DNA of 64,000 nucleotides, taken from positions 208,210 to 272,209 of the forward strand of contig JBEKZP010000001.1 in the NCBI GenBank assembly GCA_049509755.1, given 5' to 3'. The notes under the pieces are model-generated. The model worked only from the letters and a program-made list of their open reading frames with translations. It had not been told where the DNA came from and did no database searches. Origin of the DNA: Terriglobales bacterium. GTDB taxonomy: Bacteria; Acidobacteriota; Terriglobia; Terriglobales; Acidobacteriaceae. Shown here one piece after another: positions 1 through 64,000 of the stretch (the stretch's first letter is position 1; every line of letters begins with the position of its first letter). The position numbers and the translations under genes are program-made.

Positions 1-57
1 AGTCGGTCGATCAGTCAACCGGCTAACCGACCGATTGACCAAGAGACCGAACGACCG
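1..57. repeat. Partial palindrome built from tandem short oligomers (GTCGGTC/GACCGA-type), cut by the window edge; it sits downstream of prs
   Basis: Arms agtcggtcgatcagtcaaccgg and ccgaccgattgaccaagagaccgaacgaccg are reverse-complementary runs of the same short unit. Confidence 0.4.
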
Positions 58-60
58 TTG

Positions 61-1017
61 CTACACGAACAACTTGCTCACCGAGGTCTCTTCGTGAATG
101 GACTGGATCGCGCGCGCGACCAGCCCGGCGATGGAGAGCACCTTGATCTTGGGCTCGTTCCGTCCCGCCTCGGAGAGCGGAATCGTGTTGGTCACCACCA
201 CCTGCTCAATCGGCGACTTGGAAATTCGTTCGATGGCCGGCCCCGACAGCACCGGGTGGGTGGCGCAGGCGACCACTTTGCTGGCGCCGCTTTCCACCAA
301 CGCGTTGGCCGTCTTCACCAGCGTTCCGGCGGTATCAATGATGTCGTCGAGGATGAGGCAGGAGCGGCCCTTGACGTCGCCGATCACGTGCATGACTTCC
401 GTCTCATCGATGTCGACGCGGCGTTTATCCACGATGGCGAGCGCCGAATCCATTTTCTTGGCGAAAAACCGGGCGCGCTCCACGCCGCCTGCATCCGGCG
501 AAACCACGGTCAGGTCGGGGTACGCCTTCTCCCTGAAATGACTTACCAGCACCGGCGAGGCGAACAGGTGGTCCACCGGGATGTTGAAGAAACCCTGGAT
601 CTGCGGCGCGTGCAGGTCCACGATCAGGGCGCGATCGGCGCCGGCGGTGGTCAGCAGGTCGGCGACCAGCTTGGAGCTGATGGGCGAGCGCGGCTTGTCC
701 TTGCGGTCCTGGCGCGCGTATCCGTAGTACGGAATTACCGGCGTGATGCGGCGGGCGGAGGCGCGCTTGAGCGCGTCAATCATCAGCAGCAGCTCCATCA
801 GGTGCGAATCCACCGGATGGCAGGTGGGCTGCAAAACGAAGACGTCAGCGCCGCGCACATTTTCCAGGATCTGCACGTAGTGCTCGCCGTCGGAAAAGCG
901 CGTGATCTGCGTCTGCCCGCGCGGGATACCGAGGAAGGCGCAAATCTCGTCGGCCAGCGCCGGGTTCGCCGTGCCGCAGAAAATCTTCAGCCGGTCGTCG
1001 CTGCGGCCTCGCATCGG
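61..1017 (-). CDS. prs: Ribose-phosphate pyrophosphokinase (PRPP synthetase). The ORF extends to 1158, but Met48 (1017) gives the canonical ~318-aa length
   Basis: Translation has the RLKIFCGTANPALA...VVSPDAGGVERAR...DDIIDTAGT motifs typical of Prs. The N-terminal 47 aa are low complexity. Confidence 0.9.
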   Translation of the reverse strand, partial: PMRGRSDDRLKIFCGTANPALADEICAFLGIPRGQTQITRFSDGEHYVQILENVRGADVFVLQPTCHPVDSHLMELLLMIDALKRASARRITPVIPYYGYARQDRKDKPRSPISSKLVADLLTTAGADRALIVDLHAPQIQGFFNIPVDHLFASPVLVSHFREKAYPDLTVVSPDAGGVERARFFAKKMDSALAIVDKRRVDIDETEVMHVIGDVKGRSCLILDDIIDTAGTLVKTANALVESGASKVVACATHPVLSGPAIERISKSPIEQVVVTNTIPLSEAGRNEPKIKVLSIAGLVARAIQSIHEETSVSKLFV

Positions 1018-1194
1018 CTTACGCTCCTTCGGCTGTGTGCCGGCGTCCTTCTTTTCGTGCACTGTCGTAGCCACCGTGGTTGCCATAGCATTGCTCGCTG
1101 ATGCTGTCCGCATCTCAGTGGGATCGACTGCCTGGCCCGGTTTTTGCGCGGTCTGCATGAAAGCTCTTAGCTGTTAGCCCTTGGCGATTAACTC

Positions 1195-1268
1195 TGGCTG
1201 GGCGGCCAGGATTCGAACCTGGACAAAGTGCTCCAAAGGCACTTGACCTACCATTAGTCGACCGCCCA
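1195..1268 (-). tRNA. tRNA-Gln (anticodon TTG)
   Basis: The reverse complement gives a 74-nt cloverleaf, TGGGCGGTCGACTAATGGTAGGTCAAGTGCCTTTGGAGCACTTTGTCCAGGTTCGAATCCTGGCCGCCCAGCCA, with anticodon loop CTTTGGA and a 3' CCA. Confidence 0.85.
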
Positions 1269-1276
1269 ATCCCATT

Positions 1277-1388
1277 TGGTAATTTCGTAATTGGGTAAAT
1301 TGGTAATTTTGTCGGGAACCAGGCAAACGCAAGTGTCTTCGCCGGGCCTACAAATTACCAAATTGCCAAATTACGAAATTACCAAATT
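1277..1388. repeat. AT-rich hairpin. The left arm is tandem GGTAATTT-like octamers, the spacer is GC-rich, and the right arm is tandem AAATTACC units. The right arm overlaps the ispE 3' end
   Basis: ggtaatttcgtaattgggtaaattggtaattttg is near-perfectly complementary to caaattaccaaattgccaaattacgaaattacc. The architecture matches 6738-6850, 23761-23865, 54283-54370 and 54889-54990. Confidence 0.8.
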
Positions 1389-2342
1389 CTTCCAGTATTC
1401 CTGCCGCGTCAGTGTCCTGCTCGCTCGCGCCTCAATGCCCTTGGCCTTCAGCGCGGCCGCGGCCTTCTCTGCGGCCTTCGGGCTGTCGAAAATTCCGTAC
1501 AGCGCGGAGCCGGAACCCGACAAGGAGGCGTACTTTGCGCCTTCGCGCTCCAGGACACGTTTTACCTCGCGCAGTTCGGGATACTGAGGAAAGACGACAC
1601 GTTCGAAGTCGTTTTCGATCCCGGCACGGACGAGGTCGAGAAGCGGTGTCTCGGCCTGGTCCCTGTCCTTGACAGGAACACCGGATAAGGAGCCCGCCAG
1701 CCACACAAACATCGAGTGGCTGAACACGTCTATTCTACTGGCCGCGCTCCCGGGCGTCAACGCGGCATTCTCCGACGCGGCCAGCGTGTCCCAATCGGCG
1801 AATGCTTTTGGGGTGGAGACCCCTGCGTTGGGGGTGGCAACGGTGACCGCCATAGGCGGCAATTCGGGCAGAGGCAGCACCTGCTCGCCGTGTCCGATGC
1901 CCAGCATCGTGCCCCCAACCAGGAACAGCGGGACATCGCTGCCGATCTCGGTGGCGATGTCCAGTTTGTCGTGGGCCGAAAGCGGCAGGCCCAGCTCGCG
2001 TTCCAACCCGAGCATGGTGGCCACCGCGTCGGACGATCCCGCTCCCAGGCCGCCCTGTACCGGCAGGTTTTTTTCGATCTGGATCACCACGCGCCGCTGC
2101 TGCTTGAGCGCTTTCATGACGCGCTCCGCGATCCGCCAGCAGGTGTTGGTTTCATCCCGCGGAACCTGCGGATTCTCGCAGCGGATCTCAATGCCGGCGC
2201 CCGGCCCGGCGCTGACGCGCACGCTGTCGTAAATGTCCATGGTCTGGTACACCGTGCGCAGTTCATGAAACCCGTCGGCGCGCCGCGGCCCGATGTACAG
2301 CCCGAGATTGATCTTGGCGAAGGCGCGGAGAGTGGTGGGCAT
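1371..2342 (-). CDS. ispE: 4-diphosphocytidyl-2-C-methyl-D-erythritol kinase
   Basis: GHMP-kinase signature (AKINLGL...GGLGAGSSDAVA), and the conserved ispE-tRNA-prs neighbourhood. Confidence 0.9.
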   Translation of the reverse strand: MPTTLRAFAKINLGLYIGPRRADGFHELRTVYQTMDIYDSVRVSAGPGAGIEIRCENPQVPRDETNTCWRIAERVMKALKQQRRVVIQIEKNLPVQGGLGAGSSDAVATMLGLERELGLPLSAHDKLDIATEIGSDVPLFLVGGTMLGIGHGEQVLPLPELPPMAVTVATPNAGVSTPKAFADWDTLAASENAALTPGSAASRIDVFSHSMFVWLAGSLSGVPVKDRDQAETPLLDLVRAGIENDFERVVFPQYPELREVKRVLEREGAKYASLSGSGSALYGIFDSPKAAEKAAAALKAKGIEARASRTLTRQEYWKNLVIS

Positions 2343-2650
2343 GAGGGAGCGGCAATTGTAATGCAGCGCCCTGCGCCTGAAGCCCGGCTTTTCTAAGCGC
2401 GAATGAATTTTCCCGGTAAGTACTTCCCCCGATATAACAATTGCCGGCCCGCAGCGAAGATTTACACCGCCCCGCGGGGTGCTTGGCAGTCCACCGGTGG
2501 AAAAAATGTGCTACAACGGTGGAGGCATCGGGCAACTCGCTTGGATGGAATACGAACCGAATCTCGCGCGGTCCGCCCCGCGGCATCCGGTTTGGCCAGC
2601 GAAGTGCCACGGGAACAACGATCCCTCCTTTGGAAAGGACTTAAATCGCG

Positions 2651-3199
2651 ATGTGGAAGCCCACGAACCAACCCGCCACCGGCGGGCCGACCCCGAGCCC
2701 GGAACCGCAGCGCGCGAGCGCGCCCACCTTCACGCCTCCGGCGGAGCCAACTTCCGCCGCAGCTCCCAGGACTGCCTCCATGCCTTCGCAAGACCAGGCG
2801 ACCATCGGCAAATCGCTCGTCATCAAGGGCGAAGTGACTGGCTCGGAATCGCTTTACATCGACGGCCGCGTCGAGGGATCCATTAACCTCTCCGGCAATC
2901 GCGTCACCATCGGGCGCAACGGCGTGGTCAATGCCAACATCAACGCCCGCGAAATCGTCGTTACCGGCAAGGTGCGCGGCAACCTCGTGGCCAGCGACCG
3001 TGTGGACATCCGCAACGAAGGCTCGCTGACCGGCGATGTCATCGCTCAGCGCATCTCCATCGAGGACGGCGCTTACTTCAAGGGTGGGATCGACATCCGC
3101 AAGCCCGGCCAGAAGGCCAATGGCGAGGCCAAGGATGCCGGCATGGCCGAGACCGGTACCAGCACGTCCCACGCGCCCGGCACCGGCGTGCGCGCCTAG
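2651..3199 (+). CDS. Bactofilin (DUF583 polymer-forming cytoskeletal protein) with a Pro/Ala-rich N-terminal tail. An alternative start at Met44 is possible
   Basis: Beta-helical bactofilin core (IGKSLVIKGEVTGSESLYIDGRVEGSI...VTIGRNGVVNANINAREIVVTGKVRGNLVASDRVDI). Confidence 0.8.
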   Translation: MWKPTNQPATGGPTPSPEPQRASAPTFTPPAEPTSAAAPRTASMPSQDQATIGKSLVIKGEVTGSESLYIDGRVEGSINLSGNRVTIGRNGVVNANINAREIVVTGKVRGNLVASDRVDIRNEGSLTGDVIAQRISIEDGAYFKGGIDIRKPGQKANGEAKDAGMAETGTSTSHAPGTGVRA

Positions 3200-3207
3200 G
3201 AACAGTT

Positions 3208-3278
3208 ATGAGTTGTGAGTTCTGAGTGATCGTGGGTTCGAGTGGCCGCACTCGCAACTCAGAACTCGCAACTCGGGT
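3208..3278. repeat. Hairpin of tandem GAGTTGYGAGTTCTGAG units and their complement. It overlaps the 5' end of ORF 3242
   Basis: gagttgtgagttctgagtg pairs with cactcgcaactcagaactcgcaactc. Confidence 0.7.
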
Positions 3279-3286
3279 ACTCCCCA

Positions 3287-3493
3287 ATGTTTGAAAAACT
3301 TCTCCAGTTGCTCTCCATGACCTGCCGCCACAAGCACACTTCGCAGCCCTTTGCGGCCGCGGTTTCCGCCGCGCCGGCAGCGGCCTCTGGGGAATGGGAA
3401 TCGGTGGGCGCCGGCACCGGCCACTACATCGTTTGCCTGGATTGCGGGAAGAAGTTCCCCTATGACTGGGCGAACATGCGCCGCATCGGGTGA
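3287..3493 (+). CDS. Small Cys/His-containing zinc-ribbon-like protein (~68 aa from Met16 of ORF 3242..3493). The ORF's first 15 codons are encoded by the hairpin repeat
   Basis: MTCRHKHT...YIVCLDCGKKFPYDW, with hairpin repeats on both flanks. Confidence 0.45.
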   Translation: MFEKLLQLLSMTCRHKHTSQPFAAAVSAAPAAASGEWESVGAGTGHYIVCLDCGKKFPYDWANMRRIG

Positions 3494-3555
3494 CGAGTTG
3501 CAAGTCCCGAGTCCCGAGTTGCGAGCGGGCACTCGCGACCCACGACTCGCGACTG
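3494..3555. repeat. Hairpin of CGAGTYSCGAGT-type tandem units between the small ORF and the murJ stop
   Basis: cgagttgcaagtcccgagtcccgagttgcgagcg is complementary to cactcgcgacccacgactcgcgactg. Confidence 0.6.
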
Positions 3556-3559
3556 TCTG

Positions 3560-5161
3560 TCACCTCACCCGCCTGAGCCGGCGCCACACGCCTTCCATCA
3601 TCGAAATCCCCATCCAGTGGGTCAGCAGCAGGTAGATCCCACCAAACGGCAGCAACACGCAGGGTCCGACCAGCAGCGGTGAGCGGCCCGGCAACGCGAT
3701 CTCAATTCCGTATCCGGCGGCCGCGGCCAGCAGCGCGGCGAGCCACATTTTCAGCACGCGTGCCGTGGAGTAGGGCACGGTCCCAATGCGGCTCTGCAGC
3801 GATCTGCGCAGCAGGACAAACTCGATCCACCCGGCAATGCCGGCCGACAGCGTCAATCCGGCAACTCCCCAGCGCCGGTCGATGCCGAGCAAGGGCGGCA
3901 GCGGCAGCGCGCAAAAGTAGCCCAACGCCAGCGTGAGCGCGACACGAATTACGGCGAACTTCAACGGCGTGCGCGTATCCCGCAGCGCGTAAAACGCCGA
4001 CGAGTACAGCCGACCCGAGGTCGAGGCCAGCAATCCGACCGCCGATCCCGCCAGTACTCCCCAGACGTAGGTCACGTCGCGGGCGGTGAACTGGCCGGAA
4101 CGGTAGATGGTCGCCACCACCACGTTACCCAGGAAGAGGAACGCCGCCGCCGAGGGGACCACGAAAAAAGCGATCTGCTGAAGTCCCTGCGCCAGTCGCT
4201 GCCGCAGCGCAGTGGCAATCTCCTCGGGGCTGCCCAGGGCGCTCGACATCGCAGGCAGTTCGGCGGCCGACACCGACATCCCGAACAGGCTTACCGGCAG
4301 CGCATAGAGCGTTTGCGCATAGCTGAGCGCCGCCACCGCCCCGGTGGGCAGAAAGCTGGCTAGCAGGGAATCAATGTAAGCGCTGATCTGCACCACGCCG
4401 CGGCTGACAAATACCGGGAAGAAATTCTTCACCACGCTGTGGACGTGCTCGGAACCCAACCTTTTCGGAATCCGCAGGGGACGCAGGAAGCGCAGCACGG
4501 CGGGAAGTTGCACCGCAAACTGCAGCGCGCTGCCGGCCACCGACCCCAGGGCGACCGTCACCGCCAGCCGGGGCTGGGTTTGGTGTCCGCCCTTCCACAG
4601 AAACGCGGCAATAATCGCCGCATTCCACAGGATCGGGGCGGTGTAAGAAAGCAAGAACCTGCGATGGCTGTTGAGAACGCCGAGACACCACGCCGAAAAC
4701 ACCAGCAGCCCCGCGCCCGGAAACAGGACTTGGACCAGGCGGATGGTGAGCAGCCGCTTATCGCCCGAGAAACCCGGGGCGATGGCGGCAATCAGCCATG
4801 GCGCCGCGAATACGCCCGCCACCACCAGCACGGAGGTGATCAGGAATAAAAAGACGAATGTCGCTTCCGCCGTTTCCGAGGCTTCATCGTGGCGCTGCTC
4901 GGCATTCAGCCGCGCATAAACCGGAATGAAGGAAGCGGACAGCACTCCCTCGCCGAACAGGTTCTGCAGGAAATTGGGAATGCGAAAAGCGGCGCGGAAG
5001 GCGTCGGCGGCATCGGAGTTGCCAAAGTAGTGGGCGAAGACGCGATCGCGCACCAGGCCGGCAATCCGGCTGAGGAAAATTCCCAGCGCGACGGTGGCAG
5101 CAGAGCCCCGACCCGCTGATTCCTGTTTTCCGGGCTCTGCGTTTTCCGCGGGCGTGGACAT
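3560..5161 (-). CDS. murJ: Lipid II flippase MurJ/MviN
   Basis: Polytopic membrane protein with the conserved MurJ N-terminus (LGIFLSRIAGLVRDRVFAHYFGNSDAADAFRAAFRIPNFLQNLFGEG). Confidence 0.9.
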   Translation of the reverse strand: MSTPAENAEPGKQESAGRGSAATVALGIFLSRIAGLVRDRVFAHYFGNSDAADAFRAAFRIPNFLQNLFGEGVLSASFIPVYARLNAEQRHDEASETAEATFVFLFLITSVLVVAGVFAAPWLIAAIAPGFSGDKRLLTIRLVQVLFPGAGLLVFSAWCLGVLNSHRRFLLSYTAPILWNAAIIAAFLWKGGHQTQPRLAVTVALGSVAGSALQFAVQLPAVLRFLRPLRIPKRLGSEHVHSVVKNFFPVFVSRGVVQISAYIDSLLASFLPTGAVAALSYAQTLYALPVSLFGMSVSAAELPAMSSALGSPEEIATALRQRLAQGLQQIAFFVVPSAAAFLFLGNVVVATIYRSGQFTARDVTYVWGVLAGSAVGLLASTSGRLYSSAFYALRDTRTPLKFAVIRVALTLALGYFCALPLPPLLGIDRRWGVAGLTLSAGIAGWIEFVLLRRSLQSRIGTVPYSTARVLKMWLAALLAAAAGYGIEIALPGRSPLLVGPCVLLPFGGIYLLLTHWMGISMMEGVWRRLRRVR

Positions 5162-5179
5162 CGCTAGCCGGATTGTACC

Positions 5180-5266
5180 GTGCGAGTTGCGAGTTCCGAG
5201 TTGCGGCTTGTGAGTCCCGCGGACGGTTACGCGCAGGGGACTCGGGACTCGCGACTGGCGACTCCC
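5180..5266. repeat. Hairpin of tandem GCGAGTTSC units and their complement in the murJ / MBL-rhodanese intergenic region
   Basis: gtgcgagttgcgagttccgagttgcggcttgtgagtccc ... gggactcgggactcgcgactggcgactc. Confidence 0.7.
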
Positions 5267-5301
5267 AGTGATAAGCTGTCCGTCGGGGAGGGTGGCTCGC
5301 G

Positions 5302-6678
5302 ATGCAATTCGAGCAGTTTTACCTGAACTGCCTGGCGCATGCTTCCTACCTGATCGGCTCCGGCGGAATCGCCGCCATTGTCGATCCGCAGCGCGACATC
5401 GAAATTTACCTCAAGGCCGCCGAAGAGCACGGCCTGAAGATCGCCCACATCTTCGAAACCCATCTGCACGCTGACTTCGTCTCCGGCCACAAAGAGCTGG
5501 CACAGCGTACGGGCGCAAAAATCTACATCGGTGAACGCGCCGGCGCCAAGTTCCCGCACGTAGCTCTGCGCGACGGCTTCTCGCTGCAGTTCGGCGAGGT
5601 CGAAATCCGGGCGCTGGAAACTCCCGGTCACACGCCGGAAAGCACGTGCCTGCTGGTCTTCAACCGCGAGCAGAGTTCGGAGAAACCCTGGGCCGCACTA
5701 ACCGGCGACACGTTGTTCATCGGCGACGTGGGACGCCCCGACCTCGCCGAGGGCTACACGCCGCAGCAACTGGCCGGCGCCCTCTACGACAGCCTCCACC
5801 AGAAGCTGCTGACGCTGCCGGACGATGTGCTGGTGTATCCGGCGCACGGCGCGGGCTCGTTGTGCGGCCGCAACATGCGCGCCGACCGCTTCTCCACCAT
5901 CGGCGCCGAGCGCCTCACCAACGCGGCGCTCCAGGTGAAGACCCGCGACGACTTCATCCGCGAGCTGACCACGCACCTTCCGCCGCGCCCGCAATATTTT
6001 GCCGAAGACGCGGCCATCAACCGCGAAGGCGCAGAGGCGTTGCAGAACCTGCCACCGCTGCCCGCGCTCTCGCCCGACGAGGTGCGCGAGGCGCAGGCTC
6101 ACGGCTACGTTCTGCTGGACACGCGCGCCGGCGACGAATTCGCGCGCGGCCACGTTCCGGGTTCGGTGAACATCGGGCTGGGAGGCCAGTTCGCCTCGTG
6201 GGCGGGAACGGTGCTGGGCCTTGGCGCCAGGATGATCGTCATCGCCGAATCGGACGAGAAAGCGGCGGAGGCGCGCTTGCGGCTGGCGCGCGTCGGCATT
6301 GAGCACGTCATCGGCTACCTGAAAAACGGGGTGCGCGGCTGGGAGGAGGCAGGCAATTCTCTGGAAAAGATTCCGCAGATTACGGCCGCACAGTTGCGCG
6401 ACCGCCTGGGGGAACTCACGGTGCTCGATGTGCGCCGCGAACCCGAGTGGCAGGCGGGCCACATCGAGGGTGCGCACTGGCACGCGCTCGACGACTTTCC
6501 CCGTGCCCTGCCGGAACTCGATCGCGACGCGCCCATCGCGGTGCACTGCAAGGGCGGCTACCGCAGCGTCATCGCCGCCAGCTTGCTGCGCCGCGCCGGC
6601 TTCCGCAACGTCACCGACGTGCTCGGCGGATACGATGGGTGGGTTGCGGAGTCAAAGGTTGCTGTCACCGCGAAATGA
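5302..6678 (+). CDS. MBL-fold metallo-hydrolase fused to two rhodanese domains (persulfide dioxygenase/sulfurtransferase, CstB/ETHE1-like)
   Basis: HLHADFVSGH metallo-beta-lactamase motif. The C-terminal part has two rhodanese-like segments, including the catalytic CKGGYRS. Confidence 0.75.
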   Translation: MQFEQFYLNCLAHASYLIGSGGIAAIVDPQRDIEIYLKAAEEHGLKIAHIFETHLHADFVSGHKELAQRTGAKIYIGERAGAKFPHVALRDGFSLQFGEVEIRALETPGHTPESTCLLVFNREQSSEKPWAALTGDTLFIGDVGRPDLAEGYTPQQLAGALYDSLHQKLLTLPDDVLVYPAHGAGSLCGRNMRADRFSTIGAERLTNAALQVKTRDDFIRELTTHLPPRPQYFAEDAAINREGAEALQNLPPLPALSPDEVREAQAHGYVLLDTRAGDEFARGHVPGSVNIGLGGQFASWAGTVLGLGARMIVIAESDEKAAEARLRLARVGIEHVIGYLKNGVRGWEEAGNSLEKIPQITAAQLRDRLGELTVLDVRREPEWQAGHIEGAHWHALDDFPRALPELDRDAPIAVHCKGGYRSVIAASLLRRAGFRNVTDVLGGYDGWVAESKVAVTAK

Positions 6679-6698
6679 AACCCATCCACCACGGAGGC

Positions 6699-6730
6699 AC
6701 CCCTCGGCCGCGCTCGGGGCAGGCTCCGAC
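6699..6730 (-). repeat. Copy of the dispersed ~30-nt element (GAGCCTGCCCCGAGCGCGGCCGAGGGGTG on the minus strand)
   Basis: Matches the consensus GAGCCTGCCCTGAGCGAAGTCGAAGGG. Confidence 0.7.
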
Positions 6731-6737
6731 AAGGAGC

Positions 6738-6850
6738 ATTTCGTAATTTGGTAATTGGGTAATTTAGTAATTTGCCGGTTTTCTAATTCACATCGAACGT
6801 ACTCGGGTTCAAGAATTACCAAATTAGCAACTTACGAAATTGCTAAATCT
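6738..6850. repeat. AT-rich GTAATTT-family hairpin downstream of the MBL-rhodanese gene
   Basis: tcgtaatttggtaattgggtaatttagtaatttg ... caagaattaccaaattagcaacttacgaaattgctaaatc. Confidence 0.75.
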
Positions 6851-6893
6851 CCTTCCGTGCCTCCGTGCCTCCGTGTCTCCGTGGTGAGCTTCC

Positions 6894-7655
6894 CTACTGC
6901 CCGCCGTGGTGATGCTCCATCTGCTTCTCGACCGACCAGATGGCGTCCTGCGTCTTCTCGTTGGGATAGACGTGCACCATCCAGCCGAAAATCTGCGGAC
7001 GGAACCTGCCGCCGGCGGCGGTACATTCCTGCTCGGTGGAAATGGAGCCCAGCAATCCGAACTTTGCCTTGGGCCCGAAGTATTCGCTCTCGCGGCCCCG
7101 GGGCGCGCCGCAAAAGTTCACGTGCTCGTGCCAGCGCGCGATGCTCAGCGGAACGCGCGTGTCCAGTTCGTCGGCGTTCACCCTGGCGGGCGCGGTGTAC
7201 ATCACCCCGATCAGCTTGTAACCGCCGTCATTGGTTTTCTCGTACAGCAGCGACGTCGGATGATCCGGATTCAGCCGGAACGCCGCCTCCATCGCGTACC
7301 CGGCGTTGGTGAAGTGGTACATCTTCTGCTTCCTGTTGGGCAGGAAGATGCGAAAGCCGTCGGCGAGCGCGTCGTGATAATCGGCGTAGCGCTGCATGAC
7401 GCCGTTGGCCGCCAGCACGATCTCGTCGGCGCGCTGCTGATCGCCCGGGCGCACGGGCCGCATCTCGGTCATCTTCATGTGTGGGCCCATGTCCATGTGG
7501 CGGTGGGACATGGCATGCATGGCATGGTCCATGCCATCTTCCGATTGCGATTGCGCAGGCTTCTGTTGCTCGCCCTCGGCGGACATATGTTCATGTTGCG
7601 CGGCGGCAGACGTCGTCAGCAGGCACGCCACGACAATCAGGAAATAGCGTTTCAT
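6894..7655 (-). CDS. Secreted His/Met-rich protein (candidate periplasmic metal-binding protein). The start is taken at Met17, which opens the signal peptide
   Basis: MKRYFLIVVACLLTTSAAA signal peptide followed by HEHMSAEGE...MDHAMHAMSHRHMDMGPHMKM. No family was recognised. Confidence 0.6.
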   Translation of the reverse strand: MKRYFLIVVACLLTTSAAAQHEHMSAEGEQQKPAQSQSEDGMDHAMHAMSHRHMDMGPHMKMTEMRPVRPGDQQRADEIVLAANGVMQRYADYHDALADGFRIFLPNRKQKMYHFTNAGYAMEAAFRLNPDHPTSLLYEKTNDGGYKLIGVMYTAPARVNADELDTRVPLSIARWHEHVNFCGAPRGRESEYFGPKAKFGLLGSISTEQECTAAGGRFRPQIFGWMVHVYPNEKTQDAIWSVEKQMEHHHGGQ

Positions 7656-7740
7656 CGGCTTACCCCACATCCTTAGAACCCCAATTTTAGCGCGAAGACG
7701 CAAGAGAGTGGCTGCCGGTACGTGTTGGGTTAATGGGGAT

Positions 7741-7905
7741 AAGGGCTGTGGCTGTTGAAAAACTCACTTGCCGGAAATCCGCAGAAATTAGGTCGCGTCA
7801 GGATGCCCTACAAACGATTTTCTCTGGTCGCCTAGACATTTTCTATCCCCCAAATTTGCTGTGGTTTCTGAAATCTCGAGTTTTTCAACAGCCACGGCTG
7901 TTATC
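7741..7905. mobile_element. MITE-like element: ~45-bp imperfect terminal inverted repeats with a 21-bp near-identical core (GCTGTGGCTGTTGAAAAACTC) flank a ~70-bp AT-rich core
   Basis: The left end gctgtggctgttgaaaaactcacttgccggaaatccgcagaaatt matches the reverse complement of the right end aatttgctgtggtttctgaaatctcgagtttttcaacagccacggctgtt. It lies in a low-GC pocket. Confidence 0.5.
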
Positions 7906-8024
7906 AATAGTCTGGCAGGCGCCGCACGGCAATGACATGACGAACGTGACTCAGGCCTCGTATCGCTTTCGACACGGAACCGCGGATCTCTTGGCCGCGC
8001 GAGAAGCGGACCTCGACACGAAAT

Positions 8025-8618
8025 TTAAGCGGAATGGTATGTTGCGCGATTCTTGGTCAAGCCGAGCCGGTTCTTGAACAGGGCCAAGCCTCCCACACAT
8101 AACAGGCCCACGCCGAGGAACGGCAGCGAAGCGCCTTCCGGAATCGGGACAGACGTGATGGTCAAGTTAACTGGTCCCCAGAGACTTGGATTGTCCAAGT
8201 CTTGCACGAAGAAGGGGAACGGATTGGTGACGCTTACGTGCTCAAGGAGCCATTGATCGCCGTTGGCGTTGAAGGTGATTTGGTTATGCAGAATGCTACT
8301 GGACAGTTGCCCAGTCGGGTCGACAAGGTTCGTGCATGGGGCGAACGTAATTCCCATCGCGTACTGGTTGGCGTTCGGGGCATTGCCCACGCTAAGCGTT
8401 CCTGCCAGCGAGTTGATGGTGTAAAACCCATTCGTGCCGGTCTGTGTGCACTGCGGACTTGCGTCGAAGGTTCCGCTGCCACTTATGTTCGTCACGGGCG
8501 TACTGTTCACCTGGTAGGTTTGAAACGAGAATTGAAACAGGTCTGCGTGTGCGTTGGACGGCATCAGCAGCAGCATGACGAAAATGCCCATCACCGCCAC
8601 CCGAAATTCAATTCTCAT
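8025..8618 (-). CDS. PEP-CTERM sorting-domain protein (exosortase substrate), secreted
   Basis: N-terminal signal peptide, and the C-terminal VPIPEGASLPFLGVGLLCVGGLALFKNR motif (a PEP/PEG motif followed by a TM helix and a basic tail). Confidence 0.7.
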   Translation of the reverse strand: MRIEFRVAVMGIFVMLLLMPSNAHADLFQFSFQTYQVNSTPVTNISGSGTFDASPQCTQTGTNGFYTINSLAGTLSVGNAPNANQYAMGITFAPCTNLVDPTGQLSSSILHNQITFNANGDQWLLEHVSVTNPFPFFVQDLDNPSLWGPVNLTITSVPIPEGASLPFLGVGLLCVGGLALFKNRLGLTKNRATYHSA

Positions 8619-9105
8619 AAGTCCTCTCCCTGTGCTTCTTGCACCACGACAGAAGACCTGGCAGTATCCCTGCCCAACTGCGTCTTCTTAATCAAACACC
8701 GAGCGGCTTAGGGACATACAAATCCCCTTGGCCATCATGATTTCAGCTCTGAGTTGTACCTAGGCGTGCAATTGATGTGCCATACGCTGCGAAATCCCTA
8801 AACGACTTACGCTTGGCCGACGCGTGCAGTAGCAACTTTCTTTCACAAAAAGGGAAAAGACTTGGTCCGAGCACGAGCTGGATGGCCCCGACGTACAGGT
8901 CGCATTTGCGGTGACGTAAGGATTAGGAAATCTCGCTCGGAATTACGAGTGGCGGCCCAAGTCAACCGCACCGGATGTGGACTGGTTCCGCAGCCTTACC
9001 CACTGGCGCGGATATCGGCTTGGGCGTAAGAAGTGATATGGGCTGTTCACGCCAGCTTACCCTGCAAGCCGCTTGACAGGTACAAGAACTCGGCATTGCG
9101 TTAAC

Positions 9106-9624
9106 ATGGCGAACATGAATACACCCCAACGGCAGCAATGGCTTACGCGAGCAATGGTGCTGGTCGTGGTGTTCGTGGCTGCCGTGAGTATGCACATGGA
9201 GCGGTTACGCGGGTGGGGATTCCTTGTTCTCTGCTTCGTCGTCGGGTCGATAGGAGGGTTGGGATTTGTGTGGGTAAAGGGCCGATTCCAGTTGGCTTGG
9301 AATGGGCTACCCAAAACGCGACAGGCGGTTCTCGTTGGCGCTGCTATCGCCGTCGTGCTGGTCGCAGCCTTCATCTTGAATTACGGCAGCCCGGACGCGG
9401 CTTTTAACAATTTCGTGACCGTGGGTTGCATCATTCTCGCCTTACTGCTGTGGGCCTGTATCGATTCTTATCGCGCCTTCTTGATGCCATTTGGGCGCAC
9501 TTCGCTAATCGGTAGGAACACCGACTGGATGCGAATTCATGCTAACTGTTGTGAAATCCCCTTATCACCAGTGACGGCTTTCGTGCCGTCCCTACGGGAC
9601 TCTGAAGTTCTTTTAGCCAGCTAA
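9106..9624 (+). CDS. Hypothetical integral membrane protein (4 predicted TM helices). The start is chosen at MANMN
   Basis: Hydrophobic segments VLVVVFVAAV, FLVLCFVVGSIGGLGFVWV, AVLVGAAIAVVLVAAFIL and VTVGCIILALLLWACI. No family was recognised. Confidence 0.5.
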   Translation: MANMNTPQRQQWLTRAMVLVVVFVAAVSMHMERLRGWGFLVLCFVVGSIGGLGFVWVKGRFQLAWNGLPKTRQAVLVGAAIAVVLVAAFILNYGSPDAAFNNFVTVGCIILALLLWACIDSYRAFLMPFGRTSLIGRNTDWMRIHANCCEIPLSPVTAFVPSLRDSEVLLAS

Positions 9625-9655
9625 CCCCGGGCTTACGCCCGGGGCTAGTTTCTGC
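9625..9655 (+). terminator. Rho-independent terminator candidate
   Basis: GC hairpin ccccgggcttacgcccgggg followed by the T-rich ctagtttctg, immediately after the stop of the upstream gene. Confidence 0.5.
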
Positions 9656-9762
9656 CGCCGCTACGCGGCTGGATTCGCGACTGGCGATCAATCCCATATC
9701 ACCAGCAATCCCCGTTGGTTTCCGCGCGCTGCTTAAGTTCAGTAGCTCGTGCGCGAGCCCCG

Positions 9763-9794
9763 CAGAGCCTGCCATGAGCGAAGTCGAAGGGTCA
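9763..9794 (+). repeat. Copy of the dispersed ~30-nt element
   Basis: cagagcctgccatgagcgaagtcgaagggtca. Confidence 0.7.
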
Positions 9795-9833
9795 GTGCCG
9801 GGAAAGCTCACACCAAATCTCTTCCCAGTCCCG

Positions 9834-9866
9834 TAGAGCCTGCCCTGAGCGCAGTCGAAGGGGACG
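9834..9866 (+). repeat. Copy of the dispersed ~30-nt element
   Basis: tagagcctgccctgagcgcagtcgaaggggacg. Confidence 0.7.
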
Positions 9867-9895
9867 GCACGAATGGCGTCAAATTACCCGCCGCT

Positions 9896-10705
9896 TCAAA
9901 GCCGGTTGGTCAGCGCCAGTTCTTCCAGGTTCAGCTTGCTCACTCCAGGAATCGCTTCCACGAAGCCGCGGATTTTCTTCGCCTGCCCCGGCGTGTCAAT
10001 GTCGCCCTTGACAGACACCTGGCCGCTGCGCGCCACCACCTCAAACTGCAGGTCGCAGGTGGCCGGATTCATCGCCAGGTTGGCCTTGACGCAGCTTGCC
10101 AGCGCCAGGTCCTCGATGGCTGCCTGCGTTTCGGCCGTGGGCTGAAAGCTCTTCGACTGCGCCAGCACACAGATGGCCTCGCAGGCTTCCTCCAGGTTCA
10201 TCTGCTCCAGGTTGAGCACCAGGTCGTAGAGCGACGCGTCGGCCCAATCCACGCCGTAGAGGAAGCGCGTCCACTTGCGCCGGTCGGCGTCGATGGTTTC
10301 GACGTACTCGACCGCTTCCTTGCGCTTCAAGTTCATGCGCTCCTGCACCTGGGCGATACGAAACTCCATCGGGGCAATGATCCGCGTGCGCAGAATGTGC
10401 AGTCCCTTGCCGAGGAGAAGATGGCCGGCGAGACCGTGGTAGATGGCGTCGCCGTGCCGGACGTCCTCGGCCAGCGCCGCCTGGATGAAGGCCAGGTAAA
10501 TGTACTTGGTGTGCTGCGACTGGCCGAAAAAGCTGGGCGGCTTTTCGATGGCTGTCCGCAGATCGTCCTGCGACACGCCCCATTCCGCCGCCTTGCGGAT
10601 CACCTGGTCGCGATCAATGTAGCGGTATCCGAGCCTGCGGGCGAGAGCCTCGGCCAACATCTTGCCGCCGCTGAACGATCCTCTCGATATGGTGATGATT
10701 GCCAC
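9896..10705 (-). CDS. Cytidylate-kinase-like family P-loop protein with a C-terminal BON domain. It uses a GTG start with an AAGGGGAGG RBS
   Basis: IITISRGSFSGGKMLAEALARRLGYRYIDRDQV (cytidylate kinase-like family). C-terminal VSVKGDIDTPGQAKKIRGFVEAIPGVSKL is BON-like. Confidence 0.65.
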   Translation of the reverse strand: MAIITISRGSFSGGKMLAEALARRLGYRYIDRDQVIRKAAEWGVSQDDLRTAIEKPPSFFGQSQHTKYIYLAFIQAALAEDVRHGDAIYHGLAGHLLLGKGLHILRTRIIAPMEFRIAQVQERMNLKRKEAVEYVETIDADRRKWTRFLYGVDWADASLYDLVLNLEQMNLEEACEAICVLAQSKSFQPTAETQAAIEDLALASCVKANLAMNPATCDLQFEVVARSGQVSVKGDIDTPGQAKKIRGFVEAIPGVSKLNLEELALTNRL

Positions 10706-10858
10706 GGTCGCCTCCCCTTCGCTTGCGAGCTTGCCGCGGCTGTCCCGGCGACAAGGTTCACCCCGGACAATTACCACCTGGCGCCAACAATTACGGTGAT
10801 GGGCCTCACCGTTGCGCGTGCGCCTTTTCGGGGTTACCAGATGAGAACGGCTGTGAGT

Positions 10859-11092
10859 TTATAGATGATCGTTTGCGGAATGCCGAAGGTCAGGGTCGGT
10901 GGGGATTCCCGGCCGGCTGCCCTCAAAGACGACAGTTGGCGGAAAGTAGTAGCGCTGGCCGCAACGGTCGCAGCGATAGGCTCGAATCAGGAGCAGCCGA
11001 AGGGCAACTGATTTGACAATGCCGCGCCGGCGGGAACGATGGAGCTCGCCGTCGCAGTTCGGACATTTATCGACTGGGTAGATAAGCTTCAC
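10859..11092 (-). CDS. Small zinc-ribbon protein (MJ0042-type CPxC...RCxxCG)
   Basis: KCPNCDGELHRSRRRG...YRCDRCGQRYYF. Confidence 0.45.
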   Translation of the reverse strand: MKLIYPVDKCPNCDGELHRSRRRGIVKSVALRLLLIRAYRCDRCGQRYYFPPTVVFEGSRPGIPTDPDLRHSANDHL

Positions 11093-11168
11093 TGGGAAAT
11101 AGAGTACCCGCCGGGGTGGGCAGAAACCGTGACGCGCATCACATCCGAGGCAGGCGAATCAGGGTTGT

Positions 11169-11360
11169 TCAGTGGCGCCAGGAATACAGGCGCAGCAGGC
11201 AGTCGTGGCAACTGTTCAAATGCAGCCCGAAAAACTTCAGCGCCTGCGCTGCCGGCTTTCCCGACGGCAGGCGATCAACCTTGTGGCTGCCGCAGCGAGG
11301 GCAACGCTTGATCGGCATGAACAGCGCATACACGCGATGTACGGTGATGGACTTCGCCAT
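11169..11360 (-). CDS. Small zinc-ribbon protein, paralog of 10859..11092
   Basis: RCPRCGSHKVDRLPSG...LNSCHDCLLRLY. Confidence 0.4.
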   Translation of the reverse strand: MAKSITVHRVYALFMPIKRCPRCGSHKVDRLPSGKPAAQALKFFGLHLNSCHDCLLRLYSWRH

Positions 11361-11526
11361 GCTATGTGCTCGGTGAGTCGGGGAACGTTTGCCAGATTAT
11401 CGCAAACCAGGAAGGTCCGAAATTCGGCGTTTCGGATTCGAGTTCCGCACTTCGGCCACCACAGCCGACGATAACGGCCTTGCTCTCCAGCCAGCGAATG
11501 TACCACCGTCTGGTTTGAATTGCACC

Positions 11527-11751
11527 GTGATTGGCGGTTGGAGTATTGTTTGTCTTATTCCTATACTGCAATATTTATTCTCGACTGGGCGCTGTCCGTC
11601 GTGCGGCAGCACAGACGTTGGGCGGTCGCATCGCGCCAATCGAGGAGAAATCCGCTTGTCGTGGATTCGGTTGTGGCCATTGCGCTGCAACGGTTGCGGC
11701 GCCAGGTGGATGGTGTTGAGCTGGAAAGACCCCAAGGGCCCGCCCAACTAG
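11527..11751 (+). CDS. Small zinc-ribbon protein with a hydrophobic N-terminus, the third paralog. GTG start; the start position is uncertain
   Basis: GRCPSCGSTDVGRSHRANRGEIRLSWIRLWPLRCNGCGARW. Confidence 0.35.
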   Translation: MIGGWSIVCLIPILQYLFSTGRCPSCGSTDVGRSHRANRGEIRLSWIRLWPLRCNGCGARWMVLSWKDPKGPPN

Positions 11752-11758
11752 ACCACCA

Positions 11759-13189
11759 TCAGGCTTTAGGATTGGGCAGCAACGCCGTGGCCGCCGCCTG
11801 TCCCGACGCAATGCAGTCCGGAACGCCGATGCCGCGATAGGCGTTTCCCGCCAGCTCCAGCCCCGGAATTCCGCGCCGCAATTCTTCAATCCGCCGCACG
11901 CGCGCCAGGTGCCCGCGGACGTACTGCGCCATGGCACCGCGCCAGCGGTACACGCGCGCGAAGCGGGGCGCGGCGGTGATGCCGACGATGTCACCCAGGT
12001 CCTTGGCGACGGCGGCGAACACTTCATCGTCGGGTGTATCGAGCACCGCCTCGTTTCCCCATCCGCCGATGAAGCAGCGCACCAGGCCGCGGCCGGGCGG
12101 CGCGCGGTGCGGAAACTTCACGTGCACGAAGGTGCAGGCCAGGATGCGCCGGCCCTCGCTGCGCGGAACCAGAAAACCGAATCCCGGCGGCGCGGAGGCG
12201 AGATCGCGCTGGTCGTAGCCGCAGACCACGACCATCGAGGAGCTGTAGGGAATCTGCTGCAACTCCTCCGCCAGCGGCGCGCTGATCCTTTCCAGCAGGA
12301 GTCCCGCCTGGTTCGCCGGAAGCGCCATGATGACCGCGTCGAATTCTTCCATCGAGCCCTGCTCGGGCGCGACTATCCACTTCTCGTCCTGGCGGCCGAG
12401 CGCGACCACCTTGTTCCCGGTACGCGCCGCGCCCTCGGCGAGCTGCGGCACGATGGTGTCCACCAGTTGCTGCATGCCGCCCTTCAGCGAGGTAAACAGC
12501 GGAGGCGGCGCCACACGTGCGCTGCTCGCGCCAGCGCGCACGGCTTGCTGGCGTTGCTTGCGCGCTTCGAGCATGCCGCGGCTGAGCGAGCCATAGCGCT
12601 TTTCCATTTCGACGAAGCGCGGCAACACGGCGGCGGCGCTGAGGTCGGCGGCCGCCCCACCATACACGCCGGCGAGCAGCGGGTCAGCCAGGCGCTCCAC
12701 CATCTCCGGGCCGAAATGGCGCTCTACCAACTCGGCGACGGTTTCGTCGCGCTCGCCGCCGCGCGCATTGGGTTTCTGGAAGTATTCGCGGGCGAAGCGC
12801 AGCTTGGCGCCCCACGAAAACAGCGGCGTCGAAATGATGGGCGCGATCTTGGTCGGCACCATGAACATCAGGCCATCGGGGATCGGGACCAGCCGGCCTT
12901 TGACGAGGATGTAGGTGATGCGATCGGGATCGTTGGATCCGATGAGCTGGTCGCCCAGCCCGAGCGAGCGCACGAAATCCAGGCCCCAGGATTTTTCGGT
13001 AAGGAAAGAATCAGGCCCGGCTTCGACCAGGCAATCGTCCACGCGCTCCGTGATCAGCACGCCGCCCAGCCGCGGCGCGGCCTCGAAGACAGCGTATTCA
13101 AGTTCCGCGCCCGCAGCCCGCGCGCGCTCCAGCGTAATCGCGGCGCTCAGTCCGCTGGTCCCGCCGCCGATGATGGCAATGCGCTTCAA
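11759..13189 (-). CDS. hemY: Protoporphyrinogen/coproporphyrinogen oxidase (HemY/PPOX family, FAD-dependent)
   Basis: MKRIAIIGGGTSGLSAAITL dinucleotide-binding N-terminus, a length of 476 aa, and the adjacent hemH and hemE. Confidence 0.85.
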   Translation of the reverse strand: MKRIAIIGGGTSGLSAAITLERARAAGAELEYAVFEAAPRLGGVLITERVDDCLVEAGPDSFLTEKSWGLDFVRSLGLGDQLIGSNDPDRITYILVKGRLVPIPDGLMFMVPTKIAPIISTPLFSWGAKLRFAREYFQKPNARGGERDETVAELVERHFGPEMVERLADPLLAGVYGGAAADLSAAAVLPRFVEMEKRYGSLSRGMLEARKQRQQAVRAGASSARVAPPPLFTSLKGGMQQLVDTIVPQLAEGAARTGNKVVALGRQDEKWIVAPEQGSMEEFDAVIMALPANQAGLLLERISAPLAEELQQIPYSSSMVVVCGYDQRDLASAPPGFGFLVPRSEGRRILACTFVHVKFPHRAPPGRGLVRCFIGGWGNEAVLDTPDDEVFAAVAKDLGDIVGITAAPRFARVYRWRGAMAQYVRGHLARVRRIEELRRGIPGLELAGNAYRGIGVPDCIASGQAAATALLPNPKA

Positions 13190-13202
13190 GAAAAAACCTT
13201 GG

Positions 13203-13280
13203 CCACGGATTTACACGGATACACACGGATCAACCAAAACAGATAAGAAGAAATCCGTGAGCATCCGTGAGAATCCGTGG
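13203..13280. repeat. Hairpin of tandem CACGGAT-type units and their complement between hemY and hemH
   Basis: ccacggatttacacggatacacacggat ... atccgtgagcatccgtgagaatccgtgg. Confidence 0.75.
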
Positions 13281-14297
13281 CTAGCCTTTTGATTTTATCT
13301 GCACCAGCGGTTTCGTGGGTTCCGGCTGCTCCAGGCGCGAGCGCGCAACGTCGGCAATCGCGGCCAGGAACGCAGGCGAATCGTTCAGCGACTCGGCGCG
13401 CCACAGCCGCATGCCCTGCTTCCCGGCGAACTGCCGGAAGCCGATGTCAATGTCGTACAGCACCTCGACGTGGTCGCAAACAAAACCAATCGGCTGGATG
13501 AACACGCCGCGGTGTCCTTTGGCTTGGAGCGCGAGAATCGTGTCCTCGACCGTCGGCCCGAGCCACGCGCCACCCGACATGCCCTGGCTCTGGAAGGCGA
13601 AGGTCCAGTCGTCGCCGTGGAGCGACGGGACTTCCATGGCGACCATCTCCGCGGTTTCTCTCGCCTGCTGCTCGTAAGGATCGCCGGCCTCGATGGTGCG
13701 GGTTGGAACGCTGTGCGCGGTAAAGATGATGGGCAGGCGCGCGCCCATTTCGTCACCGGCGCGTTTCCAGCCGGCTTGCAGTTTTTCGGCAAAGGCGCGG
13801 ATGAGCAGCGGGTGATCGTGCCAGTTCTCAACAAAGTCGATGGCGAAGGGCGGCTCGCCCAGCGCGCGCCGGTAAAGCCCGACGCTGGTCTGCGAGTTCT
13901 GCGGCGCCAGACAGATGACGACCGCGTTCGTGATGCCGTCTCTCGCCATTTGTTGAACCGTGTCGGCGATGAAGGGCTTCCAATTGCGCATGCCGACGTA
14001 CACCCGCGTTCGAGGGCGAACGCGCTCCAACTCGCGTTGTACGCCATTGGCCTGCTTCATGGTGATTTCCGTGAGCGGCGAGTGGCCGATGAGCCCGTAG
14101 CGATGCTTGATCTCTTCGACGACCGGCGGAGGAAGAGGGCGTCCGGCGATGTTGCGCAGGAATTCCGGGACCTCGTCAGGTGTGTCGGGATTGCCGTGGG
14201 CGAGCAGGAGGACCCCCGTCGATGGTCCCCTCGGCTTCGCTCGGGGCAGGCTCTGGTCGGCGGTCGACGGGGAATTCACTGCGCTTCGCCGAACCAT
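13281..14297 (-). CDS. hemH: Ferrochelatase. The ORF track extends to 14537, but the N-terminal 80 aa are Arg/Pro junk. The start is taken at Met81 and the true start remains uncertain (see 14226-14257)
   Basis: GVLLLAHGNPDTPDEVPEFLRNI...RYGLIGHSPL ferrochelatase N-terminus, and a characteristic length. Confidence 0.8.
   Translation of the reverse strand: MVRRSAVNSPSTADQSLPRAKPRGPSTGVLLLAHGNPDTPDEVPEFLRNIAGRPLPPPVVEEIKHRYGLIGHSPLTEITMKQANGVQRELERVRPRTRVYVGMRNWKPFIADTVQQMARDGITNAVVICLAPQNSQTSVGLYRRALGEPPFAIDFVENWHDHPLLIRAFAEKLQAGWKRAGDEMGARLPIIFTAHSVPTRTIEAGDPYEQQARETAEMVAMEVPSLHGDDWTFAFQSQGMSGGAWLGPTVEDTILALQAKGHRGVFIQPIGFVCDHVEVLYDIDIGFRQFAGKQGMRLWRAESLNDSPAFLAAIADVARSRLEQPEPTKPLVQIKSKG
14226..14257 (-). 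repeat. Copy of the dispersed ~30-nt element at the hemE/hemH junction, inside the annotated 5' end of hemH
   Basis: The minus strand reads gaccagagcctgccccgagcgaagccgaggggac (encoding DQSLPRAKPRG). Confidence 0.65.
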
Positions 14298-15349
14298 TCG
14301 ACCCTGGCGGCCGTCGCGTACTTCGCCGAATAGTGGTGCACGAAATCGCAAAGGTCCTTCACGTGGTCCACGGGTGTGTCGGGCAGAATGCCGTGGCCGA
14401 GGTTGAAAATGTGACCGGGGCGTCCGCCGGCGCGCTGCAGCACGTCTTCCGCCTGGGCGTGGATTTCCTTCTTGTTGGCGAACAGCACCACGGGATCGAG
14501 ATTGCCCTGCACGGCGCCGCCGCCGATGTTCTTCCACGCGGCATCCAGCGGGATGCGCCAGTCCACGCCGATCACGTCGGCGCCGGTTTCCTTCATCGCC
14601 GGCAGCAGCATGGCCGTGTCGGTGCCGAAATAAATCACCGGCACGCCGGCGTGCTTGACGCGCTGCACCAGTTCGGTGGTACGCGGCAGCACGAACCGCC
14701 GGTAGTCGGCGAGGCTGAGGCAGCCGACCCAGGAATCGAAGATCTGCACCACGTCGGCGCCACTGCGCGCCTGCTCGATCACGTAATCGCCGAGCACGGA
14801 GATGAGCTTGGCCATCATCTCGTCCCAGGCGTCGGGGGTGCGGTACATGAGTTTCTTGGTCTCGACGTAGTTGCGCGAGCCGCCGCCTTCGATCATGTAG
14901 CTGGCCAGGGTAAAGGGCGCGCCGCAGAAGCCGATGACCGGCAGCTTCGGCCCGAAGTGCTGCACCACCAGGCGCACCGAATCCGCAACGTAATTGAGAT
15001 CGGCGGCCAGGTCCACGCGCAGCGCGTGTACATCCGCGGCGGTGCGCACCGGCTTCTCGATCACCGGCCCTTCGCCCGCCTGGAAGTGGAATGGAATGCC
15101 CATCACTTCCAGGGGCAGCAGCAGGTCGGCAAAAATGATGGCTGCGTCCACGCCGAGGATCTCCGCCGCTTCAATGGTGACCTGCGCCGCCAGCTTGGGT
15201 GTTTTGCAGATTTCGACGATCGAGTGGTGCTTGCGCACCTCGCGGTACTCGGCCATGTAGCGGCCCGCCTGGCGCATGAACCACACCGGCGTTACCGGCG
15301 TTGGCTGGCCCTTGCAGGCACGGACAAAGTGGGATTCGGGGGCTGACAT
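14276..15349 (-). CDS. hemE: Uroporphyrinogen decarboxylase
   Basis: PVWFMRQAGRYMAEYR signature N-terminus, 357 aa. Confidence 0.9.
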   Translation of the reverse strand: MSAPESHFVRACKGQPTPVTPVWFMRQAGRYMAEYREVRKHHSIVEICKTPKLAAQVTIEAAEILGVDAAIIFADLLLPLEVMGIPFHFQAGEGPVIEKPVRTAADVHALRVDLAADLNYVADSVRLVVQHFGPKLPVIGFCGAPFTLASYMIEGGGSRNYVETKKLMYRTPDAWDEMMAKLISVLGDYVIEQARSGADVVQIFDSWVGCLSLADYRRFVLPRTTELVQRVKHAGVPVIYFGTDTAMLLPAMKETGADVIGVDWRIPLDAAWKNIGGGAVQGNLDPVVLFANKKEIHAQAEDVLQRAGGRPGHIFNLGHGILPDTPVDHVKDLCDFVHHYSAKYATAARVEWFGEAQ

Positions 15350-15373
15350 GAATCTAACAATGTAACCCAGGCG

Positions 15374-15408
15374 ACGGTTCCTTCGCTACGCTCAGGACAG
15401 GCTTTGGT
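15374..15408 (-). repeat. Diverged copy of the dispersed ~30-nt element upstream of hemE
   Basis: The minus strand reads gaccaaagcctgtcctgagcgtagcgaaggaaccg. Confidence 0.55.
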
Positions 15409-15465
15409 CGATGGTTGGCCGCAAAGGCGTTGTCGGTTTACGGTTGCTGGCGTGAACGGTCAGTC

Positions 15466-15541
15466 GGTCTGTCGGTCTCTCGGTCCATCCGTCCTGGAGT
15501 TCCCGGAGACGCATCTAGACCGATCGACCGATCGACCGAAA
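15466..15541. repeat. Hairpin of tandem CGGTC(T/A) units and their complement
   Basis: cggtcagtcggtctgtcggtctctcggtcc ... gaccgatcgaccgatcgaccgaa. Confidence 0.7.
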
Positions 15542-15703
15542 GCCTGACCGGGCAAGGGGTTTGACAGGTCTCGGGCGACGGGACTAGTGTTCAAAAATGG
15601 CTACGGCCGGGCCGAAGCGCGTGCCAGGCAGCGCAACAATCGTCCAGCACGCGGGTTACCAACATCAGCCACTTAGTCAACTGAAGTTTCCCCCTGCGGG
15701 GAG

Positions 15704-16291
15704 GTGAATATGAGAATCACGAAGGTGGCCTTAGCAGTGGCGGTATTTTTCCTGATGACCAGTGCCAGCTTCGCCCAGGCACCCGGGTGGCAGAACGATC
15801 GGGACAACCGCTGGGGCAACTGGGGATACCAGGGCGGCCAGGACAAGGCCTACGATCGCGGGGTGCGCGACGGTCGCGAAGACCGGGAGCACAGGCGCAA
15901 CTGGCATCCTCGCAATCAAGGTCAAGCGTACCTGAACGGGTACCGCGCCGGTTATGGCACGAATGAGGGTTACCGCAGCGGCAACAATGGCGGCACGTAC
16001 CGCGGTCCCAACGGGCCTTACGGCGGCAACAATCCGTACGGCGGGTACGGCGGCAACAACGGGCAGAACGTCGCTTACAACAACGGGTATCAGAGCGGCC
16101 TGTCTTACGGGACGACGGACCGCAACACCGGGCACAGCAACCGCCCAACCTACAGCAGCACCTATCAGAACGGCGACAGTGGCTATAACTCCTCCATGGG
16201 CAACAGGTCGGCGTACAAGGGTGCGTTCCAGCAAGGCTTTATGGCCGGCTACGAACGCGGCTACAGCGGCGGCGGCGGGCGGAGGTACTAG
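15704..16291 (+). CDS. Secreted Gly/Asn/Tyr/Arg-rich low-complexity protein
   Basis: Strong RBS (ggggaggtgaatATG), a signal peptide MNMRITKVALAVAVFFLMTSASFAQA, then NGGTYRGPNGPYGGNNPYGGYGGNNGQN repeats. Confidence 0.6.
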   Translation: MNMRITKVALAVAVFFLMTSASFAQAPGWQNDRDNRWGNWGYQGGQDKAYDRGVRDGREDREHRRNWHPRNQGQAYLNGYRAGYGTNEGYRSGNNGGTYRGPNGPYGGNNPYGGYGGNNGQNVAYNNGYQSGLSYGTTDRNTGHSNRPTYSSTYQNGDSGYNSSMGNRSAYKGAFQQGFMAGYERGYSGGGGRRY

Positions 16292-16326
16292 CAAGTTGTG
16301 ACTTCTGAGTTGTGAGCAAGACAAGA

Positions 16327-16357
16327 ATCGCGGGCCACGCGCCCGCGATTTTTTTAT
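16327..16357 (+). terminator. Rho-independent terminator. It also abuts the ridA stop on the opposite strand and may act bidirectionally
   Basis: atcgcgggccacgcgcccgcgat hairpin followed by TTTTTTT. Confidence 0.7.
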
Positions 16358-16740
16358 CCGACGTAGGCGTCGGCTTCGATTTCCACCAGCATCTCCGGAG
16401 AAATCAGGCGCGCGACCGCGATCATGCTGGTGGCGGGGCGGATCGCGGCGAAGAATTCACCGTGCGCTCGCCCGACCTTCTCCCAATCTTCCATGTGGAT
16501 CAGGTAAATGCGCGTGCGCACCACGTTTTCCAGGCGCGCGCCGGCCTGCCCCAGCGCCCATTCGATATTGCGCAGCGTCTGCACCGCTTGCGCGTAGGCG
16601 TCGCCTGCGCCGACGATGCCGCCGCCCGGCGTGGTGGCGGTGGTTCCCGAGACATGCACGTACGGTCCGATACGCACCGCGCGCGAATAACCGACAAGGG
16701 GTTCCCACGGCGTGCCGCTGGCAATGTTGAGCCGAGTCAT
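16354..16740 (-). CDS. ridA: RidA/YjgF family reactive-intermediate deaminase
   Basis: 128 aa with conserved RidA-family residues (PYVHVSGT...RTRIYL...AVARL...EIEADA). Confidence 0.85.
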
Positions 16741-16779
16741 ATTCAGACCTCAGAATTCTAGTTATGAACACGAAGCCCG

Positions 16780-16811
16780 TGGAGCCTGCCCTGAGCGAAG
16801 TCGAAGGGGAC
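16780..16811 (+). repeat. Copy of the dispersed ~30-nt element
   Basis: tggagcctgccctgagcgaagtcgaaggggac. Confidence 0.7.
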
Positions 16812-16820
16812 GGGTGAAAC

Positions 16821-18200
16821 TCAGCTTCTCCGCACTTGCAGCAGCGCCGCATCGAACTCCGGGACCCTGGCTGCTTCTTCCTCCCAGAACGCTTGCGACT
16901 TCATGCCTTCCAGGTACGAATCGGAATAGCCGAACCTGCTCCAGGTCTCCTGCTTGTAGCGGAAGAGCCGCTCCTTCTCCCGGCGAGGCCGGACATCGAG
17001 AATATCGGCGGAAGAGCCGCCGCGGAAGATGGCCTCGAACGATTCATGGAGCGCCGTTTCGGCCGTCATCGGCTTGCGCTTCGCCAACTCCGAGAGCACC
17101 GATGGGTAGCGATCGAAGCCATCGGTCGCGATGGTCACCACATTGTCCCTGGGCCCGAGATTGAGATGTCGCGCCAGCCGGATTGAGCCCAGGATGTTGC
17201 ACAAGCCGGAAATGCCGAAGAGGCCGTCGAACTCGCGCAGCAATCCCGCGCGCACCTGCAGCCGCTTCTCGAGGAACGCCTGCCGCTGCTGCAACAACTC
17301 GAGCCCGACGACGCAATCGTCATCATGGATCAGCATCACGTAGTCGGTGGTCAGCACGTTGTGAATGAGGGTGACCATTTTGTCGCCGATGCCCTCGATG
17401 CGATGCGTTCCGCGGCCGTTGTTGAACAGCGTGGAGCACTGGCGCGGCTCCGGCGCGCAGATGAGCGCGTCGGGAAATTGCGCCTTGATCTCGTCGCCCG
17501 CGGCCAGCGTTCCCGCCGAGCCCGGAGCTGCGACGAACGCCGCCACCTGTCCGTTCCCGTGCGCACGCGCCGCTTCCAGCGCGCTGCCGCCGGTAACGTG
17601 GCGGTGGAATCGGTAATTCGGCAACAGTTCGAACTGCGCCAGCACCTTGTTGCGCGCGTCCTTCTTGTATTCCTCGGTGCGCTCCAGCACCAGGATGACA
17701 TCGCTCTCCGACCCGGGCGTGAGGTCGAGCTTGCCGCCGTATTGCCGGATTCGCTGGTAGCGCTCGGCGCTCATCTGCTCCGGCATGATGACGATGGCGG
17801 GATAACCCTTGAGCTTGGAGATGTAGGCCACGCCGATACCGAAGTTGCCGGTCGAGGGGCCGATGATGGTGTTCTCTCCCTGATGGATCTCGCCCGCCAG
17901 TTCACCTTCCATCAGGGTCGCGTAGGCCGGGCCGACCTTGTGGCTGCCCGAGGGAAACTCGCGTCCCACGAGCACGACGATGTTGGCCTCCACGCCCGTC
18001 AGTTCCTTCGGAAGCACGACGTGGCGGATGGAATTGTCCGGCGCGCGCCAGGTGATGTTGTACAGGTTGATCGGGTCCAGCTCGTTGGCGCGCGCGGCCA
18101 ATGCCTTCTGGCGAATCGCGGGAGGCAGCGTCTCGGGATGAAGCATTTCAGAGTAGGTGGGGCCGAAGCCGGTTGCGGATTCCAGGCGGGGTGCTGGCAT
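16821..18200 (-). CDS. Fold-type II PLP-dependent enzyme (cysteine synthase/CBS-like, tryptophan synthase beta superfamily). It is the first gene of the purine-catabolism operon and occupies the slot where a YgeX-like PLP enzyme would sit
   Basis: SGSHKVGPAY (PLP-lysine) and PSTGNFGIGVAY glycine-rich loop. The exact subfamily was not resolved. Confidence 0.6.
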   Translation of the reverse strand: MPAPRLESATGFGPTYSEMLHPETLPPAIRQKALAARANELDPINLYNITWRAPDNSIRHVVLPKELTGVEANIVVLVGREFPSGSHKVGPAYATLMEGELAGEIHQGENTIIGPSTGNFGIGVAYISKLKGYPAIVIMPEQMSAERYQRIRQYGGKLDLTPGSESDVILVLERTEEYKKDARNKVLAQFELLPNYRFHRHVTGGSALEAARAHGNGQVAAFVAAPGSAGTLAAGDEIKAQFPDALICAPEPRQCSTLFNNGRGTHRIEGIGDKMVTLIHNVLTTDYVMLIHDDDCVVGLELLQQRQAFLEKRLQVRAGLLREFDGLFGISGLCNILGSIRLARHLNLGPRDNVVTIATDGFDRYPSVLSELAKRKPMTAETALHESFEAIFRGGSSADILDVRPRREKERLFRYKQETWSRFGYSDSYLEGMKSQAFWEEEAARVPEFDAALLQVRRS

Positions 18201-19546
18201 CAGAATCTTCTCCAGAGTTGGCGTGCGCAGGCGGTGGCTTTTTCGGCGACGGCGCGCTCGTCCACGTTGACGAACTGCCGGTCGCGAATGACGAAGCGGC
18301 CGTTCACCACCAGCGAATCCACCGGCGCGTGCGCAATGCCGAACAGCGCGTGGCCGAAGATGTTGTCGCTGGTGAGCGGCGTGGGCGGAAAGTAGTCATA
18401 GAGCACCAGGTCGGCGCGCGCCCCTGCTTCGATGCGTCCGATGTCCAGGTTCCAGACCTTCCGGGCGATGGTGCGATTGTTGAGCAGCGCCAGCGCGTAA
18501 GCTTCCGCGTAGGCAACGCGCGGATCGCCGGCGCGCATTTTCTGGACGTGGAAGGCGGTCTTGAACTCGTCCCACATGCGCGGGCTGTAACCGTCGGAGC
18601 CGAGGCCGACCAGCACGCCGGCTTTCACCATCTCCAGCACGCGTGCCGCTCCCACCGCGTTGTTGCAATTCGATTGCGGGTTGTGAACCACGTTGATCTG
18701 GTGGCGCGCCAGCGCCGCGATGTCGGCGCCGCTTACGTGAATGCAGTGCGCGGCCAGCGCGCGATCGTCGAGTACGCCCAGTTCATGCAGCCGGCGCACC
18801 GGAGATTTCCCGTGCTTCCTGCGGGCATCGTCGTTGTCGCTGCGGTCTTCGGAAACGTGCACGTGGAATCCGGCTTGCAGCGATTCGTTCGCTTCCACCG
18901 AGCGGCGCAGCGTGCGATCGCTCAGGGTGAAAGAAGCGTGCAGGCCGAAGCTGGCGTTCACCAGCCCGTTTGACTTGCGCGCGCGCTCGATGAAGCGGAC
19001 GTTTTCGTCGATTCCTTCCTGCGCGTTCCTCGGGCCGTTGCGGTCGGTGGTTTCGTAGCAGAGCACCCCGCGCAATCCGACCTCGCGAAAGGCACGCTCA
19101 ATCACGTCGAGGCTGCCGCTGACCGCCGATGGACTGGAATGGTGGTCCACCAGCGTGCCCACGCCGCAGCGCGCCGAATCCATCACGCCGACCAGCGCGC
19201 TGTAGTAGATGTCCTGCTGGTTGAGCGCGCGGTCGAGCCGCCACCACAGCTTTTTCAGAATTTCGGGAAAATTCTTCGGCGGCGTGCCCGGCAGCGAGAT
19301 GCCCCGCGCCAGCGTGCTGTAGAGATGGGTGTGGCAGTTGATGAGCGCGGGCATGAGCAGGCGGCCGCGCGCGTCGATCCTTTCCACGGAATCTGCACAC
19401 GCGAGGGCGCCCTTCGACAAGCTCAGGGCAGGCTGTGTGCCACACACTTCGCCAATGCTGCCGTCATCGCGCACCTCGACCGTGCCGCAATCCAGCACGC
19501 GGTTGCGCGAGTCGAGGGTCAGGATGCGGGCGTTTTCGATGATCAT
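18200..19546 (-). CDS. ssnA: SsnA-type amidohydrolase (chlorohydrolase/aminohydrolase family). The start is at MIIENARIL, with an ATGA overlap onto the carbamate kinase stop
   Basis: LINCHTHLYSTLARG...NLWWRLDRAL pattern as in E. coli SsnA. Contains an in-frame copy of the 30-nt element (TQPALSLSKGA). Confidence 0.75.
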   Translation of the reverse strand: MIIENARILTLDSRNRVLDCGTVEVRDDGSIGEVCGTQPALSLSKGALACADSVERIDARGRLLMPALINCHTHLYSTLARGISLPGTPPKNFPEILKKLWWRLDRALNQQDIYYSALVGVMDSARCGVGTLVDHHSSPSAVSGSLDVIERAFREVGLRGVLCYETTDRNGPRNAQEGIDENVRFIERARKSNGLVNASFGLHASFTLSDRTLRRSVEANESLQAGFHVHVSEDRSDNDDARRKHGKSPVRRLHELGVLDDRALAAHCIHVSGADIAALARHQINVVHNPQSNCNNAVGAARVLEMVKAGVLVGLGSDGYSPRMWDEFKTAFHVQKMRAGDPRVAYAEAYALALLNNRTIARKVWNLDIGRIEAGARADLVLYDYFPPTPLTSDNIFGHALFGIAHAPVDSLVVNGRFVIRDRQFVNVDERAVAEKATACARQLWRRF

Positions 19547-20520
19547 GGCGCGTTGAACGCGAGCGAGCGGTTGCCCCACGCGGCCACGATGTGCGTGCCG
19601 GCATTCCCCTCCACCGCTTGGGCAACTTTCTCGGTCGAGGTGATGATGCACTCCTCGCCGCCGTTCTCGATAAAATCAATCGCCGCCTCGATCTTCGGGC
19701 CCATGGAGCCGGACGGAAATTCTCCGGCTTCGAGGTAACGGCGCGCGCACTCGATCGTGATGTTCGATAGCCACTGCTGTTCCGGCTTCTGGTACGCGAT
19801 GGCGACCTGGTCCACCGACGTGACGATGATGAGCCGGTTCGCGCGCACCTGCTTGGCGAGAAGGCAGGAGGCGAGGTCCTTGTCAATGACGCCCTCGACG
19901 CCGACGAGTTTCGGGCCATCCCACGCAACCGCAATTCCGCCGCCGCCGCAAGCGACGACGATGACCCCGGCTTCGAGCATGGCGGCGATCGATTCCTTTT
20001 CCAGGATGTCGAGCGGCCGCGGCGAGGGCACCACGCGCCGCCACCGGCCTGGCTCAATCTCCTTCATGCGCCAGTGCGGCTTATCGACGCGCAGTTTCTC
20101 CAGCTCTTCCGGGGAATGAAACGACCCGACGGGCTTGGAGGGGTGCTCGAAATCAGGATCGTTGCGGTCCACCACCACTTGCGTGATCACCGTCGCACAC
20201 TCGCGGCGGATGCCTTCACGGCGGAACATCTCGTCGGCGACGCGCTGGATCATGTAGCCCATGCCGCCCTGCGAGTCGGAGACGCAGGTGTCCAGCGGCA
20301 GCGGCGGGACGCGGCGCTCGCCTTCCTCGGAACGGATGAGGATATTGCCGATCTGCGGGCCGTTGCCGTGCGTGATGACGATGCGGCGGTCGCTGTGAAA
20401 CAGCGGTACCAGGGGTTCCAGCGTTTCGGCAGTGTGCGCGAACTGCTGCGGAATGGTGCCGCGCTCACCGGGACGCGTGATGGCATTGCCACCGAGCGCG
20501 ATAACCAGGGTTTCCTTCAT
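19543..20520 (-). CDS. Carbamate kinase (YqeA/ArcC family)
   Basis: MKETLVIALGGNAI...VITHGNGPQIGN carbamate kinase N-terminus. Confidence 0.85.
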   Translation of the reverse strand: MKETLVIALGGNAITRPGERGTIPQQFAHTAETLEPLVPLFHSDRRIVITHGNGPQIGNILIRSEEGERRVPPLPLDTCVSDSQGGMGYMIQRVADEMFRREGIRRECATVITQVVVDRNDPDFEHPSKPVGSFHSPEELEKLRVDKPHWRMKEIEPGRWRRVVPSPRPLDILEKESIAAMLEAGVIVVACGGGGIAVAWDGPKLVGVEGVIDKDLASCLLAKQVRANRLIIVTSVDQVAIAYQKPEQQWLSNITIECARRYLEAGEFPSGSMGPKIEAAIDFIENGGEECIITSTEKVAQAVEGNAGTHIVAAWGNRSLAFNAP

Positions 20521-21590
20521 GCGCGTGCGGCCGCGGCCGGCTCCTCTTCGTACTCGATCTCGTGGTCAGCCATGGTCAGCGCCATGATCGATTTGCAGGT
20601 GTGCAGGCGGTTCTCCGCTTCGTCGTAAACCACGGAGTGCGGGCCGTCAATCACTTCGTCGGTGACCTCGTTGCCGCGGTCGGCCGGCAGCGGGTGCATG
20701 TAGAGCACATCGGGCTTGGCGAGCTTGAGCCGGTTGGCGTCGCAGATCCAATGCTTGTACTGGGTGGCGATGCGCAGCGACTCCTGCGGGTTCTGGCCCA
20801 TGGTGTCGAGGCAGCCCCAGCTTTTCGGGATGACGACGTCGGCCGTGCGGAAGGCGTCGTCCATGTCGTTCACGACTTCGAATTTCGTGCCGCAGCGCTG
20901 GGCGTTGTCGCGCGCCGCCTGCATGGTTTCCGGCATGAGGAAATATTCCGGCGGATGGGCCAGCGTCACATCAATGCCGAAGCGCGGCAGCAGCATGATG
21001 AGCCCTTGCGGCACCGAGAGCGGCTTGGCGTAGCTGGGCGCGTACGCCCACGAGACCGCGACCTTCAGCCCGCGCAGGTTTCGTCCGCGCTGTTCGCGCA
21101 TGGTCATCAGGTCGGCCAAAGTCTGGCAGGGATGGTCCACGTCGCACTGCATGTTGATGACCGGCACATCGGCCCAGCGCGCCACTTCGCGCATGTAGGC
21201 GTTGCCCTCGCCGGGGATGAGGTCGTGGCGGATGGCGATGCCGTGACCGTAGCGCGAGAGGATGATGCCGGTGTCCTTCGGGCTTTCGCCGTGCGAGACC
21301 TGCATCACGTCGGCGGTCAGGAAATGCGCGTGGCCGCCGAGCTGCGTGATCCCGGCTTCGAAGGAGTTGCGCGTGCGCGTGGACTTGTCGAAGAACATCA
21401 GGAAGATAGTCTGATCGGGCAGATAGCGGTGCGGAACGCGGCTCTTGAACTTGCGCTTCAGATCGGCCGAGACCGCGAGCAGGGTTTCAATCTGCGCCTC
21501 CGACCATTCCTCGGTGGTGATGTAGTCCTTACCTTTGAACAGCGCCTTATTGAGCAAGGTTGGCCCCCGTGAGTGCCGCGGCATTGGCAT
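20517..21590 (-). CDS. ygeW: YgeW-type knotted carbamoyltransferase (putative oxamate carbamoyltransferase)
   Basis: STRTR, GNAYMREV, SWAYAPSYAKPLSVPQG, TLAHPPEY and MHPLPADRG segments match E. coli YgeW closely. Confidence 0.85.
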   Translation of the reverse strand: MPMPRHSRGPTLLNKALFKGKDYITTEEWSEAQIETLLAVSADLKRKFKSRVPHRYLPDQTIFLMFFDKSTRTRNSFEAGITQLGGHAHFLTADVMQVSHGESPKDTGIILSRYGHGIAIRHDLIPGEGNAYMREVARWADVPVINMQCDVDHPCQTLADLMTMREQRGRNLRGLKVAVSWAYAPSYAKPLSVPQGLIMLLPRFGIDVTLAHPPEYFLMPETMQAARDNAQRCGTKFEVVNDMDDAFRTADVVIPKSWGCLDTMGQNPQESLRIATQYKHWICDANRLKLAKPDVLYMHPLPADRGNEVTDEVIDGPHSVVYDEAENRLHTCKSIMALTMADHEIEYEEEPAAAARA

Positions 21591-23760
21591 AGTGCGCGCG
21601 CCGCGGATTGGAAACTGCGTCCATCAGGAACTTGAGCTGCAAGTAAGGCAGCATGTCCACAGTATGCGGCGCGGCGCAGCCCGGTTTCAGTGACCAGGCT
21701 AGGACCGCGTGATCGGTAGTCCTGATTTGGATTTCCACGCTGCCGTCGTCGAAGACGGCGCGCTGCTGCTGCGCGTCCGACGTGAGCCGGTACGGCTTGC
21801 CGGCGATGGTGCCGTGAATGGTGTTGCCGCCGCTGGAAAAAGCCAGGAAGAAGCCATTGCGGCCGGCAAACTTCTGGTACGACTCCAGGCTGCCGAAGAA
21901 GCGCGGCTTCTCGATTTGCGGGCCGCCGTCCTCGGGGCAGAAGACATCGCAATTACCGCAGTCGTTGCAGGCGTCGGCGTAGTTGGCGAACTGATGCGCG
22001 CGCGCCACCTTGAATGTGCCGCCGGGCACGGGGCGCGCTTCGCCGCCCGCAAGCAACTCGTAATTGCTGTAGGCGAAGTCGGCGGCGCCGGACTCGTAGA
22101 CGAAATTGGCGTCGTTGGGGCAGACCGGAACGCACTTGTCGCAACTGATGCAGTCGTAGAGCCACAGCTTGGAGCCGATCTTGCGCGGCGCCGCCTTGTT
22201 CTTTTTCCACCGATAGCGCGGGTCGGCGGTGGTGCGCTCCACGATCGAAGGCGTGTTGAGCACGCCCGCGGCTTCCACCAGCGTGCGCTCCAGCCCGACA
22301 AGTTCGTCCTGGAGGGCGTCGGCGAGCGAATGTGGAAGCTGCGGGATACGGCCGGGAGTGAATTCGCGCTGGATATCGGCGCAGACCTCATTCAGCGCCG
22401 CGCCCGGAGTCGCGAGCCAGGCTTTCAGCCGCGCGGCGACAACGGCTTCGATGGCGGAGGCGGCGCCGGGAAAACGCTTTCCGAGCGCCGTTACCACGGA
22501 GTTGATGGCCACCTCGCCCTGGCCGGCGTAGCGGACGACAAAGTCATGAATCCGAGGCGCGCCAAGCTCGCGCATTTTCGCGCCCAGGTTTTCCAGGTAC
22601 CTGGGAAGCCGCGCGTAGCCGCCGGGGCGCAGCAGGTCGGTGCAGGTGGTGACGGGCACGAAATTCATGGCAACGGCGTTGCACACGTTGTGCTGGTCGA
22701 GGCCGGCGGAGAACGAAATGGGATACGCGGCGCCCATGTGCTCACGGAATTTCTTCACCAGGTTGAGCGTGACCACGTGCAGCGGCGGGCCGGACATGTA
22801 CATGACTTCGTCGGTGAACATCCGGCGGTGGTTCTTCACCACCAGCGTGTTGCTGAACTTGACGGCCAGGCGCTTGCCGCGGAAGCGCGCGACCCCGGCC
22901 AGGCGCGGCAGCATGGTGAGCGCGTCGGAAAACTGAAGGTCGTGCTCGAAGGCGTCGGCGGCGACCTGGATATCGCGATAGCCGAGCACGTCGTGCAGCA
23001 CATGTTTCACCTGCTCGAAGCCGAGCAGCGTGGGGTTGAGCTTGATGCAGACGTGCACATCCATCTCGGCGAGCAGAAAGGCGACGATGCCCTCGATCTC
23101 GTGCGCCGGGCAACCGTGGAAGGTGGAGAGCGTGATGGTGTCGCTGAGGCGCGTGGGGAAGGGCAGGTCGCGATAACGCGCCCACGGGCCGGTGAGGGTG
23201 GCGCGCAGTTCGTCAACGATGGCGCGCGCGTCCTTCATGCTCTCGATCCACTGGCGCACGCGCGGCGAGCGGATGCCCTCCAGGCTGTAGCCCACGCTCA
23301 TGTCGTAAATCGTGTCGGTGAAGGGGCCGGTGAATTCCTCGCCCAGCAGGCGCGAGGCTTTCAGGATCTCGATGAACATCATCGCGCCAACGTACTCGCG
23401 CAACGATTGTTCCAGCTTCAGCTCCTGCGACCACTCGACGTTGTACCCGACGTTGGTGGCGTCAATGCAGGGGCGCGGGATTTTGAGCTCGTCCATGATC
23501 TGCACCGTCTTGAGCTCGATGATGCGCGAGCCGGCGAGCCAGGAGAGAACGATGTTCTGCAACAGTTGATCGTGCGGGCCGGCGGCGGGCCCCACGGGAT
23601 TGGCGGCGCGCCGGCCATGAAACGTAACGGAAGTATCCAGGCCGCTCAGGCCGCGAAAGACCTTCGCCTTCGGCAGGTCGAAGATTTTTCCCTCGCGCTC
23701 ATATTCGAGAAATGCGCGCGTGAGCTGCAGCGGGAGCGGGATGGGGATGAGCTCGGACAT
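21547..23760 (-). CDS. ygfK: YgfK-family Fe-S oxidoreductase: an N-terminal YgfK/DHOD-like TIM-barrel region plus a C-terminal 2x[4Fe-4S] ferredoxin domain. The central FAD/NAD(P)-binding domain present in E. coli YgfK appears to be absent. Start at MSELIP; the upstream 23 codons are encoded by the hairpin repeat
   Basis: PVGPAAGPHDQLLQNIVLSWLAGSRIIELKTVQ, TLSTFHGCPAHEIE, IKLNPTLLGF, MYMSGPPLH and TDLLRPGGYARL match the E. coli YgfK N-terminal region. The ferredoxin cysteines are CISCDKCVPVCPNDAN and CNDCGNCDVFCPEDGG. It is 738 aa versus ~1030 aa in E. coli. Confidence 0.7.
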   Translation of the reverse strand: MSELIPIPLPLQLTRAFLEYEREGKIFDLPKAKVFRGLSGLDTSVTFHGRRAANPVGPAAGPHDQLLQNIVLSWLAGSRIIELKTVQIMDELKIPRPCIDATNVGYNVEWSQELKLEQSLREYVGAMMFIEILKASRLLGEEFTGPFTDTIYDMSVGYSLEGIRSPRVRQWIESMKDARAIVDELRATLTGPWARYRDLPFPTRLSDTITLSTFHGCPAHEIEGIVAFLLAEMDVHVCIKLNPTLLGFEQVKHVLHDVLGYRDIQVAADAFEHDLQFSDALTMLPRLAGVARFRGKRLAVKFSNTLVVKNHRRMFTDEVMYMSGPPLHVVTLNLVKKFREHMGAAYPISFSAGLDQHNVCNAVAMNFVPVTTCTDLLRPGGYARLPRYLENLGAKMRELGAPRIHDFVVRYAGQGEVAINSVVTALGKRFPGAASAIEAVVAARLKAWLATPGAALNEVCADIQREFTPGRIPQLPHSLADALQDELVGLERTLVEAAGVLNTPSIVERTTADPRYRWKKNKAAPRKIGSKLWLYDCISCDKCVPVCPNDANFVYESGAADFAYSNYELLAGGEARPVPGGTFKVARAHQFANYADACNDCGNCDVFCPEDGGPQIEKPRFFGSLESYQKFAGRNGFFLAFSSGGNTIHGTIAGKPYRLTSDAQQQRAVFDDGSVEIQIRTTDHAVLAWSLKPGCAAPHTVDMLPYLQLKFLMDAVSNPRRAHYANAAALTGANLAQ

Positions 23761-23865
23761 TGGGTAACTTGGTAATTGGGTAATTTCGTAATTTTGTAAT
23801 TTTCGAAACGCGCGCACGCAGCGCAACAAATTACCAAATTACCAATTTACGAAATTACAAAATTC
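23761..23865. repeat. AT-rich GTAATTT-family hairpin between ygfK-like and ygeY
   Basis: tgggtaacttggtaattgggtaatttcgtaattttgtaattttc ... caaattaccaaattaccaatttacgaaattacaaaattc. Confidence 0.8.
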
Positions 23866-23866
23866 T

Positions 23867-25117
23867 TTAACGGGCGCCCGCCTTCGCTGTCTGCTCGCGC
23901 TCCAGCGTGTGCACGAACACCAGCGGAAACGCGGCGTAGAACTGCGCCGCCTGCACCAGGTGGTCGATCGAGACACGTTCGGTGACGGCGTGCGCGTCCA
24001 CTTCGTTGCCCGGACCAAAGCCGACCGTGGGCACGCCGCACATTCCCATTGAGCCCACGCCGTTGGTGCTGAATACCCATTTGTCCACGACGGGCGCGCG
24101 GCCATGCAGCGCCTGGTACGTCTCCACCGCCGACTGCACCAGCGGATGATCCTCTTCGACCAGCCACGTCGGATAGTACTTCTCCATCGGATACACCACC
24201 CCGGTGTAGCTCGGCACCTCGTATTTCAGGATCTCGATCTCGGCGTCGCGTGCGCCGGAGAGGGCGCGAACTTCGGCAACCGCGCTCTCTTTCGTGTCGC
24301 CGGTGGTGAGCCGGCGGTCCAGGTGGATGGAGCACGCGCCCGGAACCGCGCACAGCGAGGGCGAAAGCGAGCGAATCTGCGTCACCGTAATCGTCCCCTT
24401 GCCCAGAAACTTGTCGTCGCGCAGCCGGGTGTTGAGTTGCTCGACTTCGCGCAGCAGCGTGGACATCTTGTAGATCGGGTTGTCGCCGCGCTCGGGCGCG
24501 CTGGCATGGCAGGAGCGCCCGCGGATGTGGACTTCAATCTCCATGCGCCCGCGCTGCCCGCGATAAACCTGCAGGTTCGTGGGCTCGGTGATGAGGACGC
24601 AATCGGGCTTGATGCCGTCTTCGCGCAGGATGTAGAGCCACGCCAAGCCGTCGCAATCCTCTTCCTGCACACTGCCGACGCACCACAGCGTGTAATCGCC
24701 GGCCAGTCCGAGTTCCTTGATCAGCTTGGCGCCGTAAACCATGCTGGCCATGCCGCAACGCTGGTCGCAGGCGCCGCGGCCATACACGTAGCCGTCCTCC
24801 ACCTTGCCCTGGTACGGGTCCCACTTCCATTCCTTCAGGTCGCCGACGCCGACCGTGTCGGTGTGCGAGTCCATCATGATGACGCGCTTGCCGCTCCCGA
24901 TGCGGCCGAGGATGTTGCCCATTTTGTCGATGCGGATTTCGTCGAAGCCGACCTGTTCCATTTCCCGCTTGATGCGCTGGATGACGGGCCCTTCCTGCGA
25001 ACTTTCGGCGGGAATGGCGATCAGGTCGCGCAGGAAGCGGACCATGGGCGGTTCGTACTTTTTGGCGCCGGCGGCAATGGCCGCGCGCTGCTGGCGAATG
25101 TTATCGAATGGGTTCAT
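23867..25117 (-). CDS. ygeY: YgeY-type M20 family peptidase/amidohydrolase
   Basis: MVRFLRDLIAIPAESSQEGPVIQRIKREMEQVGFDEIRIDKMGN...QEEDCDGLAWLYI...YRGQRGRMEIEV match E. coli YgeY. Confidence 0.85.
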   Translation of the reverse strand: MNPFDNIRQQRAAIAAGAKKYEPPMVRFLRDLIAIPAESSQEGPVIQRIKREMEQVGFDEIRIDKMGNILGRIGSGKRVIMMDSHTDTVGVGDLKEWKWDPYQGKVEDGYVYGRGACDQRCGMASMVYGAKLIKELGLAGDYTLWCVGSVQEEDCDGLAWLYILREDGIKPDCVLITEPTNLQVYRGQRGRMEIEVHIRGRSCHASAPERGDNPIYKMSTLLREVEQLNTRLRDDKFLGKGTITVTQIRSLSPSLCAVPGACSIHLDRRLTTGDTKESAVAEVRALSGARDAEIEILKYEVPSYTGVVYPMEKYYPTWLVEEDHPLVQSAVETYQALHGRAPVVDKWVFSTNGVGSMGMCGVPTVGFGPGNEVDAHAVTERVSIDHLVQAAQFYAAFPLVFVHTLEREQTAKAGAR

Positions 25118-25120
25118 GTC

Positions 25121-28000
25121 CTAGTCCGAAGCAACGGCCTTGCGCACGCCGCCGGCCCGCGTGGTGCGCGGTTTCTGTTTCCCTTGCTCGTGGATCGCCT
25201 TGAGCACCATCTCCGGCCGGATGGGCAACTGCCGGAAGCGGATTCCGATGGCGTGGTAAATCGCGTTGGCGATTGCCGGCGCCGGGCCGTTGATCGGTAC
25301 CTCGGCGATGGACTTCGCGCCGTAGGGCCCGAGCGGCTCCTCGGTCTCCACCAGGATGGTGGTGAGCTTGGGCATGTCTTTCGCCGAAAAAACTTTGTAG
25401 TCGAGAAAATTCGGGTTGATCATGCGGCCGGTTTCATCGAGCAGCATTTCCTCGGTGAGCGCGTAGCCCAACCCTTGCGCCACCGCGCCTTCCGCTTGTC
25501 CTTCGGCCGCCATGGGATTGATGGCAACGCCGCAATCAACCGCGGTGACCAGTTCCAGGACGCGCACCTTGCCGGTTTCGGTGTCCACCTCGACTTCGGC
25601 GAAGGTGGCGCAGAACGGCGGCGGGCTGTCGGTGTTCCAGTGCGAGGCGCCTTCCATGATCTGGACTTTGTCCTTGTACATGGCGTGGCGCGCGACATCG
25701 GCCATGCTGACGGCCTTGCGGCACTCGCAGACGGTGAACGCTTCGTTGTTGCCGAGGTTGACCTTTTCGGGCGTGACCTCGAGCAGGCGCGCGGCGACAT
25801 CGAGAATCTGCGCGCGAACTTTTTCCGCCGCTTTCTTCACCGCGCCGCCGGAAATGATAGTCGTGCTGGAGGCGTAAGCGCCGACGTCGAAGGGCGTGAA
25901 GTCGGTGTCGCCGGAGCAGACGATCATCTTGTCGAGCGTGACGCCCAGGGTTTCGGCGGCGATCTGCGCCAATACGGTGTCGGCGCCCGTGCCAAGATCG
26001 GCCGCCCCGACCTGCAGGTTGAAGGAGCCGTCTTCGTTGATCTTCAGCAGCGCGGCGGCCCAGTCCACGCCGGCGATGCCGCTGCCCTGGATGGAACACG
26101 CCACGCCGACGCCCCGGCGCAGGTGCGTCGGCTTGCCCGGCAGCGCAGTCCGTTTCCGCTCCCAATCAATCGCCTTGGCGCCGCGCTCCAGGCACCCGGG
26201 CATGCCGCAAGTCCGGATGTGGCGCGGCAGTCCTTTGCGTCCTTCGCCGAGTTCGGCGGAGAGTGCGTCGATGTCGCCCTCGCGGATCAGGTTGCGCCGC
26301 CGCAGTTCGATGGGATCCAGGCCGAGCTCGTGCGCGATCTCGTCAATCACGCTCTCCTGCGCGAAGAAGCCTTGCGGGCAGCCGTATCCGCGGAACGCGC
26401 CCGCGACCGGGCAGTTGGTGTACACCACGGTGCAGTCGAACTTCATGTTGGGCGCACGGTAGAGCGGCAGCACCTTGCTGCCGGTATTGCCCTGCACCGT
26501 CGCGGAGTGGCTGCCGTAGGCGCCGGTGGTTGCGAGCACCGACATCTGGTTGGCCACGATGGTGCCGTCGCGCTTGGCGCCGATCTTCACGCGCAAAATT
26601 TGCGGATGCCGGCTGCGCGCCATGTAGAACTCTTCCTCGCGCGTGTACTCGATCTTGACCGGACGCCGCGCGGCCAGCGCGAGCGCGCCGGTGATGTCCT
26701 CGAGCAGCATTTCCTGTTTGCCGCCGAAGCCGCCGCCGATGCGCGGCTTGATCAGCCGGACCTTCTGCACCGGCAGTTGCAGGATCATCGCCACCTGCCG
26801 GCGCGAGTGGAACGGCACCTGCGTGCTGCTGCGGATGGTGAGGCGCCCATCTTCGTCGAGCCAGGCGATGGAGACGTGCGGCTCCATCATCGCGTGCTGC
26901 TGGCGGTGGGTGCGGAATTCGCGCTCGATGACCACGTCGGCCTGGCGGAATGCCTCGTCAACGTTGCCCAGTTCTTTCTTGATGAACGCGGCGACGTTGT
27001 GCTTGGCATCGTGAATGCCGGTGGAGTCGGGTTCGTCATGGATGACCGGCGCGCCCGGCTTGGTGGCCTGCTCCATGTCGAGGATGGCGGGCAGGACCTC
27101 GTAATCCACCTTGATCAGGCGCAGCGCTTCTTCGGCGATGGCGCGCGATTCGGCGGCAACGGCCGCCACGCGGTCGCCGACGAAACGGACTTTGGAATCG
27201 AGCAAGTAAGTATCGTAAGGCGATGGTTCCGGCCAGCTCTGGCCGGCGGTGGTATGCGGCACCCGCGGAACGTCCTTGTAGGTAAGGACTGCGTGCACGC
27301 CGGGCAACGCGCGGGCCTTGCTGACGTCGATGCGCTTGATGCGCGCGTGCGCGTGCGGGCTGGGCAGGATTTTGCCGATCAGCATGCCCGGCATGTGGAC
27401 GTCGTCGGTAAAGCACGGCCGCCCGGTGACCAGCTTCACGCCATCGGGTTTCTGCAAGGAGTGCCCGACGACCAGGTGACGGCCCGCGGCGGGAGTTTCC
27501 TCGCAATGCCTGGGGCCGTTCTGCGAGACGGCCAGGACAGCCTCCACCGGCTTCTTGAAACCGGTGCAGCGGCAGAAATTGCCGGAGAGCATGTCGCGAA
27601 CTTCCTCTTCGCCGGCGTGCGGATGCTCGCGCAGCAGGGCCTTGGTGTTGAGGATCATGCCGGGTGTGCAGAAGCCGCACTGCGCCGCGCCGTGGTCGAG
27701 AAACGCCTGCTGCACGGGATCGAGCGTATCGCCGTGCGCGATCGCTTCGACGGTGGTGATCTCGCAGCCGTTCGCCTGGGCGGCAAAAACGACGCACGAG
27801 TTCACCGGCTTTTCGTTCAGCAGCACGGTGCAGCAGCCGCACTCGCCGGTTTCGCAGCCGCGCTTCACGCCGAAATAACCTTCGCGACGGAGCACATCCA
27901 GCAGCAGGTCGCCCGGAGCGATGGTCCACTCGCGGGTTTCGCCGTTGATGCGAACCTTCAGCGCAATCGAGTTCTTGCGGTGTCCGTTGCGGCCGCTCAT
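25121..28000 (-). CDS. xdhD: XdhD-type fused molybdenum hydroxylase: an N-terminal [2Fe-2S] ferredoxin-like domain plus the molybdopterin-binding large subunit
   Basis: CETGECGCCTV and GAAQCGFCTPGM [2Fe-2S] motifs followed by ~800 aa of aldehyde oxidase/xanthine dehydrogenase MoCo-binding domains. There is an ATGA overlap with ygfM. Confidence 0.85.
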   Translation of the reverse strand: MSGRNGHRKNSIALKVRINGETREWTIAPGDLLLDVLRREGYFGVKRGCETGECGCCTVLLNEKPVNSCVVFAAQANGCEITTVEAIAHGDTLDPVQQAFLDHGAAQCGFCTPGMILNTKALLREHPHAGEEEVRDMLSGNFCRCTGFKKPVEAVLAVSQNGPRHCEETPAAGRHLVVGHSLQKPDGVKLVTGRPCFTDDVHMPGMLIGKILPSPHAHARIKRIDVSKARALPGVHAVLTYKDVPRVPHTTAGQSWPEPSPYDTYLLDSKVRFVGDRVAAVAAESRAIAEEALRLIKVDYEVLPAILDMEQATKPGAPVIHDEPDSTGIHDAKHNVAAFIKKELGNVDEAFRQADVVIEREFRTHRQQHAMMEPHVSIAWLDEDGRLTIRSSTQVPFHSRRQVAMILQLPVQKVRLIKPRIGGGFGGKQEMLLEDITGALALAARRPVKIEYTREEEFYMARSRHPQILRVKIGAKRDGTIVANQMSVLATTGAYGSHSATVQGNTGSKVLPLYRAPNMKFDCTVVYTNCPVAGAFRGYGCPQGFFAQESVIDEIAHELGLDPIELRRRNLIREGDIDALSAELGEGRKGLPRHIRTCGMPGCLERGAKAIDWERKRTALPGKPTHLRRGVGVACSIQGSGIAGVDWAAALLKINEDGSFNLQVGAADLGTGADTVLAQIAAETLGVTLDKMIVCSGDTDFTPFDVGAYASSTTIISGGAVKKAAEKVRAQILDVAARLLEVTPEKVNLGNNEAFTVCECRKAVSMADVARHAMYKDKVQIMEGASHWNTDSPPPFCATFAEVEVDTETGKVRVLELVTAVDCGVAINPMAAEGQAEGAVAQGLGYALTEEMLLDETGRMINPNFLDYKVFSAKDMPKLTTILVETEEPLGPYGAKSIAEVPINGPAPAIANAIYHAIGIRFRQLPIRPEMVLKAIHEQGKQKPRTTRAGGVRKAVASD

Positions 28001-28929
28001 AGGGTGTACTCCGCTTGCTGGGCGCACGCGAGGAGAGCGCGGCGGGCCAGCACCTGGCTGATCTCGCGGCGGTACTCCGCCGAGGCGCGCTGATCGGTAA
28101 TCGGCTGGACTTCGCGCGCAACGGATTCGGCGGCGCGATCGATCAGATCGCGGGTGAGGGCTTTGTCGACGAGCAGCGCTTCAGCCTGATCCGCGCGCAT
28201 GGGGGCGGGGGCCACAGCGCCGAGCGCGAGGCGTGCCCACGCGCACGTGCCATCGCGCGCGATGCCCAGGCCGGCGGCAACATTGACCACGGCGATGTCG
28301 GTTTCGGTCCGCCCGAACTTTTGGAACGACCACCCGGCCCGGCCTTTGTTCCTGGGGACGAAGACCTGCACCAGCAGTCCACCGTTGATGCGCCGCTTCT
28401 GCGGCAAAGCGAAAAATTCGCGCAGCGTGATGCGGCGGCGGCCGTTCTTGGTTTGCACGACGACCGATGCGTCCATGGTGAGCAGCGGTGTCGCGGTATC
28501 GGCCGCGGGGGAACCGTTGGCCAGATTTCCGCCGATGGTTGCCAGGTTGCGAATCTGGATGGACCCGCAGGTGGCGGCGGCACGGGAAAGAATGCCGCCG
28601 GCGAGTCCACGTACGATCGGCGAATGTTCCAGCGCCGACATGGTGCAGGCGGCCCCGATGTCGCATCCGTTGCCGTCGCGGCGGATGTAGTCGAGGCCGA
28701 GATGCTTGACGTCAACCAGGAACCGGACGGAGCGGTCTCGCAGCAGCGCAAGATCGGTGCCGCCGGCAAGAACGCGGCCCGGGCCGCTGTGCAGCAGGCG
28801 CACCGCCTCGCGGACGCTCCTCGGCTGGTAGAAAGCTTGAATGTGGTCGAACACTGCGTTCTCCAATCTCCGCGTGAGGGGGAGCCCGGGTGAGAACTGC
28901 AAAATTGGTGAGCTAAGACAAACGGTCAA
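27997..28929 (-). CDS. ygfM: FAD-binding subunit of the molybdenum hydroxylase (YgfM / CoxM family). The start is uncertain
   Basis: AGGTDLALL...IRNLATIGGNLANGSPAADTATPLL FAD-binding motifs of the CO dehydrogenase flavoprotein family. Confidence 0.8.
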   Translation of the reverse strand: MTVCLSSPILQFSPGLPLTRRLENAVFDHIQAFYQPRSVREAVRLLHSGPGRVLAGGTDLALLRDRSVRFLVDVKHLGLDYIRRDGNGCDIGAACTMSALEHSPIVRGLAGGILSRAAATCGSIQIRNLATIGGNLANGSPAADTATPLLTMDASVVVQTKNGRRRITLREFFALPQKRRINGGLLVQVFVPRNKGRAGWSFQKFGRTETDIAVVNVAAGLGIARDGTCAWARLALGAVAPAPMRADQAEALLVDKALTRDLIDRAAESVAREVQPITDQRASAEYRREISQVLARRALLACAQQAEYTL

Positions 28930-28941
28930 TATATCAAAATA

Positions 28942-30324
28942 TCAAAGCAGCGGAGGGCGGCCAACGATTTTTGCGGCGATGCGGCGGTGACGGTGCAGGA
29001 TCGGGACAAGCGAAACCCCTTGCAGGACGCCGCCTTCCACCACCACCCGTCCCTCGATGATTAAGCTGGTTACGCGGGTGGGCGCGCATAGCAGCAGGGC
29101 GGAGAGCGCGTCCTCGGCGCCGCTGTAGCCGATGTCGCGCAAATCGAAAAGCGCGATGTCGGCGCGCTTGCCCACCGCGATGCTGCCGATGTCGTCGCGG
29201 CCAAGACAGCGCGCGCCCTCCAGGGTGGCCATGCGCAGGGCGTCGTGCACCGTGATGGCGGAAGCGCCGCGCGCCAGCCGGTTCAACAGCAATGCCTGGC
29301 GCGCCTCGGCCAGCATGTTGGAGCTGTCGTTGGACGCGCTGCCGTCCACGCCCAGCCCGACCGGCGATCCGGCGCGCTGCAACTTTTCCACCGGACAGAT
29401 CCCCGAGGCCAGGCGCATGTTCGAGGTCGGACAGTGCGCCACACCGACCCCCGCGCGGCCAAGGCGGCCACATTCGCCGGCGTTGAAATAAATTCCATGT
29501 GCTACCCAGGTGTCTTCGTGCAGCCAGCCGCAGTCGCGGAAAAAGTCCAGCGGGCGCTTGCGGAAGCACTTGCGGCAGTACTCTTCCTCGTCACGCGTCT
29601 CCGCCAGATGGGTGTGCAGGCGGATGCCGTGCCGACGGGCGAGCGCGGCGGTCTGGCGCATCAGTTCCGCGTCCACCGTGAAGGGAGAACACGGCGCGAG
29701 CGCAATGCGCAGCATCGAGCCCGGGCGCGGGTCGTGAAATTTGCGAATCACGCGTTCGGAGTCTTCCAGGATTTCGTCCGTGGTCTGCACGACAGAGTCG
29801 GGCGGCAGTCCACCGCGGCTGACGCCCACGTTCATACTGCCGCGCGTAGGATGAAAACGGATGCCGAGGCGGCGAGCCGCTCCGATTTCGGCGTCAATCA
29901 GCTTCTTCTGCCCGCGCGGAAAAAGATAATGATGATCGGTTGTCGTGGTGCAACCGCTGAGCATCAGTTCCGCCATGCCGACCAGCGCCGCCGTGTGCAC
30001 CGCTTCCTCGTCAATGCGCGCCCAGCGCGGATAAAGCGTGGTCAGCCAATCGAACAATTCGGCATTCGCGGCGGCGGTGCAGGCGCGCGTCAGCGTCTGA
30101 AACAAATGGTGATGGGTGTTGATGAGCCCCGGCACGGCGACGGCGTAGGGCGCGCGAATCGTCTTTTCAGCACGCAGGCCGGGCGGAACACGCGTGCCCA
30201 CTTTCTTGATTTCGCCGTTTTCGGCATAGACGAACGCCCCGTGCAGCAGCGCTTCTCCCTGCATCGAGACCAGGGTGTGAATGTCGCGGATGAGCAGCGA
30301 ATCGGGCGTGGGCTTCGGGCTCAT
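28942..30324 (-). CDS. Amidohydrolase of the chlorohydrolase/deaminase family (guanine or 8-oxoguanine deaminase-like). The ORF track extends to 31017 but the true start is MSPKPT at 30324
   Basis: PGLINTHHHLFQT metal-binding motif and a ~460 aa length. The upstream 230 in-frame codons are Arg/Gly junk that overlap the next gene. Confidence 0.75.
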   Translation of the reverse strand: MSPKPTPDSLLIRDIHTLVSMQGEALLHGAFVYAENGEIKKVGTRVPPGLRAEKTIRAPYAVAVPGLINTHHHLFQTLTRACTAAANAELFDWLTTLYPRWARIDEEAVHTAALVGMAELMLSGCTTTTDHHYLFPRGQKKLIDAEIGAARRLGIRFHPTRGSMNVGVSRGGLPPDSVVQTTDEILEDSERVIRKFHDPRPGSMLRIALAPCSPFTVDAELMRQTAALARRHGIRLHTHLAETRDEEEYCRKCFRKRPLDFFRDCGWLHEDTWVAHGIYFNAGECGRLGRAGVGVAHCPTSNMRLASGICPVEKLQRAGSPVGLGVDGSASNDSSNMLAEARQALLLNRLARGASAITVHDALRMATLEGARCLGRDDIGSIAVGKRADIALFDLRDIGYSGAEDALSALLLCAPTRVTSLIIEGRVVVEGGVLQGVSLVPILHRHRRIAAKIVGRPPLL

Positions 30325-31592
30325 GAGGTGGCGGCGGATTTTGCCGAGGGAATCAGGCCCTGACGCGCCAGGATCTCCTCCAGGCCGCTGCCGTCGGGCG
30401 GAACTTCGAATGGCTTGCTGACCGCCTGCTGTGCGGCGCGAATATCCTTCAGCCCACTGCCGGTCACGACTGCCAGTGCGCGAGATTTGCGCGGCACCAG
30501 GCCCTCGCTCAGCGCCCGCTTCAATCCGGCGACGGCGGTGGCGGCCGCGGGTTCGGCAAACACTCCGGTCAGATGGCCGGTGTAGCTCATGGCATCCAGG
30601 ATTTCGTCGTCGGCGACATTGATCATGGCGCCGCCGGACTCCTCGATCGCCAGCACCGCTTTTTTCCAATTGCGCGGCACTCCGACGGCGATGCTGTCGG
30701 CGATGGTGTTCGGCTCCATGGGCTTCATCGGACTGCGACTGCGAAACGCTTCGGTGACCGGAGCCGCGCCCGCCGCCTGGACTCCGAGCATGCGCGGGGT
30801 GCGCGCGATCAAGCCGATGGTTTTCAATTCGCGAAACGCTTTCCATGCGCCGGCGATGGTGCAGCCGTCGCCCACCGAGATGGCAATCCAGTCCGGCGGA
30901 TTCCACACGAGCTGTTCCGCGATCTCCAGCCCGACCGTCTTCTTGCCTTCCACCAGGTAAGGATTGACGGCGCAATTTCGGTTGTACCAGCCCCAGCGCT
31001 CGCACGATTGCTGGCACAGTTCGTAGGCCTGCTCGTAGCTGCCGCCAACGCGCAGCACGGTGGCGCCGAAGATGAGCAGTTGAGTGACCTTGGGCTCGGG
31101 CGCGCGCTGCGGCACGAAAATCGCGCTGCGCAATCCCATGCTCGCCGCCATGCCCGCCAGCGACGAGGCGGCATTGCCGGTGCTGGCGCAGGCGATGATC
31201 TTGCGGCGCTTCTCCACCGCCTTCACCACGCCGAGCGAACTGGCGCGGTCTTTCAGCGAGCCGGTGGGATTGCGGCCGTCGTCCTTGATGAACAGTTCAC
31301 GAACTCCCAAATGGCGCGCCAGCCGGCCGGCTGCGACGATCGGTGTCCATCCCACCGACAGCGATGGCAACTGCGCGCGCTCAGCAATGGGCAGCAACTC
31401 GCGGTAACGCCAGTGGCTGTGATCGGTGCGCGCCGCGAGCTTGCGGCGGGTGAGCGCCTTCCGAATGGCGCGGTAATCGTATTGCACATCGAGAATGCCG
31501 GTGATGCCGCACTGCGGACAGGTGTATCCGACGCGGGGAGAAAATTGCGAGCGGCAAAAAACGCAGACCAGCCCTGTGACGAAGTTCGGCAT
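30321..31592 (-). CDS. Threonine-synthase-like PLP enzyme with an N-terminal Cys4 zinc ribbon. Start at Met25
   Basis: CVFCRSQF...CPQCG zinc ribbon, the TGSLKDRA PLP-lysine motif and ACASTGNAASSLAGMAA. Confidence 0.7.
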   Translation of the reverse strand: MPNFVTGLVCVFCRSQFSPRVGYTCPQCGITGILDVQYDYRAIRKALTRRKLAARTDHSHWRYRELLPIAERAQLPSLSVGWTPIVAAGRLARHLGVRELFIKDDGRNPTGSLKDRASSLGVVKAVEKRRKIIACASTGNAASSLAGMAASMGLRSAIFVPQRAPEPKVTQLLIFGATVLRVGGSYEQAYELCQQSCERWGWYNRNCAVNPYLVEGKKTVGLEIAEQLVWNPPDWIAISVGDGCTIAGAWKAFRELKTIGLIARTPRMLGVQAAGAAPVTEAFRSRSPMKPMEPNTIADSIAVGVPRNWKKAVLAIEESGGAMINVADDEILDAMSYTGHLTGVFAEPAAATAVAGLKRALSEGLVPRKSRALAVVTGSGLKDIRAAQQAVSKPFEVPPDGSGLEEILARQGLIPSAKSAATS

Positions 31593-31830
31593 GGGTGAGG
31601 ATAGTGTGCGCTGCCAATATACAGCGGAATGGGGGGAGTACCGAGTGCCGAGCGGTGGTTTCAAAAGTCGGCCAGGGGGTCGGAGGTTAATCCCTCAGGG
31701 GCTAAAGCCCACTATTCTTGCGGCCTCGAGCGGCACGGCTGAAGCCGTGCCCTTCCCAAAAACCGATTATTGAAACCAGTTCTAGTACCGAGTACCGAGC
31801 TGTGCGGATGACGGGCGGAATTGGAGAGCG

Positions 31831-32454
31831 CTAGTGAGTCGATGCGCCGGACTGAGCCGCCGAAGAGGGCGCCACCGGCATGAGCCGGCCGACGGCGTGG
31901 ACCGTGATCTCAACCTTGTCGCTGACTCGCAGGAGCAGCACGCTCGGGTTCTTCATGCCCCATTGCTGGTACGGGACCACGAAGCGCAGGTCGGCGGAGA
32001 CCTGGTCGCCATTGATCTGCACCGCACCGGTGGCGGTCATGGCGTGGGTCTGGCCGTGCATCGTCATCAGCCCCTGGATTTCCAACTGCGATGCGCCTGC
32101 ACCCGGGATTTTTCCGATCACGTGCTGCGGTTGGAAGGTGATGTCGGGATACGTGGCGCTCTCCAGCACCTGCTGATGCATTTTGCGATCGCGGCCCTTG
32201 CTGCCGCTTTCGCCGGTGGTGGCGTCCACGGTCAACTGGCCGGAAGCGCCGCCGTTCTGCGCATCGAAGCGCAGGAAACCATTCTTCAAATGAAAATCGC
32301 CGTGGACGGTGTGCACCACATCGGCAAGAAGAAAATCGACGTGCGACTGCGCAGGATCAAGTTCGAACGCCAACTCCTGCGCGACGCTTGTCGCCGCGAA
32401 GCCAGCCACCGCCATGATGCATGCGGCAACCACGATTTGATAACGACGTAACAT
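31831..32454 (-). CDS. YceI-like periplasmic protein
   Basis: Signal peptide followed by the conserved YceI-family fold. No contradicting motifs were seen. Confidence 0.7.
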   Translation of the reverse strand: MLRRYQIVVAACIMAVAGFAATSVAQELAFELDPAQSHVDFLLADVVHTVHGDFHLKNGFLRFDAQNGGASGQLTVDATTGESGSKGRDRKMHQQVLESATYPDITFQPQHVIGKIPGAGASQLEIQGLMTMHGQTHAMTATGAVQINGDQVSADLRFVVPYQQWGMKNPSVLLLRVSDKVEITVHAVGRLMPVAPSSAAQSGASTH

Positions 32455-32473
32455 AGGTTCTTGCTCCGGTCGT

Positions 32474-33592
32474 TCAGGCCGTCAAAATCTCCCACCCCAA
32501 GTCCAGGAATCCGGGAATCGCAAACTTCAGCAACGAGAGTTCGCCGACGTGAACCGCCAGAAGCTGCCGGAAGAGGCTGGGTTTCGCGGCCAGCGCGCGC
32601 AACGCACGCCGGCGCACCCACGGGCGCTTGTCCATCAGCAACAGGGTGCGTCCCATGAAGTGGGGCACCCTGCGAATGTCGTCGTGCGCCGCCTGGTAGA
32701 GGGAAAGGTTGTCGGCGGCGAGCGCACGCGCGAGCGCGATGGCCTGGCGAAAACACATGGCGAGTCCCTCGCCGGTGATGGCGTCCGACGAACCGGAAGC
32801 TTCGCCGACCAGCGCGAACCGGCCGCGCGCCACCGACTTCAGCTTGCGAGTCACAGTGACCGCGCCCTTCACCTCGGTGGTGGTGTGCGCAGTTCCCAGC
32901 CGGCGGCGAAGGGCCGGAAATTCCTGCAGCGCGGAAGCGAAGTCGCCCACCGGTTGCCTGGAGAGCAGCGCGACGCAAACCTCGCGCGTCCCAATCGGAG
33001 TCACGTAGGCCTGGTTGTGCTCGCCCCAGTAAATCTCGACGTATTCGCTCCACGGCTCAATCGCGAAATGCAGCCGCACGCCGAGGCGGCGGTCGAATTC
33101 GCGTTCGCCGGTCAGCCCCGCCCAACGGCGCACCTGCGAGTTCTGGCCGTCGGCGCCGATAATCCAGCCGCACGGCACCGCTCGGCCGTCCACCAGCACC
33201 GCGCCATCGCGCACGGCCGCAACCCGCGCGCCCCACAACATGGTTACGCCGGCATCCTGCGCGCCTTGCACCAGGGCTTGATGCAGCAGAGTCCGGCGGA
33301 TGCCGACGCCGCGGCCATGCGGGAAGTCGGCTTCGACAACGCCTTGGTCACCGATAAAACGAATGCCGCGAAACGCGCCGGTGTCCAGATCGTCGAGATC
33401 GAGGCCAAGCTCGCGCAGGGCGGCGACGGAATCGGGCATCAGACCCTCGCCGCAGGCCTTGTCAATGGGCGGGCGAAACACGTCGGCAACGGTGACGTGA
33501 AACCCCTGCCGGCGCGCCGCAATGGCTGCGGCAAGTCCGGCGGGTCCACCGCCGACGACGAATACATCGGTTCGCTGGGGGACGGCCGACAT
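32474..33592 (-). CDS. FAD-dependent oxidoreductase (geranylgeranyl reductase / aromatic monooxygenase family). Start at MMSAVPQ
   Basis: DVFVVGGGPAGLAAAIAARRQG Rossmann motif, GADGQNSQVRR, and a ~372 aa length. Confidence 0.75.
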   Translation of the reverse strand: MSAVPQRTDVFVVGGGPAGLAAAIAARRQGFHVTVADVFRPPIDKACGEGLMPDSVAALRELGLDLDDLDTGAFRGIRFIGDQGVVEADFPHGRGVGIRRTLLHQALVQGAQDAGVTMLWGARVAAVRDGAVLVDGRAVPCGWIIGADGQNSQVRRWAGLTGEREFDRRLGVRLHFAIEPWSEYVEIYWGEHNQAYVTPIGTREVCVALLSRQPVGDFASALQEFPALRRRLGTAHTTTEVKGAVTVTRKLKSVARGRFALVGEASGSSDAITGEGLAMCFRQAIALARALAADNLSLYQAAHDDIRRVPHFMGRTLLLMDKRPWVRRRALRALAAKPSLFRQLLAVHVGELSLLKFAIPGFLDLGWEILTA

Positions 33593-33594
33593 CA

Positions 33595-34644
33595 TTACCA
33601 CCGCAACAGCACCACCTCGGAGCTGAATCCCGGTCCCAAGGCGGCGAGCACGCTGTAGGAACCCGGGGCGCCGCGCCGTCGTGCCAGAAAATCCTGCAGC
33701 ACGCACAACACCGATGCCGAGGAGAGATTGCCGACGCGGCGCAAGCACTCCCACGACGCATCCAGCGCGCCGTCGGGCAATTCCAGCGTGTCCTGCACCG
33801 CCTCCAGGACCTTGGGGCCGCCGGTGTGAAGGATCCAGCTGGTGATGTCCTTGCGGCTGAGGCCGTGATCGGAGAGGAAAGTATCAACGTCGGAACGCAA
33901 GTGCTCTTTCACCACCTTGGGAACATCGGGCGAGAGCACGATGCGGAAGCCTTTCTCGGAAATGTCCCACCCCATGACCTCCTCGGTATCGGGATAGAAC
34001 ACGGAACGGGTATCGACAATCTGCACGCCCGGCAGCCCGCTCTCTGCGCCCACGATCACCGCGGCGGCGGCGCCATCGCCGAACAGGCCGGTGGCAACCA
34101 GGTTGGCGGCGGAAACGTCGTCGCGGCGCCAGGTGAGCGAGCACAATTCCACGCACAGCACCACCGCAATCTGCTTGGGGAAGGCGCGCACGTAGTCGGC
34201 GGCGCGCGCGATGCCGGCCGCGCCTGCGACGCAGCCCAGGCCGAAGATCGGAACGCGCTTGATGTTGGACGACAGCCCCATGCGGTTGATCAGCTTGGCG
34301 TCCAGCGATGGGCTGGCAATGCCCGTGACCGACGCGACATAGAGCGCATGGATGTCGGAGGGAGCGATGCCCAGCGGCGTAATGGCGCGGCAAATTGCCT
34401 GGTAACCGAGCTCCTCTGCATTTTCGATCCACAGCGAGTTCGCTTTTCCCCAGGTGTCCACGCCGGCGTAGGCTTCGGTGGGCAGGACCAGGTGCCGCTG
34501 CTCCACGCCGGTGCGCGCGTGCAGGCGCTCCAGAAGCTCAGGGCGTTCGAGCCGCTCGCCCCAGTAGTCCTTCAACGCGGCGACAATCGCCGGCTGGCCG
34601 TAGACGTATTGTGGAAAGGCGCTGGCAGCGCCGGCTATTCTCAT
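33595..34644 (-). CDS. Type III polyketide synthase (chalcone/stilbene synthase family)
   Basis: Catalytic Cys in FGLGCVAGAAG, His in HTGGPKVL and Asn in GNLSSASV. 349 aa. Confidence 0.85.
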   Translation of the reverse strand: MRIAGAASAFPQYVYGQPAIVAALKDYWGERLERPELLERLHARTGVEQRHLVLPTEAYAGVDTWGKANSLWIENAEELGYQAICRAITPLGIAPSDIHALYVASVTGIASPSLDAKLINRMGLSSNIKRVPIFGLGCVAGAAGIARAADYVRAFPKQIAVVLCVELCSLTWRRDDVSAANLVATGLFGDGAAAAVIVGAESGLPGVQIVDTRSVFYPDTEEVMGWDISEKGFRIVLSPDVPKVVKEHLRSDVDTFLSDHGLSRKDITSWILHTGGPKVLEAVQDTLELPDGALDASWECLRRVGNLSSASVLCVLQDFLARRRGAPGSYSVLAALGPGFSSEVVLLRW

Positions 34645-34787
34645 TGTCCACCGGAAACGAGGAACTCACCCACACCCTTTGCGGGAGTTGTTATTTAGTG
34701 TAAACGCGAGCCGCCGGCAAAAGTTGTCGTTGGTCCCAGGTTGCTCTCCATGATCAAAAGAAGCTCGGCGCTGGCGCAGGTTACACC

Positions 34788-35621
34788 TTATTGCAGCTTC
34801 GCCAGTTCGTTCCTGTAGAGGCGATTCTGCGGGAAGTTGGCCGCCAGGTCCTGCAGCAAGGCGCGCGCGCGAATGCGGTCGTTGTCGCGCAGCGCGGCGA
34901 CGGCGAGCAGCAGGCGCGCATAGGGCAGCAGGTAATGTCCTTTATCGGCGGTGATGCGCAATTTCTCAATGCCGATTGCCTTGTCGGTCTCCGCGCCCGA
35001 GATGCGCAGGAGCCAGCGCACCGGCGCCGGTTTCAGGCTGAGCAGATAATTCTCGACGCCCACCGCCAGGTACGCGTCATAGCAGGCTGGATTGGCCGCC
35101 AACAAACGCTCTGCGATGGAGCGGCCCTCTTTCATCAACTTCAGCGCCTGGTAATCCCGCTTCTCGATCAGCGCCAGGTAATCGCCTTCCAGGCCGTACG
35201 CCAGCACGTCGGAGAACAACGCGTTGACGTCGTGAGGATCGCGCGCCAGCGCTTGTTGCGCGAGCTGGCGTGCCTTTGCCAGTTGCGATGCAAACGCCCG
35301 CTTCAATTCCGCGTTGGGAGCCGGCCGCGAACGGCTCTCGAATTTCTGGTCGTCGACGAACAGTTCGCTTTCCAGGATGTGCAGGCGGTCGAATTCGGTA
35401 AACAGGTAAGCGGCGGCGTCGGAAACCGGGCCCAGGGGATCGTCTGGATGTTCCTGCTGCCAGTTCTGGAAGGCCTTGTGCGCCTCGTCGAATTGCAGGT
35501 TGTACATGTGGCGATAGCCGGCATCCAGGGCCGGTTGCGTTTCGGCGGCGAGAAGCGGCGCCAACGCCAGGCTTGCCATGGCTGCCACTACGGCCGCGAA
35601 TTTGCGGGAACGCGTCATCAT
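34788..35621 (-). CDS. Secreted hypothetical protein (alpha-helical, TPR-like)
   Basis: Signal peptide MTRSRKFAAVVAAMASLALAPLLA. No family was recognised. Confidence 0.5.
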   Translation of the reverse strand: MMTRSRKFAAVVAAMASLALAPLLAAETQPALDAGYRHMYNLQFDEAHKAFQNWQQEHPDDPLGPVSDAAAYLFTEFDRLHILESELFVDDQKFESRSRPAPNAELKRAFASQLAKARQLAQQALARDPHDVNALFSDVLAYGLEGDYLALIEKRDYQALKLMKEGRSIAERLLAANPACYDAYLAVGVENYLLSLKPAPVRWLLRISGAETDKAIGIEKLRITADKGHYLLPYARLLLAVAALRDNDRIRARALLQDLAANFPQNRLYRNELAKLQ

Positions 35622-37026
35622 TACAAGTTCACGGCCCGGCGCGCCAGCCCCAGCGCGTCCGACCAAAACGTGCCCGAAGAATGCACCGCGTCCACCACGT
35701 CGCGCACGGCAGCCACAAATTCATCCAATTGCCATTCGGCGACCACCAGCGGGGGCGCCACCTTCAGCACCATGAAGTCATTGCCGCAGATCTGCGTCAG
35801 CATGTTCTTGTCGTTGAACAGCCGCATCACCAGCATCTGTCCGAACATGCCGGGGTGAATCTTCTTAAACGCTCGAAGGCCATGCGCAACCGCAGTTGCC
35901 GGGGCGCACTGAATTCGATGCCGCACATCAGCCCCGCGCCGCGAATTTCCTTCACCATCTCATAGCCGGACAAAGTATCGCGCAACCGGTCCCGCACGGC
36001 GGCGCCCAGGCGCTCGGCCCGCTCCGCGAGATGCTCCTGCTCCAGCACCTGCAGCGTGGCCAGACCGGCGCGCATGGCGAGCGCGTTTTCGCTGAAGGTG
36101 GATGTATGCACGATGGCGCGTTTCAGGGAGTCGTAAACCGATCCATAGACCGCCTCCGACATCAGCACCGCGCCGCTGGGAACCAAGCCGCCGCTGAGCG
36201 CTTTGGCCAGCACCACCATGTCAGGCTCGACGCCGTAGTGATGAGCGGCCAAAAACTTGCCGGTGCGGCCGAGCCCGGTTTGCACTTCGTCCAGCACGAA
36301 CAACGTACCGTGCTTGCGGCAGAGAGCTTGTGCGCGCGACAGGTAGTCGCTGCCGGGCAGGCGAATGCCGCCCTCCCCCTGAATAGGCTCGAGAATCAGG
36401 GCGGCAAATCGCCGCGTGCGCAGTTTGTCTTCCAGCGCTTCGACGTTGCCGAACCCGATCGCTTCCGTATCGGGCAGCAGCGGGCCAAAGCCATGGCGCC
36501 AGAAGGGTGCGCCCATCAGCGACAGGGCGCCGCAGGTCAGGCCGTGGAACGCGCCCTGGGCGTACAGCATCCCCGACCGGCCGGTATGCGCGCGCGCAAA
36601 CTTGATGACCGTCTCCACGCCCTCGCTGCCGGAACTGCAAAAGAAGACCTTCGACAGCCGTCCTCCGGCGCGGTCGCACAACTGCTCCGCCAATTCGCCG
36701 GCCAGTTCCGGCACGTGGCTTTGCAGCATCGCCGGCCCGGACCGAGCCAGCTCGTCGGTGAGCGCCGCGACGATGTGCGGGTGATTGTGCCCGGTGTTGT
36801 GGACGCAGTAGCCGGAAAGGAAATCAAGAATCGTGCGCCCGTCGGAGGTGTGCAACTCGGCGCCGCTGCAGCGCTGGTAGCGCACATTCATGCGCAGCAG
36901 GTCGAGCAGCTTCACCCACTGCGGATTGACGTGGCGGCGGTACGAATCGGAGTGCTGTTCAATCGATGCGTCGATGGCCGGCGCCTCGGCGGCGCTTGCT
37001 TGCTTAATTGTCATGAATCCTGCCAC
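35621..37026 (-). pseudogene. Class-III (ornithine/acetylornithine/GABA-type) aminotransferase interrupted by a -1 frameshift near 35864-35870. It may instead be an intact gene with a sequencing error
   Basis: ORF 35827..37026 carries the PLP-lysine region (LDEVQTGLGRTGK) and ends abruptly. ORF 35621..35926 in another frame carries the conserved C-terminus (KKIHPGMFGQMLVMRLF...). The two join if one A is added to the AAA run on the plus strand. Confidence 0.6.
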
Positions 37027-37142
37027 GGAAAAGATGTTTGAGAATGGAAACCCGCGGTCCGGACAAGAGTTGCGGAAAGAGAGGGCTGCCGTTGCCCGGC
37101 AGCCCCTTGTTTAACGCGAAATTAGCGGTCGTTGTGAGGTAC

Positions 37143-39164
37143 TCAGTATTGCTTCTGGGCGATGCCCACCAGCACCCGGGTGCCGTCCGACTCCAGGAAC
37201 AGCGCGTCGCTGCTATCGGCGACGTACAGGTTCATCGTAGCGGAACTGAACGCAGTTGAATTGGTCGTGAGCGTTGCCGAGCCGTGGCCCGACACTCCCA
37301 CCAGGTACGAACCTGACAGCGCGGCGGAGTGCACGAGTATGCCGTTATCGCTGATGTCCACCGAACTCGTGTTGAGCGCGCTGCCGCCGTTCGGGACCAT
37401 TTGACCGACCAGGTCCTCCTCGCCAGGAATCACGACAAAGTCAGTGCCGGTGAAATTGAAGGCGTAGATACCCTGGAACGACCCGCCGCTGAACGGCCCC
37501 AGGCTTTGGGCCAACGCCCTGCCGGCAACGACATTCGAGGTATCAATCTCCACCATGCTCAAGGCGCCGTTGATCTGCGGGTAGAACACGTAGAGCAGGG
37601 TTGAAGCGCCGACGGTCAGCGTCGCTGTGGTCCTTCCGGTAGTTGCGTCAGCCACGTTGTACGTGCCCGACACGGAGCTGGTTGTCGGAGGGGTGAAGCC
37701 GTCATTCGTATCGATTGTCCCGCTGGTGACGTTGCCGGCGCTGAGCGTGAGCACTCCACCCTCGCCGAACGCACCGCGGCTGGTGGACCCGAGGAACGCG
37801 AAGGCAAACCCGCCGCGAACGCTGGCATTGGTAAATGGACCGGCCGGCTGCTTGTAGACGTCGCCGACCAGTTGCGCGAGCAAGTCCGTCTCGACAACCT
37901 TCACATGCGTTGCGTCCACGATGTAATACACCAGGTTCTGGGTCAGAAATGTGCTGGTGACGGTCAGCGTGCCGCGGCCCGCCGCAGCGGATGGAGCGGT
38001 ATAGGTGCCGGTCAGGCTCAGGCCAGGTAACGGACTGCTGGCGTTGTTGACGTCCAGCGCGCCGCCGCTGATGACCCCGCCATTCGCGGTGAACGCGCCC
38101 GCCATCGCCAGCGATCCGGGTTTGCCGCTGCCGTTCGCGCCCGAGAGATTGAAGGAGTAATTTCCGGTGACCCCGGCCAGCGTGAATTGCGACGCATCCT
38201 GAAGCTCCAACACGCCGCTGGCGCTCTGCACTCCGGAGTCGAATCGTTCCACGAAAGCGCGGGAGTGGTTCACTACCGCCAATCGCCAAATCTCGGTGTT
38301 CGATGCATCCAATACGCTGCCACGCCCGTCCGTGCCTACGTGGTAAGTCCATCCGGGACCAATCGCTGGGCTTGATGCGACGCCACCGCTGTTGACGTCT
38401 TCCGTGCCGCCGGTGACGGTGCCGTTGCCGTCGAAGCTGATGCTGCCGGCCGCCACATAGGACGCGCCCGCATTCTGGCCGGATAAGGTGAAGGCGTATT
38501 TCCCGTTCAAAGTGCCGGGGGAGAATTGCACCGTGATCACGGCGCCGGCCGGCGGCACGCTGTTGTCTTTCGCCGCGGCGCCCAAGCTCACGTTTCCGCC
38601 CGGCGGCGGCGACGGTGGCGCGGTGTACACGCCCGCCGTGGTGATGGTTCCGCAAGCGCCCGGCACCGCGGATTGGCAGTTCAGTGTCCAATTCACCGCG
38701 ATGGGGATATTGCTCACCGTCGCCGAGAATGTCTGTATTCCGCCGGCGGGCATGGTTACCGGGTTGGGGCTGACCGTCAATGGCGTCGCAGTCGCGGGCG
38801 CGAGGATCGTCACCTGTACGGAGATCGTTACGGAGGTGTCCGCTTGCGACACCGCGGTGACGGTGACCGCGGCTGGATTCGGAACATTGCTGGGCGCGGT
38901 GAACAACCCGGTCGAGGAGATGAACCCGACCGTCGAATTGCCCCCGACGACGCCGTTCACCGACCACGACAAGGCCGTGTTCGCGGTGTTGGTGACCGTG
39001 ATCGTGAACTGCTGCGTCAACCCGGTGGTTACCGACGCCGATGTCGGCGAAATGGAGAGGGTTACCGCGGTTGTCGATGTCGAACTACTACTGCCGCCAC
39101 AAGCCGCCAGTACGGCGAGGATCAGAAACACCACAACCCCGGACAAGATGACCCGTTTCATCAA
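37143..39164 (-). CDS. Large lipoprotein with N-terminal bacterial Ig-like domains and repetitive beta-rich C-terminal modules
   Basis: Lipobox LAVLAACGG, then Thr/Ser/Val-rich repeats (TVTAVSQADTSVTISVQV, etc.). The GC content looks lower than in surrounding genes. Confidence 0.6.
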   Translation of the reverse strand: MMKRVILSGVVVFLILAVLAACGGSSSSTSTTAVTLSISPTSASVTTGLTQQFTITVTNTANTALSWSVNGVVGGNSTVGFISSTGLFTAPSNVPNPAAVTVTAVSQADTSVTISVQVTILAPATATPLTVSPNPVTMPAGGIQTFSATVSNIPIAVNWTLNCQSAVPGACGTITTAGVYTAPPSPPPGGNVSLGAAAKDNSVPPAGAVITVQFSPGTLNGKYAFTLSGQNAGASYVAAGSISFDGNGTVTGGTEDVNSGGVASSPAIGPGWTYHVGTDGRGSVLDASNTEIWRLAVVNHSRAFVERFDSGVQSASGVLELQDASQFTLAGVTGNYSFNLSGANGSGKPGSLAMAGAFTANGGVISGGALDVNNASSPLPGLSLTGTYTAPSAAAGRGTLTVTSTFLTQNLVYYIVDATHVKVVETDLLAQLVGDVYKQPAGPFTNASVRGGFAFAFLGSTSRGAFGEGGVLTLSAGNVTSGTIDTNDGFTPPTTSSVSGTYNVADATTGRTTATLTVGASTLLYVFYPQINGALSMVEIDTSNVVAGRALAQSLGPFSGGSFQGIYAFNFTGTDFVVIPGEEDLVGQMVPNGGSALNTSSVDISDNGILVHSAALSGSYLVGVSGHGSATLTTNSTAFSSATMNLYVADSSDALFLESDGTRVLVGIAQKQY

Positions 39165-39376
39165 TCACTCCTGACTAGTGCCGAAGAATGCCGATCACGT
39201 TGCGAAATGCTGGAAATGCATTATCTGCGCCCGGCTCGGTTTAATTCAAGCGGCGTGCGCTGCGCAGCATTAACCCGCCTCGATGGAGGGGGACTCGTAG
39301 GCCACTTCCTTAATCGAAACTTAATTATGCGCCATGAATCTGATGATCGACTATGCTCCACCGCAACGGGTGACGG

Positions 39377-39652
39377 ATGGCAGCCACATTGCTTACCGTT
39401 GCGCTGGTGCTTGCGGCGTACTTCCTCGGCGTCCAGCAGAGTCAGGCCATTCCCAACCTGCGCTCGCAGCACAGTCAACCGGCAGTTCGCATGCCATCGC
39501 AGCAAGTGGCGGTGACAGCACAAGGCAAGACTTTCCACCGCGCCGATTGCCCGTTCATCCAAGGTCCGGTAAAGATGGTGGACGCCCAAACTGCAGCCCA
39601 ACAAGGTTACGTTCCGGATCCCCGCTGCATGCACGAAGCGCTGGGGAAATAG
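39377..39652 (+). CDS. Small secreted protein (91 aa) with two Cys. Hypothetical
   Basis: Signal-peptide-like N-terminus MAATLLTVALVLAAYFLGVQQSQA. It is followed by a tandem GCCTTGG repeat and lies in an otherwise empty 690-bp divergent intergenic region. Confidence 0.35.
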   Translation: MAATLLTVALVLAAYFLGVQQSQAIPNLRSQHSQPAVRMPSQQVAVTAQGKTFHRADCPFIQGPVKMVDAQTAAQQGYVPDPRCMHEALGK

Positions 39653-39659
39653 GACCACG

Positions 39660-39725
39660 GTCTAGCACAACCGGCCCGCATTGCCTTGCGCCTTGGGCCT
39701 TGGGCCTTGAGCCTTGTTACCGTGT
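39660..39725. repeat. Tandem GCCTTG(G/A) heptamer repeat
   Basis: gccttgcgccttgggccttgggccttgagccttg. Confidence 0.6.
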
Positions 39726-39853
39726 CACCCCTGACACACTCGTGTCCAGCCGGACACATCCTTCCCTGAAATTATTAGCGTAACTATCACCCCATCAACA
39801 GCTTACGTTCTGGCCGCTGTTGTGCCCTATGCCTAAGCCGAGAGGCAAAGGCG

Positions 39854-40423
39854 ATGAGCAAGATCAACGGCAACTCGAACCGGATGGCGAAGGCGAAGTG
39901 GATCCTGGCGGTCCTGCTGATGGTCACCGCCGACGCTCTGGCGCAGAAACAGCAGCCCGCACGCCAGGTGCTGGTCAGCATCCCCGACCGCAAGCTCGCA
40001 GTCGTGGAAGACGGCCGCGTGCTCAAGATGTTCCCGGTTGCGGTCGGCGCCGACGACAGCCCCAGCCCCGATGGCGAGTTCCAGATCGTCAACCGCCTCA
40101 GCAACCCGACCTACTACCACCCGGGCAAGGTGATCCCCGCCGGGCCGGCCAACCCGCTGGGCTCGCGCTGGATTGGCCTGAGCCTCAAGGGATACGGCAT
40201 TCACGGCACGAACGCGCCGCGCTCCATCGGCAAGGCCGCCTCGCATGGCTGCATCCGCATGGCGAAGCGCGACCTCGAGCAGTTTTTCGAGATGGTGCGC
40301 GTGGGCGACACGGTGGTCATTCGCGCCGAGGCTGACGAACAAACGGCGCAGATTTTCAGCTCGACCGAAACGGTTGTCGCGCAGGCGGAGACGGCTTCGA
40401 ACAGTGCCGCGGACGGTCAGTAA
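39854..40423 (+). CDS. L,D-transpeptidase (YkuD domain)
   Basis: Signal peptide and the catalytic SHGCIRM motif. Confidence 0.85.
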   Translation: MSKINGNSNRMAKAKWILAVLLMVTADALAQKQQPARQVLVSIPDRKLAVVEDGRVLKMFPVAVGADDSPSPDGEFQIVNRLSNPTYYHPGKVIPAGPANPLGSRWIGLSLKGYGIHGTNAPRSIGKAASHGCIRMAKRDLEQFFEMVRVGDTVVIRAEADEQTAQIFSSTETVVAQAETASNSAADGQ

Positions 40424-40462
40424 GGATCGCGGACTACGAACTACGGACTACCGACTACGAAA
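40424..40462. repeat. Tandem CTACGRACT-type short repeat
   Basis: ggactacgaactacggactaccgactacgaaag. Confidence 0.5.
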
Positions 40463-40476
40463 GACAGGAGAACGCC

Positions 40477-40656
40477 ATGCAAGACGCAATGACAGCAACG
40501 GTGGCGGTAGCCGGGCTTTTCTTCTCGATCATGTGCGCGCTGCTGCTGGAGGAATTCATTTTCGGCGGACTGTTCCACCTGCTGCGTCCGATGCGGCGCA
40601 ATGCGGCCCGGCCGCGTCCGCAAGACGATCTTTTCGGCAACTCGGAATTGAAGTAA
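40477..40656 (+). CDS. Small single-pass membrane protein (59 aa) directly upstream of the SPFH gene. It is not in the ORF track
   Basis: An AGGAGA RBS 6 nt upstream of the ATG; MQDAMTATVAVAGLFFSIMCALLLEEFIFGGLFHLLRPMRR... Its stop lies 11 nt before the SPFH start. Confidence 0.5.
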   Translation: MQDAMTATVAVAGLFFSIMCALLLEEFIFGGLFHLLRPMRRNAARPRPQDDLFGNSELK

Positions 40657-40667
40657 CGGAGGAAGAT

Positions 40668-42116
40668 ATGCTCGCACTGAAGTATTTGCTGCTGGCCGGC
40701 GCGATCGGGATGTTCATCGCCGCGCTCGCCATCGTGGCGTACGATTTGTACGTCGAACTCCAGCACCGCCGCGGCCTCACTCGCGGCACCACCGGCTACC
40801 CTGAACCCGAACCCCTGCGCTGGCGCACCGCGGTCGCGCTGGTCGCCGTCGCCTGGGCGCCGCTGCTCATCGCCCTGAGCATCATCGTGGTCCCTAGCGG
40901 GATGGCTGGCGTGCGCGTCAGCCAGGTTATGGGGACGCGTCCCGGAACGCTCTACCCCGGCGTGCACCTGGTCAAGCCGTTCATCGATCAGGTGGAGATG
41001 TTCGACACGCGCGACCACCTCTACACCACCGGCGTAAGCAGCGAAGTCGCAAAATCCATGGACAAGAAGAAGCCCGAGCCCTTGAACGTGCAGGCGAAAG
41101 AAGGCCTGACGCTCGGACTCGCCATCACCGTGCGCTACAGCCTCGATCCCAACCGCCTCGACCACATTCAGAGCCACTTGCCGCAACCGGTGGACACCGA
41201 ACTGGTGCCGCCGGTGGTGGCCAGCGCGTGGCGCGAACTGGTGCCCAATTACACCGTGCGCGACGTCTTCTCCGCCAAGCGGGAAGAGGTCCGCCAGCGC
41301 GCGGAAAAAATCATCACCCAGAAGCTCGGTCCCGACGGCATCCGCGTCAAGGAAGTCATGCTGCGCGACATCCAGCTCCCCCCGGAGTACTCCAAAGGCC
41401 TGGAAACGCTGCTGCTGCGCGAGCAGGAGAACGACCGCATGGGCGTGGAAACCGAGATCCAGCAGAAGCAGGTGCGCATCTCCGAACTTCAGGCGGAAGC
41501 GCAAAAAGTGCGAGAAGTGAAAGGCGCCGAAGGTCAGGCCCAGGTCCGCGTGCTGCAGGCCAAGGGCGAATCCGACGCCATGCAGTACACCTTGCCGCTG
41601 AAGCAGAAGCAGATCGAGCAATCGCGCCTGGAAGCCGAAGCGCGCAAGGAAACCACCATCAAGAACGCCGAAGCCGCCGCGCAAGCCAAGGTGATTGACA
41701 GCAAGGCGGAACTGGAACGGCGCAACCTGCTCGCCGATGCCGAGGCCAACCGCATCCGCGTCACCGCCGCCGCCGACGCCGAGCGCATGAAGTCGGAAGC
41801 GCTGGTGCTCAAGCAGAATCCGCTGCTCATCAACAAGATCGTGGCCGAGCGCCTCTCCGACAAGATCCAGGTGATGATGGTTCCTTCCGACGGAAAATTC
41901 TTCTTCGCCAACGACGTGTTCCGCGGCATGGGCGCGCCGCCGCAGTCCGGCTGCGCGCATGCCTTCGGCAGAGAGGAAATGATTTCGTTGCTAACCCTAC
42001 CGGGAGCGAAAAGGGTAGGGCAACCTCAAGTGTTCTGGTCGAGGAAAGGACGAGCCAGCCCCCTGCATGATTTCACGCCGGATTCTCATTACCGCGAGGA
42101 AGTCTGTGCCTCTTGA
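40668..42116 (+). CDS. SPFH/band-7 (stomatin/flotillin-like) membrane protein with a long C-terminal coiled coil. The ORF track starts at 40245; the GGAGG RBS supports 40668
   Basis: N-terminal TM helix, an SPFH core (VRVSQVMGTRPGTLYPGVHLVKPFIDQVEMFDTRD), then E/A/K/Q-rich heptads. Confidence 0.8.
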   Translation: MLALKYLLLAGAIGMFIAALAIVAYDLYVELQHRRGLTRGTTGYPEPEPLRWRTAVALVAVAWAPLLIALSIIVVPSGMAGVRVSQVMGTRPGTLYPGVHLVKPFIDQVEMFDTRDHLYTTGVSSEVAKSMDKKKPEPLNVQAKEGLTLGLAITVRYSLDPNRLDHIQSHLPQPVDTELVPPVVASAWRELVPNYTVRDVFSAKREEVRQRAEKIITQKLGPDGIRVKEVMLRDIQLPPEYSKGLETLLLREQENDRMGVETEIQQKQVRISELQAEAQKVREVKGAEGQAQVRVLQAKGESDAMQYTLPLKQKQIEQSRLEAEARKETTIKNAEAAAQAKVIDSKAELERRNLLADAEANRIRVTAAADAERMKSEALVLKQNPLLINKIVAERLSDKIQVMMVPSDGKFFFANDVFRGMGAPPQSGCAHAFGREEMISLLTLPGAKRVGQPQVFWSRKGRASPLHDFTPDSHYREEVCAS

Positions 42117-45100
42117 GCAGTCGGTTTTTCCGACACCTCCGACGTAATCAACCCGGCGACTTCGGTCGTTTTCTTGGCGAGTCGATATGCCCAGCGTCCA
42201 TATGTGCCTTCTGCGTTCACAGCGGCAACCCATCTGTCAGCAGCAGCGCGTTTGACATCACCCAGTGGGTCGAAGCCTTTTGTTTCGACGATTACATGGA
42301 TTGGCGGGTCACTTTTCAGCCGCACGATGAAGTCGGGCATGTAGTCGTGCATCTGCCCGTTGTGAAGGTACGGGATCGCGAAGCCCAAGCCAGCATTCTT
42401 CACGAAAGCGTCCACCATCGGGTGGGTGTCTATGTAGTACGCCGCTGCCTGTTCCCACTTCGCGGTATCTGGTACTACGTAGTTCAAATGGCTATGCACA
42501 GCTTCGCGTGGTTCACGGCTCGTCCAGAAGCCCACTTCGGCAGTTGAACCGGGGCCACGGCTCGATTCGTACAGCGGAATCTCCGGCGTCTCGCCTTCGC
42601 TGGTGTCCGGGTGAATGTTCTCCGTCAGAATCTCCACCAACCAGCCGTAGTACGGCGATAGCCCCGCGTCTTTAATATCGGCAGGCGGACGTACATCGAC
42701 GTGGTCTTTGAGATAACGCTCGACGATTCGCGCAATCTGCGGGAAGAGGACGTGTGCCGGTGCTTGACACTGCGGCTGCGAGACATAGTGCTTCGTCAGT
42801 CCTGACGCAATATCGAACACGAGTTCTTGAACGCGCCGCTTCTTTCGGTACTCCTGCAAGGTAACTTTGCTGATCCGGTTCGGTCCATTAAGCGACATCC
42901 TACCCGCAGTGTTTACGCTAAGCCCCTTCGCCTCGTACTCCGGCGGAATCGAGTCGGGCGTCAGCACCAGCATGGGCACCTTGGCCCAGTCCATCGTCAC
43001 CTTGTTGCGAATGGCCTGGGTGTAGCCCTCGACGCGCGGGAAGCGAATCTCGTACTTTGCCTTCTCGGGGATCGCATGGACGTGGTAACGCTTCGGACGC
43101 GGGGTGCCGGGTGTCCGAGAGGTCGCTTTGAAGGGGATCACCTCGAACGGCACGCCAAGCACCTTCGAGACCTCTTCCGTAAACTTGCCGTTTTCGCCTA
43201 CCTCGTAACTGGCTCGCCGCAAGCCACGCCCTACCACTTGTTCGCACAGCAACTGCGACATGAACGGACGTATGCCGATAATGTGTGTGACCGTGTTGCA
43301 GTCCCAGCCCTCGGTGAGCATTCCGACGCTCACAATGCAGCGCACGTCACGTCCAGGCGGGTGAAGCGGTCGTTTCAGCTTCTTCGCCAGCTCCTCGAAG
43401 CCTTCCGGGTAGATCGGGCGTCCCTGCTTATCAGCAGGCCAGTTCGTCTTGCCAACCGTATCGAGCGTTAACCGCATCCAGCGCGATTCATCGCTCTTGG
43501 CTTCTCCCGTATCGGTTTCGTGAACTACCTTCGAATCGACGCGGATCGTGTTGATCTGCCCCTTGGCGTTCCTGAACCCCTCGATTTTCGCTGGCGGAAT
43601 TCCGGTCGGCGCTTCGTTGTTCGCCAGCCAGGCGTAGATCATTTTCGCGATCCTCGTGTTCTTGCAAACGAGGATGAAAACTGGCGGGCGTGGTTCAGTG
43701 CCACTCTTCTCCCAGTCCTCGCGTTCTTTCTCCCACTGCCCGGCCAGCATCGCAATCGGATGGTGGGCATACTTCAGGATCGCTTCGGGTTTGGCGCTGC
43801 CCTTCTTGCCCCCGCGCTCGGCTGGCGTCAGTTGCGGCTGAATCCACTGCCAGATGTTGAAATAGGCCGGATACTCCTGCCCGGTCGTATCGCGGATCGC
43901 AAGTTGGGGAATCTTCACCAGCCCGGACTCAATCGCGTCAATCAGGCCGAAGTCGCTCACAATCCACGGAAATGGCTTGTTTTGCTCCTGGCCGATTCTG
44001 CCGAGAAAATACGGTGTGGCTGAAAGATCAACACAGAAGTTAATGCCGCGCTGCTTATTGATCTTGTCCAGCCCATCTACCCAGACGGTCGCTTCGTCAC
44101 GCTCCGCCAGCCAATCATCGCGCTCGTCTTCCTCCAACTGTTCCCAGTCGTCTGGCCGTTCTTGCAAGATGCGATAGGCGTGGTGCGCCTCGTCATTCAT
44201 TACGAGAATGTTCTGCTTTCCGCCAATCTCCCGGCCCAGCACGCGATTAATCAGAGCCGTGTCGCTCTCGACATAGCGCACTGACTCGACTTTCACCTTC
44301 TTGAGATTACCTTCTTTGTCGTGCTCTTCTTCGATCACTGTGAGCAGCCCGGCTGTCACCTGTCGCTCGTAATCCTTCAGGCTAAGGTAGCGCGTGCCTC
44401 GGGCGGTCGTGCTTTTCGGACCGATGGTGATCGTCTCCCTCGTTCGCACGGGCACCCCAGCCTTCGTAACTTTCGAGCCAACTCCGCCCACCTGCACACT
44501 CTGAGGCTCGAACACGTGCCAGTTCGTCACCAGCACTTTGCCTTGCGTGAGAAGCGGCATCAGGTGCGGAGGCACCAGATCGCGAGTCCGGTAAATACTG
44601 GCCTCGCCCAGTTCGGGGTCGAGTTCACGCAGGCGGTTGCGGATGGTGACGTTTGGGCAGACGGCAAGCACTATTTCAGAGAAACGGGCGTCACTGCGGT
44701 TATTGACCTTGTTGAGAATGCTCCAAGCCGCGAGCATTCCCATTACCGCGGTCTTGCCTGCTCCAGTTGCCATCTTGCAGGCGTACCGCTGGAATCCCTG
44801 GTAGCCTTCGGCCTTCCGCTCTTCACTCGGCTCGTCGCGTGGAACGGTGATGCCTTGTAGAAAGTCTTGCCGGCCTTCAGTGATGAAGATCACGGTGAGG
44901 GCAGCTTCAAGTTGGGCGAAGAACAGCCGCTTCTCGCGACCGTCTCGTGTCCACCATTGGATTAGTTCCAGCGTGGTGCGAGTGACGCCGGGATAGCCCG
45001 CTTGCTGCCACGCCTCAAGTCGCTCTCGAACGAGGTTCACCAGCCCAAGCTCAAAGCCGTAGGGGAAATCCTTTGAAGTCCGCAGAACCGTGCCGTCAAC

Positions 45101-45277
45101 TGTCCATGCCTCACGCTGATCTTTGGGTGGGAAGATTACGGCGGGTCTTCGCTTGGAGTGCTCTGGCGAACAGGGCCTCTGTTCGGGCTGCTCACCTTCG
45201 CGGATATACCAGTACCGCGTGGGCTTCTCGAAAGGCGAGTTCAGGATCGGTTCTGATACTTCTACGTACTCGCTCAT
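42089..45277 (-). CDS. res: Type III restriction-modification system restriction subunit (Res; SF2 helicase plus nuclease)
   Basis: Walker A GAGKT and a DEAH-like VMNDEAHH in a 1062-aa protein immediately downstream of a Mod methyltransferase. Confidence 0.85.
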   Translation of the reverse strand: MSEYVEVSEPILNSPFEKPTRYWYIREGEQPEQRPCSPEHSKRRPAVIFPPKDQREAWTVDGTVLRTSKDFPYGFELGLVNLVRERLEAWQQAGYPGVTRTTLELIQWWTRDGREKRLFFAQLEAALTVIFITEGRQDFLQGITVPRDEPSEERKAEGYQGFQRYACKMATGAGKTAVMGMLAAWSILNKVNNRSDARFSEIVLAVCPNVTIRNRLRELDPELGEASIYRTRDLVPPHLMPLLTQGKVLVTNWHVFEPQSVQVGGVGSKVTKAGVPVRTRETITIGPKSTTARGTRYLSLKDYERQVTAGLLTVIEEEHDKEGNLKKVKVESVRYVESDTALINRVLGREIGGKQNILVMNDEAHHAYRILQERPDDWEQLEEDERDDWLAERDEATVWVDGLDKINKQRGINFCVDLSATPYFLGRIGQEQNKPFPWIVSDFGLIDAIESGLVKIPQLAIRDTTGQEYPAYFNIWQWIQPQLTPAERGGKKGSAKPEAILKYAHHPIAMLAGQWEKEREDWEKSGTEPRPPVFILVCKNTRIAKMIYAWLANNEAPTGIPPAKIEGFRNAKGQINTIRVDSKVVHETDTGEAKSDESRWMRLTLDTVGKTNWPADKQGRPIYPEGFEELAKKLKRPLHPPGRDVRCIVSVGMLTEGWDCNTVTHIIGIRPFMSQLLCEQVVGRGLRRASYEVGENGKFTEEVSKVLGVPFEVIPFKATSRTPGTPRPKRYHVHAIPEKAKYEIRFPRVEGYTQAIRNKVTMDWAKVPMLVLTPDSIPPEYEAKGLSVNTAGRMSLNGPNRISKVTLQEYRKKRRVQELVFDIASGLTKHYVSQPQCQAPAHVLFPQIARIVERYLKDHVDVRPPADIKDAGLSPYYGWLVEILTENIHPDTSEGETPEIPLYESSRGPGSTAEVGFWTSREPREAVHSHLNYVVPDTAKWEQAAAYYIDTHPMVDAFVKNAGLGFAIPYLHNGQMHDYMPDFIVRLKSDPPIHVIVETKGFDPLGDVKRAAADRWVAAVNAEGTYGRWAYRLAKKTTEVAGLITSEVSEKPTAQEAQTSSR

Positions 45278-48051
45278 TACTTCGCCTCTCTGAGGCTCTT
45301 TACAATCAGCAATTCGTTACCACGGTCGTCAATCACCTTGATTGCGACTTGGCCCTGCTCTCCGGTCTCAAACGGCGCACTGACGGTTCCGGCAAGATGA
45401 TCCCAAACTGTGTCCTCGTACTCGCCCTTGAGGGCTTTCTTCAAGCCCTCCCATGCACCGGTACGCGGAAAGAACGCTTGCGAAACGTGGAAGCACAGGC
45501 CGTTGTAATCAGTGTCGAGAAACCAGGCGGGCACGTCTTCAGCGTTACCGTGATGGGCTTCCATTGCAATCGGGTCGAACACATCAAGGCCCAGCAACTC
45601 GACCTCGTACTGCTGCGTCCCATTGCTCTTTCCTGCCTTGCGAACCTCGGCTTCCGGCAGGCCGCACACGCTGAAGATTTGGCTCGACCGCATGTGCTTG
45701 AGCAGGTCGCCCATCATCAGGTCAGGAGTCGCCTGCACGTAGGTTGCGGGGATGCCGACCGCTTCGGCGCATTGCTCGACTAACATGCGAGCATTGGGCT
45801 GAATAGCGAAGCCGATCACGTACAGGTGGGTATAGTTCTTGGCGTTCGCTTCCTTGGCCGCCTGATAGACCAGCTTCTCACTCACCGCGCCATTCTCGGG
45901 GCCAAAGACAAAGGCAACGGTCTTCTGCGAAAGTGGTAGTGCTTTGCCGTTTTTCTCGGCTGCCTCTTGCACCGCTTCGGCGAGCGTTGCCCTCTGGCCG
46001 GGAGCAGTTGCGTCCACCATTGCCTCAGCGGAGAGCGCAAGCGTCTTGGCAGGCGGGCGGACGTTCTTGAGAGTTACGCTCTTGTTGCCTTCCAGACGCA
46101 GCACCGGGGACTTCCGCAGAATTTCCAGCATCCGATCAACGAACGAGCCATGCCCGGTCTGTCCTTGCTGATCGCTTGCGGCTGATGTTTGAGCGCTTTC
46201 CTCGAAATCCTGTGGCGTCGGAATTGTCGCTTCGAGCGTGAACGGCCCGGTCACGCGAGTAATACCGTTCTGAATCTCCGGGCGGTCAACCAATACTTCC
46301 TCTTCGGGCGGTTCGTTGTTAGCAATCGACTTGAGCGTTACGTGAGGAACGATCCCGCCCACCTCTTCGCCCTTTGTATTCTGCTTCCGTTTGTAGACGA
46401 ACCCCGCCGCTGGCCCGCGCGACTCGTCATTGAGTCCATACCAATCGAACGTCGCCGTCAGCAAGCGCTGACGCGCAAGTGCCAGTGGAACGCGGCTTGT
46501 ATCAATGGTGATCCAGCGTCGGCCCCATTGTTCCGCGACATAGGATGTCGTTCCGCTGCCACAAGTTGGATCGAGCACAAGATCACCAGGATCGGTTGTC
46601 ATCAAGAGACAGCGTTCGATCACTCTTGGAGTTGTCTGTACAACGTACAGCTTCTGCGCGGCAAAGCCGGAAATGCCGGTGTCATCCCACATGTTTGAAA
46701 CTGGGAACACTGGGAAATCGTCCAGGAATCTCACATATCTGAGGCTGTTTCCCACGACGAAAAGCCTTCCTGCTCGCGCAAGGTTCTCCAATCCTTTCAG
46801 GTCTGATTTGAATGTTCCACGCCCCGGCGTGAACCGCTTCCCGTCAAACGCAAACTCCTTCACGTCGCCTTCCTGTGCGGGGCGCTGGCTTGTCATGTCG
46901 CCGTGTTGGAAAATATGTGAACCGGGGGGAGCTTCGAGCTTAAGACGCTCGAAAGAACCGAAATTTCTTCGCGTGCCATCTGGCAACTCAGCCCATGTGT
47001 ATTGGGTTGCGCCAGCCTCGCCGGGTTCTTTCTTCAGGTAGAGTTGCCGGTATTTCACGCGCTCTTTGTCTTTTGCGTACCACAAGAGGTAATCGCTGAC
47101 AGCCGACAGCAGATTCCCCGATGCGCTGCTTGTCTTAACGAAGGTTATAACGCCGCAAAAGTGCTCGTTCCCGAATACCTCATCCAGCAATTCTCGGACA
47201 TGGTGTAAATTCTGGTCGCTGATCTGGACGAAGATGCTGCCGGTCTCTGCGAGTAAGTCGCGAACGAGAAATAGGCGATCTCGAAGGTAATTCAGATAAG
47301 AGTGCTCGTTCAGTTCCCAGATGTCCCGGTACGCCTGCACCATCTCTGGCTCACGGGTCATGTCCTCATCATCATTGTGCTGCACGTCACGCTTGCGAAC
47401 GAACGGCTGGAAGTTCGAGCCGAACTTCACACCATACGGCGGGTCGAGGTAGATCATCTGCACTTGCCCGCCGAGGTTCTCGTACCGCAGCAGCGAGTTC
47501 ATCACCACGAGCGAGTCGCCGAGGATCATCCGGTTAACCCACTTGTCGCGGTGCTCGTAGGCGCGGAGAACCTGATCGGCAATGGAATGCTGCGGATCGC
47601 CGAACAGGTCGAACATATCCGTCTGCTTATCGCGCTTGTGACCCTTCAGTGTTTCGAGGATCGCCTTCGTCGAGAGCCGTTCATGGATGAACAGCGGCAG
47701 TGTGGGCACGTCGAACGAGATGCGCTCGGCCTTGCCCGCCCAGTTCAGGAAGGGCTTGCTCATGGCCTTCAGCTTGGCGACCGCAAACTTCGCGGTTTCC
47801 AGCGTCTCGGCTTGGAGCGCCTCACGGATTAGCGCCTCGCCCCGTTCTCGCGCCGGGTTCTGGCCATCCCATTCCAGCGCCGGGGACAGCGAGTCGTCGT
47901 AGCGGTATTTCTTGGGTTCTTTGCGCTTTTTGAACTGCGCTTGCGTGCCCACCTCTGGCCGCATCGGGCTATCAGAGGTCGGGTGCTTGTAGTTCTGGGC
48001 AGACTTGGCGTTCGCCTTGCCTCGCCTGGTGCCGGTCCTGCCGTTCGCCAT
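45277..48051 (-). CDS. mod: Type III R-M modification subunit (Mod; N6-adenine DNA methyltransferase)
   Basis: DPPYG catalytic motif (MIYLDPPYGVKFGSN) and the SAM-binding region (LVLDPTCGSGTTSYVAEQWGRRWITID). Confidence 0.85.
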   Translation of the reverse strand: MANGRTGTRRGKANAKSAQNYKHPTSDSPMRPEVGTQAQFKKRKEPKKYRYDDSLSPALEWDGQNPARERGEALIREALQAETLETAKFAVAKLKAMSKPFLNWAGKAERISFDVPTLPLFIHERLSTKAILETLKGHKRDKQTDMFDLFGDPQHSIADQVLRAYEHRDKWVNRMILGDSLVVMNSLLRYENLGGQVQMIYLDPPYGVKFGSNFQPFVRKRDVQHNDDEDMTREPEMVQAYRDIWELNEHSYLNYLRDRLFLVRDLLAETGSIFVQISDQNLHHVRELLDEVFGNEHFCGVITFVKTSSASGNLLSAVSDYLLWYAKDKERVKYRQLYLKKEPGEAGATQYTWAELPDGTRRNFGSFERLKLEAPPGSHIFQHGDMTSQRPAQEGDVKEFAFDGKRFTPGRGTFKSDLKGLENLARAGRLFVVGNSLRYVRFLDDFPVFPVSNMWDDTGISGFAAQKLYVVQTTPRVIERCLLMTTDPGDLVLDPTCGSGTTSYVAEQWGRRWITIDTSRVPLALARQRLLTATFDWYGLNDESRGPAAGFVYKRKQNTKGEEVGGIVPHVTLKSIANNEPPEEEVLVDRPEIQNGITRVTGPFTLEATIPTPQDFEESAQTSAASDQQGQTGHGSFVDRMLEILRKSPVLRLEGNKSVTLKNVRPPAKTLALSAEAMVDATAPGQRATLAEAVQEAAEKNGKALPLSQKTVAFVFGPENGAVSEKLVYQAAKEANAKNYTHLYVIGFAIQPNARMLVEQCAEAVGIPATYVQATPDLMMGDLLKHMRSSQIFSVCGLPEAEVRKAGKSNGTQQYEVELLGLDVFDPIAMEAHHGNAEDVPAWFLDTDYNGLCFHVSQAFFPRTGAWEGLKKALKGEYEDTVWDHLAGTVSAPFETGEQGQVAIKVIDDRGNELLIVKSLREAK

Positions 48052-48269
48052 CAGGAATCTCCTGCTCGAATCCGGTCCAGATTACGCGGAGTTCAAGCAA
48101 AATCCGCGTGTTGGCCGGATTTGTTCCAAAATCGGAACTGATTTTCGGAACTGGAATTAGAGGGGCTGATTCTACAACAGGCCCGTTCCGGCTCGTTCGG
48201 CGACTAGCGCACCATTCACCGCGAACGAGTCGCGTCGTTGGCGCGGATGGTTTGCGCCGGGGCAAGCGC

Positions 48270-48410
48270 GCCGCCGCCTTCGAGCGCGAGACCATCCTCG
48301 CCGAACTCAAGGCGCACCATCACCACATCACCAACACCGCCCGCGCCCTCGGCCTGGAGCGCAGCCACCTGTACAAGAAGTGCCAGCAGCTTGGCATTGA
48401 CCTGCGCTCC
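48270..48410 (+). pseudogene. Orphan Fis/NtrC-type C-terminal HTH segment without a catalytic domain. It is probably a remnant of a sigma-54-type regulator, or a degenerate small Fis-like gene
   Basis: AFERETILAELKAHHHHITNTARALGLERSHLYKKCQQLGIDL matches the Fis/NtrC HTH consensus. No AAA+ domain lies upstream, and the frame runs on for 45 nonsense codons. Confidence 0.3.
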
Positions 48411-48835
48411 GTCCGCGGCGGTTCGGCCTTGGCCCTCTTTTTCTTCTTGGTCACTCCGGGCCGGGTTTTAAGCCGAAGAGGAAGCTGCTTTTCTCCCAGC
48501 TTCGCTTGCACACTGCGCGGCAGCTTGCTGCGGATGTTCTGATACGACTCCGTAATCAGCTCGCGCATCTCGCCGTCGCGCAGAAGATCCATGCGCTCCA
48601 ATTCCACCCAATCGTGCTTGCCGATGTACGGCGCGCGCCGGATGCCCTCGATCTCCAGCAGCTCGGCGCAGCGCCCCGGGGTGCACTTCACCCAGATGCG
48701 CGGCGGCGTGTCGGCCAGCGTGACATTGACGAAGAACTTGTTGGCCACGCGAAACAGCAGACACTCACCCCATTGCAGCCCTTCGCTGGCGCCGGGAAAG
48801 GAGAGACAGTGTTTGCGGAGAGAATCTAGGTTCAT
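48320..48835 (-). CDS. MmcQ/YjbR family protein with an unusual ~50-aa basic C-terminal tail
   Basis: The N-terminal 120 aa follow the YjbR pattern (CLSFPGASEGLQWGE..LFRVANKFF...IWVKC). The tail overlaps the HTH remnant on the opposite strand. Confidence 0.6.
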   Translation of the reverse strand: MNLDSLRKHCLSFPGASEGLQWGECLLFRVANKFFVNVTLADTPPRIWVKCTPGRCAELLEIEGIRRAPYIGKHDWVELERMDLLRDGEMRELITESYQNIRSKLPRSVQAKLGEKQLPLRLKTRPGVTKKKKRAKAEPPRTERRSMPSCWHFLYRWLRSRPRARAVLVMW

Positions 48836-48842
48836 AAAAAGT

Positions 48843-48916
48843 GGCAGTGATCAGTGCTCAGTGGCCAGCAGTCAATGGCAAGAACTGGCCACTAGCCACT
48901 GACCACTGGCCACTCA

Positions 48917-48917
<1 letters not shown>
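48843..48917. repeat. Hairpin of tandem CAGTGRYCA-type units and their complement
   Basis: ggcagtgatcagtgctcagtggccag ... ctggccactagccactgaccactggccactcac. Confidence 0.7.
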
Positions 48918-50077
<1,160 letters not shown>

Positions 50078-50084
50078 AAAGGCA

Positions 50085-50135
50085 GCTCTTAGCTTTTAGC
50101 TTTTAGCTATTAGCAATTAGCGACTTCGTCCAGCA
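50085..50135. repeat. Tandem TAGCTTT-type heptamer repeat forming a partial hairpin
   Basis: agctcttagcttttagcttttagctattagcaattagc. Confidence 0.55.
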
Positions 50136-50743
50136 GCTAATCGCTTCAGTTCACAAAAAACTTGTTCCACCTGCCGTTCCGTCTCCGCGCGCGAACCCGA
50201 ATTGTCGATCACGTAATCCGCGGCGCGAATCTTTTCTTCATCCGAACGCTGCGCCGCCTGTCGCCGCTCAACCTCCTGCCGCGCCGCTTCGTCCGTGATG
50301 CCCTGGCGCTCCGCAAAGCGCGCCGCCTTCTGCTCCGGCCGGCAGGTCACCACGACGATCTTGTCGAAGCGCTTTTGTACGCCCGCTTCCAGGATCAGCG
50401 CCGCCTCCACGATGACCACCGCGTCGCGATGGCGCGCGGCCTCCTCTTTCATCCAGCGCTCCTGGTGCGCGATGACCGCCGGATGGACCAGCCGGTTCAG
50501 TTCCTCGACGCGCCCGCCGCCGAAGGCCGCCCGCGCCAGCTTCTGCCGGTCGATGGTCCCATCTTCATGGACAATGCCACCGCCGAAATGTTGCACGACT
50601 TCCCGGTACACCGGCTGCCCCGGCCGCATGAGCTGGTGCGCGATCTCGTCGGCCTTGATCAGCCTGGCCCCGCGCGCCACGAACATTTCGCCGACCGTGG
50701 ACTTGCCGCATGCCACGCCGCCGGTCAACCCCACTTTGAGCAA
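50117..50743 (-). CDS. coaE: Dephospho-CoA kinase (TTG start)
   Basis: GLTGGVACGKST P-loop, ~208 aa. Confidence 0.85.
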   Translation of the reverse strand: MLKVGLTGGVACGKSTVGEMFVARGARLIKADEIAHQLMRPGQPVYREVVQHFGGGIVHEDGTIDRQKLARAAFGGGRVEELNRLVHPAVIAHQERWMKEEAARHRDAVVIVEAALILEAGVQKRFDKIVVVTCRPEQKAARFAERQGITDEAARQEVERRQAAQRSDEEKIRAADYVIDNSGSRAETERQVEQVFCELKRLAAGRSR

Positions 50744-50786
50744 ACACTGCCTCGTTCGATAAGAGTCGTACTACGACATGATTGAA

Positions 50787-51728
50787 TTACCGCGCCGCCA
50801 TCGCCGGAACCTTGGCGCCGCGGCGCATCTTGCACGCCCGGAGCGTGTTCACCATCAGCATGGCGATGGTTAGCGGGCCGACGCCGCCGGGCACGGGCGT
50901 GATGGCGCCGGCGATTTCCGCCACGTGCGGATCCACGTCGCCTATCAACGTCGAACCCCGCTCCGCGAACGATTTCTCCCGCTTCTCGTTGCCCTTGAAA
51001 AATTTGTCGAACTCGGCGCGGTCGGTGATCTTGTTCATGCCCACGTCAATCACGGTCGCGCCCGGCCGCACGTAGTTCTTGTCGATCATGCCGGTGCGGC
51101 CCATGGCACATACCAGAATGTCGGCGCGGCGGCAGACGCCCGGCAGGTCGCGCGTCTTGGAATGGCAGATGGTCACTGTGGCGTGGTTGTTGGTCAGCAG
51201 CATTGCCGTGGGCTTGCCGACGATGTCGCTGCGGCCCACCACCACCGCTTCCGCGCCGGCGATTGGGATGTCGCTGCGCCGCAGGACTTCGATGATGCCC
51301 TCGGGAGTGCACGGCACCAGGCCCGGCCGTTGCGTCGAGAGGAACCCAACGTTGACCGGGTGGAAGCCATCCACGTCCTTCGCCGGGTCCACGGCCATGA
51401 GCACGCGCTTGGAATCCACTTGCTTGGGCAGCGGAAGCTGGACCAGGATGCCGTCGATTTCGTCGCGCGAGTTCAGGTCGTGCACCAGCGCGAGCAGTTC
51501 GTCGGTGGTGGAGGTGTCGGGCGGGGTGTGCTTCTCGCTGTAGATGCCCAGCGCCTCGCAGCTTTTCACCTTGCCGCGCACGTAGATTTCCGAGGCGGGA
51601 TTGTTGCCCACCAGGATGACCGCCAGCCCCGGCCGAATGCCGGCAGCAGTCATGCCCTTCGCCTCGTCGGCGACTTCGGCCTTGATGGCGGCGGCGATTT
51701 TTTCGCCGTCCAAAATTCTGGCAGCCAT
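50787..51728 (-). CDS. folD: Bifunctional methylenetetrahydrofolate dehydrogenase/cyclohydrolase
   Basis: ILDGEKIAAAIKAEV...AVILVGNNPASEIYVRGK...GILVQLPLP. Confidence 0.9.
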   Translation of the reverse strand: MAARILDGEKIAAAIKAEVADEAKGMTAAGIRPGLAVILVGNNPASEIYVRGKVKSCEALGIYSEKHTPPDTSTTDELLALVHDLNSRDEIDGILVQLPLPKQVDSKRVLMAVDPAKDVDGFHPVNVGFLSTQRPGLVPCTPEGIIEVLRRSDIPIAGAEAVVVGRSDIVGKPTAMLLTNNHATVTICHSKTRDLPGVCRRADILVCAMGRTGMIDKNYVRPGATVIDVGMNKITDRAEFDKFFKGNEKREKSFAERGSTLIGDVDPHVAEIAGAITPVPGGVGPLTIAMLMVNTLRACKMRRGAKVPAMAAR

Positions 51729-51800
51729 GATTCCTCACTCAGTATGAAGATAAATACAGCAGAACATTGTACTTTAGGCGCGAGGCATGCATACGCCGAT

Positions 51801-52532
51801 ATGAAGCCACAAGCGCAAGAGCGACGCATCGGGCTGGCGCGGGCGATGTCGAAGCGCGGCAGTTGCTCGCGTTCGCAGGCGAGCGAGATGATCCGCGCCG
51901 GGCGGGTGCGTCTGAACGGCAAAGTGCGGCGCGATCCGGAAACGCCGGTGCGTCTGGAACGCGATCGGATCACGCTCGACGGACAGCCGCTCCAGGCACT
52001 AGAGAAGGTCTACCTGATGCTGAACAAGCCGCGCACCGTGGTTACGACGGCATCGGACGAAGCGGGGCGGAAGACGGTGTACGCCTGCCTGCCACCGGGG
52101 CTGCCGTGGGTGGCGGCGGTGGGCCGTCTGGATATGGCGAGCGAGGGCCTGCTGCTGATGACCAACGATTCGGAGTGGGCGGCGCGGATCACGGCGCCGG
52201 AGTCGCACCTGGACAAGCGGTATCACGTGCGGGTGGGCGCGAAGGCGGAAGAGGAATTGCTTCAAAAGATGATGGCGGGCGTGGAGAGCGAGGGTGAGTG
52301 GCTGCGGGTGAAGCGGGTCGAAGTGCTGCGCCACGGAGGGCGCAATTGCTGGCTTAAGGTGGTGCTGGACGAGGGCAGGAACCGGCAGATTCGCAGGATC
52401 ATGCAGGCGCTGGGAGTGGAGGTTTTGAGGCTGGTGCGGGTAGCGATCGGGCCGGTGGAGCTGGGTGAGCTGAAAAAAGGGCAGGCGCGACGGTTAACGC
52501 CAAAAGAGAAGGCCGCGTTGGATGATTTGTGA
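51801..52532 (+). CDS. Pseudouridine synthase, RsuA/RluB family (S4 domain plus catalytic domain). The ORF track starts far upstream at 50925; the ATG at 51801 gives 243 aa
   Basis: GSCSRSQASEMIRAGRVRLNG S4 motif, and YLMLNKPRTVVTT plus GRLDMASEGLLLMTND around the catalytic Asp. Confidence 0.8.
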   Translation: MKPQAQERRIGLARAMSKRGSCSRSQASEMIRAGRVRLNGKVRRDPETPVRLERDRITLDGQPLQALEKVYLMLNKPRTVVTTASDEAGRKTVYACLPPGLPWVAAVGRLDMASEGLLLMTNDSEWAARITAPESHLDKRYHVRVGAKAEEELLQKMMAGVESEGEWLRVKRVEVLRHGGRNCWLKVVLDEGRNRQIRRIMQALGVEVLRLVRVAIGPVELGELKKGQARRLTPKEKAALDDL

Positions 52533-52605
52533 TTTAGCGATTTGTGATTTGCGGGAAGTCGTCAGTCTTCGGCGGTCAGTGCCAGTGACTGAGGACTGAA
52601 GACCA
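52533..52605. repeat. Tandem GATTTGT-type repeats followed by a CAGTGAC-type inverted repeat
   Basis: tgatttagcgatttgtgatttgcg ... agtcgtcagtcttcggcggtcagtgccagtgactgaggactgaagac. Confidence 0.55.
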
Positions 52606-52610
52606 ATGGC

Positions 52611-52787
52611 CTAGTGCCAGAAGGGGTCGCCGATGCCGGTTGGCTTGAGGGCGGAGTCGGGCGTGTCTGCCGTGGTGTTCCACTTTCCGGGCTCGGAATC
52701 GCGCTGCGGTGGCGGCGGAAAATCATCTCCTGTACAGCCGCACGGATTCAAGTTCGTGTATTCGGAATGGCAGTTGGGGCAAACCAT
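52611..52787 (-). CDS. Small zinc-ribbon protein (58 aa). It is not in the ORF track
   Basis: A GGGAGG RBS 6 nt upstream of the ATG. MVCPNCHSEYTNLNPCGCTGDDFPPPPQRD... has a CPxC...CxC cysteine cluster and is flanked by repeat elements. Confidence 0.5.
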   Translation of the reverse strand: MVCPNCHSEYTNLNPCGCTGDDFPPPPQRDSEPGKWNTTADTPDSALKPTGIGDPFWH

Positions 52788-52908
52788 GGGATCGCCTCCC
52801 TATACAGATACGAGCTTAGGGAAATCAAGGCAGGCAGGGAAATTCAAAATTTAGTTAGGCGCGATTCAGAAAAATAATGGAAGAACGGGGAAGCGGCGCC
52901 GCGGTGCA

Positions 52909-52938
52909 GCCGTTCCCTTCGACTTCGCTCAGGGTCAC
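52909..52938 (-). repeat. Copy of the dispersed ~30-nt element. The minus strand contains the exact core CCCTGAGCGAAGTCGAAGGG
   Basis: The plus strand reads gccgttcccttcgacttcgctcagggtcac. Confidence 0.7.
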
Positions 52939-53105
52939 GCTGACGCAAGCAACTGCCGGCTAACGGCAGCGCTTAAGAACGCGATGGGAAAGACCCACAT
53001 CTGCCAAAACCGGGCAGATGTGGGGCACCCGGCCACTCGGGACTCGGGTCTGGCGACTCACTTGTGGTTTAATCCTTATCTCTAATCTGAAATCCGAATC
53101 TATTC

Positions 53106-54281
53106 ATGTTCCGCTTTGTCACTGCCGGAGAGTCGCACGGAGAAGCGCTGGTGGCGGTGGTGTCGGGAGTGCCGGCCGGTGTCGCAATTGAGCAGGCATT
53201 TCTCGACCGCGAATTGTGGCGGCGCCAGCAGGGATACGGCCGCGGCGGGCGGATGAAGATCGAGCGCGACACGGCGCACATCGTCTCCGGCGTGCGGCAA
53301 GGGAAGACGATTGGGTCGCCGATCGCGATCCTGCTGGAGAACCAGGATTGGAAGAACTGGCAGGAATCGCTGCCGGTGGGCGAAGGCGATCCGGCGAAAC
53401 ATAAAAAGGTGGCGTCGCCGCGGCCGGGACACGCGGATTTGGCGGGCGCGCTGAAGTACAACTTTCCCGAGGCGCGGTACGTGCTGGAACGCTCCTCGGC
53501 ACGGGAAACGGCGGCCCGCGTGGCGGCAGGCGCGGTGGCGAAATTATTCTTGCGCGAGATCGGCATGGAAATTCTGAGCCACGTGGTCGCGGTGGGCGCG
53601 GCGTCGGTGGAACGCGAGGTGACGTGGGAAGAAATCGCGCGGCTGCACGGGCGCGACGAGGTCGTGCTCAATTGCGCCGACGCGGACGTCGAGCAGCGGA
53701 TGAAGGCGGAAGTGGAGAAGGCGATCGAGGCGCGCGACACCGTCGGCGGCGTATTCGAAGTGCGGGCGCACAACGTCCCGCCGGGACTGGGCACGTACGC
53801 GAACTGGGACGAGCGTCTGGACGGGCTGCTGGCACAGGCGGTGATGTCGCTGCCGGCGGTGAAGGCGGTGGAGATCGGCAGCGGCGTGACGGCGGCGGGC
53901 GCAATGGGATCGAGCGTGCACGACGAAATCGGCTACGCGCAGCAGGGCGGCGCCTTCACCGGCTTCACCCGCAAGTCGAACCGCGCCGGCGGCTTGGAAG
54001 GCGGCGTGTCGAACGGGCAGGACATCGTGGTGCGCGGCTATCTGAAACCGATTTCGACGCTGCGGCGCGCGCTGGAGTCAGTGGATTTCGCCACGCGCGA
54101 GCCGGTGAAGGCGGCGTATGAGCGCTCGGATGTGTGCGTGGCGCCGGCGGCGGGCGTGGCGGCGGAGGCGATGGTCGCGCTCACTCTGGCGCGCTGCGCG
54201 CTGGAAAAATTTGGCGGAGACTCGATCGGGGAGACGAAGAGGAATTTTGCGGGATATCTGGAGCAAATGAGGAGGTTCTAG
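53106..54281 (+). CDS. aroC: Chorismate synthase
   Basis: MFRFVTAGESHGEALVAVVSGVPAGV...GRSSARETAARVAAG signature. Confidence 0.9.
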   Translation: MFRFVTAGESHGEALVAVVSGVPAGVAIEQAFLDRELWRRQQGYGRGGRMKIERDTAHIVSGVRQGKTIGSPIAILLENQDWKNWQESLPVGEGDPAKHKKVASPRPGHADLAGALKYNFPEARYVLERSSARETAARVAAGAVAKLFLREIGMEILSHVVAVGAASVEREVTWEEIARLHGRDEVVLNCADADVEQRMKAEVEKAIEARDTVGGVFEVRAHNVPPGLGTYANWDERLDGLLAQAVMSLPAVKAVEIGSGVTAAGAMGSSVHDEIGYAQQGGAFTGFTRKSNRAGGLEGGVSNGQDIVVRGYLKPISTLRRALESVDFATREPVKAAYERSDVCVAPAAGVAAEAMVALTLARCALEKFGGDSIGETKRNFAGYLEQMRRF

Positions 54282-54282
54282 G

Positions 54283-54370
54283 ATTTGTAATTGGTAATTT
54301 GTAATTTGTAATTTCCGGCGCTGCCGCAGATGGTTTTCAAATTACAAATTACAAATTGCAAATTACAAAT
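54283..54370. repeat. AT-rich TTGTAAT/ATTACAA-family hairpin between aroC and def
   Basis: atttgtaattggtaatttgtaatttgtaatttcc ... caaattacaaattacaaattgcaaattacaaatc. Confidence 0.8.
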
Positions 54371-54378
54371 CAGCACGC

Positions 54379-54891
54379 ATGATCTATCCCATCGTTAAGC
54401 TCGGCGACCCGGTGCTGGACAAGCCAGCGGAGAAGGTGACGAAGTTCGACGACGAGCTGCGCAAGCTGCTCGACGACATGTTCGAGTCCATGTACGCGGC
54501 GCACGGCGTGGGCCTGGCGGCGCCACAGATCGGCATTTCCAGGCGCATCGCGGTGATCGATATCACGTTCAAGGAAGACCCGGACGCCAAGCTGGTGCTG
54601 ATCAATCCGGAGATCATCCACAAGGAAGGCCGGCACACGCAGCAGGAAGGCTGCCTCAGCCTGCCGGAGTTCCGCGAGAACGTGACGCGGCCGCGCGTGG
54701 TGACCGTGCGCGCGCAGGATGCGAAGGGAAACTGGTTCGAGAAAACCGGCGACGACCTGCTGGCGCGCGCGCTGATGCACGAGACCGATCACCTTAACGG
54801 CAAGCTGTACATCACGCACATTTCGGCGCTGAAGCGCGACCTGATCAAGCGCAAGGTGAAGAAACTCATAAAGCAGGGGGAGTGGAAGTAA
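54379..54891 (+). CDS. def: Peptide deformylase
   Basis: GVGLAAPQIG, EGCLSLP and HETDHLNG motifs. Confidence 0.9.
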   Translation: MIYPIVKLGDPVLDKPAEKVTKFDDELRKLLDDMFESMYAAHGVGLAAPQIGISRRIAVIDITFKEDPDAKLVLINPEIIHKEGRHTQQEGCLSLPEFRENVTRPRVVTVRAQDAKGNWFEKTGDDLLARALMHETDHLNGKLYITHISALKRDLIKRKVKKLIKQGEWK

Positions 54892-54990
54892 TTGGTAATT
54901 TCGTAATTTGGTAATTTTGTAATTTAACAAGTTGCAGCGCCGGTCGAGCCTCTCCAAATTACCCAATTACCAAATTACCCAATTACCAAA
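54889..54990. repeat. AT-rich GTAATTT-family hairpin between def and fmt. The right arm runs into the fmt start
   Basis: taattggtaatttcgtaatttggtaattttgtaattt ... caaattacccaattaccaaattacccaattaccaaatgg. Confidence 0.8.
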
Positions 54991-55979
54991 TGGACGTAAT
55001 CTTCTGTGGCACCCCGCAATTCGCCGTGCCCACGCTGCAGGCGCTGATGAACGCCGACGCCGGGCATCGCGTGCGCCTGGTCGTGACCCAGCCGGACCGC
55101 CCCAGCGGACGCGGCATGGAACTCAGCGCGCCACCGGTGAAGCAACTGGCGCAAAGGCTCGGCCTGGAGGTGACGCAGCCGGAAAAAATCAAAAACAATT
55201 TGGAATTTCGCGCGCGGCTGGAGGAGATCCGGCCGGAGGCGATCGTGGTGGTCGGCTACGGGCGCATCATTCCGCAATGGATGATTGACCTGCCGCCGCT
55301 GGGAAACATTAACCTGCACGGCTCGCTGCTGCCGAAATATCGCGGCGCGGCGCCGGTGCAGTGGGCGATCGCGTCGGGCGAGACCGTCACCGGCGTGACC
55401 ACCATGCGGATTGACGCCGGGCTGGACACGGGCGACATCCTGCTGCAGCGCGAGACGCCAATCGCGGCGGAGGACACGGCGGTCACGCTGGCGCCTCGGC
55501 TGGCGGAGATGGGCGCGCCGCTGATGGTGGAAACACTCGCGGGATTGAAGGCGGGTACAATCACGCCGCGCCAGCAGGACGATGCGCAAGCGACGCTGGC
55601 GCCCATTCTGAAGAAAGAAGACGGGCTGATTGATTTTCGCCGCCGCGCGCGCGAGATCTGCAACCGCCTGCGCGGGTTTCAGCCCTGGCCGGGGGCATAC
55701 ACCACGTTCCGCGACAAGAGCCTGAATGTGTGGGCGGCGATACCGGCGGAGGAGTCAGGAATCGGGAGTCAGGAGTCAGCGGTCGCGCCCGGCGAGCTGA
55801 GCGTGGACAAGGACCGGTTATTCGTCTTGTGCGGCGAGCGGACTGTGTTGGAATTGTTGACCGTGCAGCCGGAAGGGAAGAAGAGGATAGCGGCGCGGGA
55901 TTTTATTCACGGGTATCATCCGAAAACGGGGGAGCAGTTGGGAACTGAAAAACACAGAGACACAGAGGCACAGAGATAA
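54990..55979 (+). CDS. fmt: Methionyl-tRNA formyltransferase
   Basis: VIFCGTPQFAVPTLQAL...HGSLLPKYRGAAPVQWAI. The last ~10 codons are encoded by the ACAGAG repeat. Confidence 0.9.
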   Translation: MDVIFCGTPQFAVPTLQALMNADAGHRVRLVVTQPDRPSGRGMELSAPPVKQLAQRLGLEVTQPEKIKNNLEFRARLEEIRPEAIVVVGYGRIIPQWMIDLPPLGNINLHGSLLPKYRGAAPVQWAIASGETVTGVTTMRIDAGLDTGDILLQRETPIAAEDTAVTLAPRLAEMGAPLMVETLAGLKAGTITPRQQDDAQATLAPILKKEDGLIDFRRRAREICNRLRGFQPWPGAYTTFRDKSLNVWAAIPAEESGIGSQESAVAPGELSVDKDRLFVLCGERTVLELLTVQPEGKKRIAARDFIHGYHPKTGEQLGTEKHRDTEAQR

Positions 55980-56010
55980 TTTCTTCCTCTGTGTCTCTGT
56001 AACTCTGTGT
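55951..56010. repeat. Hairpin of tandem CACAGAG units and their complement. The left arm lies inside the fmt 3' coding end
   Basis: acacagagacacagaggcacagagataatttcttcctctgtgtctctgtaactctgtgt. Confidence 0.75.
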
Positions 56011-56032
56011 TCATCATTTTCTTTGGGTCACC

Positions 56033-57364
56033 ATGCCCTCTCCTGCGCGCGAAGCCGCGTTCGACATCCTGCTCCGCGTGGAGCAGCAGCAGGCGTACGC
56101 CTCCGAGCTGTTGCATTCCGATCACGTCGATAAGCTCTCTCCGCAGGATCGCAACCTTTGCACCGAACTGGTGATGGGAACTTTGCGCTGGCGCGCGAGG
56201 CTGGACCTGGGCATTGGCGCGGTGTCGTCGCAGCCGCTGGAAAAGCTCGATCCGGAGGTGCTGACAGCGCTGCGGCTGGGCGCGTACCAGATCGGGTTCC
56301 TGCGGCTGCCGGCGAGGGCGGCGGTGAATGAGAGCGTCGAACTGGTGAAGCGGGCGCGATTTCGGTACTCCGTGCCGTTCGCCAACGCCGTGCTGCGCAA
56401 GCTGGCTGAGAAGCCCAAGCTGATGGAACCGGCGCCGGGGCCGGGGCCGAAGACGGTGCTGGACGTCGCCGCGCTGCACGCCCATCCGCTGTGGCTGGTG
56501 AAGCGTTGGGCGGAGCGCTACGGCATCGAAACCGCGGACAAGATCTGCGCGTTCAACCAGCAGGTGCCCGAAACCGCGCTACGGCTGCGCGATCCGGCGG
56601 CGGAAGAGGAATTGCGGCGCGAGGGCATTGAATTGAAATCCGGCGCGCTGCTCACTTCCGCGCGGCGGGTGGTCAGGGGCGACGTGACCCACACGGCTGC
56701 GTTTCGCGCCGGGCGTGTTGCCATCCAGGACGAGACGTCGCAACTGGTGGCACTGCTGGTGGGCAGCGGCGAGCGATTGCTGGACTGTTGCGCGGCGCCG
56801 GGCGGCAAGACCGCGATCATGGCGGAGCGCAATCCCGACGCGGAGATCATCGCCGTCGACATTCATCCGCACCGGGCGGCGCTGTTGCAGGAGCGGCTGG
56901 CAGCGCTGCCCAACGTCACCGTCATGATGGCGGATGCGACCGAGCTGCCGGTCTGCGGGCTGTTCGACTGGGTGCTGGCGGACGTGCCCTGCTCCGGCAC
57001 CGGAACGCTGGCGCGCAATCCGGAGATCAAGTGGCGGCTGACGGCCGAGGACCTTGCCGATCTGCACGCGCGGCAGGTGGCCATCGTGAGCGCGACCATG
57101 CAACACGTGCGCAGCGGCGGATGCCTGATCTATTCCACCTGCTCGCTGGAGGAGGAAGAAAATGTGCAGGTGGTGGAAGAGGCATTGCAGTCGCGCGCGG
57201 ACTTCGAAATCGTGGATTGTCGTGCCGAGCTGGAGCGGTTAAAGGAATCGGGCGAGCTGGCGTGGGAGGACATCGACTCGCTCCTCGACGGGCCGTATCT
57301 GCGGACGATTCCGGGCGTGCAGCCGGGGGATGGGTTTTTCGCGGCGATGCTGGAAAAAACCTAG
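56033..57364 (+). CDS. rsmB: 16S rRNA (cytosine967-C5)-methyltransferase RsmB (Sun)
   Basis: NusB-like N-terminus and a C-terminal SAM-MTase (DCCAAPGGKT...DVPCSGTGT...IYSTCSL). The def-fmt-rsmB order is conserved. Confidence 0.85.
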   Translation: MPSPAREAAFDILLRVEQQQAYASELLHSDHVDKLSPQDRNLCTELVMGTLRWRARLDLGIGAVSSQPLEKLDPEVLTALRLGAYQIGFLRLPARAAVNESVELVKRARFRYSVPFANAVLRKLAEKPKLMEPAPGPGPKTVLDVAALHAHPLWLVKRWAERYGIETADKICAFNQQVPETALRLRDPAAEEELRREGIELKSGALLTSARRVVRGDVTHTAAFRAGRVAIQDETSQLVALLVGSGERLLDCCAAPGGKTAIMAERNPDAEIIAVDIHPHRAALLQERLAALPNVTVMMADATELPVCGLFDWVLADVPCSGTGTLARNPEIKWRLTAEDLADLHARQVAIVSATMQHVRSGGCLIYSTCSLEEEENVQVVEEALQSRADFEIVDCRAELERLKESGELAWEDIDSLLDGPYLRTIPGVQPGDGFFAAMLEKT

Positions 57365-57403
57365 CCACGGATCGCCACGGATGAACACGGATCGGATTCG
57401 TGG
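57365..57403. repeat. Tandem CACGGAT-type repeat with a partial palindrome after rsmB
   Basis: ccacggatcgccacggatgaacacggatcggattcgtgg. Confidence 0.6.
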
Positions 57404-57580
57404 AGCGCAGACGCGAGGACGTGTGTGGCACAAATGAGCTGCCGCGGGCGAGGGCGCCTGCGGCAGTCGTATTTTGGGGCACGTACACGGCAGCCCCGGC
57501 GAGGGCGCCGGGGCCTACAGGTCATTCTGAAAAATTGCCTTCCTGCGATCCGGGGTCATCTGTGGAAATCTCGTGGTTGA

Positions 57581-58306
57581 TTACTTCGCGACTTCCAGCT
57601 CAACGCTGCTGCCGGCGGCAACTTTTTGTCCCGCGGTTGGAGATTGCCTGCTCACCACGGTCGGCGCGCCGGCGTTGGTGGCTGTCAGGTCAACCGCGGC
57701 GGTGCGCACGTTGGCGAGCTTCAGGCCGGCGTCCTGGATGGCACGAGCCGCATCGGCGAGATGCCGGCCGACCAGGTTCGGCATGACGAAGGCGAGCGGC
57801 TCCGGCGGCACGGCAAACAGCATGTTCACCTTGGGCGATGCCACCCCGACAGCAGCCGGCGGCGGGCTCTGCGCGATCACCTGGTCTTCGAGCTGGCCGG
57901 GGAGGTGAGCGTAGGCGACGGTGCCGGGCTCAAGGCCGCGGCGGCGAAGATTGATCTCGGCGGCGCGGCTGCTTTGGCCGACTACGTCGGGAATCACCAC
58001 GTGCTGCGGGCCGAGGCTTTCGGCGAGCCGCACATGCCAGCCACGGCGGACCTTTTCCCCGGCAAACGGCGCCTGCGACAGGATGCGGCCTTGCGGGATG
58101 TCGGTGCTGTAGAAGCGGTTCTCGAATTCAACCAGCAACCCATTCTGCAGGGCAAGGCGTTCCGCTTGAGCGGGCGTGAGTCCGACCAGTTTCGGCACCA
58201 CGACTTCGCGTCCGTGAATGGCGACGCGCATGGCGGTCAACGCCGACGTCATGGCGACGATCAGCAACACCAGTCCGAGGAGGAGGAATCGGAAAAATCC
58301 GCGCAT
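57581..58306 (-). CDS. Membrane-anchored protein with three PASTA domains
   Basis: N-terminal TM helix, then three repeats of the VPxLVG...A...L...GL PASTA pattern. Confidence 0.7.
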   Translation of the reverse strand: MRGFFRFLLLGLVLLIVAMTSALTAMRVAIHGREVVVPKLVGLTPAQAERLALQNGLLVEFENRFYSTDIPQGRILSQAPFAGEKVRRGWHVRLAESLGPQHVVIPDVVGQSSRAAEINLRRRGLEPGTVAYAHLPGQLEDQVIAQSPPPAAVGVASPKVNMLFAVPPEPLAFVMPNLVGRHLADAARAIQDAGLKLANVRTAAVDLTATNAGAPTVVSRQSPTAGQKVAAGSSVELEVAK

Positions 58307-58419
58307 GGCTGAGGGTCACGATTGTAGCGCGGAGCGGGGTGAGTGGGGGTGGTTGGCGGCGGCCGGCGCCCGAACCTCAGTGCCAAGACTTTAGTCAGGC
58401 CCCGGCGAAGGCGCCGTGT

Positions 58420-60648
58420 CTAGTGGCTCACGGCGTCGCTGGGGCGGAAGTCGGGCGTATCCACCCTGGCGGCGTGGTTGCGCGGCAGATCGGGAGGAGG
58501 AGTGAAGTCTTCCTGGTCGCGGCCCTTGAGCGCGACCTTCATGAAGTCAATCCAGACGGGCAGGGCGGCCAGCGCGCCGCTTTCTTTTTTGCCGAGCGTC
58601 TTCTTCTCGTCGAAGCCGATCCAGACGCCGCAGGTGATGGAGGGCGAGAAGCCGACAAACCAGGCGTCGGTGAAATCGTTGGTGGTGCCGGTTTTCCCCC
58701 CGAGCGGATGCTTGAGCTTGCTGGCCTGGAAGCCGGTGCCGTGCAGCACCACCTCGCGCAGCAGGGAAGTCATGATGCGCGCGGTGCGCGAGCTGATGAC
58801 GTCTTTCACGTCGGGATAGTTCACTTCCAGGGTGCGGCCGTCGTAACCCTCGACCTTGCGGATATATCGTGGCACGACACGTACGCCGTCGTTGGGGAAG
58901 GTGGTGAAGGCGGAGGTCTGCTCCATCAGCGTCATGTCGGCGGCGCCCAGGGCAAGCGGCAGCACCGGAGGCAGCGGCGAGGTGACGCCGAACTTGCGCG
59001 TGTACTCGATGACGGTGCCGATGCCGACGCGGGCCGCGGTCTTGAGCGCCGGGATGTTGCGCGACTGCGAGATGGCGCGCCGCAGCGTGATGTTGCCCTC
59101 GAATTTTCCGTCGTAGTTGTGCGGCGAGTAGGGGCCGGACGCGGTGGAATAGGTCACGGGCGCGTCGAGGATGATGTCGTCGGGGGTGGCGCCGCCGTCA
59201 ATCGCGGCGGTGTACACGTAGGGCTTGAAGGAGGAGCCGACCTGGCGCATGGCCTGGGTGGCGCGGTTGAATTTCGATTCGTCGAAATCGCGCCCGCCGA
59301 CCATCGCCTTGATATCGCCGGTGGCGTTGTCAATGGCGAGCAGCGCGCCCTGCGCGCCCGAGTCCTGCTCGAGGGAAACCTTGGAGGGGCCGGTTTCGGA
59401 GAGCGAGACGACTTTGACGTAGGCAATGTCGCCGCGGGCGAGGATTTCATCCGGCAACTTGTGCGTGGTCCAGGCGATGTCCGCCGGCGCCAGGGTCGCC
59501 GTGTAGCGGCCGAACTTCACCGTCGCCGCGGCCTGCCTGACGTCGGCGACGAGCGCGTGCACGTAGCTGCCCGGCGCCATGGGTTCGTCCCAATCGGGGT
59601 TCTGGTATTTGTCGACGTCGAGGCCCACGGCGACCATGTTCGGCAAGTTGCCCTTCCAGCCGTGGCGGCGTTCGTAAGCGGCCAGGCCGTCGAGCAGGGC
59701 GCGGTTGGCGGCTTCCTGCATTTCCAGGTTGAGCGTGGTGTACACGCGCAGGCCGCCCTGGTGGACCTCGTCGGTGCCGTACTTCTTCTCCAGATAGCGG
59801 CGGACTTCCTCGGCGAAGTAGGGCGCCAAAGAGTTGGGGTCCTTCTGGAGGTGTAGCAGGATGGGCATGGACTTGGCGTGCGCCGCCTGGTCGGCGGTGA
59901 TCTTGCCGTCCTCCAGCATGGCGTTGATCACCAGGTTGCGGCGGCGGGCGGCGCGCTCGGGATTGTTGAGCGGTGAATAGTAGTTTGGCGCCTTGGGCAG
60001 GCCGGCCAGCAGCGCGGCTTCCTCCAGCGTCAGGTCCCTGGCCGGCTTGCTGAAATACAACAGCGAGCCGGCTTCGAAGCCGTAGGCGCCGTGCCCGAGA
60101 AAAATCTGGTTGGCGTAGAGAGCGAAGATCTGCGGCTTGGTGAAGCGCCGCTCAATCTGGATGGCCAGCATGATCTCCTGGATCTTGCGATGGAAGCGGC
60201 GCTCCGGCGTGAGGAACAGGTTGCGCGAAAGCTGCATGGTCAGCGTGGAGCCGCCCTGCGCCTTCTGGCCGAGCGCGATGTCCTTGTAGGCGGCGCCGAG
60301 AATACGCCAGAAGTTCACGCCCCAGTGTTTTTCGAAATCCTTGTCTTCGACGGAAATGATGGCGTCGCGCAGGACCTTGGGGAAATCGTCGTAACCGACC
60401 ACCACGCGCCGCTGCAGCGCGAAAGAGCCGACCACGCGCCCCTGGTCGTCGTAAAGTTCGGTGATGGTGGAAGGGTGATACCGCTGCAGTTCGCCGATCT
60501 CCGGCAGGTCGGTGGAATAGACCAGCAGCAGGCCGCCGAAGGCGCCGATCAGCGCGGACGCCAACACCAGCAGGGCGAAGACCACGCGTCCCACCAGCTT
60601 GGTTCCCGCCACTTCCACGGGCGGCAGCTCGGCATAGATCGACTTCAT
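58420..60648 (-). CDS. mrcA: Class A penicillin-binding protein (PBP1A, bifunctional glycosyltransferase/transpeptidase)
   Basis: GT51 motifs (EDKDFEKHWGV, GGSTLTMQLSRN) and transpeptidase SxxK/SxN/KTG segments (SSFKP, KTGTT). Confidence 0.85.
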   Translation of the reverse strand: MKSIYAELPPVEVAGTKLVGRVVFALLVLASALIGAFGGLLLVYSTDLPEIGELQRYHPSTITELYDDQGRVVGSFALQRRVVVGYDDFPKVLRDAIISVEDKDFEKHWGVNFWRILGAAYKDIALGQKAQGGSTLTMQLSRNLFLTPERRFHRKIQEIMLAIQIERRFTKPQIFALYANQIFLGHGAYGFEAGSLLYFSKPARDLTLEEAALLAGLPKAPNYYSPLNNPERAARRRNLVINAMLEDGKITADQAAHAKSMPILLHLQKDPNSLAPYFAEEVRRYLEKKYGTDEVHQGGLRVYTTLNLEMQEAANRALLDGLAAYERRHGWKGNLPNMVAVGLDVDKYQNPDWDEPMAPGSYVHALVADVRQAAATVKFGRYTATLAPADIAWTTHKLPDEILARGDIAYVKVVSLSETGPSKVSLEQDSGAQGALLAIDNATGDIKAMVGGRDFDESKFNRATQAMRQVGSSFKPYVYTAAIDGGATPDDIILDAPVTYSTASGPYSPHNYDGKFEGNITLRRAISQSRNIPALKTAARVGIGTVIEYTRKFGVTSPLPPVLPLALGAADMTLMEQTSAFTTFPNDGVRVVPRYIRKVEGYDGRTLEVNYPDVKDVISSRTARIMTSLLREVVLHGTGFQASKLKHPLGGKTGTTNDFTDAWFVGFSPSITCGVWIGFDEKKTLGKKESGALAALPVWIDFMKVALKGRDQEDFTPPPDLPRNHAARVDTPDFRPSDAVSH

Positions 60649-60895
60649 GGAAATTCAACGGGGCGCGAAATCAGAATAGCACGGTAAGACAACGGGGATG
60701 GTTACAAGGAGTACTCCAGAAGATTTGACTCGGCCAGCATGGCAGCAACCTTGCCGGCGGCATCGTCGGGCCCTTCCCTGGGTAGAATCATCTTGCCGTT
60801 AAAAAAGACCGGGCACAGACGCAAAGATGCGCGGTCCAGAAATGCCAGGCGCTGCAGCAGCTTGATGCCGGTGTTGCATTCGTCCGGAACCCGCC

Positions 60896-61486
60896 TCAAG
60901 AAGGTTCCTGCCCGGCGGCCTCGGCCTGCCTGACCGCGTCGCCAAAGGAAAACGTGACAGGAAGTTCCGGCAACTCGGTGACGTGCTGAACTTCCGGCGC
61001 TGGCGGCCGCGGAACCGAGCTTGGCTTGACGGCGCGGGCAAGGGACATCTTCCAGGTGGCTTCCAGGAATCCGCCGCGCTGCGGCAAGGCTTCGCAAGCC
61101 GTGGCCATAAGCTGGCGCAACGTTTCCTCGTAGCGCTTGGGAGCTTCGTCGCTCTCGAGCGCACGGTTCAAAGGCGCGTTGGCCAGATAGTCCGGCTTAC
61201 CGACCAGGAAGGCGACGAGCTGGCCCGGCCGCTCGGCTTTGATGTCGCGGCAAAGCTCCGCCGCGGCGCCGTTTTCGTGGCGCAGGTCAAACAGGACCAG
61301 ATCATAGGTGTCCGGGTGCCACAGCATGCGCGCATCGCCGATGTGATTGGCGCACACCACCTCCAGCCCGTGCTTCCGTAAGACATTGACGCGCAAATTG
61401 TTCTTGGGGCTGCGGGTTACCACCATCAACACGTGTTTCTTGACGGCAGAGAGGCTGGCTGCTCGCACCGGAGGCGGTCGTTTCAT
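60896..61486 (-). CDS. Response-regulator receiver-domain protein (stand-alone, possibly atypical). The start is uncertain
   Basis: VLMVVT...DLVLFDL...FLVGKP follows the CheY-like beta-alpha pattern with an acceptor Asp in LFDL. Confidence 0.5.
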   Translation of the reverse strand: MKRPPPVRAASLSAVKKHVLMVVTRSPKNNLRVNVLRKHGLEVVCANHIGDARMLWHPDTYDLVLFDLRHENGAAAELCRDIKAERPGQLVAFLVGKPDYLANAPLNRALESDEAPKRYEETLRQLMATACEALPQRGGFLEATWKMSLARAVKPSSVPRPPAPEVQHVTELPELPVTFSFGDAVRQAEAAGQEPS

Positions 61487-61670
61487 ACACTACACTCCTA
61501 ATGTCTTTCTGGCTGACCGGTTGTCGGACTGAAACCGTGGACGTGGCCTCGAGTTACAGGCCCTGGATCGCGAAGGCGCAAGGGTAGGATCTGGTGCGTC
61601 TCCGGCGCTGTTTTCAGTATACGCCGAGTAGCGCGGCTCCGCGGGTAATTCGCGCGCCACGCACCCAAAT

Positions 61671-61704
61671 CAGGAAAGAAAAAACCCGGCCGAGAGCGGC
61701 CGGG
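61671..61704 (-). terminator. Rho-independent terminator downstream of ctp
   Basis: On the minus strand, a cccggccgctctcggccggg hairpin followed by TTTTTTCTTTCC. Confidence 0.7.
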
Positions 61705-61733
61705 CTGCAAATTTCACGAAACATGAACGCCCG

Positions 61734-62969
61734 CTACTTGCCGGCGCTGGCGACCTTGGTGTCGCGGTTCTTCAACACCTCGATGGCGCGCTTGAGTTGC
61801 TCATCGTTCTGCAGACTCCGCTGCTTCTTAGGCTGGTCGGGCGCGCCGGAGTTGTCGTCGTCGTCCGGCAGCACGAAGTCGTCGTTGGTATCGGCGACCA
61901 GGATGTTGGGAGTAATCGCCGTGTCCTGAATCGCCTTGCCGTTGGGCGTGTAGTACTTGGCGATGGACAGGATCAGCGCCGAGCCGTCGGGGATCTCGAT
62001 CACTTTCTGCACCGAGCCGACGCCGAAAGTCTTGTCGCCCAACACGTCGCCGCGTGCGTTCTCCAGGATGGCGGCGGCCACGATCTCCGCCGGGCCGGCG
62101 GTGCCGCGATTCACCATCACCACCAGCGGCAGGCCGGTGACCACCCTGTTCAGGTCGGCGTTGAAGGTCTCGCGCGGGTAGCGCTGCCCTTGCAGATAGG
62201 CGATGATGCCGTGGTTCAGAAACAGGTTGGCGGTGGCGATGCCTTCCTGCTCGTCGCCCTCGGCGCAGTCGCGCAGGTCGAGAATGATCTTCTTCGCGCC
62301 CTTCAGTTGGTCGGCCTTGAGCTTGCTGGCGATCTCCTGCGCCTTGCCCTTATTGAAGGCGTCCACCTTGATGTAGACGATGCCGTCTTCGAAACTCTTC
62401 TCGCTGACGTCGGGAATTTTGACGGTGTTGCGGGTGATGGTGACCTTTTGCGGCTCGGCGCGCCGCGCGCGCACCACCGAGACGTTCACGTTCGACCCCG
62501 GGTCGCCCGCCAGCAGCGACTGGATTTCCGCCAGCGACATCTCGCGCGTCGTGCGCCCTTCAATGGCTTCCAAGATGTCGCTATTCTCGATGCCCGCCTT
62601 GTCGGCCGGGCCGCCGGGGATCACCGAAATCACCGCGCCGTAACCGAAGCGCTTGGAAATCGTGGCCCCGATCTGCCCTTTGGCTTCGGCCTTATGCGAT
62701 CGATACTTCTTGTATTCGGCCGGCGTCAGGTAACTGGAGTTGGGGTCGAGCGATTCCAACAGGCCGTGCAGCGCGCCGTCGGTCACCTGCGGGATGTTGG
62801 GCTCCTCCACGTATTCGCTGCGGATGCGCGACAACACCTCGCTGTAAACGCCGAGCTGGCGATAGGCGCCGTCATTCGACGCCGCGCGCACTCCCAGCCC
62901 GCCGGCGATGGTGAACAGAACGATGGCGATGGAAACCGTCAGGATTACCGCTTTGACCTTCTTGGACAT
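61734..62969 (-). CDS. ctp: Carboxyl-terminal processing protease (S41 family, Ctp/Prc) with a PDZ domain
   Basis: N-terminal TM anchor, PDZ (GAVISVIPGGPADKAGIENSDIL) and an S41 catalytic region (ILDLRDCAEGD...GTAGPAEI). Confidence 0.85.
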   Translation of the reverse strand: MSKKVKAVILTVSIAIVLFTIAGGLGVRAASNDGAYRQLGVYSEVLSRIRSEYVEEPNIPQVTDGALHGLLESLDPNSSYLTPAEYKKYRSHKAEAKGQIGATISKRFGYGAVISVIPGGPADKAGIENSDILEAIEGRTTREMSLAEIQSLLAGDPGSNVNVSVVRARRAEPQKVTITRNTVKIPDVSEKSFEDGIVYIKVDAFNKGKAQEIASKLKADQLKGAKKIILDLRDCAEGDEQEGIATANLFLNHGIIAYLQGQRYPRETFNADLNRVVTGLPLVVMVNRGTAGPAEIVAAAILENARGDVLGDKTFGVGSVQKVIEIPDGSALILSIAKYYTPNGKAIQDTAITPNILVADTNDDFVLPDDDDNSGAPDQPKKQRSLQNDEQLKRAIEVLKNRDTKVASAGK

Positions 62970-63182
62970 GAAACTCCCACGCGCTGCTGATTAGAGCCGA
63001 TTCACTGGTGAGCCAGTGCCTCACATTATACCCGTGTTTTGATGCGGGAACCCTGCCGGACGCTGCCGTTCTTTTCCACGAGGGGACATGGCCCGCAGTG
63101 AAAGTTTGACACTGTTTCCACGTGACTCTTAGAATCGTAAGTGTCCTCGTTGGCCGCGCCCCTGGGCGCGGCTTCCTATGTG

Positions 63183-63230
63183 GCGGTGTAGCTCAGGTGG
63201 CTAGAGCGAGGGTTTCATAAACCTTCAAGC
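63183..63230 (+). pseudogene. Truncated tRNA: the 5' half (acceptor 5' strand, D-arm, anticodon arm with a CAT anticodon) of a tRNA-Met/Ile(CAT). The T-arm and 3' acceptor are missing
   Basis: GGCGGTGTAGCTCAGGTGGCTAGAGCGAGGGTTTCATAAACCTTCAAG resembles elongator tRNA-Met up to the variable loop. No GTTCRA T-arm follows. Confidence 0.55.
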
Positions 63231-63499
63231 CACCTCTGCCAACCCATTGACAAGGCGACAGAAACCCTGCAACCCCAATTGTCACAGTTTCTTAGCTTGT
63301 TGTATTGAATTCAGCCGATCTGTACCGAAATGCGGAGAAATGTCGAAGGGGTCCCCACAAAAGTCCCCACAGTTCCACTGTGCCGAATTCAAACTTTTCG
63401 GCCCGGTTCTTCGAAAAGCCGACTTCCATGATAAGTCTCTGTCAAGAGGGCAAAGGCTCTCCTGACGCGCTTGGGAGGAGCACGGGAACGAACAGTGCC

Positions 63500-63775
63500 C
63501 GAGCACATCCGGTCGGACAACGGCTGATGTTTCAGATCATCGGCGCCATGGCCGAGTTCGAGCGGGCACTGATCCAAGAGCGAGTCAGGGCAGGCTTGCG
63601 GAGCGTTTGCGCAAAGGGCAAACGGCTTGGAAGGCCCCGTCGCGAAGTAGACGCGAACAGAATTGCCGCTCTACGCGCGTCAGGGACTTCCTGGCGGGCG
63701 ATCTCGCGGGAGCTAGGTGCTGGTCTCGCCACTCTGTACCGCGCGGTAGCGGGACGCAGACATGCCGGATGGTAA
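63500..63775 (+). pseudogene. C-terminal fragment of a serine recombinase (resolvase/invertase). The catalytic N-terminal domain is absent
   Basis: GQRLMFQIIGAMAEFERALIQERVRAGLRSVCAKGKRLGRPR...IAALRASGTSWRAISRELGAGLATLYR matches the resolvase dimerisation helix plus HTH. The preceding 60 codons lack the YxRVS...Q catalytic motif. Confidence 0.6.
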
Positions 63776-64000
63776 CTGCTGCGCGGGTAGTTTCCGATAA
63801 GGTGGCAAGATTTTTTCGTTCCATTTCTGGAACAAGAAGTTGACAGCAGTTACCAGTGTCTATGTCGCAGCTATCCTCCCCCTAAGGAGACTCTGATTAA
63901 GTTCTCCACTTTCCACAAGTACTCAAGCTAAAGTGCAGCCAGATGAAGCCTCACAACAAACAGAGGACACTGGCGATGATGACCGGCTTTGAGCGGTACA

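Follow-up and report, generated by a model that had tools for sequence, protein, structure and literature searches.

The intergenic hairpins of this soil acidobacterium are real, and they are probably gene-less members of a widespread class of palindromic elements of the 23S rRNA intervening sequence (IVS) type that has been unusually amplified in the lineage. We lean towards a full-length form that consists of 3-6 tandem 7-8-mers, a small PF05635 gene and a complementary tandem array, and we consider it likely that the rRNA-resident members of the class are the classical IVSs. This reading is drawn from the architecture that both forms share and from their alternation at two orthologous sites. 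Elements that have the gene and elements that lack it share one architecture; arm polarity, placement relative to stop codons and unit families are common to the two forms.

Periodic hairpins between genes

Within the window, the 64,000-nt stretch of DNA analysed here, 20 elements occupy 18 of the 39 intergenic regions of at least 30 nt, far above chance. They are found in convergent (6/7), co-directional (9/23) and divergent (3/9) regions. The coordinates given in an earlier note on this DNA all hold the sequence it described, but the occupancy shows that its placement of hairpins at nearly every gene boundary was overstated. A strict inverted-repeat scan (arms of at least 16 nt, at least 80% complementary, loop of at most 90 nt) returned 27 matches in 10 clusters, compared with 0-2 matches in shuffles, and the arms are periodic in each of the 10 clusters. 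Tandem arrays of period 6-10 are intergenic in 27 of 37 cases, though intergenic DNA makes up 10.8% of the window, and shuffling each intergenic region leaves only 1-2 intergenic arrays. Fold z-scores range from -3.5 to -8.3 for 10 of 11 hairpins, with 0/200 shuffles folding as well; the hairpin at 3490-3560 folds more weakly (z = -1.9). Four independent assemblies are 99.98-100% identical over the hairpins, so the sequence is no assembly artefact.

About ten unit families serve the 20 sites, contrary to the claim that the unit differs at every locus, and the recurrence was already visible in the note's own list. The recurring units are GGTAATTT (×5), GAGTNNC (×4-5), CACGGAT (×2) and CGGTC (×2). 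Odd window units recur at several loci of the genome and also turn up in related contigs that come from other samples; for instance, the AT-rich octamer GGTAATTT stands at 5 loci of a 63% GC window and again in other samples' contigs. The description of several elements as AT-rich islands holds for the GGTAATTT, GTAATTT and TGATTTG families but not for the remaining ones, and units described as 7-9-mers have measured periods of 7, 8 and 10 nt, with 6 nt just outside the window (locus L001). That architecture is shared while sequence varies was borne out. Among copies of one family in the window the arms are alike and the loops unrelated, which counts against copy-paste of whole elements.

The individual elements carry no strand assignment. 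In the GGTAATTT family, the hairpin between tRNA-Gln and ispE (1274-1388; period 8, 4.5-4.8 copies per arm by TRF) has arms at 1274-1309 and 1352-1387 that are 92% complementary (z = -8.3), and its right arm encodes the end of ispE (~5 codons plus the stop). Others lie between co-directional genes (23759-23864; period 8, ~5 copies per arm, z = -3.5) and across the whole def-fmt spacer, reaching from the stop codon of def to the ATG of fmt (54888-54991; period 8, z = -5.4). Another, identified by folding between convergent genes (6738-6840; arms 6738-6764 and 6814-6840, 89% complementary), is nested in an outer hairpin, CCACGGAGGCAC ... TCCGTGCC ×3.8, at 6688-6883. Period-7 hairpins of GAGT-type units follow the bactofilin gene before a 68-aa ORF (GAGTTGY, 3204-3276, beginning 5 nt past the stop codon; z = -5.3), separate that ORF from the convergent murJ (GAGTYSC, 3494-3557, the weaker fold, beginning 1 nt past the stop codon) and occupy the divergent murJ/MBL-rhodanese promoter region (GAGTTGC/GAGTCSC, 5181-5264; z = -3.8). 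CACGGATNNN forms the hemY/hemH hairpin (13193-13290; period 10, z = -8.0), CGGTCNNN the one between the divergent hemE and a 195-aa gene (15457-15539; period 8, z = -4.1), and a CGGTC-type periodic hairpin 3' of prs (1-57) is truncated by the window start, a side on which L001 extends the window. GTAATTT fills the aroC-def spacer from 1 nt past the aroC stop (54282-54371; period 7, 4.6 copies per arm, arms 94% complementary, z = -7.3), and the 5' arm of the CACAGAGN hairpin at the fmt-rsmB junction (55943-56019; period 8, z = -7.8) encodes the last ~9 codons of fmt. The CAGTGNY hairpin between a YjbR-like gene and htrA (48845-48914; period 7, z = -5.1) has a unit type that also forms the arms of PF05635 elements L155, L162 and L167.

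Two sites that had been listed as hairpins are in fact one-armed tandem arrays, GCCTTGG ×4.9 at 39683-39716 and TTAGCWW, of period 7 with no clear partner arm, at 50084-50121; the latter unit (TTAGCWW/TTAGCNN) also flanks a Pseudanabaena PF05635 gene. The third one-armed site is a single GAGTTGT-type arm without partner at 16296-16316, with an ordinary T-tailed terminator behind it (16323-16355). At 57364-57403 the periodic arm is present as reported, but it is only the 5' arm of a long-range hairpin whose partner lies ~150 nt away: the CACGGATNNN arm (57364-57394) and its degenerate partner (~57545-57580) enclose two GC-rich hairpins between the convergent rsmB and a PASTA-domain gene (57364-57580). 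Likewise, TGATTTG ×4 at 52523-52551 pairs with an AATC-periodic arm (~53070-53100) ~520 nt off. The interior of this element (52523-53100) holds other repeats, among them a short AGTCNNC-type hairpin (52556-52605), and a 58-aa ORF; no PF05635 remnant was detected in it.

Gene-bearing elements with the same arm architecture

PF05635 genes (23S-rRNA-IVS protein, S23p, Avd-like) are flanked by two inverted arrays of 3-6 tandem 7-8-mers, with the G-rich arm first and the array abutting the upstream stop codon. Only two such genes occur in 1.6 Mb of Terriglobia loci, both inside inverted tandem arrays. Among 76 metagenomic PF05635 loci with sufficient flanking sequence, 60 have flanking inverted repeats, and nearly all of these are tandem 7-8-mers (median arm 32 nt, 4.4 copies), with arms of up to 23 copies (L159). 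The layout is constant, the ORF starting a median of 42 nt after the first arm (14-126 nt, 10th-90th percentile) and ending 19.5 nt before the second (7-40 nt). G exceeds C in the 5' arm of 59/61 gene-bearing elements and 14/16 window hairpins. The architecture spans five phyla and is present in Pseudanabaena, Geminocystis, Nostoc punctiforme, Stanieria, Gemmatirosa and Riemerella. An element from Azospirillum (L176), which lies within 23S rRNA according to Rfam, has it too (GGACAGA/GGACGGA), and L154 carries GACAGAT, the Coxiella IVS heptamer. GGGAATC heptamers occur at ~186 sites per Xanthomonas genome, with 70-75 inverted pairs (Rehm et al., 2015, PMC4692102); the reading of gene-bearing elements predicted such arms around the Xanthomonas PF05635 gene, and this gene (orthologue of PDB 2GSC), between accB and accC, is indeed flanked by them.

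A single gene-less periodic hairpin occurs in 376 kb around 80 PF05635 genes; therefore the arms move together with the gene and are not a pre-existing feature. Near-identical elements occupy non-homologous contexts, and flanks are non-homologous in 14 of 24 element pairs with at least 80% protein identity. Protein and arm sequence are correlated (Mantel r = 0.64), which may simply reflect shared host ancestry.

The two forms replace each other at orthologous sites. At the MBL/murJ site (5181-5264 in the window), L086 is gene-bearing, its PF05635 gene being enclosed by GAGTACC arms; in L085 and the window the arms are GAGTNNC and hold no gene. At the mreB/mreC site, L021 and L093-L096 are gene-bearing (AGGGAAC), L307 is gene-less (AGGGAYY) and L308-L321 are empty. 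Local change of the arrays, as had been proposed, is also seen: orthologous regions of relatives (86-95% MurJ identity) keep a periodic hairpin and differ in unit or copy number. Orthologues of the 3204-3276 site have hairpins in L085 and L090 and a different unit in L089 and L086, and relatives lack hairpins at some of the same sites.

Several observations count against the IVS-class reading. A search of 74 kb of the contig and of ~36 kb of related high-GC contigs turned up neither a PF05635 gene nor a remnant of one, and the commonest window units (GGTAATTT, CACGGAT, CGGTC, CACAGAG) flank no sampled PF05635 gene. At a given site, the loops of gene-less hairpins are not significantly homologous to the interior of the gene-bearing form, and neither a target-site duplication nor a transposase was identified.

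Origin and possible role

If the hairpins belong to this class, they would derive from, or be mobilised alongside, gene-bearing elements, and may have multiplied to about 280 per Mb in this lineage. Replication slippage would then alter copy number and homogenise new unit variants, which would yield the pattern of same architecture and different sequence. Arm complementarity would be kept at the DNA level, as element ends, rather than through selection on RNA folding. By analogy with rRNA IVSs, the 25-40-bp near-perfect stems, when transcribed, are putative RNase III substrates, so that operon transcripts would be cut or segmented rather than terminated.

The earlier note had favored local generation over copy-paste mobility. 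The arrays do change locally, but recurrent units, the PF05635 link and near-identical elements in non-homologous contexts do not fit the exclusion of mobility. A purely local origin, by replication slippage in place together with fold-back (quasi-palindrome) templating or selection of longer stems, and with no mobile or gene-bearing ancestor, is unlikely. It would accommodate the shifts of unit and copy number between close relatives at one site, the one-armed arrays, the 23-copy arms, the differing loops within a family and the strain-level gain or loss of heptamers in Coxiella, where strains differ by whole units (PMC4990558). Against it stand the recurrence of the AT-rich octamer, a PF05635 association that is tight and crosses phyla, the shared arm polarity and the near-identical elements in unrelated contexts. 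Moreover, unit variants are mirrored between arms no more than under unit-shuffling, so there is no visible trace of fold-back copying. We give little credence to the converse, in which only the PF05635 cassette is mobile and inserts into the loops of periodic hairpins that were already in place as an independent host feature. Nesting shows that loops accept insertions (6688-6883, 52523-53100, 57364-57580), and gene-less pairs far outnumber PF05635 genes in Xanthomonas; however, the scarcity of gene-less hairpins around PF05635 genes means that targets would be vanishingly rare, and the constant arm-ORF spacing argues against insertion.

Host-selected RNA elements, either intrinsic terminators, as had been suggested, or REP-like 3'-end protectors of upstream mRNA, are similarly improbable, even though the stems are very stable, lie mostly just past stop codons and mark 6 of 7 convergent gene ends. 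Most hairpins, by reading of the sequence, lack a U-tract; three of the hairpins are in divergent promoter regions, four are within the aroC-def-fmt-rsmB cluster, and ordinary GC-rich, T-tailed terminators are present elsewhere in the window. Sense-strand arm mismatches comprise 45 G·U and 41 A·C (p = 0.75), with no RNA-type excess, and relatives lack hairpins at the same sites. A reading of the arrays as G-quadruplex-forming regulatory repeats, which has been put forward for Xanthomonas and Nostoc heptamers, is very improbable: at least three GGG tracts occur in the 5' arm of 43/62 gene-bearing elements and Rehm et al. reported that G4s form (PMC4692102), yet GGTAATTT, GAGTTGC, CACGGAT, CGGTC, CAGTGAT and CACAGAG share the architecture without G-tracts. 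REP/BIME elements mobilised by a RAYT (IS200/IS605-like) transposase are also short, abundant intergenic palindromes that are sometimes nested, but this origin is scarcely credible for arms that consist of tandem arrays instead of one imperfect palindrome, show no conserved GTAG/CGTC head when read by eye and belong to several unrelated unit families side by side, in a window with no transposase-like gene among its annotated genes.

Relation to known repeats

Gene-less IVSs are known in the rRNA of Salmonella, Yersinia and Campylobacter. The 23S rRNA IVSs with an S23p/PF05635 ORF (Leptospira, Coxiella, Azospirillum L176) have terminal inverted repeats that form a long stem of tandem heptamers (GACAGAT in Coxiella, GGACAGA/GGACGGA in Azospirillum), and their protein family is that of the gene-bearing relatives of the window hairpins. 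Unlike them, the window elements lie between genes of protein-coding operons rather than in 23S helices 25 or 45, lack an ORF, draw on ~ten unit families and are very dense; RNase III cleaves the Coxiella stem (PMC4990558), whereas its action on the window stems is putative. The (GGGANTN)n repeats of Xanthomonas, described with the GGGGA(C/T)T repeats of Nostoc, are likewise tandem heptamers and combine a conserved core with positions that vary. Most have about 4 units, 89-93% are intergenic, at about 28 nt from the upstream ORF, and each genome has 70-75 convergent inverted pairs; length and sequence differ between sister species (Rehm et al., 2015, PMC4692102). S23p/PF05635 is not mentioned in that paper (0 occurrences of "S23"). 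The PF05635 gene of Xanthomonas is flanked by these same arrays. The Xanthomonas repeats are one G-rich family read as G-quadruplex-forming, in contrast to the many families without G-tracts in the window.

Cyanobacterial STRR (short tandemly repeated repetitive) heptamers also comprise several intergenic tandem-heptamer families, such arrays flank cyanobacterial PF05635 genes, and TTAGCNN is common to the window (50084-50121) and Pseudanabaena. STRRs are described as direct arrays, and to our knowledge their definition includes neither hairpin pairing nor a PF05635 link. With REP/BIME and MITE-type palindromes the window elements share high copy number, intergenic position, nesting, occasional replacement of a gene's last codons (ispE, fmt) and a possible dependence of gene-less copies on a gene-bearing relative. 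They differ in having tandem oligomer arrays as arms and loops unconserved between copies, and no transposase, RAYT or target-site duplication was found for them. Unlike the DGR accessory protein Avd, PF05635 genes have no adjacent reverse transcriptase or template/variable repeat and stand alone between housekeeping genes. The PF05635 protein is nevertheless an Avd-like four-helix bundle; its members match the bAvd profile, with a score below the curated cut-off, and crystallise as five-chain assemblies (2GSC, 2RLD).

Intergenic Periodic Hairpins in the Window

The intergenic hairpins are real and highly non-random. A strict inverted-repeat scan returned 27 matches in 10 clusters, all 10 of which had periodic arms, vs. 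0–2 in shuffled sequence. Intergenic DNA makes up 10.8% of the window (GC content ~63%) yet holds 27 of the 37 tandem arrays of period 6–10, and per-region shuffling of this DNA leaves only one or two. Fold z-scores were −3.5 to −8.3 for 10/11 hairpins, and the hairpin sequence was the same in four independent assemblies. These assemblies (L001-L004) represent one strain (at least 99.98% identical) and are therefore uninformative with respect to population variation. The window derives from a soil or peat metagenome, and its assignment to a Terriglobales (Acidobacteriota) bacterium is supported by the Acido-Lenti-1 RNA described below and by MurJ homologues that carry Terriglobales or Acidobacteriaceae names.

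We found 20 elements, all of them intergenic. An earlier note placed them at nearly every gene boundary, but they occupy about half (18/39) of the intergenic regions of at least 30 nt: 6/7 convergent, 9/23 co-directional, and 3/9 divergent. Several start 1–5 nt past a stop codon, the last codons of ispE and fmt are supplied by hairpin elements, and four elements fill the successive spacers of aroC-def-fmt-rsmB. Nested elements are present at 6688–6883, 52523–53100, and 57364–57580. Each arm has three to five copies of a 7-, 8-, or 10-nt unit, in which a constant core (GTAATT, GAGT, CACGGAT, CGGTC, CAGTG, or ACAGAG) is accompanied by 1–3 variable positions. The arms are 18–40 nt long and 78–94% complementary (z down to −8.3), with stems in the IVS-type range (at least ~25 bp), and the loops are 11–49 nt and unrelated between copies within one unit family. 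The neighbors are protein-coding or tRNA genes; no element lies in 23S rRNA helix 25 or 45, and no rRNA was found in the window. An Rfam scan of the window gave only tRNA-Gln and Acido-Lenti-1 above threshold, with no family covering the hairpins. The Acido-Lenti-1 RNA (RF01687; 54 bits, full length; 9625–9670, plus strand) is directly 3′ of a 172-aa gene and has a GC-rich hairpin, CCCCGGGC...GCCCGGGG.

Each site listed in the earlier note holds the sequence feature described there, and the proposal of a common architecture with variable sequence is borne out. However, the unit does not differ at each locus, as about ten unit families recur. Three sites are one-armed arrays, and two of the listed sites turn out to be only the 5′ half of a long-range pair. 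Slippage clearly remodels arrays. The elements are not locus-specific inventions.

In L001, just beyond the window start, the 6-nt unit GTTTCA forms two further periodic hairpins (15937–15994 and 17074–17168) that flank the Pept_tRNA_hydro and ribosomal S6 genes. One separates a 245-aa ORF from Pept_tRNA_hydro, and the other separates S6 from S18. The element density therefore continues past the window start.

Orthologous Sites and the Gene-Bearing Form

Comparison of orthologous intergenic regions, as the earlier note had suggested, showed that closer relatives (MurJ identity 95%, 89%, 87%, and 86%) retain a periodic hairpin at matching sites with the unit or copy number altered. In the spacer between the 68-aa ORF and bactofilin, the unit is GAGTTGC in the window and in the orthologous loci L085 and L090, AAGTCAG in L089, and GATGGTC in L086. 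In the MBL/murJ spacer it is GAGTCSC or GAGTTGC in the window and GAGTACC in L085 and L086; here L086 has a gene of the PF05635 family (S23p), while L085 and the window have a gene-less hairpin. Alternative states are also found between mreB and mreC, where L021 and L093-L096 are gene-bearing with AGGGAAC arms, L307 is gene-less with AGGGAYY, and L308-L321 are empty, with an ordinary small hairpin.

Tandem arrays are sparser in other Terriglobia species: over 80 orthologous murJ loci (1.55 Mb), their density per base was ~4.5 times lower than that of the window, with three inverted tandem pairs vs. six in the 64 kb of the window. The high density is therefore a trait of the window lineage. High-GC contigs from other samples had the window families GGTAATT, CACAGAG, and CACGGAA, plus further ones. 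A search of viral contigs for GTAATT arrays gave mostly AT-rich viral tandem repeats; the few high-GC contigs recovered represent related acidobacterial DNA with window hairpin families, and no PF05635 gene was found in them.

In L086 and L021, the hairpin loop contains a ~450-nt insert coding for a PF05635 protein (“23S rRNA intervening sequence protein”; profile E = 4e-31 and 1e-36). Both proteins also score on the bAvd profile, though under its curated cut-off. No other PF05635 gene was present in the 1.6 Mb of loci. A metagenome scan with the two proteins as queries produced 80 loci, 76 of them with enough flank, and in 60/76 the ORF was surrounded by inverted repeats, almost all tandem 7–8-mers (AGGGAAC, AGGGACT, AGGGAGC, CAGTGAC, CAGTTGT, AGTTTCG, AGTTCAC, GGTTAGT, TTAGGG(G), TTTAGGG, and others). 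The arms have a median length of 32 nt and 4.4 copies, and the left arm begins no more than about 10 nt from the upstream gene's stop codon; that gene has the same orientation as the PF05635 ORF in 37 cases and the opposite one in 7. Arm sequence follows protein phylogeny (Mantel r = 0.64, reached by 0/999 permutations). Flanks are unrelated in 14/24 element pairs with at least 80% protein identity. Only one gene-less periodic hairpin was found in 376 kb around the metagenomic PF05635 genes; the arms therefore go with the gene, rather than being a target that was there beforehand. The same inverted-array architecture surrounds plasmid PF05635 genes in Pseudanabaena, Geminocystis, Nostoc punctiforme, Stanieria, Gemmatirosa, and Riemerella, and in Azospirillum lipoferum the ORF and its inverted arrays sit within 23S rRNA and thus constitute a genuine IVS.

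Some gene-bearing elements are unusual. On Pseudanabaena galeata plasmid pPg_01 (L174, 45674–47218), the PF05635 gene is inside a CRISPR-cas locus, with cas6 on one side and cas4 on the other, and has very long arrays of AAAAGCT / AAAAGCC (about 15 and 9 copies). Locus L159 (102–864) has ~160-nt arms of ~23 heptamers in which AGTTCAC, AGTTCGT, and AGTTCTT alternate. The arms of L164 and L150 match eukaryotic telomere repeats exactly ((T)TAGGG(G) and TTTAGGG).

Gene-Less Hairpins and Known Repeat Systems

The best explanation for the window hairpins is that they belong, as gene-less copies, to a PF05635-associated, IVS-type class of palindromic elements and that this acidobacterial lineage has amplified them to an unusual density and diversity. 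The window hairpins and the gene-bearing elements agree in period, arm length, copy number, and stop-codon placement. In both, the 5′ arm has more G than C (59/61 gene-bearing elements, p = 2e-15; 14/16 window hairpins, p = 0.004), a polarity that is strand-symmetric, and both forms have the unit types CAGTG.., GAGT..., TTAGC.., and, in L001, GTTTCA. In the window and in L001 (a 74-kb contig), tblastn and a profile search revealed no PF05635 homologue and no remnant of one; across the whole window, including the long loops at 52.5–53.1 kb and 57.4–57.6 kb, nothing scored below E = 1. Relatives have the ORF at orthologous or related sites (L086 and L021), and the window copies are therefore gene-less forms. 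Some results do not fit this explanation: apart from the lack of the gene, the commonest window units surround none of the sampled PF05635 genes, and alignment of the gene-less and gene-bearing versions at the MBL/murJ site is confined to flanks and right arm, with no significant homology between the gene-less loops and the interior of the gene-bearing element.

Known systems provide close parallels. The Coxiella IVS has a 28-bp stem of tandem GACAGAT heptamers, varying in copy number by strain, and holds an S23p ORF; RNase III cuts at the first repeat (PMC4990558). Stem arms of tandem heptamers or octamers are thus common to the Coxiella IVS, the window hairpins, and the gene-bearing PF05635 elements, and the GACAGAT heptamer itself was also found in another PF05635 element (L154). 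According to Rehm et al. (2015, PMC4692102), each Xanthomonas genome has ~186 intergenic (GGGANTN)n sites, mostly of four units, with 70–75 convergent inverted pairs and a distance to the upstream ORF of about 28 nt. The authors read these as G-quadruplex motifs, and S23p is absent from the paper (PMC4692102). The window hairpins are similar in having a conserved core with variable positions, about four units, convergent pairs, and an intergenic location near the end of the upstream ORF; they differ in lacking GGG tracts, whereas each Xanthomonas-type unit has a G3-4 tract with G-quadruplex potential. We predicted beforehand that the Xanthomonas PF05635 gene would be flanked by these heptamers, and this proved correct, with CGGGAATCGGGAGTGGAGAATCGGGAATCGG upstream and CCCATTCCCCATTCCCGACTCCCTATTCCC downstream. 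The product of this gene (3001–3330 in L181, L184, and L185), XCC0516, has a solved structure (PDB 2GSC); within the aroQ-accB-accC cluster the gene separates accB from accC, a position kept across many Xanthomonas species.

REP/BIME sequences are imperfect palindromes of 20–40 nt, whereas the window arms are tandem arrays; by eye, no conserved GTAG or CGTC head was seen in those arms, and none of the annotated window genes is RAYT-like. The inverted ends expected of a MITE are present. Loops are unrelated between copies, and neither a transposase nor a target duplication was found. At filled vs. empty mreB/mreC sites no target-site duplication was evident, although the repeats blur the boundaries there. 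Integron attC sites were considered because they likewise combine a common architecture with varying sequence, and were rejected: attC core sites were not seen, and the neighbors are housekeeping genes in both orientations. A role as terminators, which the earlier note named with RNA stability as the probable function, is not evident. Intrinsic terminators have a GC-rich stem with a U-tract immediately after it, at the 3′ end of a transcription unit, while by eye most window hairpins lack a T-run, three lie in divergent regions, and several are inside operons. Ordinary GC-rich, T-tailed terminators do occur in the window (16323–16355 and 37085–37120). The periodic hairpins should not be labeled terminators by default in annotation.

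Arm mismatches gave no signal of RNA-level selection (G·U 45 vs. A·C 41). Since G·U pairs are not in excess, arm complementarity seems to be a property of the DNA, comparable to that of transposon ends, and not the outcome of selection on an RNA fold. Mirrored unit variants between arms were first suspected and then dropped, since unit-order permutation gave p > 0.14 for all 12 window hairpins; p was <0.05 in only 4/47 gene-bearing elements. By analogy with the rRNA IVS members, the window stems may be processed by RNase III, and we hypothesize that the elements could be mobile.

Implications and Additional Features of the Window

These data suggest that three separately described phenomena, namely 23S rRNA IVSs, the over-represented intergenic heptamers of Xanthomonas and cyanobacteria, and the very common “four helix bundle / S23 ribosomal” genes, belong to a single class of elements. 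Its signature is simple to search for: a pair of tandem 7–8-mer arrays in inverted orientation, the G-rich arm leading, whether or not a PF05635 gene is present. Both the pervasive inverted heptamer arrays of Xanthomonas and the heptamer-stemmed IVS of Coxiella are already published. Our literature searches (acidobacterial hairpin repeats, STRR with hairpins, and S23p with heptamers) returned nothing tying arrays to PF05635; within that literature, the PF05635 link, the location in operon spacers of five phyla, and the expansion into several families described here appear to be new. If the link holds, it would give a concrete handle on PF05635/Avd-like function outside DGRs, an origin for rRNA IVSs, and an explanation for heptamer over-representation in bacterial genomes. 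It would also predict RNase III-dependent segmentation of housekeeping operons, for example in this acidobacterium, where nearly half of intergenic regions are occupied.

We consider it quite improbable that the PF05635 protein itself produces or binds the arrays. In crystals, proteins of this family form assemblies of five chains. As ligands, the arrays might be bound by a pentameric Avd-like protein with one 7–8-nt unit per subunit (about 4–5 units per arm), perhaps resembling TRAP or HutP on spaced triplets. As products, they might arise if the PF05635 protein and a polymerase or reverse transcriptase reiteratively added G-rich repeats to 3′ ends facing a break, in a manner that may resemble telomerase. 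Such addition would explain why the G-rich strand universally points inward from both sides, why units are telomere-like (TTAGGG, TTTAGGG, AACAGGG), and why loops are unrelated. Either version, if true, would give a function to the very large uncharacterised PF05635 family, and would make rRNA IVSs, cyanobacterial STRRs, Xanthomonas heptamers, and the window hairpins outcomes of one mechanism.

The window also has non-periodic repeats. A second dispersed repeat, GCCTGCCCTGAGCGNAGTCGAAGGG, occurs at 9767–9791, 9838–9862, and 16784–16808 on the plus strand and at 14227–14251 on the minus strand (four matches at ≤3 mismatches vs. 0 expected). Reverse-complement copies resembling it are near 6700, 15385, and 52895, and it is often beside, or nested with, periodic hairpins. 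A 28-nt inverted repeat at 7738–7905, 89% complementary and with its arms 112 nt apart, is found in a 354-nt spacer between two minus-strand genes. The TGATTTG long-range pair encloses, in its 520-nt loop, a 58-aa ORF (52611–52787, minus strand) with a CxxC...CxC motif (MVCPNCHSEYTNLNPCGC...) and no Pfam match. Finally, an island of lower GC content (57%) at 42089–48051 on the minus strand encodes a Type III restriction-modification pair, consisting of a 1062-aa Res-like helicase and a 924-aa N6/N4 DNA methylase.

Follow-up and report, generated by a model that had tools for sequence, protein, structure and literature searches.

Copies of a short repeat in the window

The window (the whole stretch of DNA that was analysed, 64 kb) contains eight copies of a short repeated element, which are described here with their scores against the covariance model R1. 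Copy 1 (6700-6725, minus strand; AGCCTG CCCC GAGCGCGGCCGA GGGG; 26.3 bits) lies 22 nt past the stop codon of a plus-strand rhodanese/metallo-beta-lactamase gene, to which it is antisense, and is adjoined by an octamer-repeat hairpin at 6737-6852. Copy 2 (9766-9791, plus strand; AGCCTG CCAT GAGCGAAGTCGA AGGG; 24.5 bits) is located within the hairpin CCCCGCAG...GTGCCGGG; at the same place, the relative L155 (99% protein identity) has the plain hairpin CCCGGCAC TGCC GTGCCGGG. Copy 3 (9837-9862, plus strand; AGCCTG CCCT GAGCGCAGTCGA AGGG, flanked by CCCGT/ACGG; 32.1 bits) lies between convergent genes, downstream of an Acido-Lenti-1 RNA, and is found in L155 and L126 and missing from L125. The hemE/hemH spacer holds copy 4 (14227-14252, minus strand; AGCCTG CCCC GAGCGAAGCCGA GGGG; 32.4 bits), on the same strand as both genes and within a CCCCGTCGA/TCGACGGGG stem, and in L121 (~95% identical) this place is occupied by CATCGAC heptamer repeats only, without the element. 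The diverged copy 5 (15379-15403, minus strand; AGCCTG TCCT GAGCGTAGCGA AGGA; 28.9 bits) lies in the divergent promoter region upstream of hemE and is conserved in L121, and so is an older copy. Copy 6 (16783-16808, plus strand; AGCCTG CCCT GAGCGAAGTCGA AGGG, flanked by CCCGT/ACGGG; 34.5 bits), the consensus form, is found between the minus-strand PLP enzyme and RidA genes and is antisense to both; at this place L121 and L122 have unrelated filler. Copy 7 (19411-19434, minus strand; 32.0 bits) is a 24-nt in-frame insertion, AGCCTGCCCTGAGCTTGTCGAAGG, in ssnA. Finally, copy 8 (52915-52940, minus strand; 32.7 bits) possesses the exact 20-mer core preceded by GCGTGA instead of the usual tag, and lies between a pseudouridine synthase gene and aroC, both on the plus strand, antisense to both. 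None of the copies has coding content of its own; seven are intergenic and one lengthens SsnA by eight residues.

These copies were recovered by several searches. Run unfiltered on the window, R1 returned exactly the eight copies (24.5-34.5 bits, E <= 7.5e-5), with the next-best match at 16.4 bits, and a relaxed regular expression found the same eight sites. The 20-mer core gave 5 matches, compared with 0.01 in shuffled sequences, and the 27-mer proposed as a search pattern in an earlier note on this DNA gave 4 matches with up to three mismatches, compared with 0.00. The element was thus confirmed at all eight sites that the earlier note had listed; the note had announced at least nine copies, although its own list names eight, and eight were found. 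The copy that it placed inside ssnA is real, in frame, and reads QPALSLSKG. Its density of 1 per 7 kb is weak ground for a genome-wide estimate, because the copies are clustered, with seven in 6.7-19.4 kb and one at 52.9 kb.

Similarity among the copies ends at the tag and core, and a 38-nt version (family D5) is common to only two window copies. An origin as fragments of IS ends was rejected, since no longer shared element extends past the tag and core and no transposase is nearby, and the distinct short-repeat family proposed in the note was borne out. Membership of an Rfam RNA family was likewise rejected: an Rfam scan of the window gave only tRNA and Acido-Lenti-1 at gathering score, and the copies of the element had no covariance-model match even at E <= 10.

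Structure and distribution of the repeat unit

The repeat unit is 24-25 nt long and is composed of a 5-6 nt unpaired tag (AGCCTG in the window lineage) followed by an 18-19 nt imperfect palindrome, in which the stem CCCT/AGGG closes the hairpin. In other genomes, the tag is C/TGTCA, GTTCG, GCTTG, or GTTTA. The conserved loop, GAGC(GAAG/TTG)TCGA, comprises 11-12 nt and is closed by a 4-5 bp stem. This stem covaries: in 42 copies with the same 12-nt loop and a stem other than CCCT/AGGG, the four positions are 90-95% paired, examples being GGGCT/AGCCC, GTGCT/AGCAC, ATCCT/AGGAT, and GTTTC/GAAAC. The earlier description of the element as not a simple hairpin therefore understates its structure. Some stems include G-T pairs (GGGCT/AGCCT), and these fit RNA or a single DNA strand only.

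One explanation for such pairing is a structured RNA module, in which the transcribed hairpin would be selected as an mRNA 3'-end stabilizer, a terminator helper, or a protein-binding site. The covarying stem, the G-T pairs, and the position of several copies just past stop codons or between convergent genes are consistent with it, and Di Nocera et al. (PMC3733652) make the case for RNA action of many REPs. However, the predicted folding energy is no better than that of shuffled sequences (-1.9 kcal/mol by nearest-neighbour folding), Rfam gave no match, and the orientation of the element relative to transcription is mixed, with three of the eight copies antisense to their flanking genes (6700, 16783, and 52915). 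Inverted doublets also occur, which would place both orientations in a single transcript. Furthermore, copies lie within coding sequence in several phyla, including in the genes for LeuRS, DNA ligase, ComM, and an M20 peptidase, and the same spacer is found with or without a copy among close relatives. We consider selection as RNA, which the earlier note had offered as a small RNA module, to be unlikely.

The relevant structure would instead be the element folded on one DNA strand. Here, tandem G.A pairs and a G-C pair within the loop may prolong the stem, and some variants would also form a GCGNAGC mini-hairpin; on the complementary strand, C.T mismatches would stand in place of the G.A pairs. 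The weak nearest-neighbour folding, only -1.9 kcal/mol and not superior to that of shuffles, counts against this structure as well. The motif is exact in two window copies (GCGAAGC at 14227 and GCGTAGC at 15379), and also in GCGATAGC and GCGCTAGC beside an Anaerolineales gene for a GIY-YIG nuclease. These loop variants thereby resemble the DNA mini-hairpins GCGNAGC and GCGNNAGC, as described in the review PMC13037366; in contrast, the dominant loop GAGCGAAGTCGA carries an additional T, and TTG/CTG loops lack the motif.

Beyond the window, 185,579 species genomes were scanned for the exact 20-mer, for which about 1.08 matches are expected by chance. At least 120 loci in at least 17 phyla were found, cultured isolates and Patescibacteria included; the family thus reaches across the majority of bacterial phyla, a distribution wider than the earlier note had expected. 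No copy of the element was found in 5,426 E. coli genomes. The C/TGTCA tag precedes the same core in Bacteroidota, Chloroflexota, and other phyla, and the sequence of the 12-nt loop varies extremely little between phyla.

Such conservation suggests sequence-specific recognition, as would be expected of a double-stranded DNA site for a conserved host protein (a nucleoid protein, gyrase, or a recombinase), of the kind proposed for REP/BIME sequences in E. coli. The specificity of this protein would then hold the sequence constant from phylum to phylum, and host proteins are reported to bind REPs (PMC2817692). In this case, however, the covarying stem is indicative of a folded single strand rather than duplex recognition, and in-frame coding copies are hard to reconcile with regulatory sites. 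The presence of a copy at a given site is also not kept among relatives that are 95% identical, and the analysis identified no candidate protein. Recognition as a duplex site is therefore very unlikely.

Filled and empty sites

Three independent pairs of filled and empty sites were found, each differing by a 24-nt insertion, and target duplication was absent in all three. In ssnA, the window is filled and reads (Q)PALSLSK(G), and the empty site in L121 and L122 is GGCACAC^GCGCCCT. The second pair concerns LeuRS, with the 24-nt insertion in the Saccharibacteria locus L075, and the third a PQQ dehydrogenase, in which L105 and L210/L211 differ by 24 nt. The element thus enters DNA without target duplication, and the unit, tag included, is defined to base precision as 24-25 nt. 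Most landing sites are intergenic spacers, at times within pre-existing hairpins, and a unit whose length is divisible by three can be retained in frame in tolerant protein loops. Flanking inverted repeats of 8 nt or more accompany 11.5% of copies, compared with 1.6% of random sites. Intergenic comparisons of the window with its relatives revealed messy replacements and no clean insertions, and presence or absence of the ssnA insertion is discordant with the protein tree, such that recombination between alleles could account for some of the polymorphism.

The filled and empty sites directly support the tiny mobile element that the earlier note had listed among its options. The element is a short imperfect palindrome with a conserved stem-loop, within the 20-40 bp of REPs, and its copies are dispersed and mostly extragenic (8 in 64 kb, 7 of them extragenic), as is typical of REPs. 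Collectively, these findings make it very likely that the element is a mobile REP-type DNA repeat. A MITE was rejected as an assignment: although MITEs are also small, non-autonomous, dispersed, and often in intergenic spacers, the element is several-fold shorter, its ends (AGCCTG.. and ..CGAAGG) are not inverted repeats, and no target duplication was seen in the three pairs.

A candidate nuclease and comparison with known repeats

Outside Terriglobia, REP-type elements lie beside the gene in 13 of 17 GIY-YIG loci, and on both sides of it in 11; the four loci without a nearby element are L215, L217, L218, and L224. The bracketed nuclease is a UPF0213-type protein of about 95 residues, and the closest solved structure is that of the UPF0213 protein 1ZG2. 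Across ~22 kb of loci selected by protein alone, R1 gave 16 matches, and in the 20-kb loci L235 and L236 all R1 matches (6/6 and 3/3) are within 500 nt of the GIY-YIG gene, with none elsewhere. Over-long calls of the gene extend into repeat-encoded peptides. In the Nitrospirales locus L237, the adjacency proves little, as most spacers there are filled by the element. UPF0213-family homologues were also found in Bacillus and Listeria in a plasmid search, and E. coli carries a UPF0213 gene (yhbQ), though the element is absent there. Neither the window nor any Terriglobia locus examined contains a GIY-YIG gene, so the link to this enzyme is extrapolated from other phyla. No transposase (Y1 or other) and no other neighbour gene recurs near 164 element-bearing loci.

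UPF0213-type GIY-YIG nucleases resemble the structure-specific nuclease Slx1, and GIY-YIG enzymes cut DNA without rejoining it. By analogy with RAYT transposases, which are bracketed by their REPs as the GIY-YIG gene is by these elements in other genomes, a small structure-specific UPF0213 nuclease may act in trans on the element, cutting and spreading it or maintaining it; we regard such a role as possible, and insertion would then require host repair. It is tentatively proposed that UPF0213-type nucleases supply the dedicated enzyme so far missing for the CGTC-type REP superfamily, of which the window element would be the Terriglobia branch. Taken as a whole, the reading of the element as a non-autonomous, REP-type miniature mobile DNA hairpin is probably correct.

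Alternatively, the GIY-YIG gene could be a selfish homing gene that targets repeat clusters, as IS1397 or ISPpu9 target REPs, and the repeats would spread otherwise, by template switching at hairpins or by a Y1/HUH enzyme in trans. The gene does lie between complete doublets in unrelated contexts (rnc/era, a restriction-modification system/DISARM, and a PBP gene/dinB), and single-strand Y1 transposition, as of IS200/IS605, typically inserts without duplication (PMC6006769). However, the context of the Anaerolineales gene is the same in each of four places examined, which come from different samples, and 14 further similar places are reported; the gene therefore looks domesticated rather than actively homing. 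The lack of a recurrent Y1 or other transposase and the presence in L235 and L236 of no repeat cluster except that with the GIY-YIG gene also argue against homing, which we consider quite unlikely.

REP-type repeats are among the commonest non-coding features of bacterial genomes. To our knowledge, an enzyme, the RAYT transposase, is known for the GTAG class alone, and how the CGTC class spreads has been an open question since 2013. For a 20-base core to be identical in at least 17 phyla, either its recognition partner must be very conserved or horizontal transfer must be ongoing, and a nuclease of ~95 residues bracketed by repeats is a concrete, testable candidate enzyme. If the proposal is true, it would be a second REPtron-like pairing of a domesticated nuclease with hairpin repeats, independent of RAYTs, and the GIY-YIG/repeat system would span most bacterial phyla, including Patescibacteria with repeats in essential genes. 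The element also accounts for the widespread peptides PALSLSKG, PSTSLRA, and FDFAQG in proteins and spurious ORFs, and may explain fragmented assemblies near GIY-YIG genes.

Among known systems, Rickettsia palindromic elements likewise insert in frame into protein-coding genes, essential ones included, and are tolerated in surface loops. They are ~100-150 bp long and confined to Rickettsia, whereas our unit is 24-25 nt and pan-bacterial, and this assignment was rejected on size (24 nt) and taxon. GTAG REPs and REPINs mobilized with RAYT (TnpA_REP) share the tag, the imperfect hairpin, and inverted doublets with the element, and REPtrons, which have hundreds of non-autonomous copies, place a single-copy nuclease gene between its own repeats, a layout that the GIY-YIG loci reproduce. 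However, the window tag is AGCCTG rather than GTAG/GTGG, the bracketed gene is GIY-YIG (PF01541) rather than Y1 HUH (PF01797), and REP sequences are species-specific, unlike a 20-mer identical across phyla; with no transposase found near the 164 loci, the GTAG REP/RAYT system was rejected.

The closest known kind are the CGTC-tagged REPs (Di Nocera, De Gregorio & Rocco 2013, BMC Genomics 14:522, PMC3733652), a class that includes RPE-4/RPE-6 of Rickettsia and dRS3 of Neisseria. In the available text of that study, no dedicated transposase is known for them and the GIY-YIG gene class is outside its scope; our element too lacks a repeat-flanked transposase, and the GIY-YIG nuclease gene is nonetheless repeat-flanked. 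As far as that text describes them, both are short stem-loops with an unpaired tag at one end, occurring as singletons and inverted dimers, mostly extragenic and some within genes. Canonical CGTC REPs also adjoin the element in the same loci and have the tag, the stem start, and the CTTGT loop in common with its copies there, the compared forms being CGTC ACCCTGAA CTTGT TTCAGGGT CCA, CGTC ACCCTGAG CGAAGT CGAAGGGT CTC, and CCCTGAG CTTGT CGAAGGG. In contrast to the 8-9 bp stem, 4-5 nt loop, and CCA tail of that class, the element has eight stem positions, of which positions 6-7 are G.A/A.G mismatches instead of Watson-Crick pairs, a loop of 5 nt (CTTGT) or 6 nt (CGAAGT), and a GAC or CTC tail. 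Window copies are tagged (A)GCCTG rather than CGTC/TGTC/CCTC, and C/TGTCA copies occur in other phyla. Finally, CGTC REPs are reported from five phyla in that study (PMC3733652), whereas the exact core of the element extends to at least 17, including Patescibacteria.

Repeat copies in the window and their predicted fold

A relaxed pattern recovered the element at all eight sites listed in the earlier note, and a covariance model of the element (R1), built from 64 diverse family members, returned exactly these, so that pattern searches and R1 over the 64-kb window give eight copies instead of the proposed "at least nine". Run unfiltered on the window, R1 scored the eight copies at 24.5-34.5 bits, with the next score at 16.4 bits; weak hits at 28212 and 37739 were dismissed on inspection, as they are unlike the copies. 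When up to 3 mismatches were allowed, the 27-mer detected four copies (0.00 expected from shuffles), and the 20-mer core detected five (0.01 expected). The element is thus a real, non-random repeat. Because seven of the eight copies crowd into 6.7-19.4 kb, extrapolating from their density to a genome-wide family in the hundreds is shaky.

The first copy (6700) lies 3' of a rhodanese/metallo-beta-lactamase gene and antisense to it. Copies 9766 and 9837 lie between convergent genes, 3' of an Acido-Lenti-1 RNA (Rfam RF01687, 54.2 bits; 9625-9670, plus strand), which directly follows the 9073-9624 ORF about 100 nt 5' of these copies and marks the genome as acidobacterial. One copy lies between hemE and hemH, in the sense orientation, and another 5' of hemE. 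The hemE and hemH gene calls overlap in the comparison locus L121 (11420-11560), and in the window (14150-14330) the element and a stem separate the two genes, indicating insertion at an operon junction with neither gene obviously disrupted. Of the remaining copies, one separates a PLP enzyme gene from ridA (16783, antisense), one lies within ssnA (sense), and one falls between rluB-like and aroC genes (52915, antisense).

The spacers also contain arrays of inverted tandem 8-nt units that form long hairpins, with unit AATTACCN at 1265-1404, 6737-6852, 23750-23875, 54282-54371, and 54873-55003 and unit CACGGATN at 13193-13290; one adjoins a tRNA at 1198-1268. In L121, whose identity to the window is about 95%, the homologous spacers are filled by other short tandem units (ATACTGAR and CATCGAC), and the arrays therefore turn over fast. 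Comparable 7-8-nt arrays adjoin the element in loci of several other phyla.

The tag AGCCTG opens seven of the eight copies and is followed by the core YCCY GAGC(GAAG/TTG/GTAG)(T)CGA RGGR; a longer shared version of 38 nt, with a CCCGT/ACGGG outer stem, is confined to copies 9837 and 16783. In 1.3 Mb of loci, 42 occurrences of the 12-nt loop GAGCGAAGTCGA were closed by a stem that differs from CCCT/AGGG, and the four loop-proximal stem positions were paired in 90-95% of these copies. The alternative stems are unrelated in sequence (GGGCT/AGCCC, GTGCT/AGCAC, ATCCT/AGGAT, GTTTC/GAAAC, and further types) and are still paired around a fixed loop; the element is therefore a hairpin whose stem covaries and whose loop is conserved. 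Nearest-neighbour folding gave -1.9 kcal/mol, no better than shuffles, and RNA and DNA folding lent the structure no support (z-scores, -0.9 to +1.9); covariation is the sole basis of the proposed fold. The sequence and the known behaviour of sheared G.A pairs suggest that the stem extends into the loop through G.A/A.G pairs and one G-C pair. As C.T mismatches would fall on the complementary strand, the structure would be strand-specific. Some loop variants carry GCGNAGC or GCGNNAGC, a DNA mini-hairpin motif covered in a review (PMC13037366).

Insertion without target duplication

Filled and empty versions of the same site were compared in coding sequences. The window SsnA reads ..GTQPALSLSKGALA.. 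where homologues with 93-95% identity read ..GTR--------ALA... Two loci (L121 and L122), which match the window at about 95% identity across 13 kb, have the empty site GGCACAC^GCGCCCT, and at this point the window carries an inserted 24-nt AGCCTGCCCTGAGCTTGTCGAAGG with unambiguous ends and no target duplication. The empty site is a perfect 9-bp palindrome, GCACACGCG CCCT CGCGTGTGC. In a PQQ dehydrogenase gene from another acidobacterial order, one locus (L105) reads CGCGAC[CCTTCGACTTCGCTCAGGGCAAGC]GGCAAC and precisely these 24 nt are missing from two others (L210 and L211), with the 8-residue segment PSTSLRA(S/G) present, absent, or decaying among the homologues. Furthermore, a Saccharibacteria MAG scaffold (L075) holds two N-terminal strain variants of leucyl-tRNA synthetase joined across a run of N, only one of which has a 24-nt GTTTA-plus-core unit. 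The element moves as DNA, and these three cases show it inserting without target duplication. The leucyl-tRNA synthetase ORF of the same scaffold (minus strand, 0-based offsets 789-3222 of the reverse complement) includes the segments PFDFAQGKP, DPSTGSGRG, and PFDKLRA, all of which are repeat-encoded.

The unit is 24 nt long in all three coding cases, and the common intergenic form in the window is 25-26 nt, a length that would break the reading frame; this fits selection for in-frame lengths within genes. Other coding copies lie inside DNA ligase, ComM, and M20 peptidase genes. The filled/empty pattern of ssnA is discordant with the protein tree, so the polymorphism could stem from precise loss, from repeated gain, or from recombination between alleles. 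Other, longer insertions occur in the N-terminal surface loop of SsnA (window 19330-19520) in the homologues P0030, P0051, P0057-P0060, P0071, and P0094, for example ..AGAERSSAVRQPSSP..SQSFALRQ.. and ..RRGTARRTLLVRPG..EGTASRTPTT... They resemble translated copies of other repeat families, and the loop is thus an insertion-tolerant hot spot.

Intergenic comparisons were less clean, with whole spacers swapped for other small repeats. One exception is copy 9766, which occupies the loop of a hairpin that a relative with 99% protein identity retains undisturbed. Flanking inverted repeats 8 nt or longer are found at 11.5% of copies versus 1.6% of random sites, an enrichment that is real yet limited to a minority of copies. 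A hairpin as the obligate target was rejected, since it holds for the ssnA empty site and copy 9766 and not for the leucyl-tRNA synthetase or PQQ dehydrogenase sites.

These observations bear on an RNA function, one of the main alternatives: the copies vary in orientation, some lie in coding sequence, and their sites are polymorphic, all of which speaks against a primary role of this kind, and an Rfam scan gave no match on the copies, even at E <= 10. Compared by eye, the sequence does not match the defining positions of the hammerhead core, group II intron domain V, the k-turn, the tRNA T-arm, or rRNA fragments. A host-protein binding site is another main alternative.

Distribution across bacteria and carriers

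An exact-match scan of CCCTGAGCGAAGTCGAAGGG over one genome per species (185,579 species) gave at least 120 matches, with about 1.08 expected by chance. The matches listed, among which the source genome of the window does not appear, include cultured isolates and come from Acidobacteriota, Bacteroidota, Chloroflexota, Cyanobacteria, Patescibacteria, Spirochaetota, Verrucomicrobiota/Kiritimatiellia, Planctomycetota, Nitrospirota, Gemmatimonadota, Myxococcota, Omnitrophota, Dormibacterota, Actinomycetota, and Bacillota, as well as Alpha-, Beta-, and Gammaproteobacteria. Beyond the core, conservation is limited to a short lineage-specific tag. Many phyla have GCCTG, sphingomonads have CCGTTCG, Bacteroidota and Chloroflexota have C/TGTCA, and Patescibacteria, among others, have GTTTA or GCTTG. 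Inverted doublets are frequent in sphingomonads and Bacteroidota. An IS end was rejected because conservation stops at the tag and core and there is no recurrent neighbour gene: clustering of all ORFs within 2.5 kb of copies at 164 loci revealed none apart from phage and gene-transfer-agent genes common to related viral contigs and a chance short-chain dehydrogenase group.

Phage were likewise rejected as the vector, as the element is scarce in IMG/VR (44 contigs of 2.9 million) and several of these matches lie in gene-transfer-agent-like clusters. In such alphaproteobacterial head-tail clusters (L166, L168-L173, L177, L179, L180, L193, L204, and L205), with portal, S78 prohead protease, tail tube, and GTA-gp10 genes, the element sits at conserved positions. 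The Trichlorobacter lovleyi plasmid pIAE1 has six places matching the element; one copy, AGCCTGCCCTGAGCGTAGTCGAAGG (L213, 2500-2527), lies within an IS91-family (Y2_Tnp) transposase gene, in its 3' part, next to an ISL3 transposase gene and qacEdelta1-sul1. This setting may serve as a vehicle that carries the element between hosts.

A candidate partner nuclease and relation to known REPs

A plasmid search revealed a Sphingomonas parapaucimobilis copy annotated under "GIY-YIG nuclease family protein". This 106-residue gene, whose protein has the accession WP_347092679, has an inverted element doublet 45 nt 5', and one further copy overlaps the gene at its 3' end. Among further GIY-YIG loci, fetched by protein similarity only, repetitive extragenic palindrome (REP)-type elements adjoin the gene in Methylobacterium (two loci), Planktothrix, Anaerolineales, a low-GC bacterium, Nitrospirales, and Ignavibacteria; on four IMG/VR contigs the gene adjoins canonical doublets, TGTC ATCCCGGC GAAA GCTGGGAC CCA. 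Four loci lack neighbouring elements, those of Sphingomonas paeninsulae, Legionella, Cupriavidus, and one distant homologue. Overall, 13 of 17 loci have REP-type elements beside the gene, 11 of them on both sides, a count that takes in two loci found via the element (L212 and L183). R1 gave 16 hits in about 22 kb of protein-selected loci. When three loci were widened to 20 kb as a control, all six R1 hits in Anaerolineales and all three in the low-GC bacterium lay within 500 nt of the gene, with none elsewhere, and in Nitrospirales the element occupied most spacers. Over-long gene calls begin or finish in the repeat-encoded peptides VILSAAKNL, CHAERSEAS, DSSLRSE, LRLRSG, and HGSTSSP. The family contains PF01541 only, and its closest solved structure is the UPF0213 protein 1ZG2. 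Many homologues (P0241-P0360) lie on contigs of 500-1,500 nt, barely longer than the gene, as assemblies broken at flanking repeats would give.

The association thus holds in other phyla; HMM searches found no GIY-YIG gene in the window, in the Terriglobia loci examined, or in the element-selected loci except L183 and L212. One main alternative is that GIY-YIG is a homing gene for which the repeat clusters are simply targets. The Anaerolineales gene had the same neighbours in every listed place, across different samples. If the nuclease is instead a partner enzyme, the folded single strand would be the recognised form, the nuclease would nick it, and host repair or ligation would finish excision, insertion, or copying. 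E. coli carries the UPF0213 gene yhbQ, yet no element was found in 5,426 E. coli genomes, so only a UPF0213 subfamily could take part. A literature search found nothing on the element sequence or its encoded peptides and, being incomplete, no paper linking GIY-YIG genes to bacterial REPs, leaving novelty unproven. The layout parallels that of RAYT transposase genes, which are flanked by REPs.

The element is best read as REP-class miniature mobile DNA, in a fresh variant. Di Nocera et al. (2013, PMC3733652) defined CGTC-tagged REPs by one of three tags (CGTC, TGTC, or CCTC), a stem of 8-9 bp, a loop of 4-5 nt, and CCA as the tail. These REPs occur chiefly as inverted dimers in five phyla with some intragenic copies, and they "apparently lack a dedicated transposase". 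Canonical CGTC REPs (CGTC ACCCTGAA CTTGT TTCAGGGT CCA) sit beside the element (CGTC ACCCTGAG CGAAGT CGAAGGGT CTC; CCCTGAG CTTGT CGAAGGG in ssnA) in examined loci, the main difference being the inner stem. Because the element departs from that description in stem pairing, tail, and, in the window, tag, we treat it as a variant allied to the CGTC REP superfamily, with membership unproven. Its core is unusual in both its wide spread and its invariance, and a testable candidate enzyme is now at hand.

Follow-up and report, generated by a model that had tools for sequence, protein, structure and literature searches.

A conserved environmental variant of the reductive urate degradation cluster, probably acting via 2,8-dioxopurine, in a Terriglobales bacterium

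The closest known system to the locus described here is the Escherichia coli K-12 cluster ygeW-ygeX-ygeY-hyuA-yqeA ... ygfK-ssnA-ygfM-xdhD. In E. coli, this cluster breaks urate down by way of 2,8-dioxopurine, yielding pyruvate, ammonia, and ATP, and the enzymes of this bacterium and of Clostridium sporogenes have been characterized biochemically (10.1101/2025.05.19.654654; 10.1101/2025.04.24.650524). This route was described in 2025 in gut bacteria (preprints of Li et al. 2025 and Liu et al. 2025). Clostridioides difficile and C. sporogenes utilize a variant with UacX or YgfK, UacY, and an XdhAC lacking an FAD subunit, and a Chloroflexota variant with an F420-dependent luciferase-like reductase has been noted bioinformatically (Li et al. 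2025). Here we analyzed a window of 64,000 nucleotides from a Terriglobales bacterium (contig JBEKZP010000001.1), a member of the Acidobacteriota from soil or peat. It harbors an operon that, with a probability of roughly two in three, encodes an environmental version of reductive urate degradation by the 2,8-dioxopurine pathway; we refer to this version, as represented by the window operon, as type-A. The route is most likely an oxygen-independent breakdown of uric acid in which several enzymes are swapped for unrelated or shortened ones. Our reading is based on homology, family membership, domain content, diagnostic residues, and conserved synteny.

Ten intact open reading frames occupy positions 16821 to 31592 (Table 1), all on one strand and each with a GC3 of 0.78 to 0.86. 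The successive junctions from g10 to g1 are -4, +39, -4, +3, +106, -44, -4, -4, and -1 nt, and at four of these the start and stop codons overlap as ATGA, which bears out the first-pass annotation of ten co-directional genes with overlapping or abutting boundaries. A Rid-family gene (g0) lies 80 nt past this run, and a T-containing tail adjoins the GC-rich hairpin behind it. When both are counted, the operon consists of 11 genes and reaches approximately position 16326, with g0 possibly the last gene. A putative promoter/operator is located 22 to 60 nt upstream of the g10 ATG. Its TATATT box is kept in three related loci (L010, L012, and L040), and loci from Bryobacteraceae carry an analogous TGTAACC-N5-TGTAACC-TTGC-TATATT upstream of the FAD gene; searches of the region with the sigma-70 consensus and against Rfam gave no match.

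Table 1. Features of the operon in the order of transcription.
Feature	Position	Strand	Assignment	Length	Basis
Candidate promoter/operator	31614..31652	-	Repeat CTCGGCACTCGGTACT then GCTGTATATTGG		Read directly from sequence
g10	30321..31592	-	ThrC-like PLP enzyme	423 aa	PF00291; N-terminal CxxC...CPxCG zinc ribbon
g9	28942..30324	-	8-Oxoguanine deaminase-family amidohydrolase	460 aa	NF006055 638 (cut-off 532)
g8	27997..28902	-	FAD-binding subunit	~289-310 aa (start uncertain)	PF00941 + PF03450
g7	25121..28000	-	Fused 2x[2Fe-2S] + molybdopterin subunit	959 aa	Pfam Fer2, Fer2_2, Ald_Xan_dh_C, MoCoBD_1/2
g6	23867..25117	-	YgeY-family M20 hydrolase, putative decarbamoylase	416 aa	TIGR03526 582 (cut-off 321.5)
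g5	21547..23760	-	Short YgfK	737 aa	Partial TIGR03315 match; BLAST to EcYgfK
g4	20517..21590	-	YgeW-related short carbamoyltransferase	346-357 aa	Below every NCBIfam cut-off
g3	19543..20520	-	Carbamate kinase	325 aa	TIGR00746 358.7 (cut-off 358.25); NF009007 340 (cut-off 266)
g2	18200..19546	-	SsnA amidohydrolase	448 aa	NF005540 515 (cut-off 444); TIGR03314 506 (cut-off 455.5)
g1	16821..18200	-	CysK-like fold-type II PLP enzyme	459 aa	PF00291; N- and C-terminal extensions
g0	16354..16740	-	Rid-family (YjgF/L-PSP)	128 aa	PF01042
Terminator-like hairpin	16326..16350	-	10-pair stem, 7 G-C, then CTTGTCTTGC		Directly after g0

This set of genes, in this order, was found in 58 of 80 species-representative genomes or MAG loci retrieved, from at least three phyla, and the arrangement is therefore not due to chance. 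Terriglobia, Bryobacteraceae, Gemmatimonadales, and Eremiobacteraceae bear the variant, and an identical YgeY protein with near-identical neighbors occurs on contigs from four JGI metagenomes and one SRA assembly. The variant is conserved across many uncultured environmental bacteria, in line with the earlier suggestion of a variant pathway. The earlier description of an aerobic-soil lineage is doubtful, as many of the related MAGs were recovered from bog, fen, palsa, peat, or groundwater.

All substrates and products of the proposed pathway, together with the roles of g1, g10, g9, and g0, are predicted from sequence. In a feeder step, g9 would deaminate 8-oxoguanine to urate. The FAD/2Fe-2S/Mo enzyme g8-g7 would then dehydroxylate urate at position 6 to give 2,8-dioxopurine, which would be reduced by the FMN/4Fe-4S protein g5. 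SsnA (g2) would open the pyrimidine ring, and the second ring would be opened by a hydantoinase encoded elsewhere in the genome (within the cluster in some relatives). Phosphorolysis of one ureido group by g4 would yield carbamoyl phosphate, from which carbamate kinase (g3) would generate ATP, while YgeY (g6) would hydrolyze the other to leave 2,3-diaminopropionate. Finally, g1, in place of YgeX, would eliminate ammonia to form pyruvate; g10 may assist g1 or be an alternative to it. A role in purine or urate catabolism and the generation of ATP from carbamoyl phosphate, both already put forward in the first-pass annotation, agree with the enzymology reported in 2025 for E. coli and Clostridium.

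The molybdenum subunit g7 aligns with EcXdhD over its full length (37% identity) and contains the XdhD-specific LGEG loop with the equivalent of EcXdhD E606, a Glu tied to 2,8-dioxopurine formation in a preprint from the Zhang laboratory (10.1101/2025.05.19.654654). It nevertheless fails both the XdhD family model TIGR03313 (712; cut-off, 1102) and the XdhA model (765; cut-off, 780), of which the latter is its best NCBIfam match. All Fe-S cysteines are present, and its FRGYG motif holds the Arg typical of xanthine dehydrogenase (XDH), where EcXdhD has Gln. As far as these residues indicate, g7 combines XdhD and XdhA signatures, and the earlier assignment to XdhD stands only in part. The partner g8 is an FAD subunit as proposed, but its assignment to YgfM does not hold: it scores 74 with YgfM (cut-off, 241) and 179 with XdhB (cut-off, 310), shares 26% and 31% identity with the respective E. 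coli proteins, and by these measures is closer to XdhB.

Since g7 keeps the XDH-type Arg, which is conserved in 52 of 52 homologs, it could act as a xanthine dehydrogenase, either exclusively or additionally. This raises the possibility that g8-g7 primarily makes urate, as its affinity to XdhA and XdhB might suggest, and that the remaining operon acts on a substrate other than 2,8-dioxopurine, for example in a reductive pyrimidine- or hydantoin-type route, as the resemblance of the g5 barrel to dihydropyrimidine and dihydroorotate dehydrogenases (DPD and DHODH) would allow, or on another N-heterocycle. We regard this as improbable: every type-A protein (g7 and 50 of 50 homologs) has the XdhD-specific Glu loop, which EcXdhA lacks; SsnA and YgeY, for which no role is defined outside the urate pathway, exceed cut-offs at the equivalog level; and in related loci the whole gene set co-varies with SsnA as one block.

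A labile-selenium Mo hydroxylase depending on SelD, YqeB, and YqeC, as in Clostridium and E. coli, had also been suggested. NCBIfam labels YgeY and SsnA as "selenium metabolism-linked", the C. sporogenes DOPDH is inactive without SelD, and YqeBC and SelD occur in all gut strains with the cluster. However, as first reported, the window contains no SelD, YqeB, YqeC, HyuA, or YgeX by tblastn. Neither selD nor yqeC was found in 88 related loci, and the search for yqeB in the window and these loci returned only weak XdhC-family matches and a 46-aa stretch, 52% identical to YqeB, at the very edge of the Ktedonobacterales locus L063. Selenium dependence is thus unsupported in the window and these loci, and we consider it unlikely. 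E. coli, by comparison, has yqeB, yqeC, and mocA inside its cluster. In four Gemmatimonadales loci the adjoining maturation gene scores only on XdhC-family models, with no YqeB-family match, and the similarity of g7 and g8 to the sulfur-type XdhA and XdhB is no lower than that to XdhD and YgfM.

For the subsequent steps of the urate pathway, g5 shares 40% identity with the YgfK N terminus, but matches TIGR03315 only at profile positions 5 to 396 of 1012 (398 bits; cut-off, 835), and BLAST aligns it with EcYgfK residues 7 to 405 and 905 to 978. It retains the DHODH/DPD-like FMN barrel, two [4Fe-4S] clusters, and the C-terminal beta domain, and lacks the NADPH/FAD (GltD-like) module, so that "YgfK-like" applies to a short form. 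With its AF2 model (pLDDT, 79.6), Foldseek retrieved DHODH and DPD with a probability of 1.0; as modeled, the N-terminal barrel matches YgfK/PydA-type reductive dearomatization. No GltD-like gene was present in any locus examined, and g5 would draw on an external electron donor.

The assignments of SsnA, YgeY, and carbamate kinase are confirmed by the curated cut-offs (39%, 55%, and 41% identity to EcSsnA, EcYgeY, and EcYqeA, respectively); the kinase is found in 28 of 49 type-A loci. The second amidohydrolase, g9, can be specified as an 8-oxoguanine deaminase (454 bits to PDB 3HPA and 434 bits to the 8-oxoguanine deaminase 7WW2); it is coupled to g10 by an ATGA overlap and present in 31 of 40 type-A loci. 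Urate is the product of 8-oxoguanine deaminase. The carbamoyltransferase g4 has 38% identity to EcYgeW, shares the signatures SWAYAPSYAKPLSVPQG and KSWG with it, and lacks the SMG (ornithine) loop of ornithine carbamoyltransferase (OTC), which upholds its relation to YgeW, but it is shortened, lacking three YgeW insertions, and fails the models (YgeW, 235 with a cut-off of 453; OTC, 252 with a cut-off of 306).

Public annotations name g1 a cysteine synthase and g10 a threonine synthase, and g10 does pass two threonine synthase models (NF006050, 305; cut-off, 303) and gives 231 bits with the Aquifex enzyme. Housekeeping enzymes beside a purine cluster, or chance juxtaposition, are nonetheless strongly disfavored. 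With CysK models g1 scores 138 (cut-off, 344), and its place after SsnA is constant (43 of 43 type-A loci); its identity across Terriglobia and Bryobacteraceae is 73 to 95%, and start and stop codons overlap inside the operon. Thirty-four members of the g10 family, from at least seven phyla, keep the PLP Lys, whereas A, A/G, L, and D without exception take the places of T88, S155, R160, and N188 of the Thermus threonine synthase, four residues that the two solved threonine synthases under comparison share. Judged by these residues, g10 is ThrC-like, as first described, but departs from canonical threonine synthases. Type-A loci carry it in 28 of 40 cases, and g10-like genes adjoin SsnA or short YgfK in Acidobacteriota, Ignavibacteriota, Bacteroidota, Planctomycetota, Myxococcota, and Chloroflexota. 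Blastocatellia MAGs carry g5 and g10 as an isolated pair, which hints at a g10 function beyond the proposed scheme. We propose that g1, which keeps the PLP Lys, the Asn loop STGNF, and the GSAGT loop, may replace YgeX, of which tblastn found no ortholog in the window or related loci. The Rid protein g0 is not a canonical RidA because it scores below the TIGR00004 cut-off (69 versus 106), and of the related loci just the two closest retain it.

HyuA usually lies outside the cluster in the conserved variant, but a true D-hydantoinase (passing TIGR02033) is appended to it in two type-A loci (L042 and L083) and in L063; HyuA-like matches lie near two further clusters (L041 and L061), and a nucleobase permease follows g1 in L006/L021. 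Among most of the large open reading frames of the window, those checked with Pfam, no transporter, regulator, or MoCo gene was found. In favor of the urate pathway we count these hydantoinase, HyuA-like, and permease genes, the cut-offs passed by g2, g3, g6, and g9, the counterparts at 37 to 55% identity of all E. coli pathway proteins apart from HyuA and YgeX, the published enzymology, the Glu loop, the g5 barrel, the g4 signature, the gene order, the constant presence of g1 where YgeX is found in no locus, and the urate produced by the 8-oxoguanine deaminase family. Against it we count the scores of g7, g8, g4, and g5 below the E. coli-family equivalog cut-offs, the XDH-type Arg of g7, the isolated g5-g10 pair, the lack of a hydantoinase in the window and of a reductant module in or near g5, two PLP enzymes where one would suffice, and the noncanonical g0.

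In comparison with E. coli, the window encodes gene-for-gene homologs (26 to 55% identity) of XdhD, the FAD subunit, the FMN/Fe-S parts of YgfK, SsnA, YgeW, YqeA, and YgeY; this match had been recognized, although the description of the E. coli cluster as only "associated" with purines is outdated by the 2025 preprints. The logic would be the same, namely, dehydroxylation by a Mo enzyme, flavin-dependent reduction, ring hydrolysis, ATP from carbamoyl phosphate, and PLP-dependent release of pyruvate. Unlike E. coli, the window lacks MocA, YgeV, and a transporter in addition to HyuA, YgeX, YqeB, and YqeC, the missing YgfK module comprises ~500 aa, the Mo subunit has intact 2Fe-2S cysteines, and the CysK-like and ThrC-like enzymes, the 8-oxoguanine deaminase, and the Rid protein are added. 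The genes form one tight operon, whereas those of E. coli form several transcription units. As in C. difficile and C. sporogenes, where the 2,8-dioxopurine reductase can lack an NAD(P)H/FAD domain of its own (UacX), which implies an external electron donor, the putative reductase of the window has no such domain, but UacX is a PydA (PF01180) homolog and not a truncated YgfK. In C. difficile the hydrolase UacY replaces YgeW and carbamate kinase and there is no FAD subunit, whereas the window keeps all three; selenium dependence has been demonstrated for the clostridial enzymes. The Chloroflexota variant resembles the window in its environmental lineage and exchanged reductase step, while two Ktedonobacterales loci (L063 and L064) have short YgfK, HyuA, a g4-type carbamoyltransferase, and a ThrC-like enzyme but no F420 enzyme. 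DPD and the PydA-PydB-PydC pathway likewise use an FMN TIM barrel with 4Fe-4S clusters to reduce a uracil-like ring, followed by amidohydrolase ring opening and decarbamoylation, but DPD has its own NADPH/FAD domain, and these pathways act on pyrimidines without a Mo enzyme, carbamoyltransferase, kinase, or PLP lyase. What is new here is a probable variant, kept in environmental MAGs, of a reductive urate pathway that is itself known from gut bacteria.

The operon, which runs on the minus strand of the window from a ThrC-like gene (g10) to a CysK-like gene (g1), appears to degrade urate or purines by a 2,8-dioxopurine-type route (probability about 0.68), and is rated as a variant whose reductase, carbamoyltransferase, and lyase steps would be carried out by non-orthologous or remodelled enzymes. 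All substrate assignments are drawn from homology and synteny. The first-pass annotation had proposed purine or urate catabolism with ATP formation from carbamoyl phosphate, and this proposal is sound because the corresponding cluster of Escherichia coli and Clostridium has now been resolved biochemically. There, urate is first converted reductively to 2,8-dioxopurine by XdhD-YgfM, or DOPDH, YgfK (DOPOR) then reduces 2,8-dioxopurine, SsnA and HyuA open the two rings to give 2,3-diureidopropionate, YgeW with YqeA provides carbamoyl phosphate and then ATP, YgeY forms 2,3-diaminopropionate, and YgeX releases pyruvate and ammonia (10.1101/2025.05.19.654654; 10.1101/2025.04.24.650524).

The ten ORFs of the operon are intact, with a strong third-position GC bias in DNA of about 0.63 GC, and the boundaries originally reported fall exactly on the last gene's stop codon and the first gene's ATG. 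Successive junctions measure -4, +39, -4, +3, +106, -44, -4, -4, and -1 nt, with an ATGA overlap at four of them. A Rid-family gene (g0) follows 80 nt beyond the ten-gene run, and directly after it lies the hairpin that most resembles a terminator in this region; the unit therefore probably comprises eleven genes. Between 15.5 and 32.6 kb, a sigma-70 promoter scan gave no match and terminator counts showed no excess over shuffled controls; the hairpin after g0 alone is cited, because of its position. Rfam revealed no riboswitch or leader 5' of the operon, either in the window at the gathering threshold or in the leader at E<=1. A TATATT box is present 24 to 29 nt 5' of the first ATG, preceded by the repeat CTCGG(C/T)ACTCGGTACT. 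In a comparison of upstream regions made by scripted extraction, partly affected by wrong start-codon guesses, an analogous TGTAACC-N5-TGTAACC-TTGC-TATATT arrangement was found 5' of the FAD gene in Bryobacteraceae and Solibacter loci (L044, L055, L065, L066, L068, L071, L076, and L078). The repeat and the TATATT box could serve as an operator and a -10 element at which a regulator acts.

Coordinates of features in the window and in compared loci
Sequence	Feature	Position	Strand
Window	tRNA-Gln(TTG), adjoining a PRPP synthetase gene	1195-1268	minus
Window	Acido-Lenti-1 RNA motif RF01687 (54 bits; gathering score, 37)	9625-9670	plus
Window	Heme-biosynthesis run (protoporphyrinogen-oxidase-like, ferrochelatase, uroporphyrinogen decarboxylase), 3' of operon	11759-15349	minus
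Window	Terminator-like hairpin	16350-16326	minus
Window	g0, Rid-family gene	16354-16740	minus
Window	g10 to g1, ten-gene run	31592-16821	minus
Window	g7, fused Fe-S/Mo subunit	25121-28000	minus
Window	Repeat and TATATT box region	31614-31652 and 31784-31799	minus
Window	YceI-like, geranylgeranyl-reductase-family flavoprotein, type III polyketide synthase, TPR protein, and class-III aminotransferase genes, directly 5' of operon	31831-37110	minus
Window	Restriction endonuclease and DNA methylase genes	42089-48051	minus
L009	E. coli XdhD	26317-29187	
L006/L021 (OY969886.1)	Xan_ur_permease nucleobase transporter	11414-12727	plus
L033	XdhC-family factor	15984-17069	
L036	XdhC-family factor	15842-17029	
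L048	Isolated short YgfK/ThrC-like pair	9989-13481	
L052	Isolated short YgfK/ThrC-like pair	9974-13501	

The neighbors of the operon are housekeeping or unrelated genes: downstream, hemE, hemH, and a hemY-type protoporphyrinogen oxidase-like gene, and on the other side YceI, flavoprotein, and type III polyketide synthase genes. The five genes of the upstream run, from YceI-like to class-III aminotransferase, recur in L001 to L004 and may make up a small cluster of the alkylresorcinol or phenolic-lipid type; the polyketide synthase is DpgA-like (195 bits, under the cut-off). No transporter, regulator, or MoCo gene was found among the annotated ORFs of the window, and no selenium gene was found among the same ORFs or by tblastn of the window. 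Farther out, the Acido-Lenti-1 motif is located inside a 2-kb stretch of lower GC content (7.7 to 9.9 kb) with no convincing ORF, and a BPTD_3080-family restriction endonuclease (1029 bits; cut-off, 800) is encoded beside a 924-residue N6/N4 DNA methylase in a segment of 0.57 to 0.58 GC, against about 0.63 elsewhere; this segment is probably a restriction-modification island gained by horizontal transfer.

Four of the proteins pass curated NCBIfam cut-offs. SsnA (g2; NF005540, 515 against a cut-off of 444; TIGR03314, 506 against 455.5), the M20-family YgeY (g6; TIGR03526, 582 against 321.5), and carbamate kinase (g3; 358.7 against 358.25, and also 340 against 266) bear out their initial names. 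The fourth, g9, is indeed a second COG0402 amidohydrolase, and its identity is sharpened by NF006055 (638 against 532) to the 8-oxoguanine deaminase family; it also gives 454 bits to PDB 3HPA and 434 bits to 7WW2. The carbamoyltransferase g4 falls below every model (OTC, 252 against 306; YgeW, 235 against 453 and 221 against 500). In alignments it carries the YgeW signature SWAYxPSYxKPLSVPQG, has KSWG in place of the ornithine loop SMG of OTC, and its main differences from YgeW are three deletions. The name YgeW is supported by the signature motifs but not by the YgeW models, and the alternative raised at the outset, an ordinary OTC, is rejected as the SMG loop is absent. The possibility that the Rid-family protein g0 serves the PLP lyases as their RidA partner was considered and downgraded: g0 scores 69 on TIGR00004 (cut-off, 106.25), and only 2 of 39 callable loci of related genomes keep it. 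By eye, its PATS motif, compared with PARS of RidA, places Thr at the position of the RidA catalytic Arg.

The short YgfK (g5) is a protein of 737 residues that scores 398 on TIGR03315, against a cut-off of 835. It matches positions 5 to 396 of the 1012 positions of the YgfK model, together with the C-terminal Fe-S region (residues 905 to 978 of E. coli YgfK). In its AlphaFold model (pLDDT 79.6), the N-terminal 400 residues adopt the FMN-barrel fold of DHODH/DPD. The description as YgfK-like therefore applies to the FMN barrel and the 4Fe-4S domain, but the NADPH/FAD module of roughly 500 residues is missing and the TIGR03315 score is below the cut-off. By tblastn, neither the window nor any of the related loci has a separate gene for this module. 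An electron-input protein of the GltD-like, YgfT, or YgfS kind, encoded on its own, was looked for and not found, and the same holds for gene fusions joining the short YgfK to other cluster proteins.

The Mo subunit g7 is fused to two intact 2Fe-2S motifs in an XdhD-like arrangement, and scores 765 on the XdhA model (cut-off, 780) and 712 on the XdhD family TIGR03313 (cut-off, 1102). It carries the XdhD-specific loop LGEG(R/K), which is present in 50 of 50 proteins from loci with the gene order of the window (type-A loci) and not in E. coli XdhA. Residue E606 of E. coli XdhD, within this loop, has been tied to 2,8-dioxopurine formation (10.1101/2025.05.19.654654). At the same time, g7 keeps the Arg of FRGYG found in XDHs and in all environmental homologues, where E. 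coli XdhD has Gln. By these two markers, an XDH-type Arg and an XdhD-type Glu loop, g7 is a hybrid, so that its original designation as XdhD is supported by the fused architecture and the E606-containing loop but not by the TIGR03313 score or the Arg. CO dehydrogenase, raised at the outset as the alternative for this protein, is rejected, with CODH models giving 362 to 410 against cut-offs of 950 to 991. The FAD subunit g8 is closer to XdhB than to YgfM by both profile scores and identity, and the name YgfM needs qualifying. In the alignment, g7 retains the cysteines of both 2Fe-2S motifs, and E. coli XdhD lacks them in its N-terminal "Fe-S" domain.

No YgeX orthologue was found in the window or in 88 related loci; the only matches, of 20 to 26% identity, are to the generic PALP fold. 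The CysK-like enzyme g1 is present in all of the callable type-A loci (43/43), and with YgeX absent everywhere it is the best candidate for the terminal lyase. It fails the cysteine synthase models (TIGR01136, 138 against 344; TIGR01139, 135 against 351), although its PLP-binding motifs are intact: the Lys that holds PLP, the Asn loop, and the loop rich in Gly. That g1 acts as a lyase at the level of diaminopropionate is a tentative assignment, with odds slightly short of even. The ThrC-like g10 passes threonine synthase models narrowly (305 against 303, and also 216 against 167). When 34 family members from at least seven phyla were aligned with the Thermus and Aquifex threonine synthases, T88, S155, R160, and N188 of the Thermus enzyme, presumably the residues that bind the substrate phosphate, were replaced in all 34 by A, A/G, L, and D, respectively, while the PLP Lys and STGN were kept. 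Despite passing the HMMs, g10 is therefore not a canonical threonine synthase, and the aligned residues place it in a distinct subfamily, whatever role they have. The relatives returned by a protein-database search, all at least 73% identical, are all named "threonine synthase" and added nothing on gene context. Both g1 and g10 are candidate YgeX analogues. The short YgfK and ThrC-like genes also occur as an isolated abutting pair in three Blastocatellia-type or groundwater MAGs (L048, L049, and L052), surrounded by unrelated genes and with no SsnA, Mo enzyme, or YgeY gene within 10 kb. This suggests an independent function for the pair, which the proposed pathway leaves unexplained.

A genome-collection scan with the short YgfK as the query identified relatives in 265 species-level genomes, the closest being a Terriglobia MAG (95% protein identity). 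This match, with the high GC content and the Acido-Lenti-1 motif as a taxonomic hint, gives good support to an Acidobacteriota origin of the window. From the scan, 80 loci, all from MAGs, were retrieved, and BLAST with the proteins of the window and of E. coli served to annotate them. Fifty-eight are type-A loci, from Terriglobia, Bryobacteraceae, Solibacter, Gemmatimonadales, Eremiobacteraceae, and Acidiferrales, with the order [ThrC-like][8-oxoguanine deaminase] FAD-(FeS)-Mo-YgeY-short YgfK-carbamoyltransferase-[carbamate kinase]-SsnA-CysK-like PLP enzyme. Among loci whose contig permits a call, carbamate kinase is present in 28/49, g9 in 31/40, g10 in 28/40, and g9 and g10 together in 26/40. 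The Fe-S subunit, fused in the window, is a separate gene in 17 loci. The looser type-B loci, from Ignavibacteriota, Bacteroidota, and Planctomycetia, combine ThrC-like, SsnA, and short YgfK genes with a distant Mo enzyme, and most also contain a g1-like PLP enzyme and YgeY; L069, L073, and L075 encode a true YgeW, 63 to 65% identical to that of E. coli (668 bits in L069). In OY969886.1, a closed Acidobacteriota chromosome, a nucleobase transporter gene is located directly 3' of the CysK-like gene; its product is 36% identical to E. coli GhxQ, and this cluster lacks carbamate kinase and 8-oxoguanine deaminase.

HyuA had no tblastn match in the window. Among callable type-A loci, 3 of 39 have HyuA appended downstream. 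D-hydantoinases that pass TIGR02033 adjoin the cluster in L042, L083, and L063, and HyuA-like tblastn matches lie near the cluster in L061 and L041, with a partial one in L036. Because of these relatives, the simplest reading is that HyuA is encoded elsewhere and that the step would not be bypassed. A role of g9 as the HyuA substitute was rejected as the default reading, given its high 8-oxoguanine deaminase score and the presence of both g9 and a genuine HyuA in L042.

Among the MAGs with related loci, many were recovered from bog, fen, palsa, peat (SPRUCE), groundwater, and lake material. The contrast with an aerobic soil lifestyle is weaker than had been suggested, and an oxygen-independent urate route in habitats of this kind is not paradoxical.

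A more far-reaching reading, which we consider improbable, is that the type-A cluster forms a self-contained, redox-balanced machine for opening the purine ring around a bifunctional hybrid Mo enzyme. In this scheme, g7 would hydroxylate hypoxanthine or xanthine and also dehydroxylate urate at C6, and the electrons from hydroxylation would pass through the Fe-S/FAD chain directly to the short YgfK, so that on paper the conversion of hypoxanthine to dihydro-2,8-dioxopurine would need no external reductant. The ThrC-like and CysK-like enzymes might act on the C3 amino acid in a way that differs from the deamination by YgeX, possibly by beta-replacement or elimination on ureido-alanine, or as D/L-specific lyases.

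The preferred reading remains that of a variant 2,8-dioxopurine-type route, a pathway described in 2025 as an adaptive trait of gut anaerobes. The version in the window is distinct and tightly conserved in abundant uncultured lineages of soil, peat, and freshwater (Terriglobia, Bryobacteraceae, Gemmatimonadales, and Eremiobacteraceae), with looser relatives in Bacteroidota, Ignavibacteriota, Planctomycetota, and Chloroflexota. If correct, the preferred reading would point to oxygen-independent recycling of urate and purine nitrogen in soils and peat, would give functions to families labelled "putative selenate reductase," "cysteine synthase," and "threonine synthase," and would offer alternative parts for engineered urate-degrading strains, among them a reductase that lacks the NADPH domain, a carbamoyltransferase of compact size, and a Mo enzyme that is perhaps selenium independent. 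The MAG screen of the Dodd-laboratory preprint required at least 4 of 7 proteins, with identity/coverage cut-offs that include 80% coverage for YgfK and values of 63% for YgeW, 50% for YgeX, and 46% for XdhAC (10.1101/2025.04.24.650524), and the type-A variant would mostly fail them. The neighborhood analysis of the Zhang-laboratory preprint scored "YgeX" by PF00291 (10.1101/2025.05.19.654654), which would capture g1 and g10 as well, so that neither could be distinguished from YgeX there. The two preprints do not mention Acidobacteria, ThrC-like, or CysK-like enzymes, the Dodd-laboratory supplementary files that were searched contain no Acidobacteriota, Terriglobia, or Gemmatimonadota entries, and a full-text search retrieved no other description; the variant of the known pathway is therefore rated new.

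Selenium dependence, part of the first-pass annotation, is not supported by the window and the related loci. Neither selD nor yqeC was found in the 64-kb window or in the 10-kb flanks on either side of 88 related loci, and for yqeB the window and these loci gave only weak XdhC-family matches and one edge fragment, a YqeB-like stretch of 46 residues in a Ktedonobacterales locus. In four loci from Gemmatimonadales, the gene after the cluster had appeared "YqeB-like" by BLAST; it proved to encode an XdhC-family factor, which scores on XdhC-family models only, below their cut-offs (124 to 130 bits on NF045664, cut-off 350, in L033, L035, L036, and L038), with no YqeB-family match. A MocA-like cytidylyltransferase gene is located after YgeY in L069 and L075, from Bacteroidota and Ignavibacteriota. 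The selD, yqeB, and yqeC results, from the window and the flanks of the loci, are circumstantial evidence that disfavors selenium dependence of the type-A cluster, and a selenium requirement of its Mo enzyme seems unlikely. In the known systems, E. coli carries yqeB, yqeC, and mocA inside the cluster, and the DOPDH and XDH of Clostridium sporogenes require SelD according to the 2025 biochemistry.
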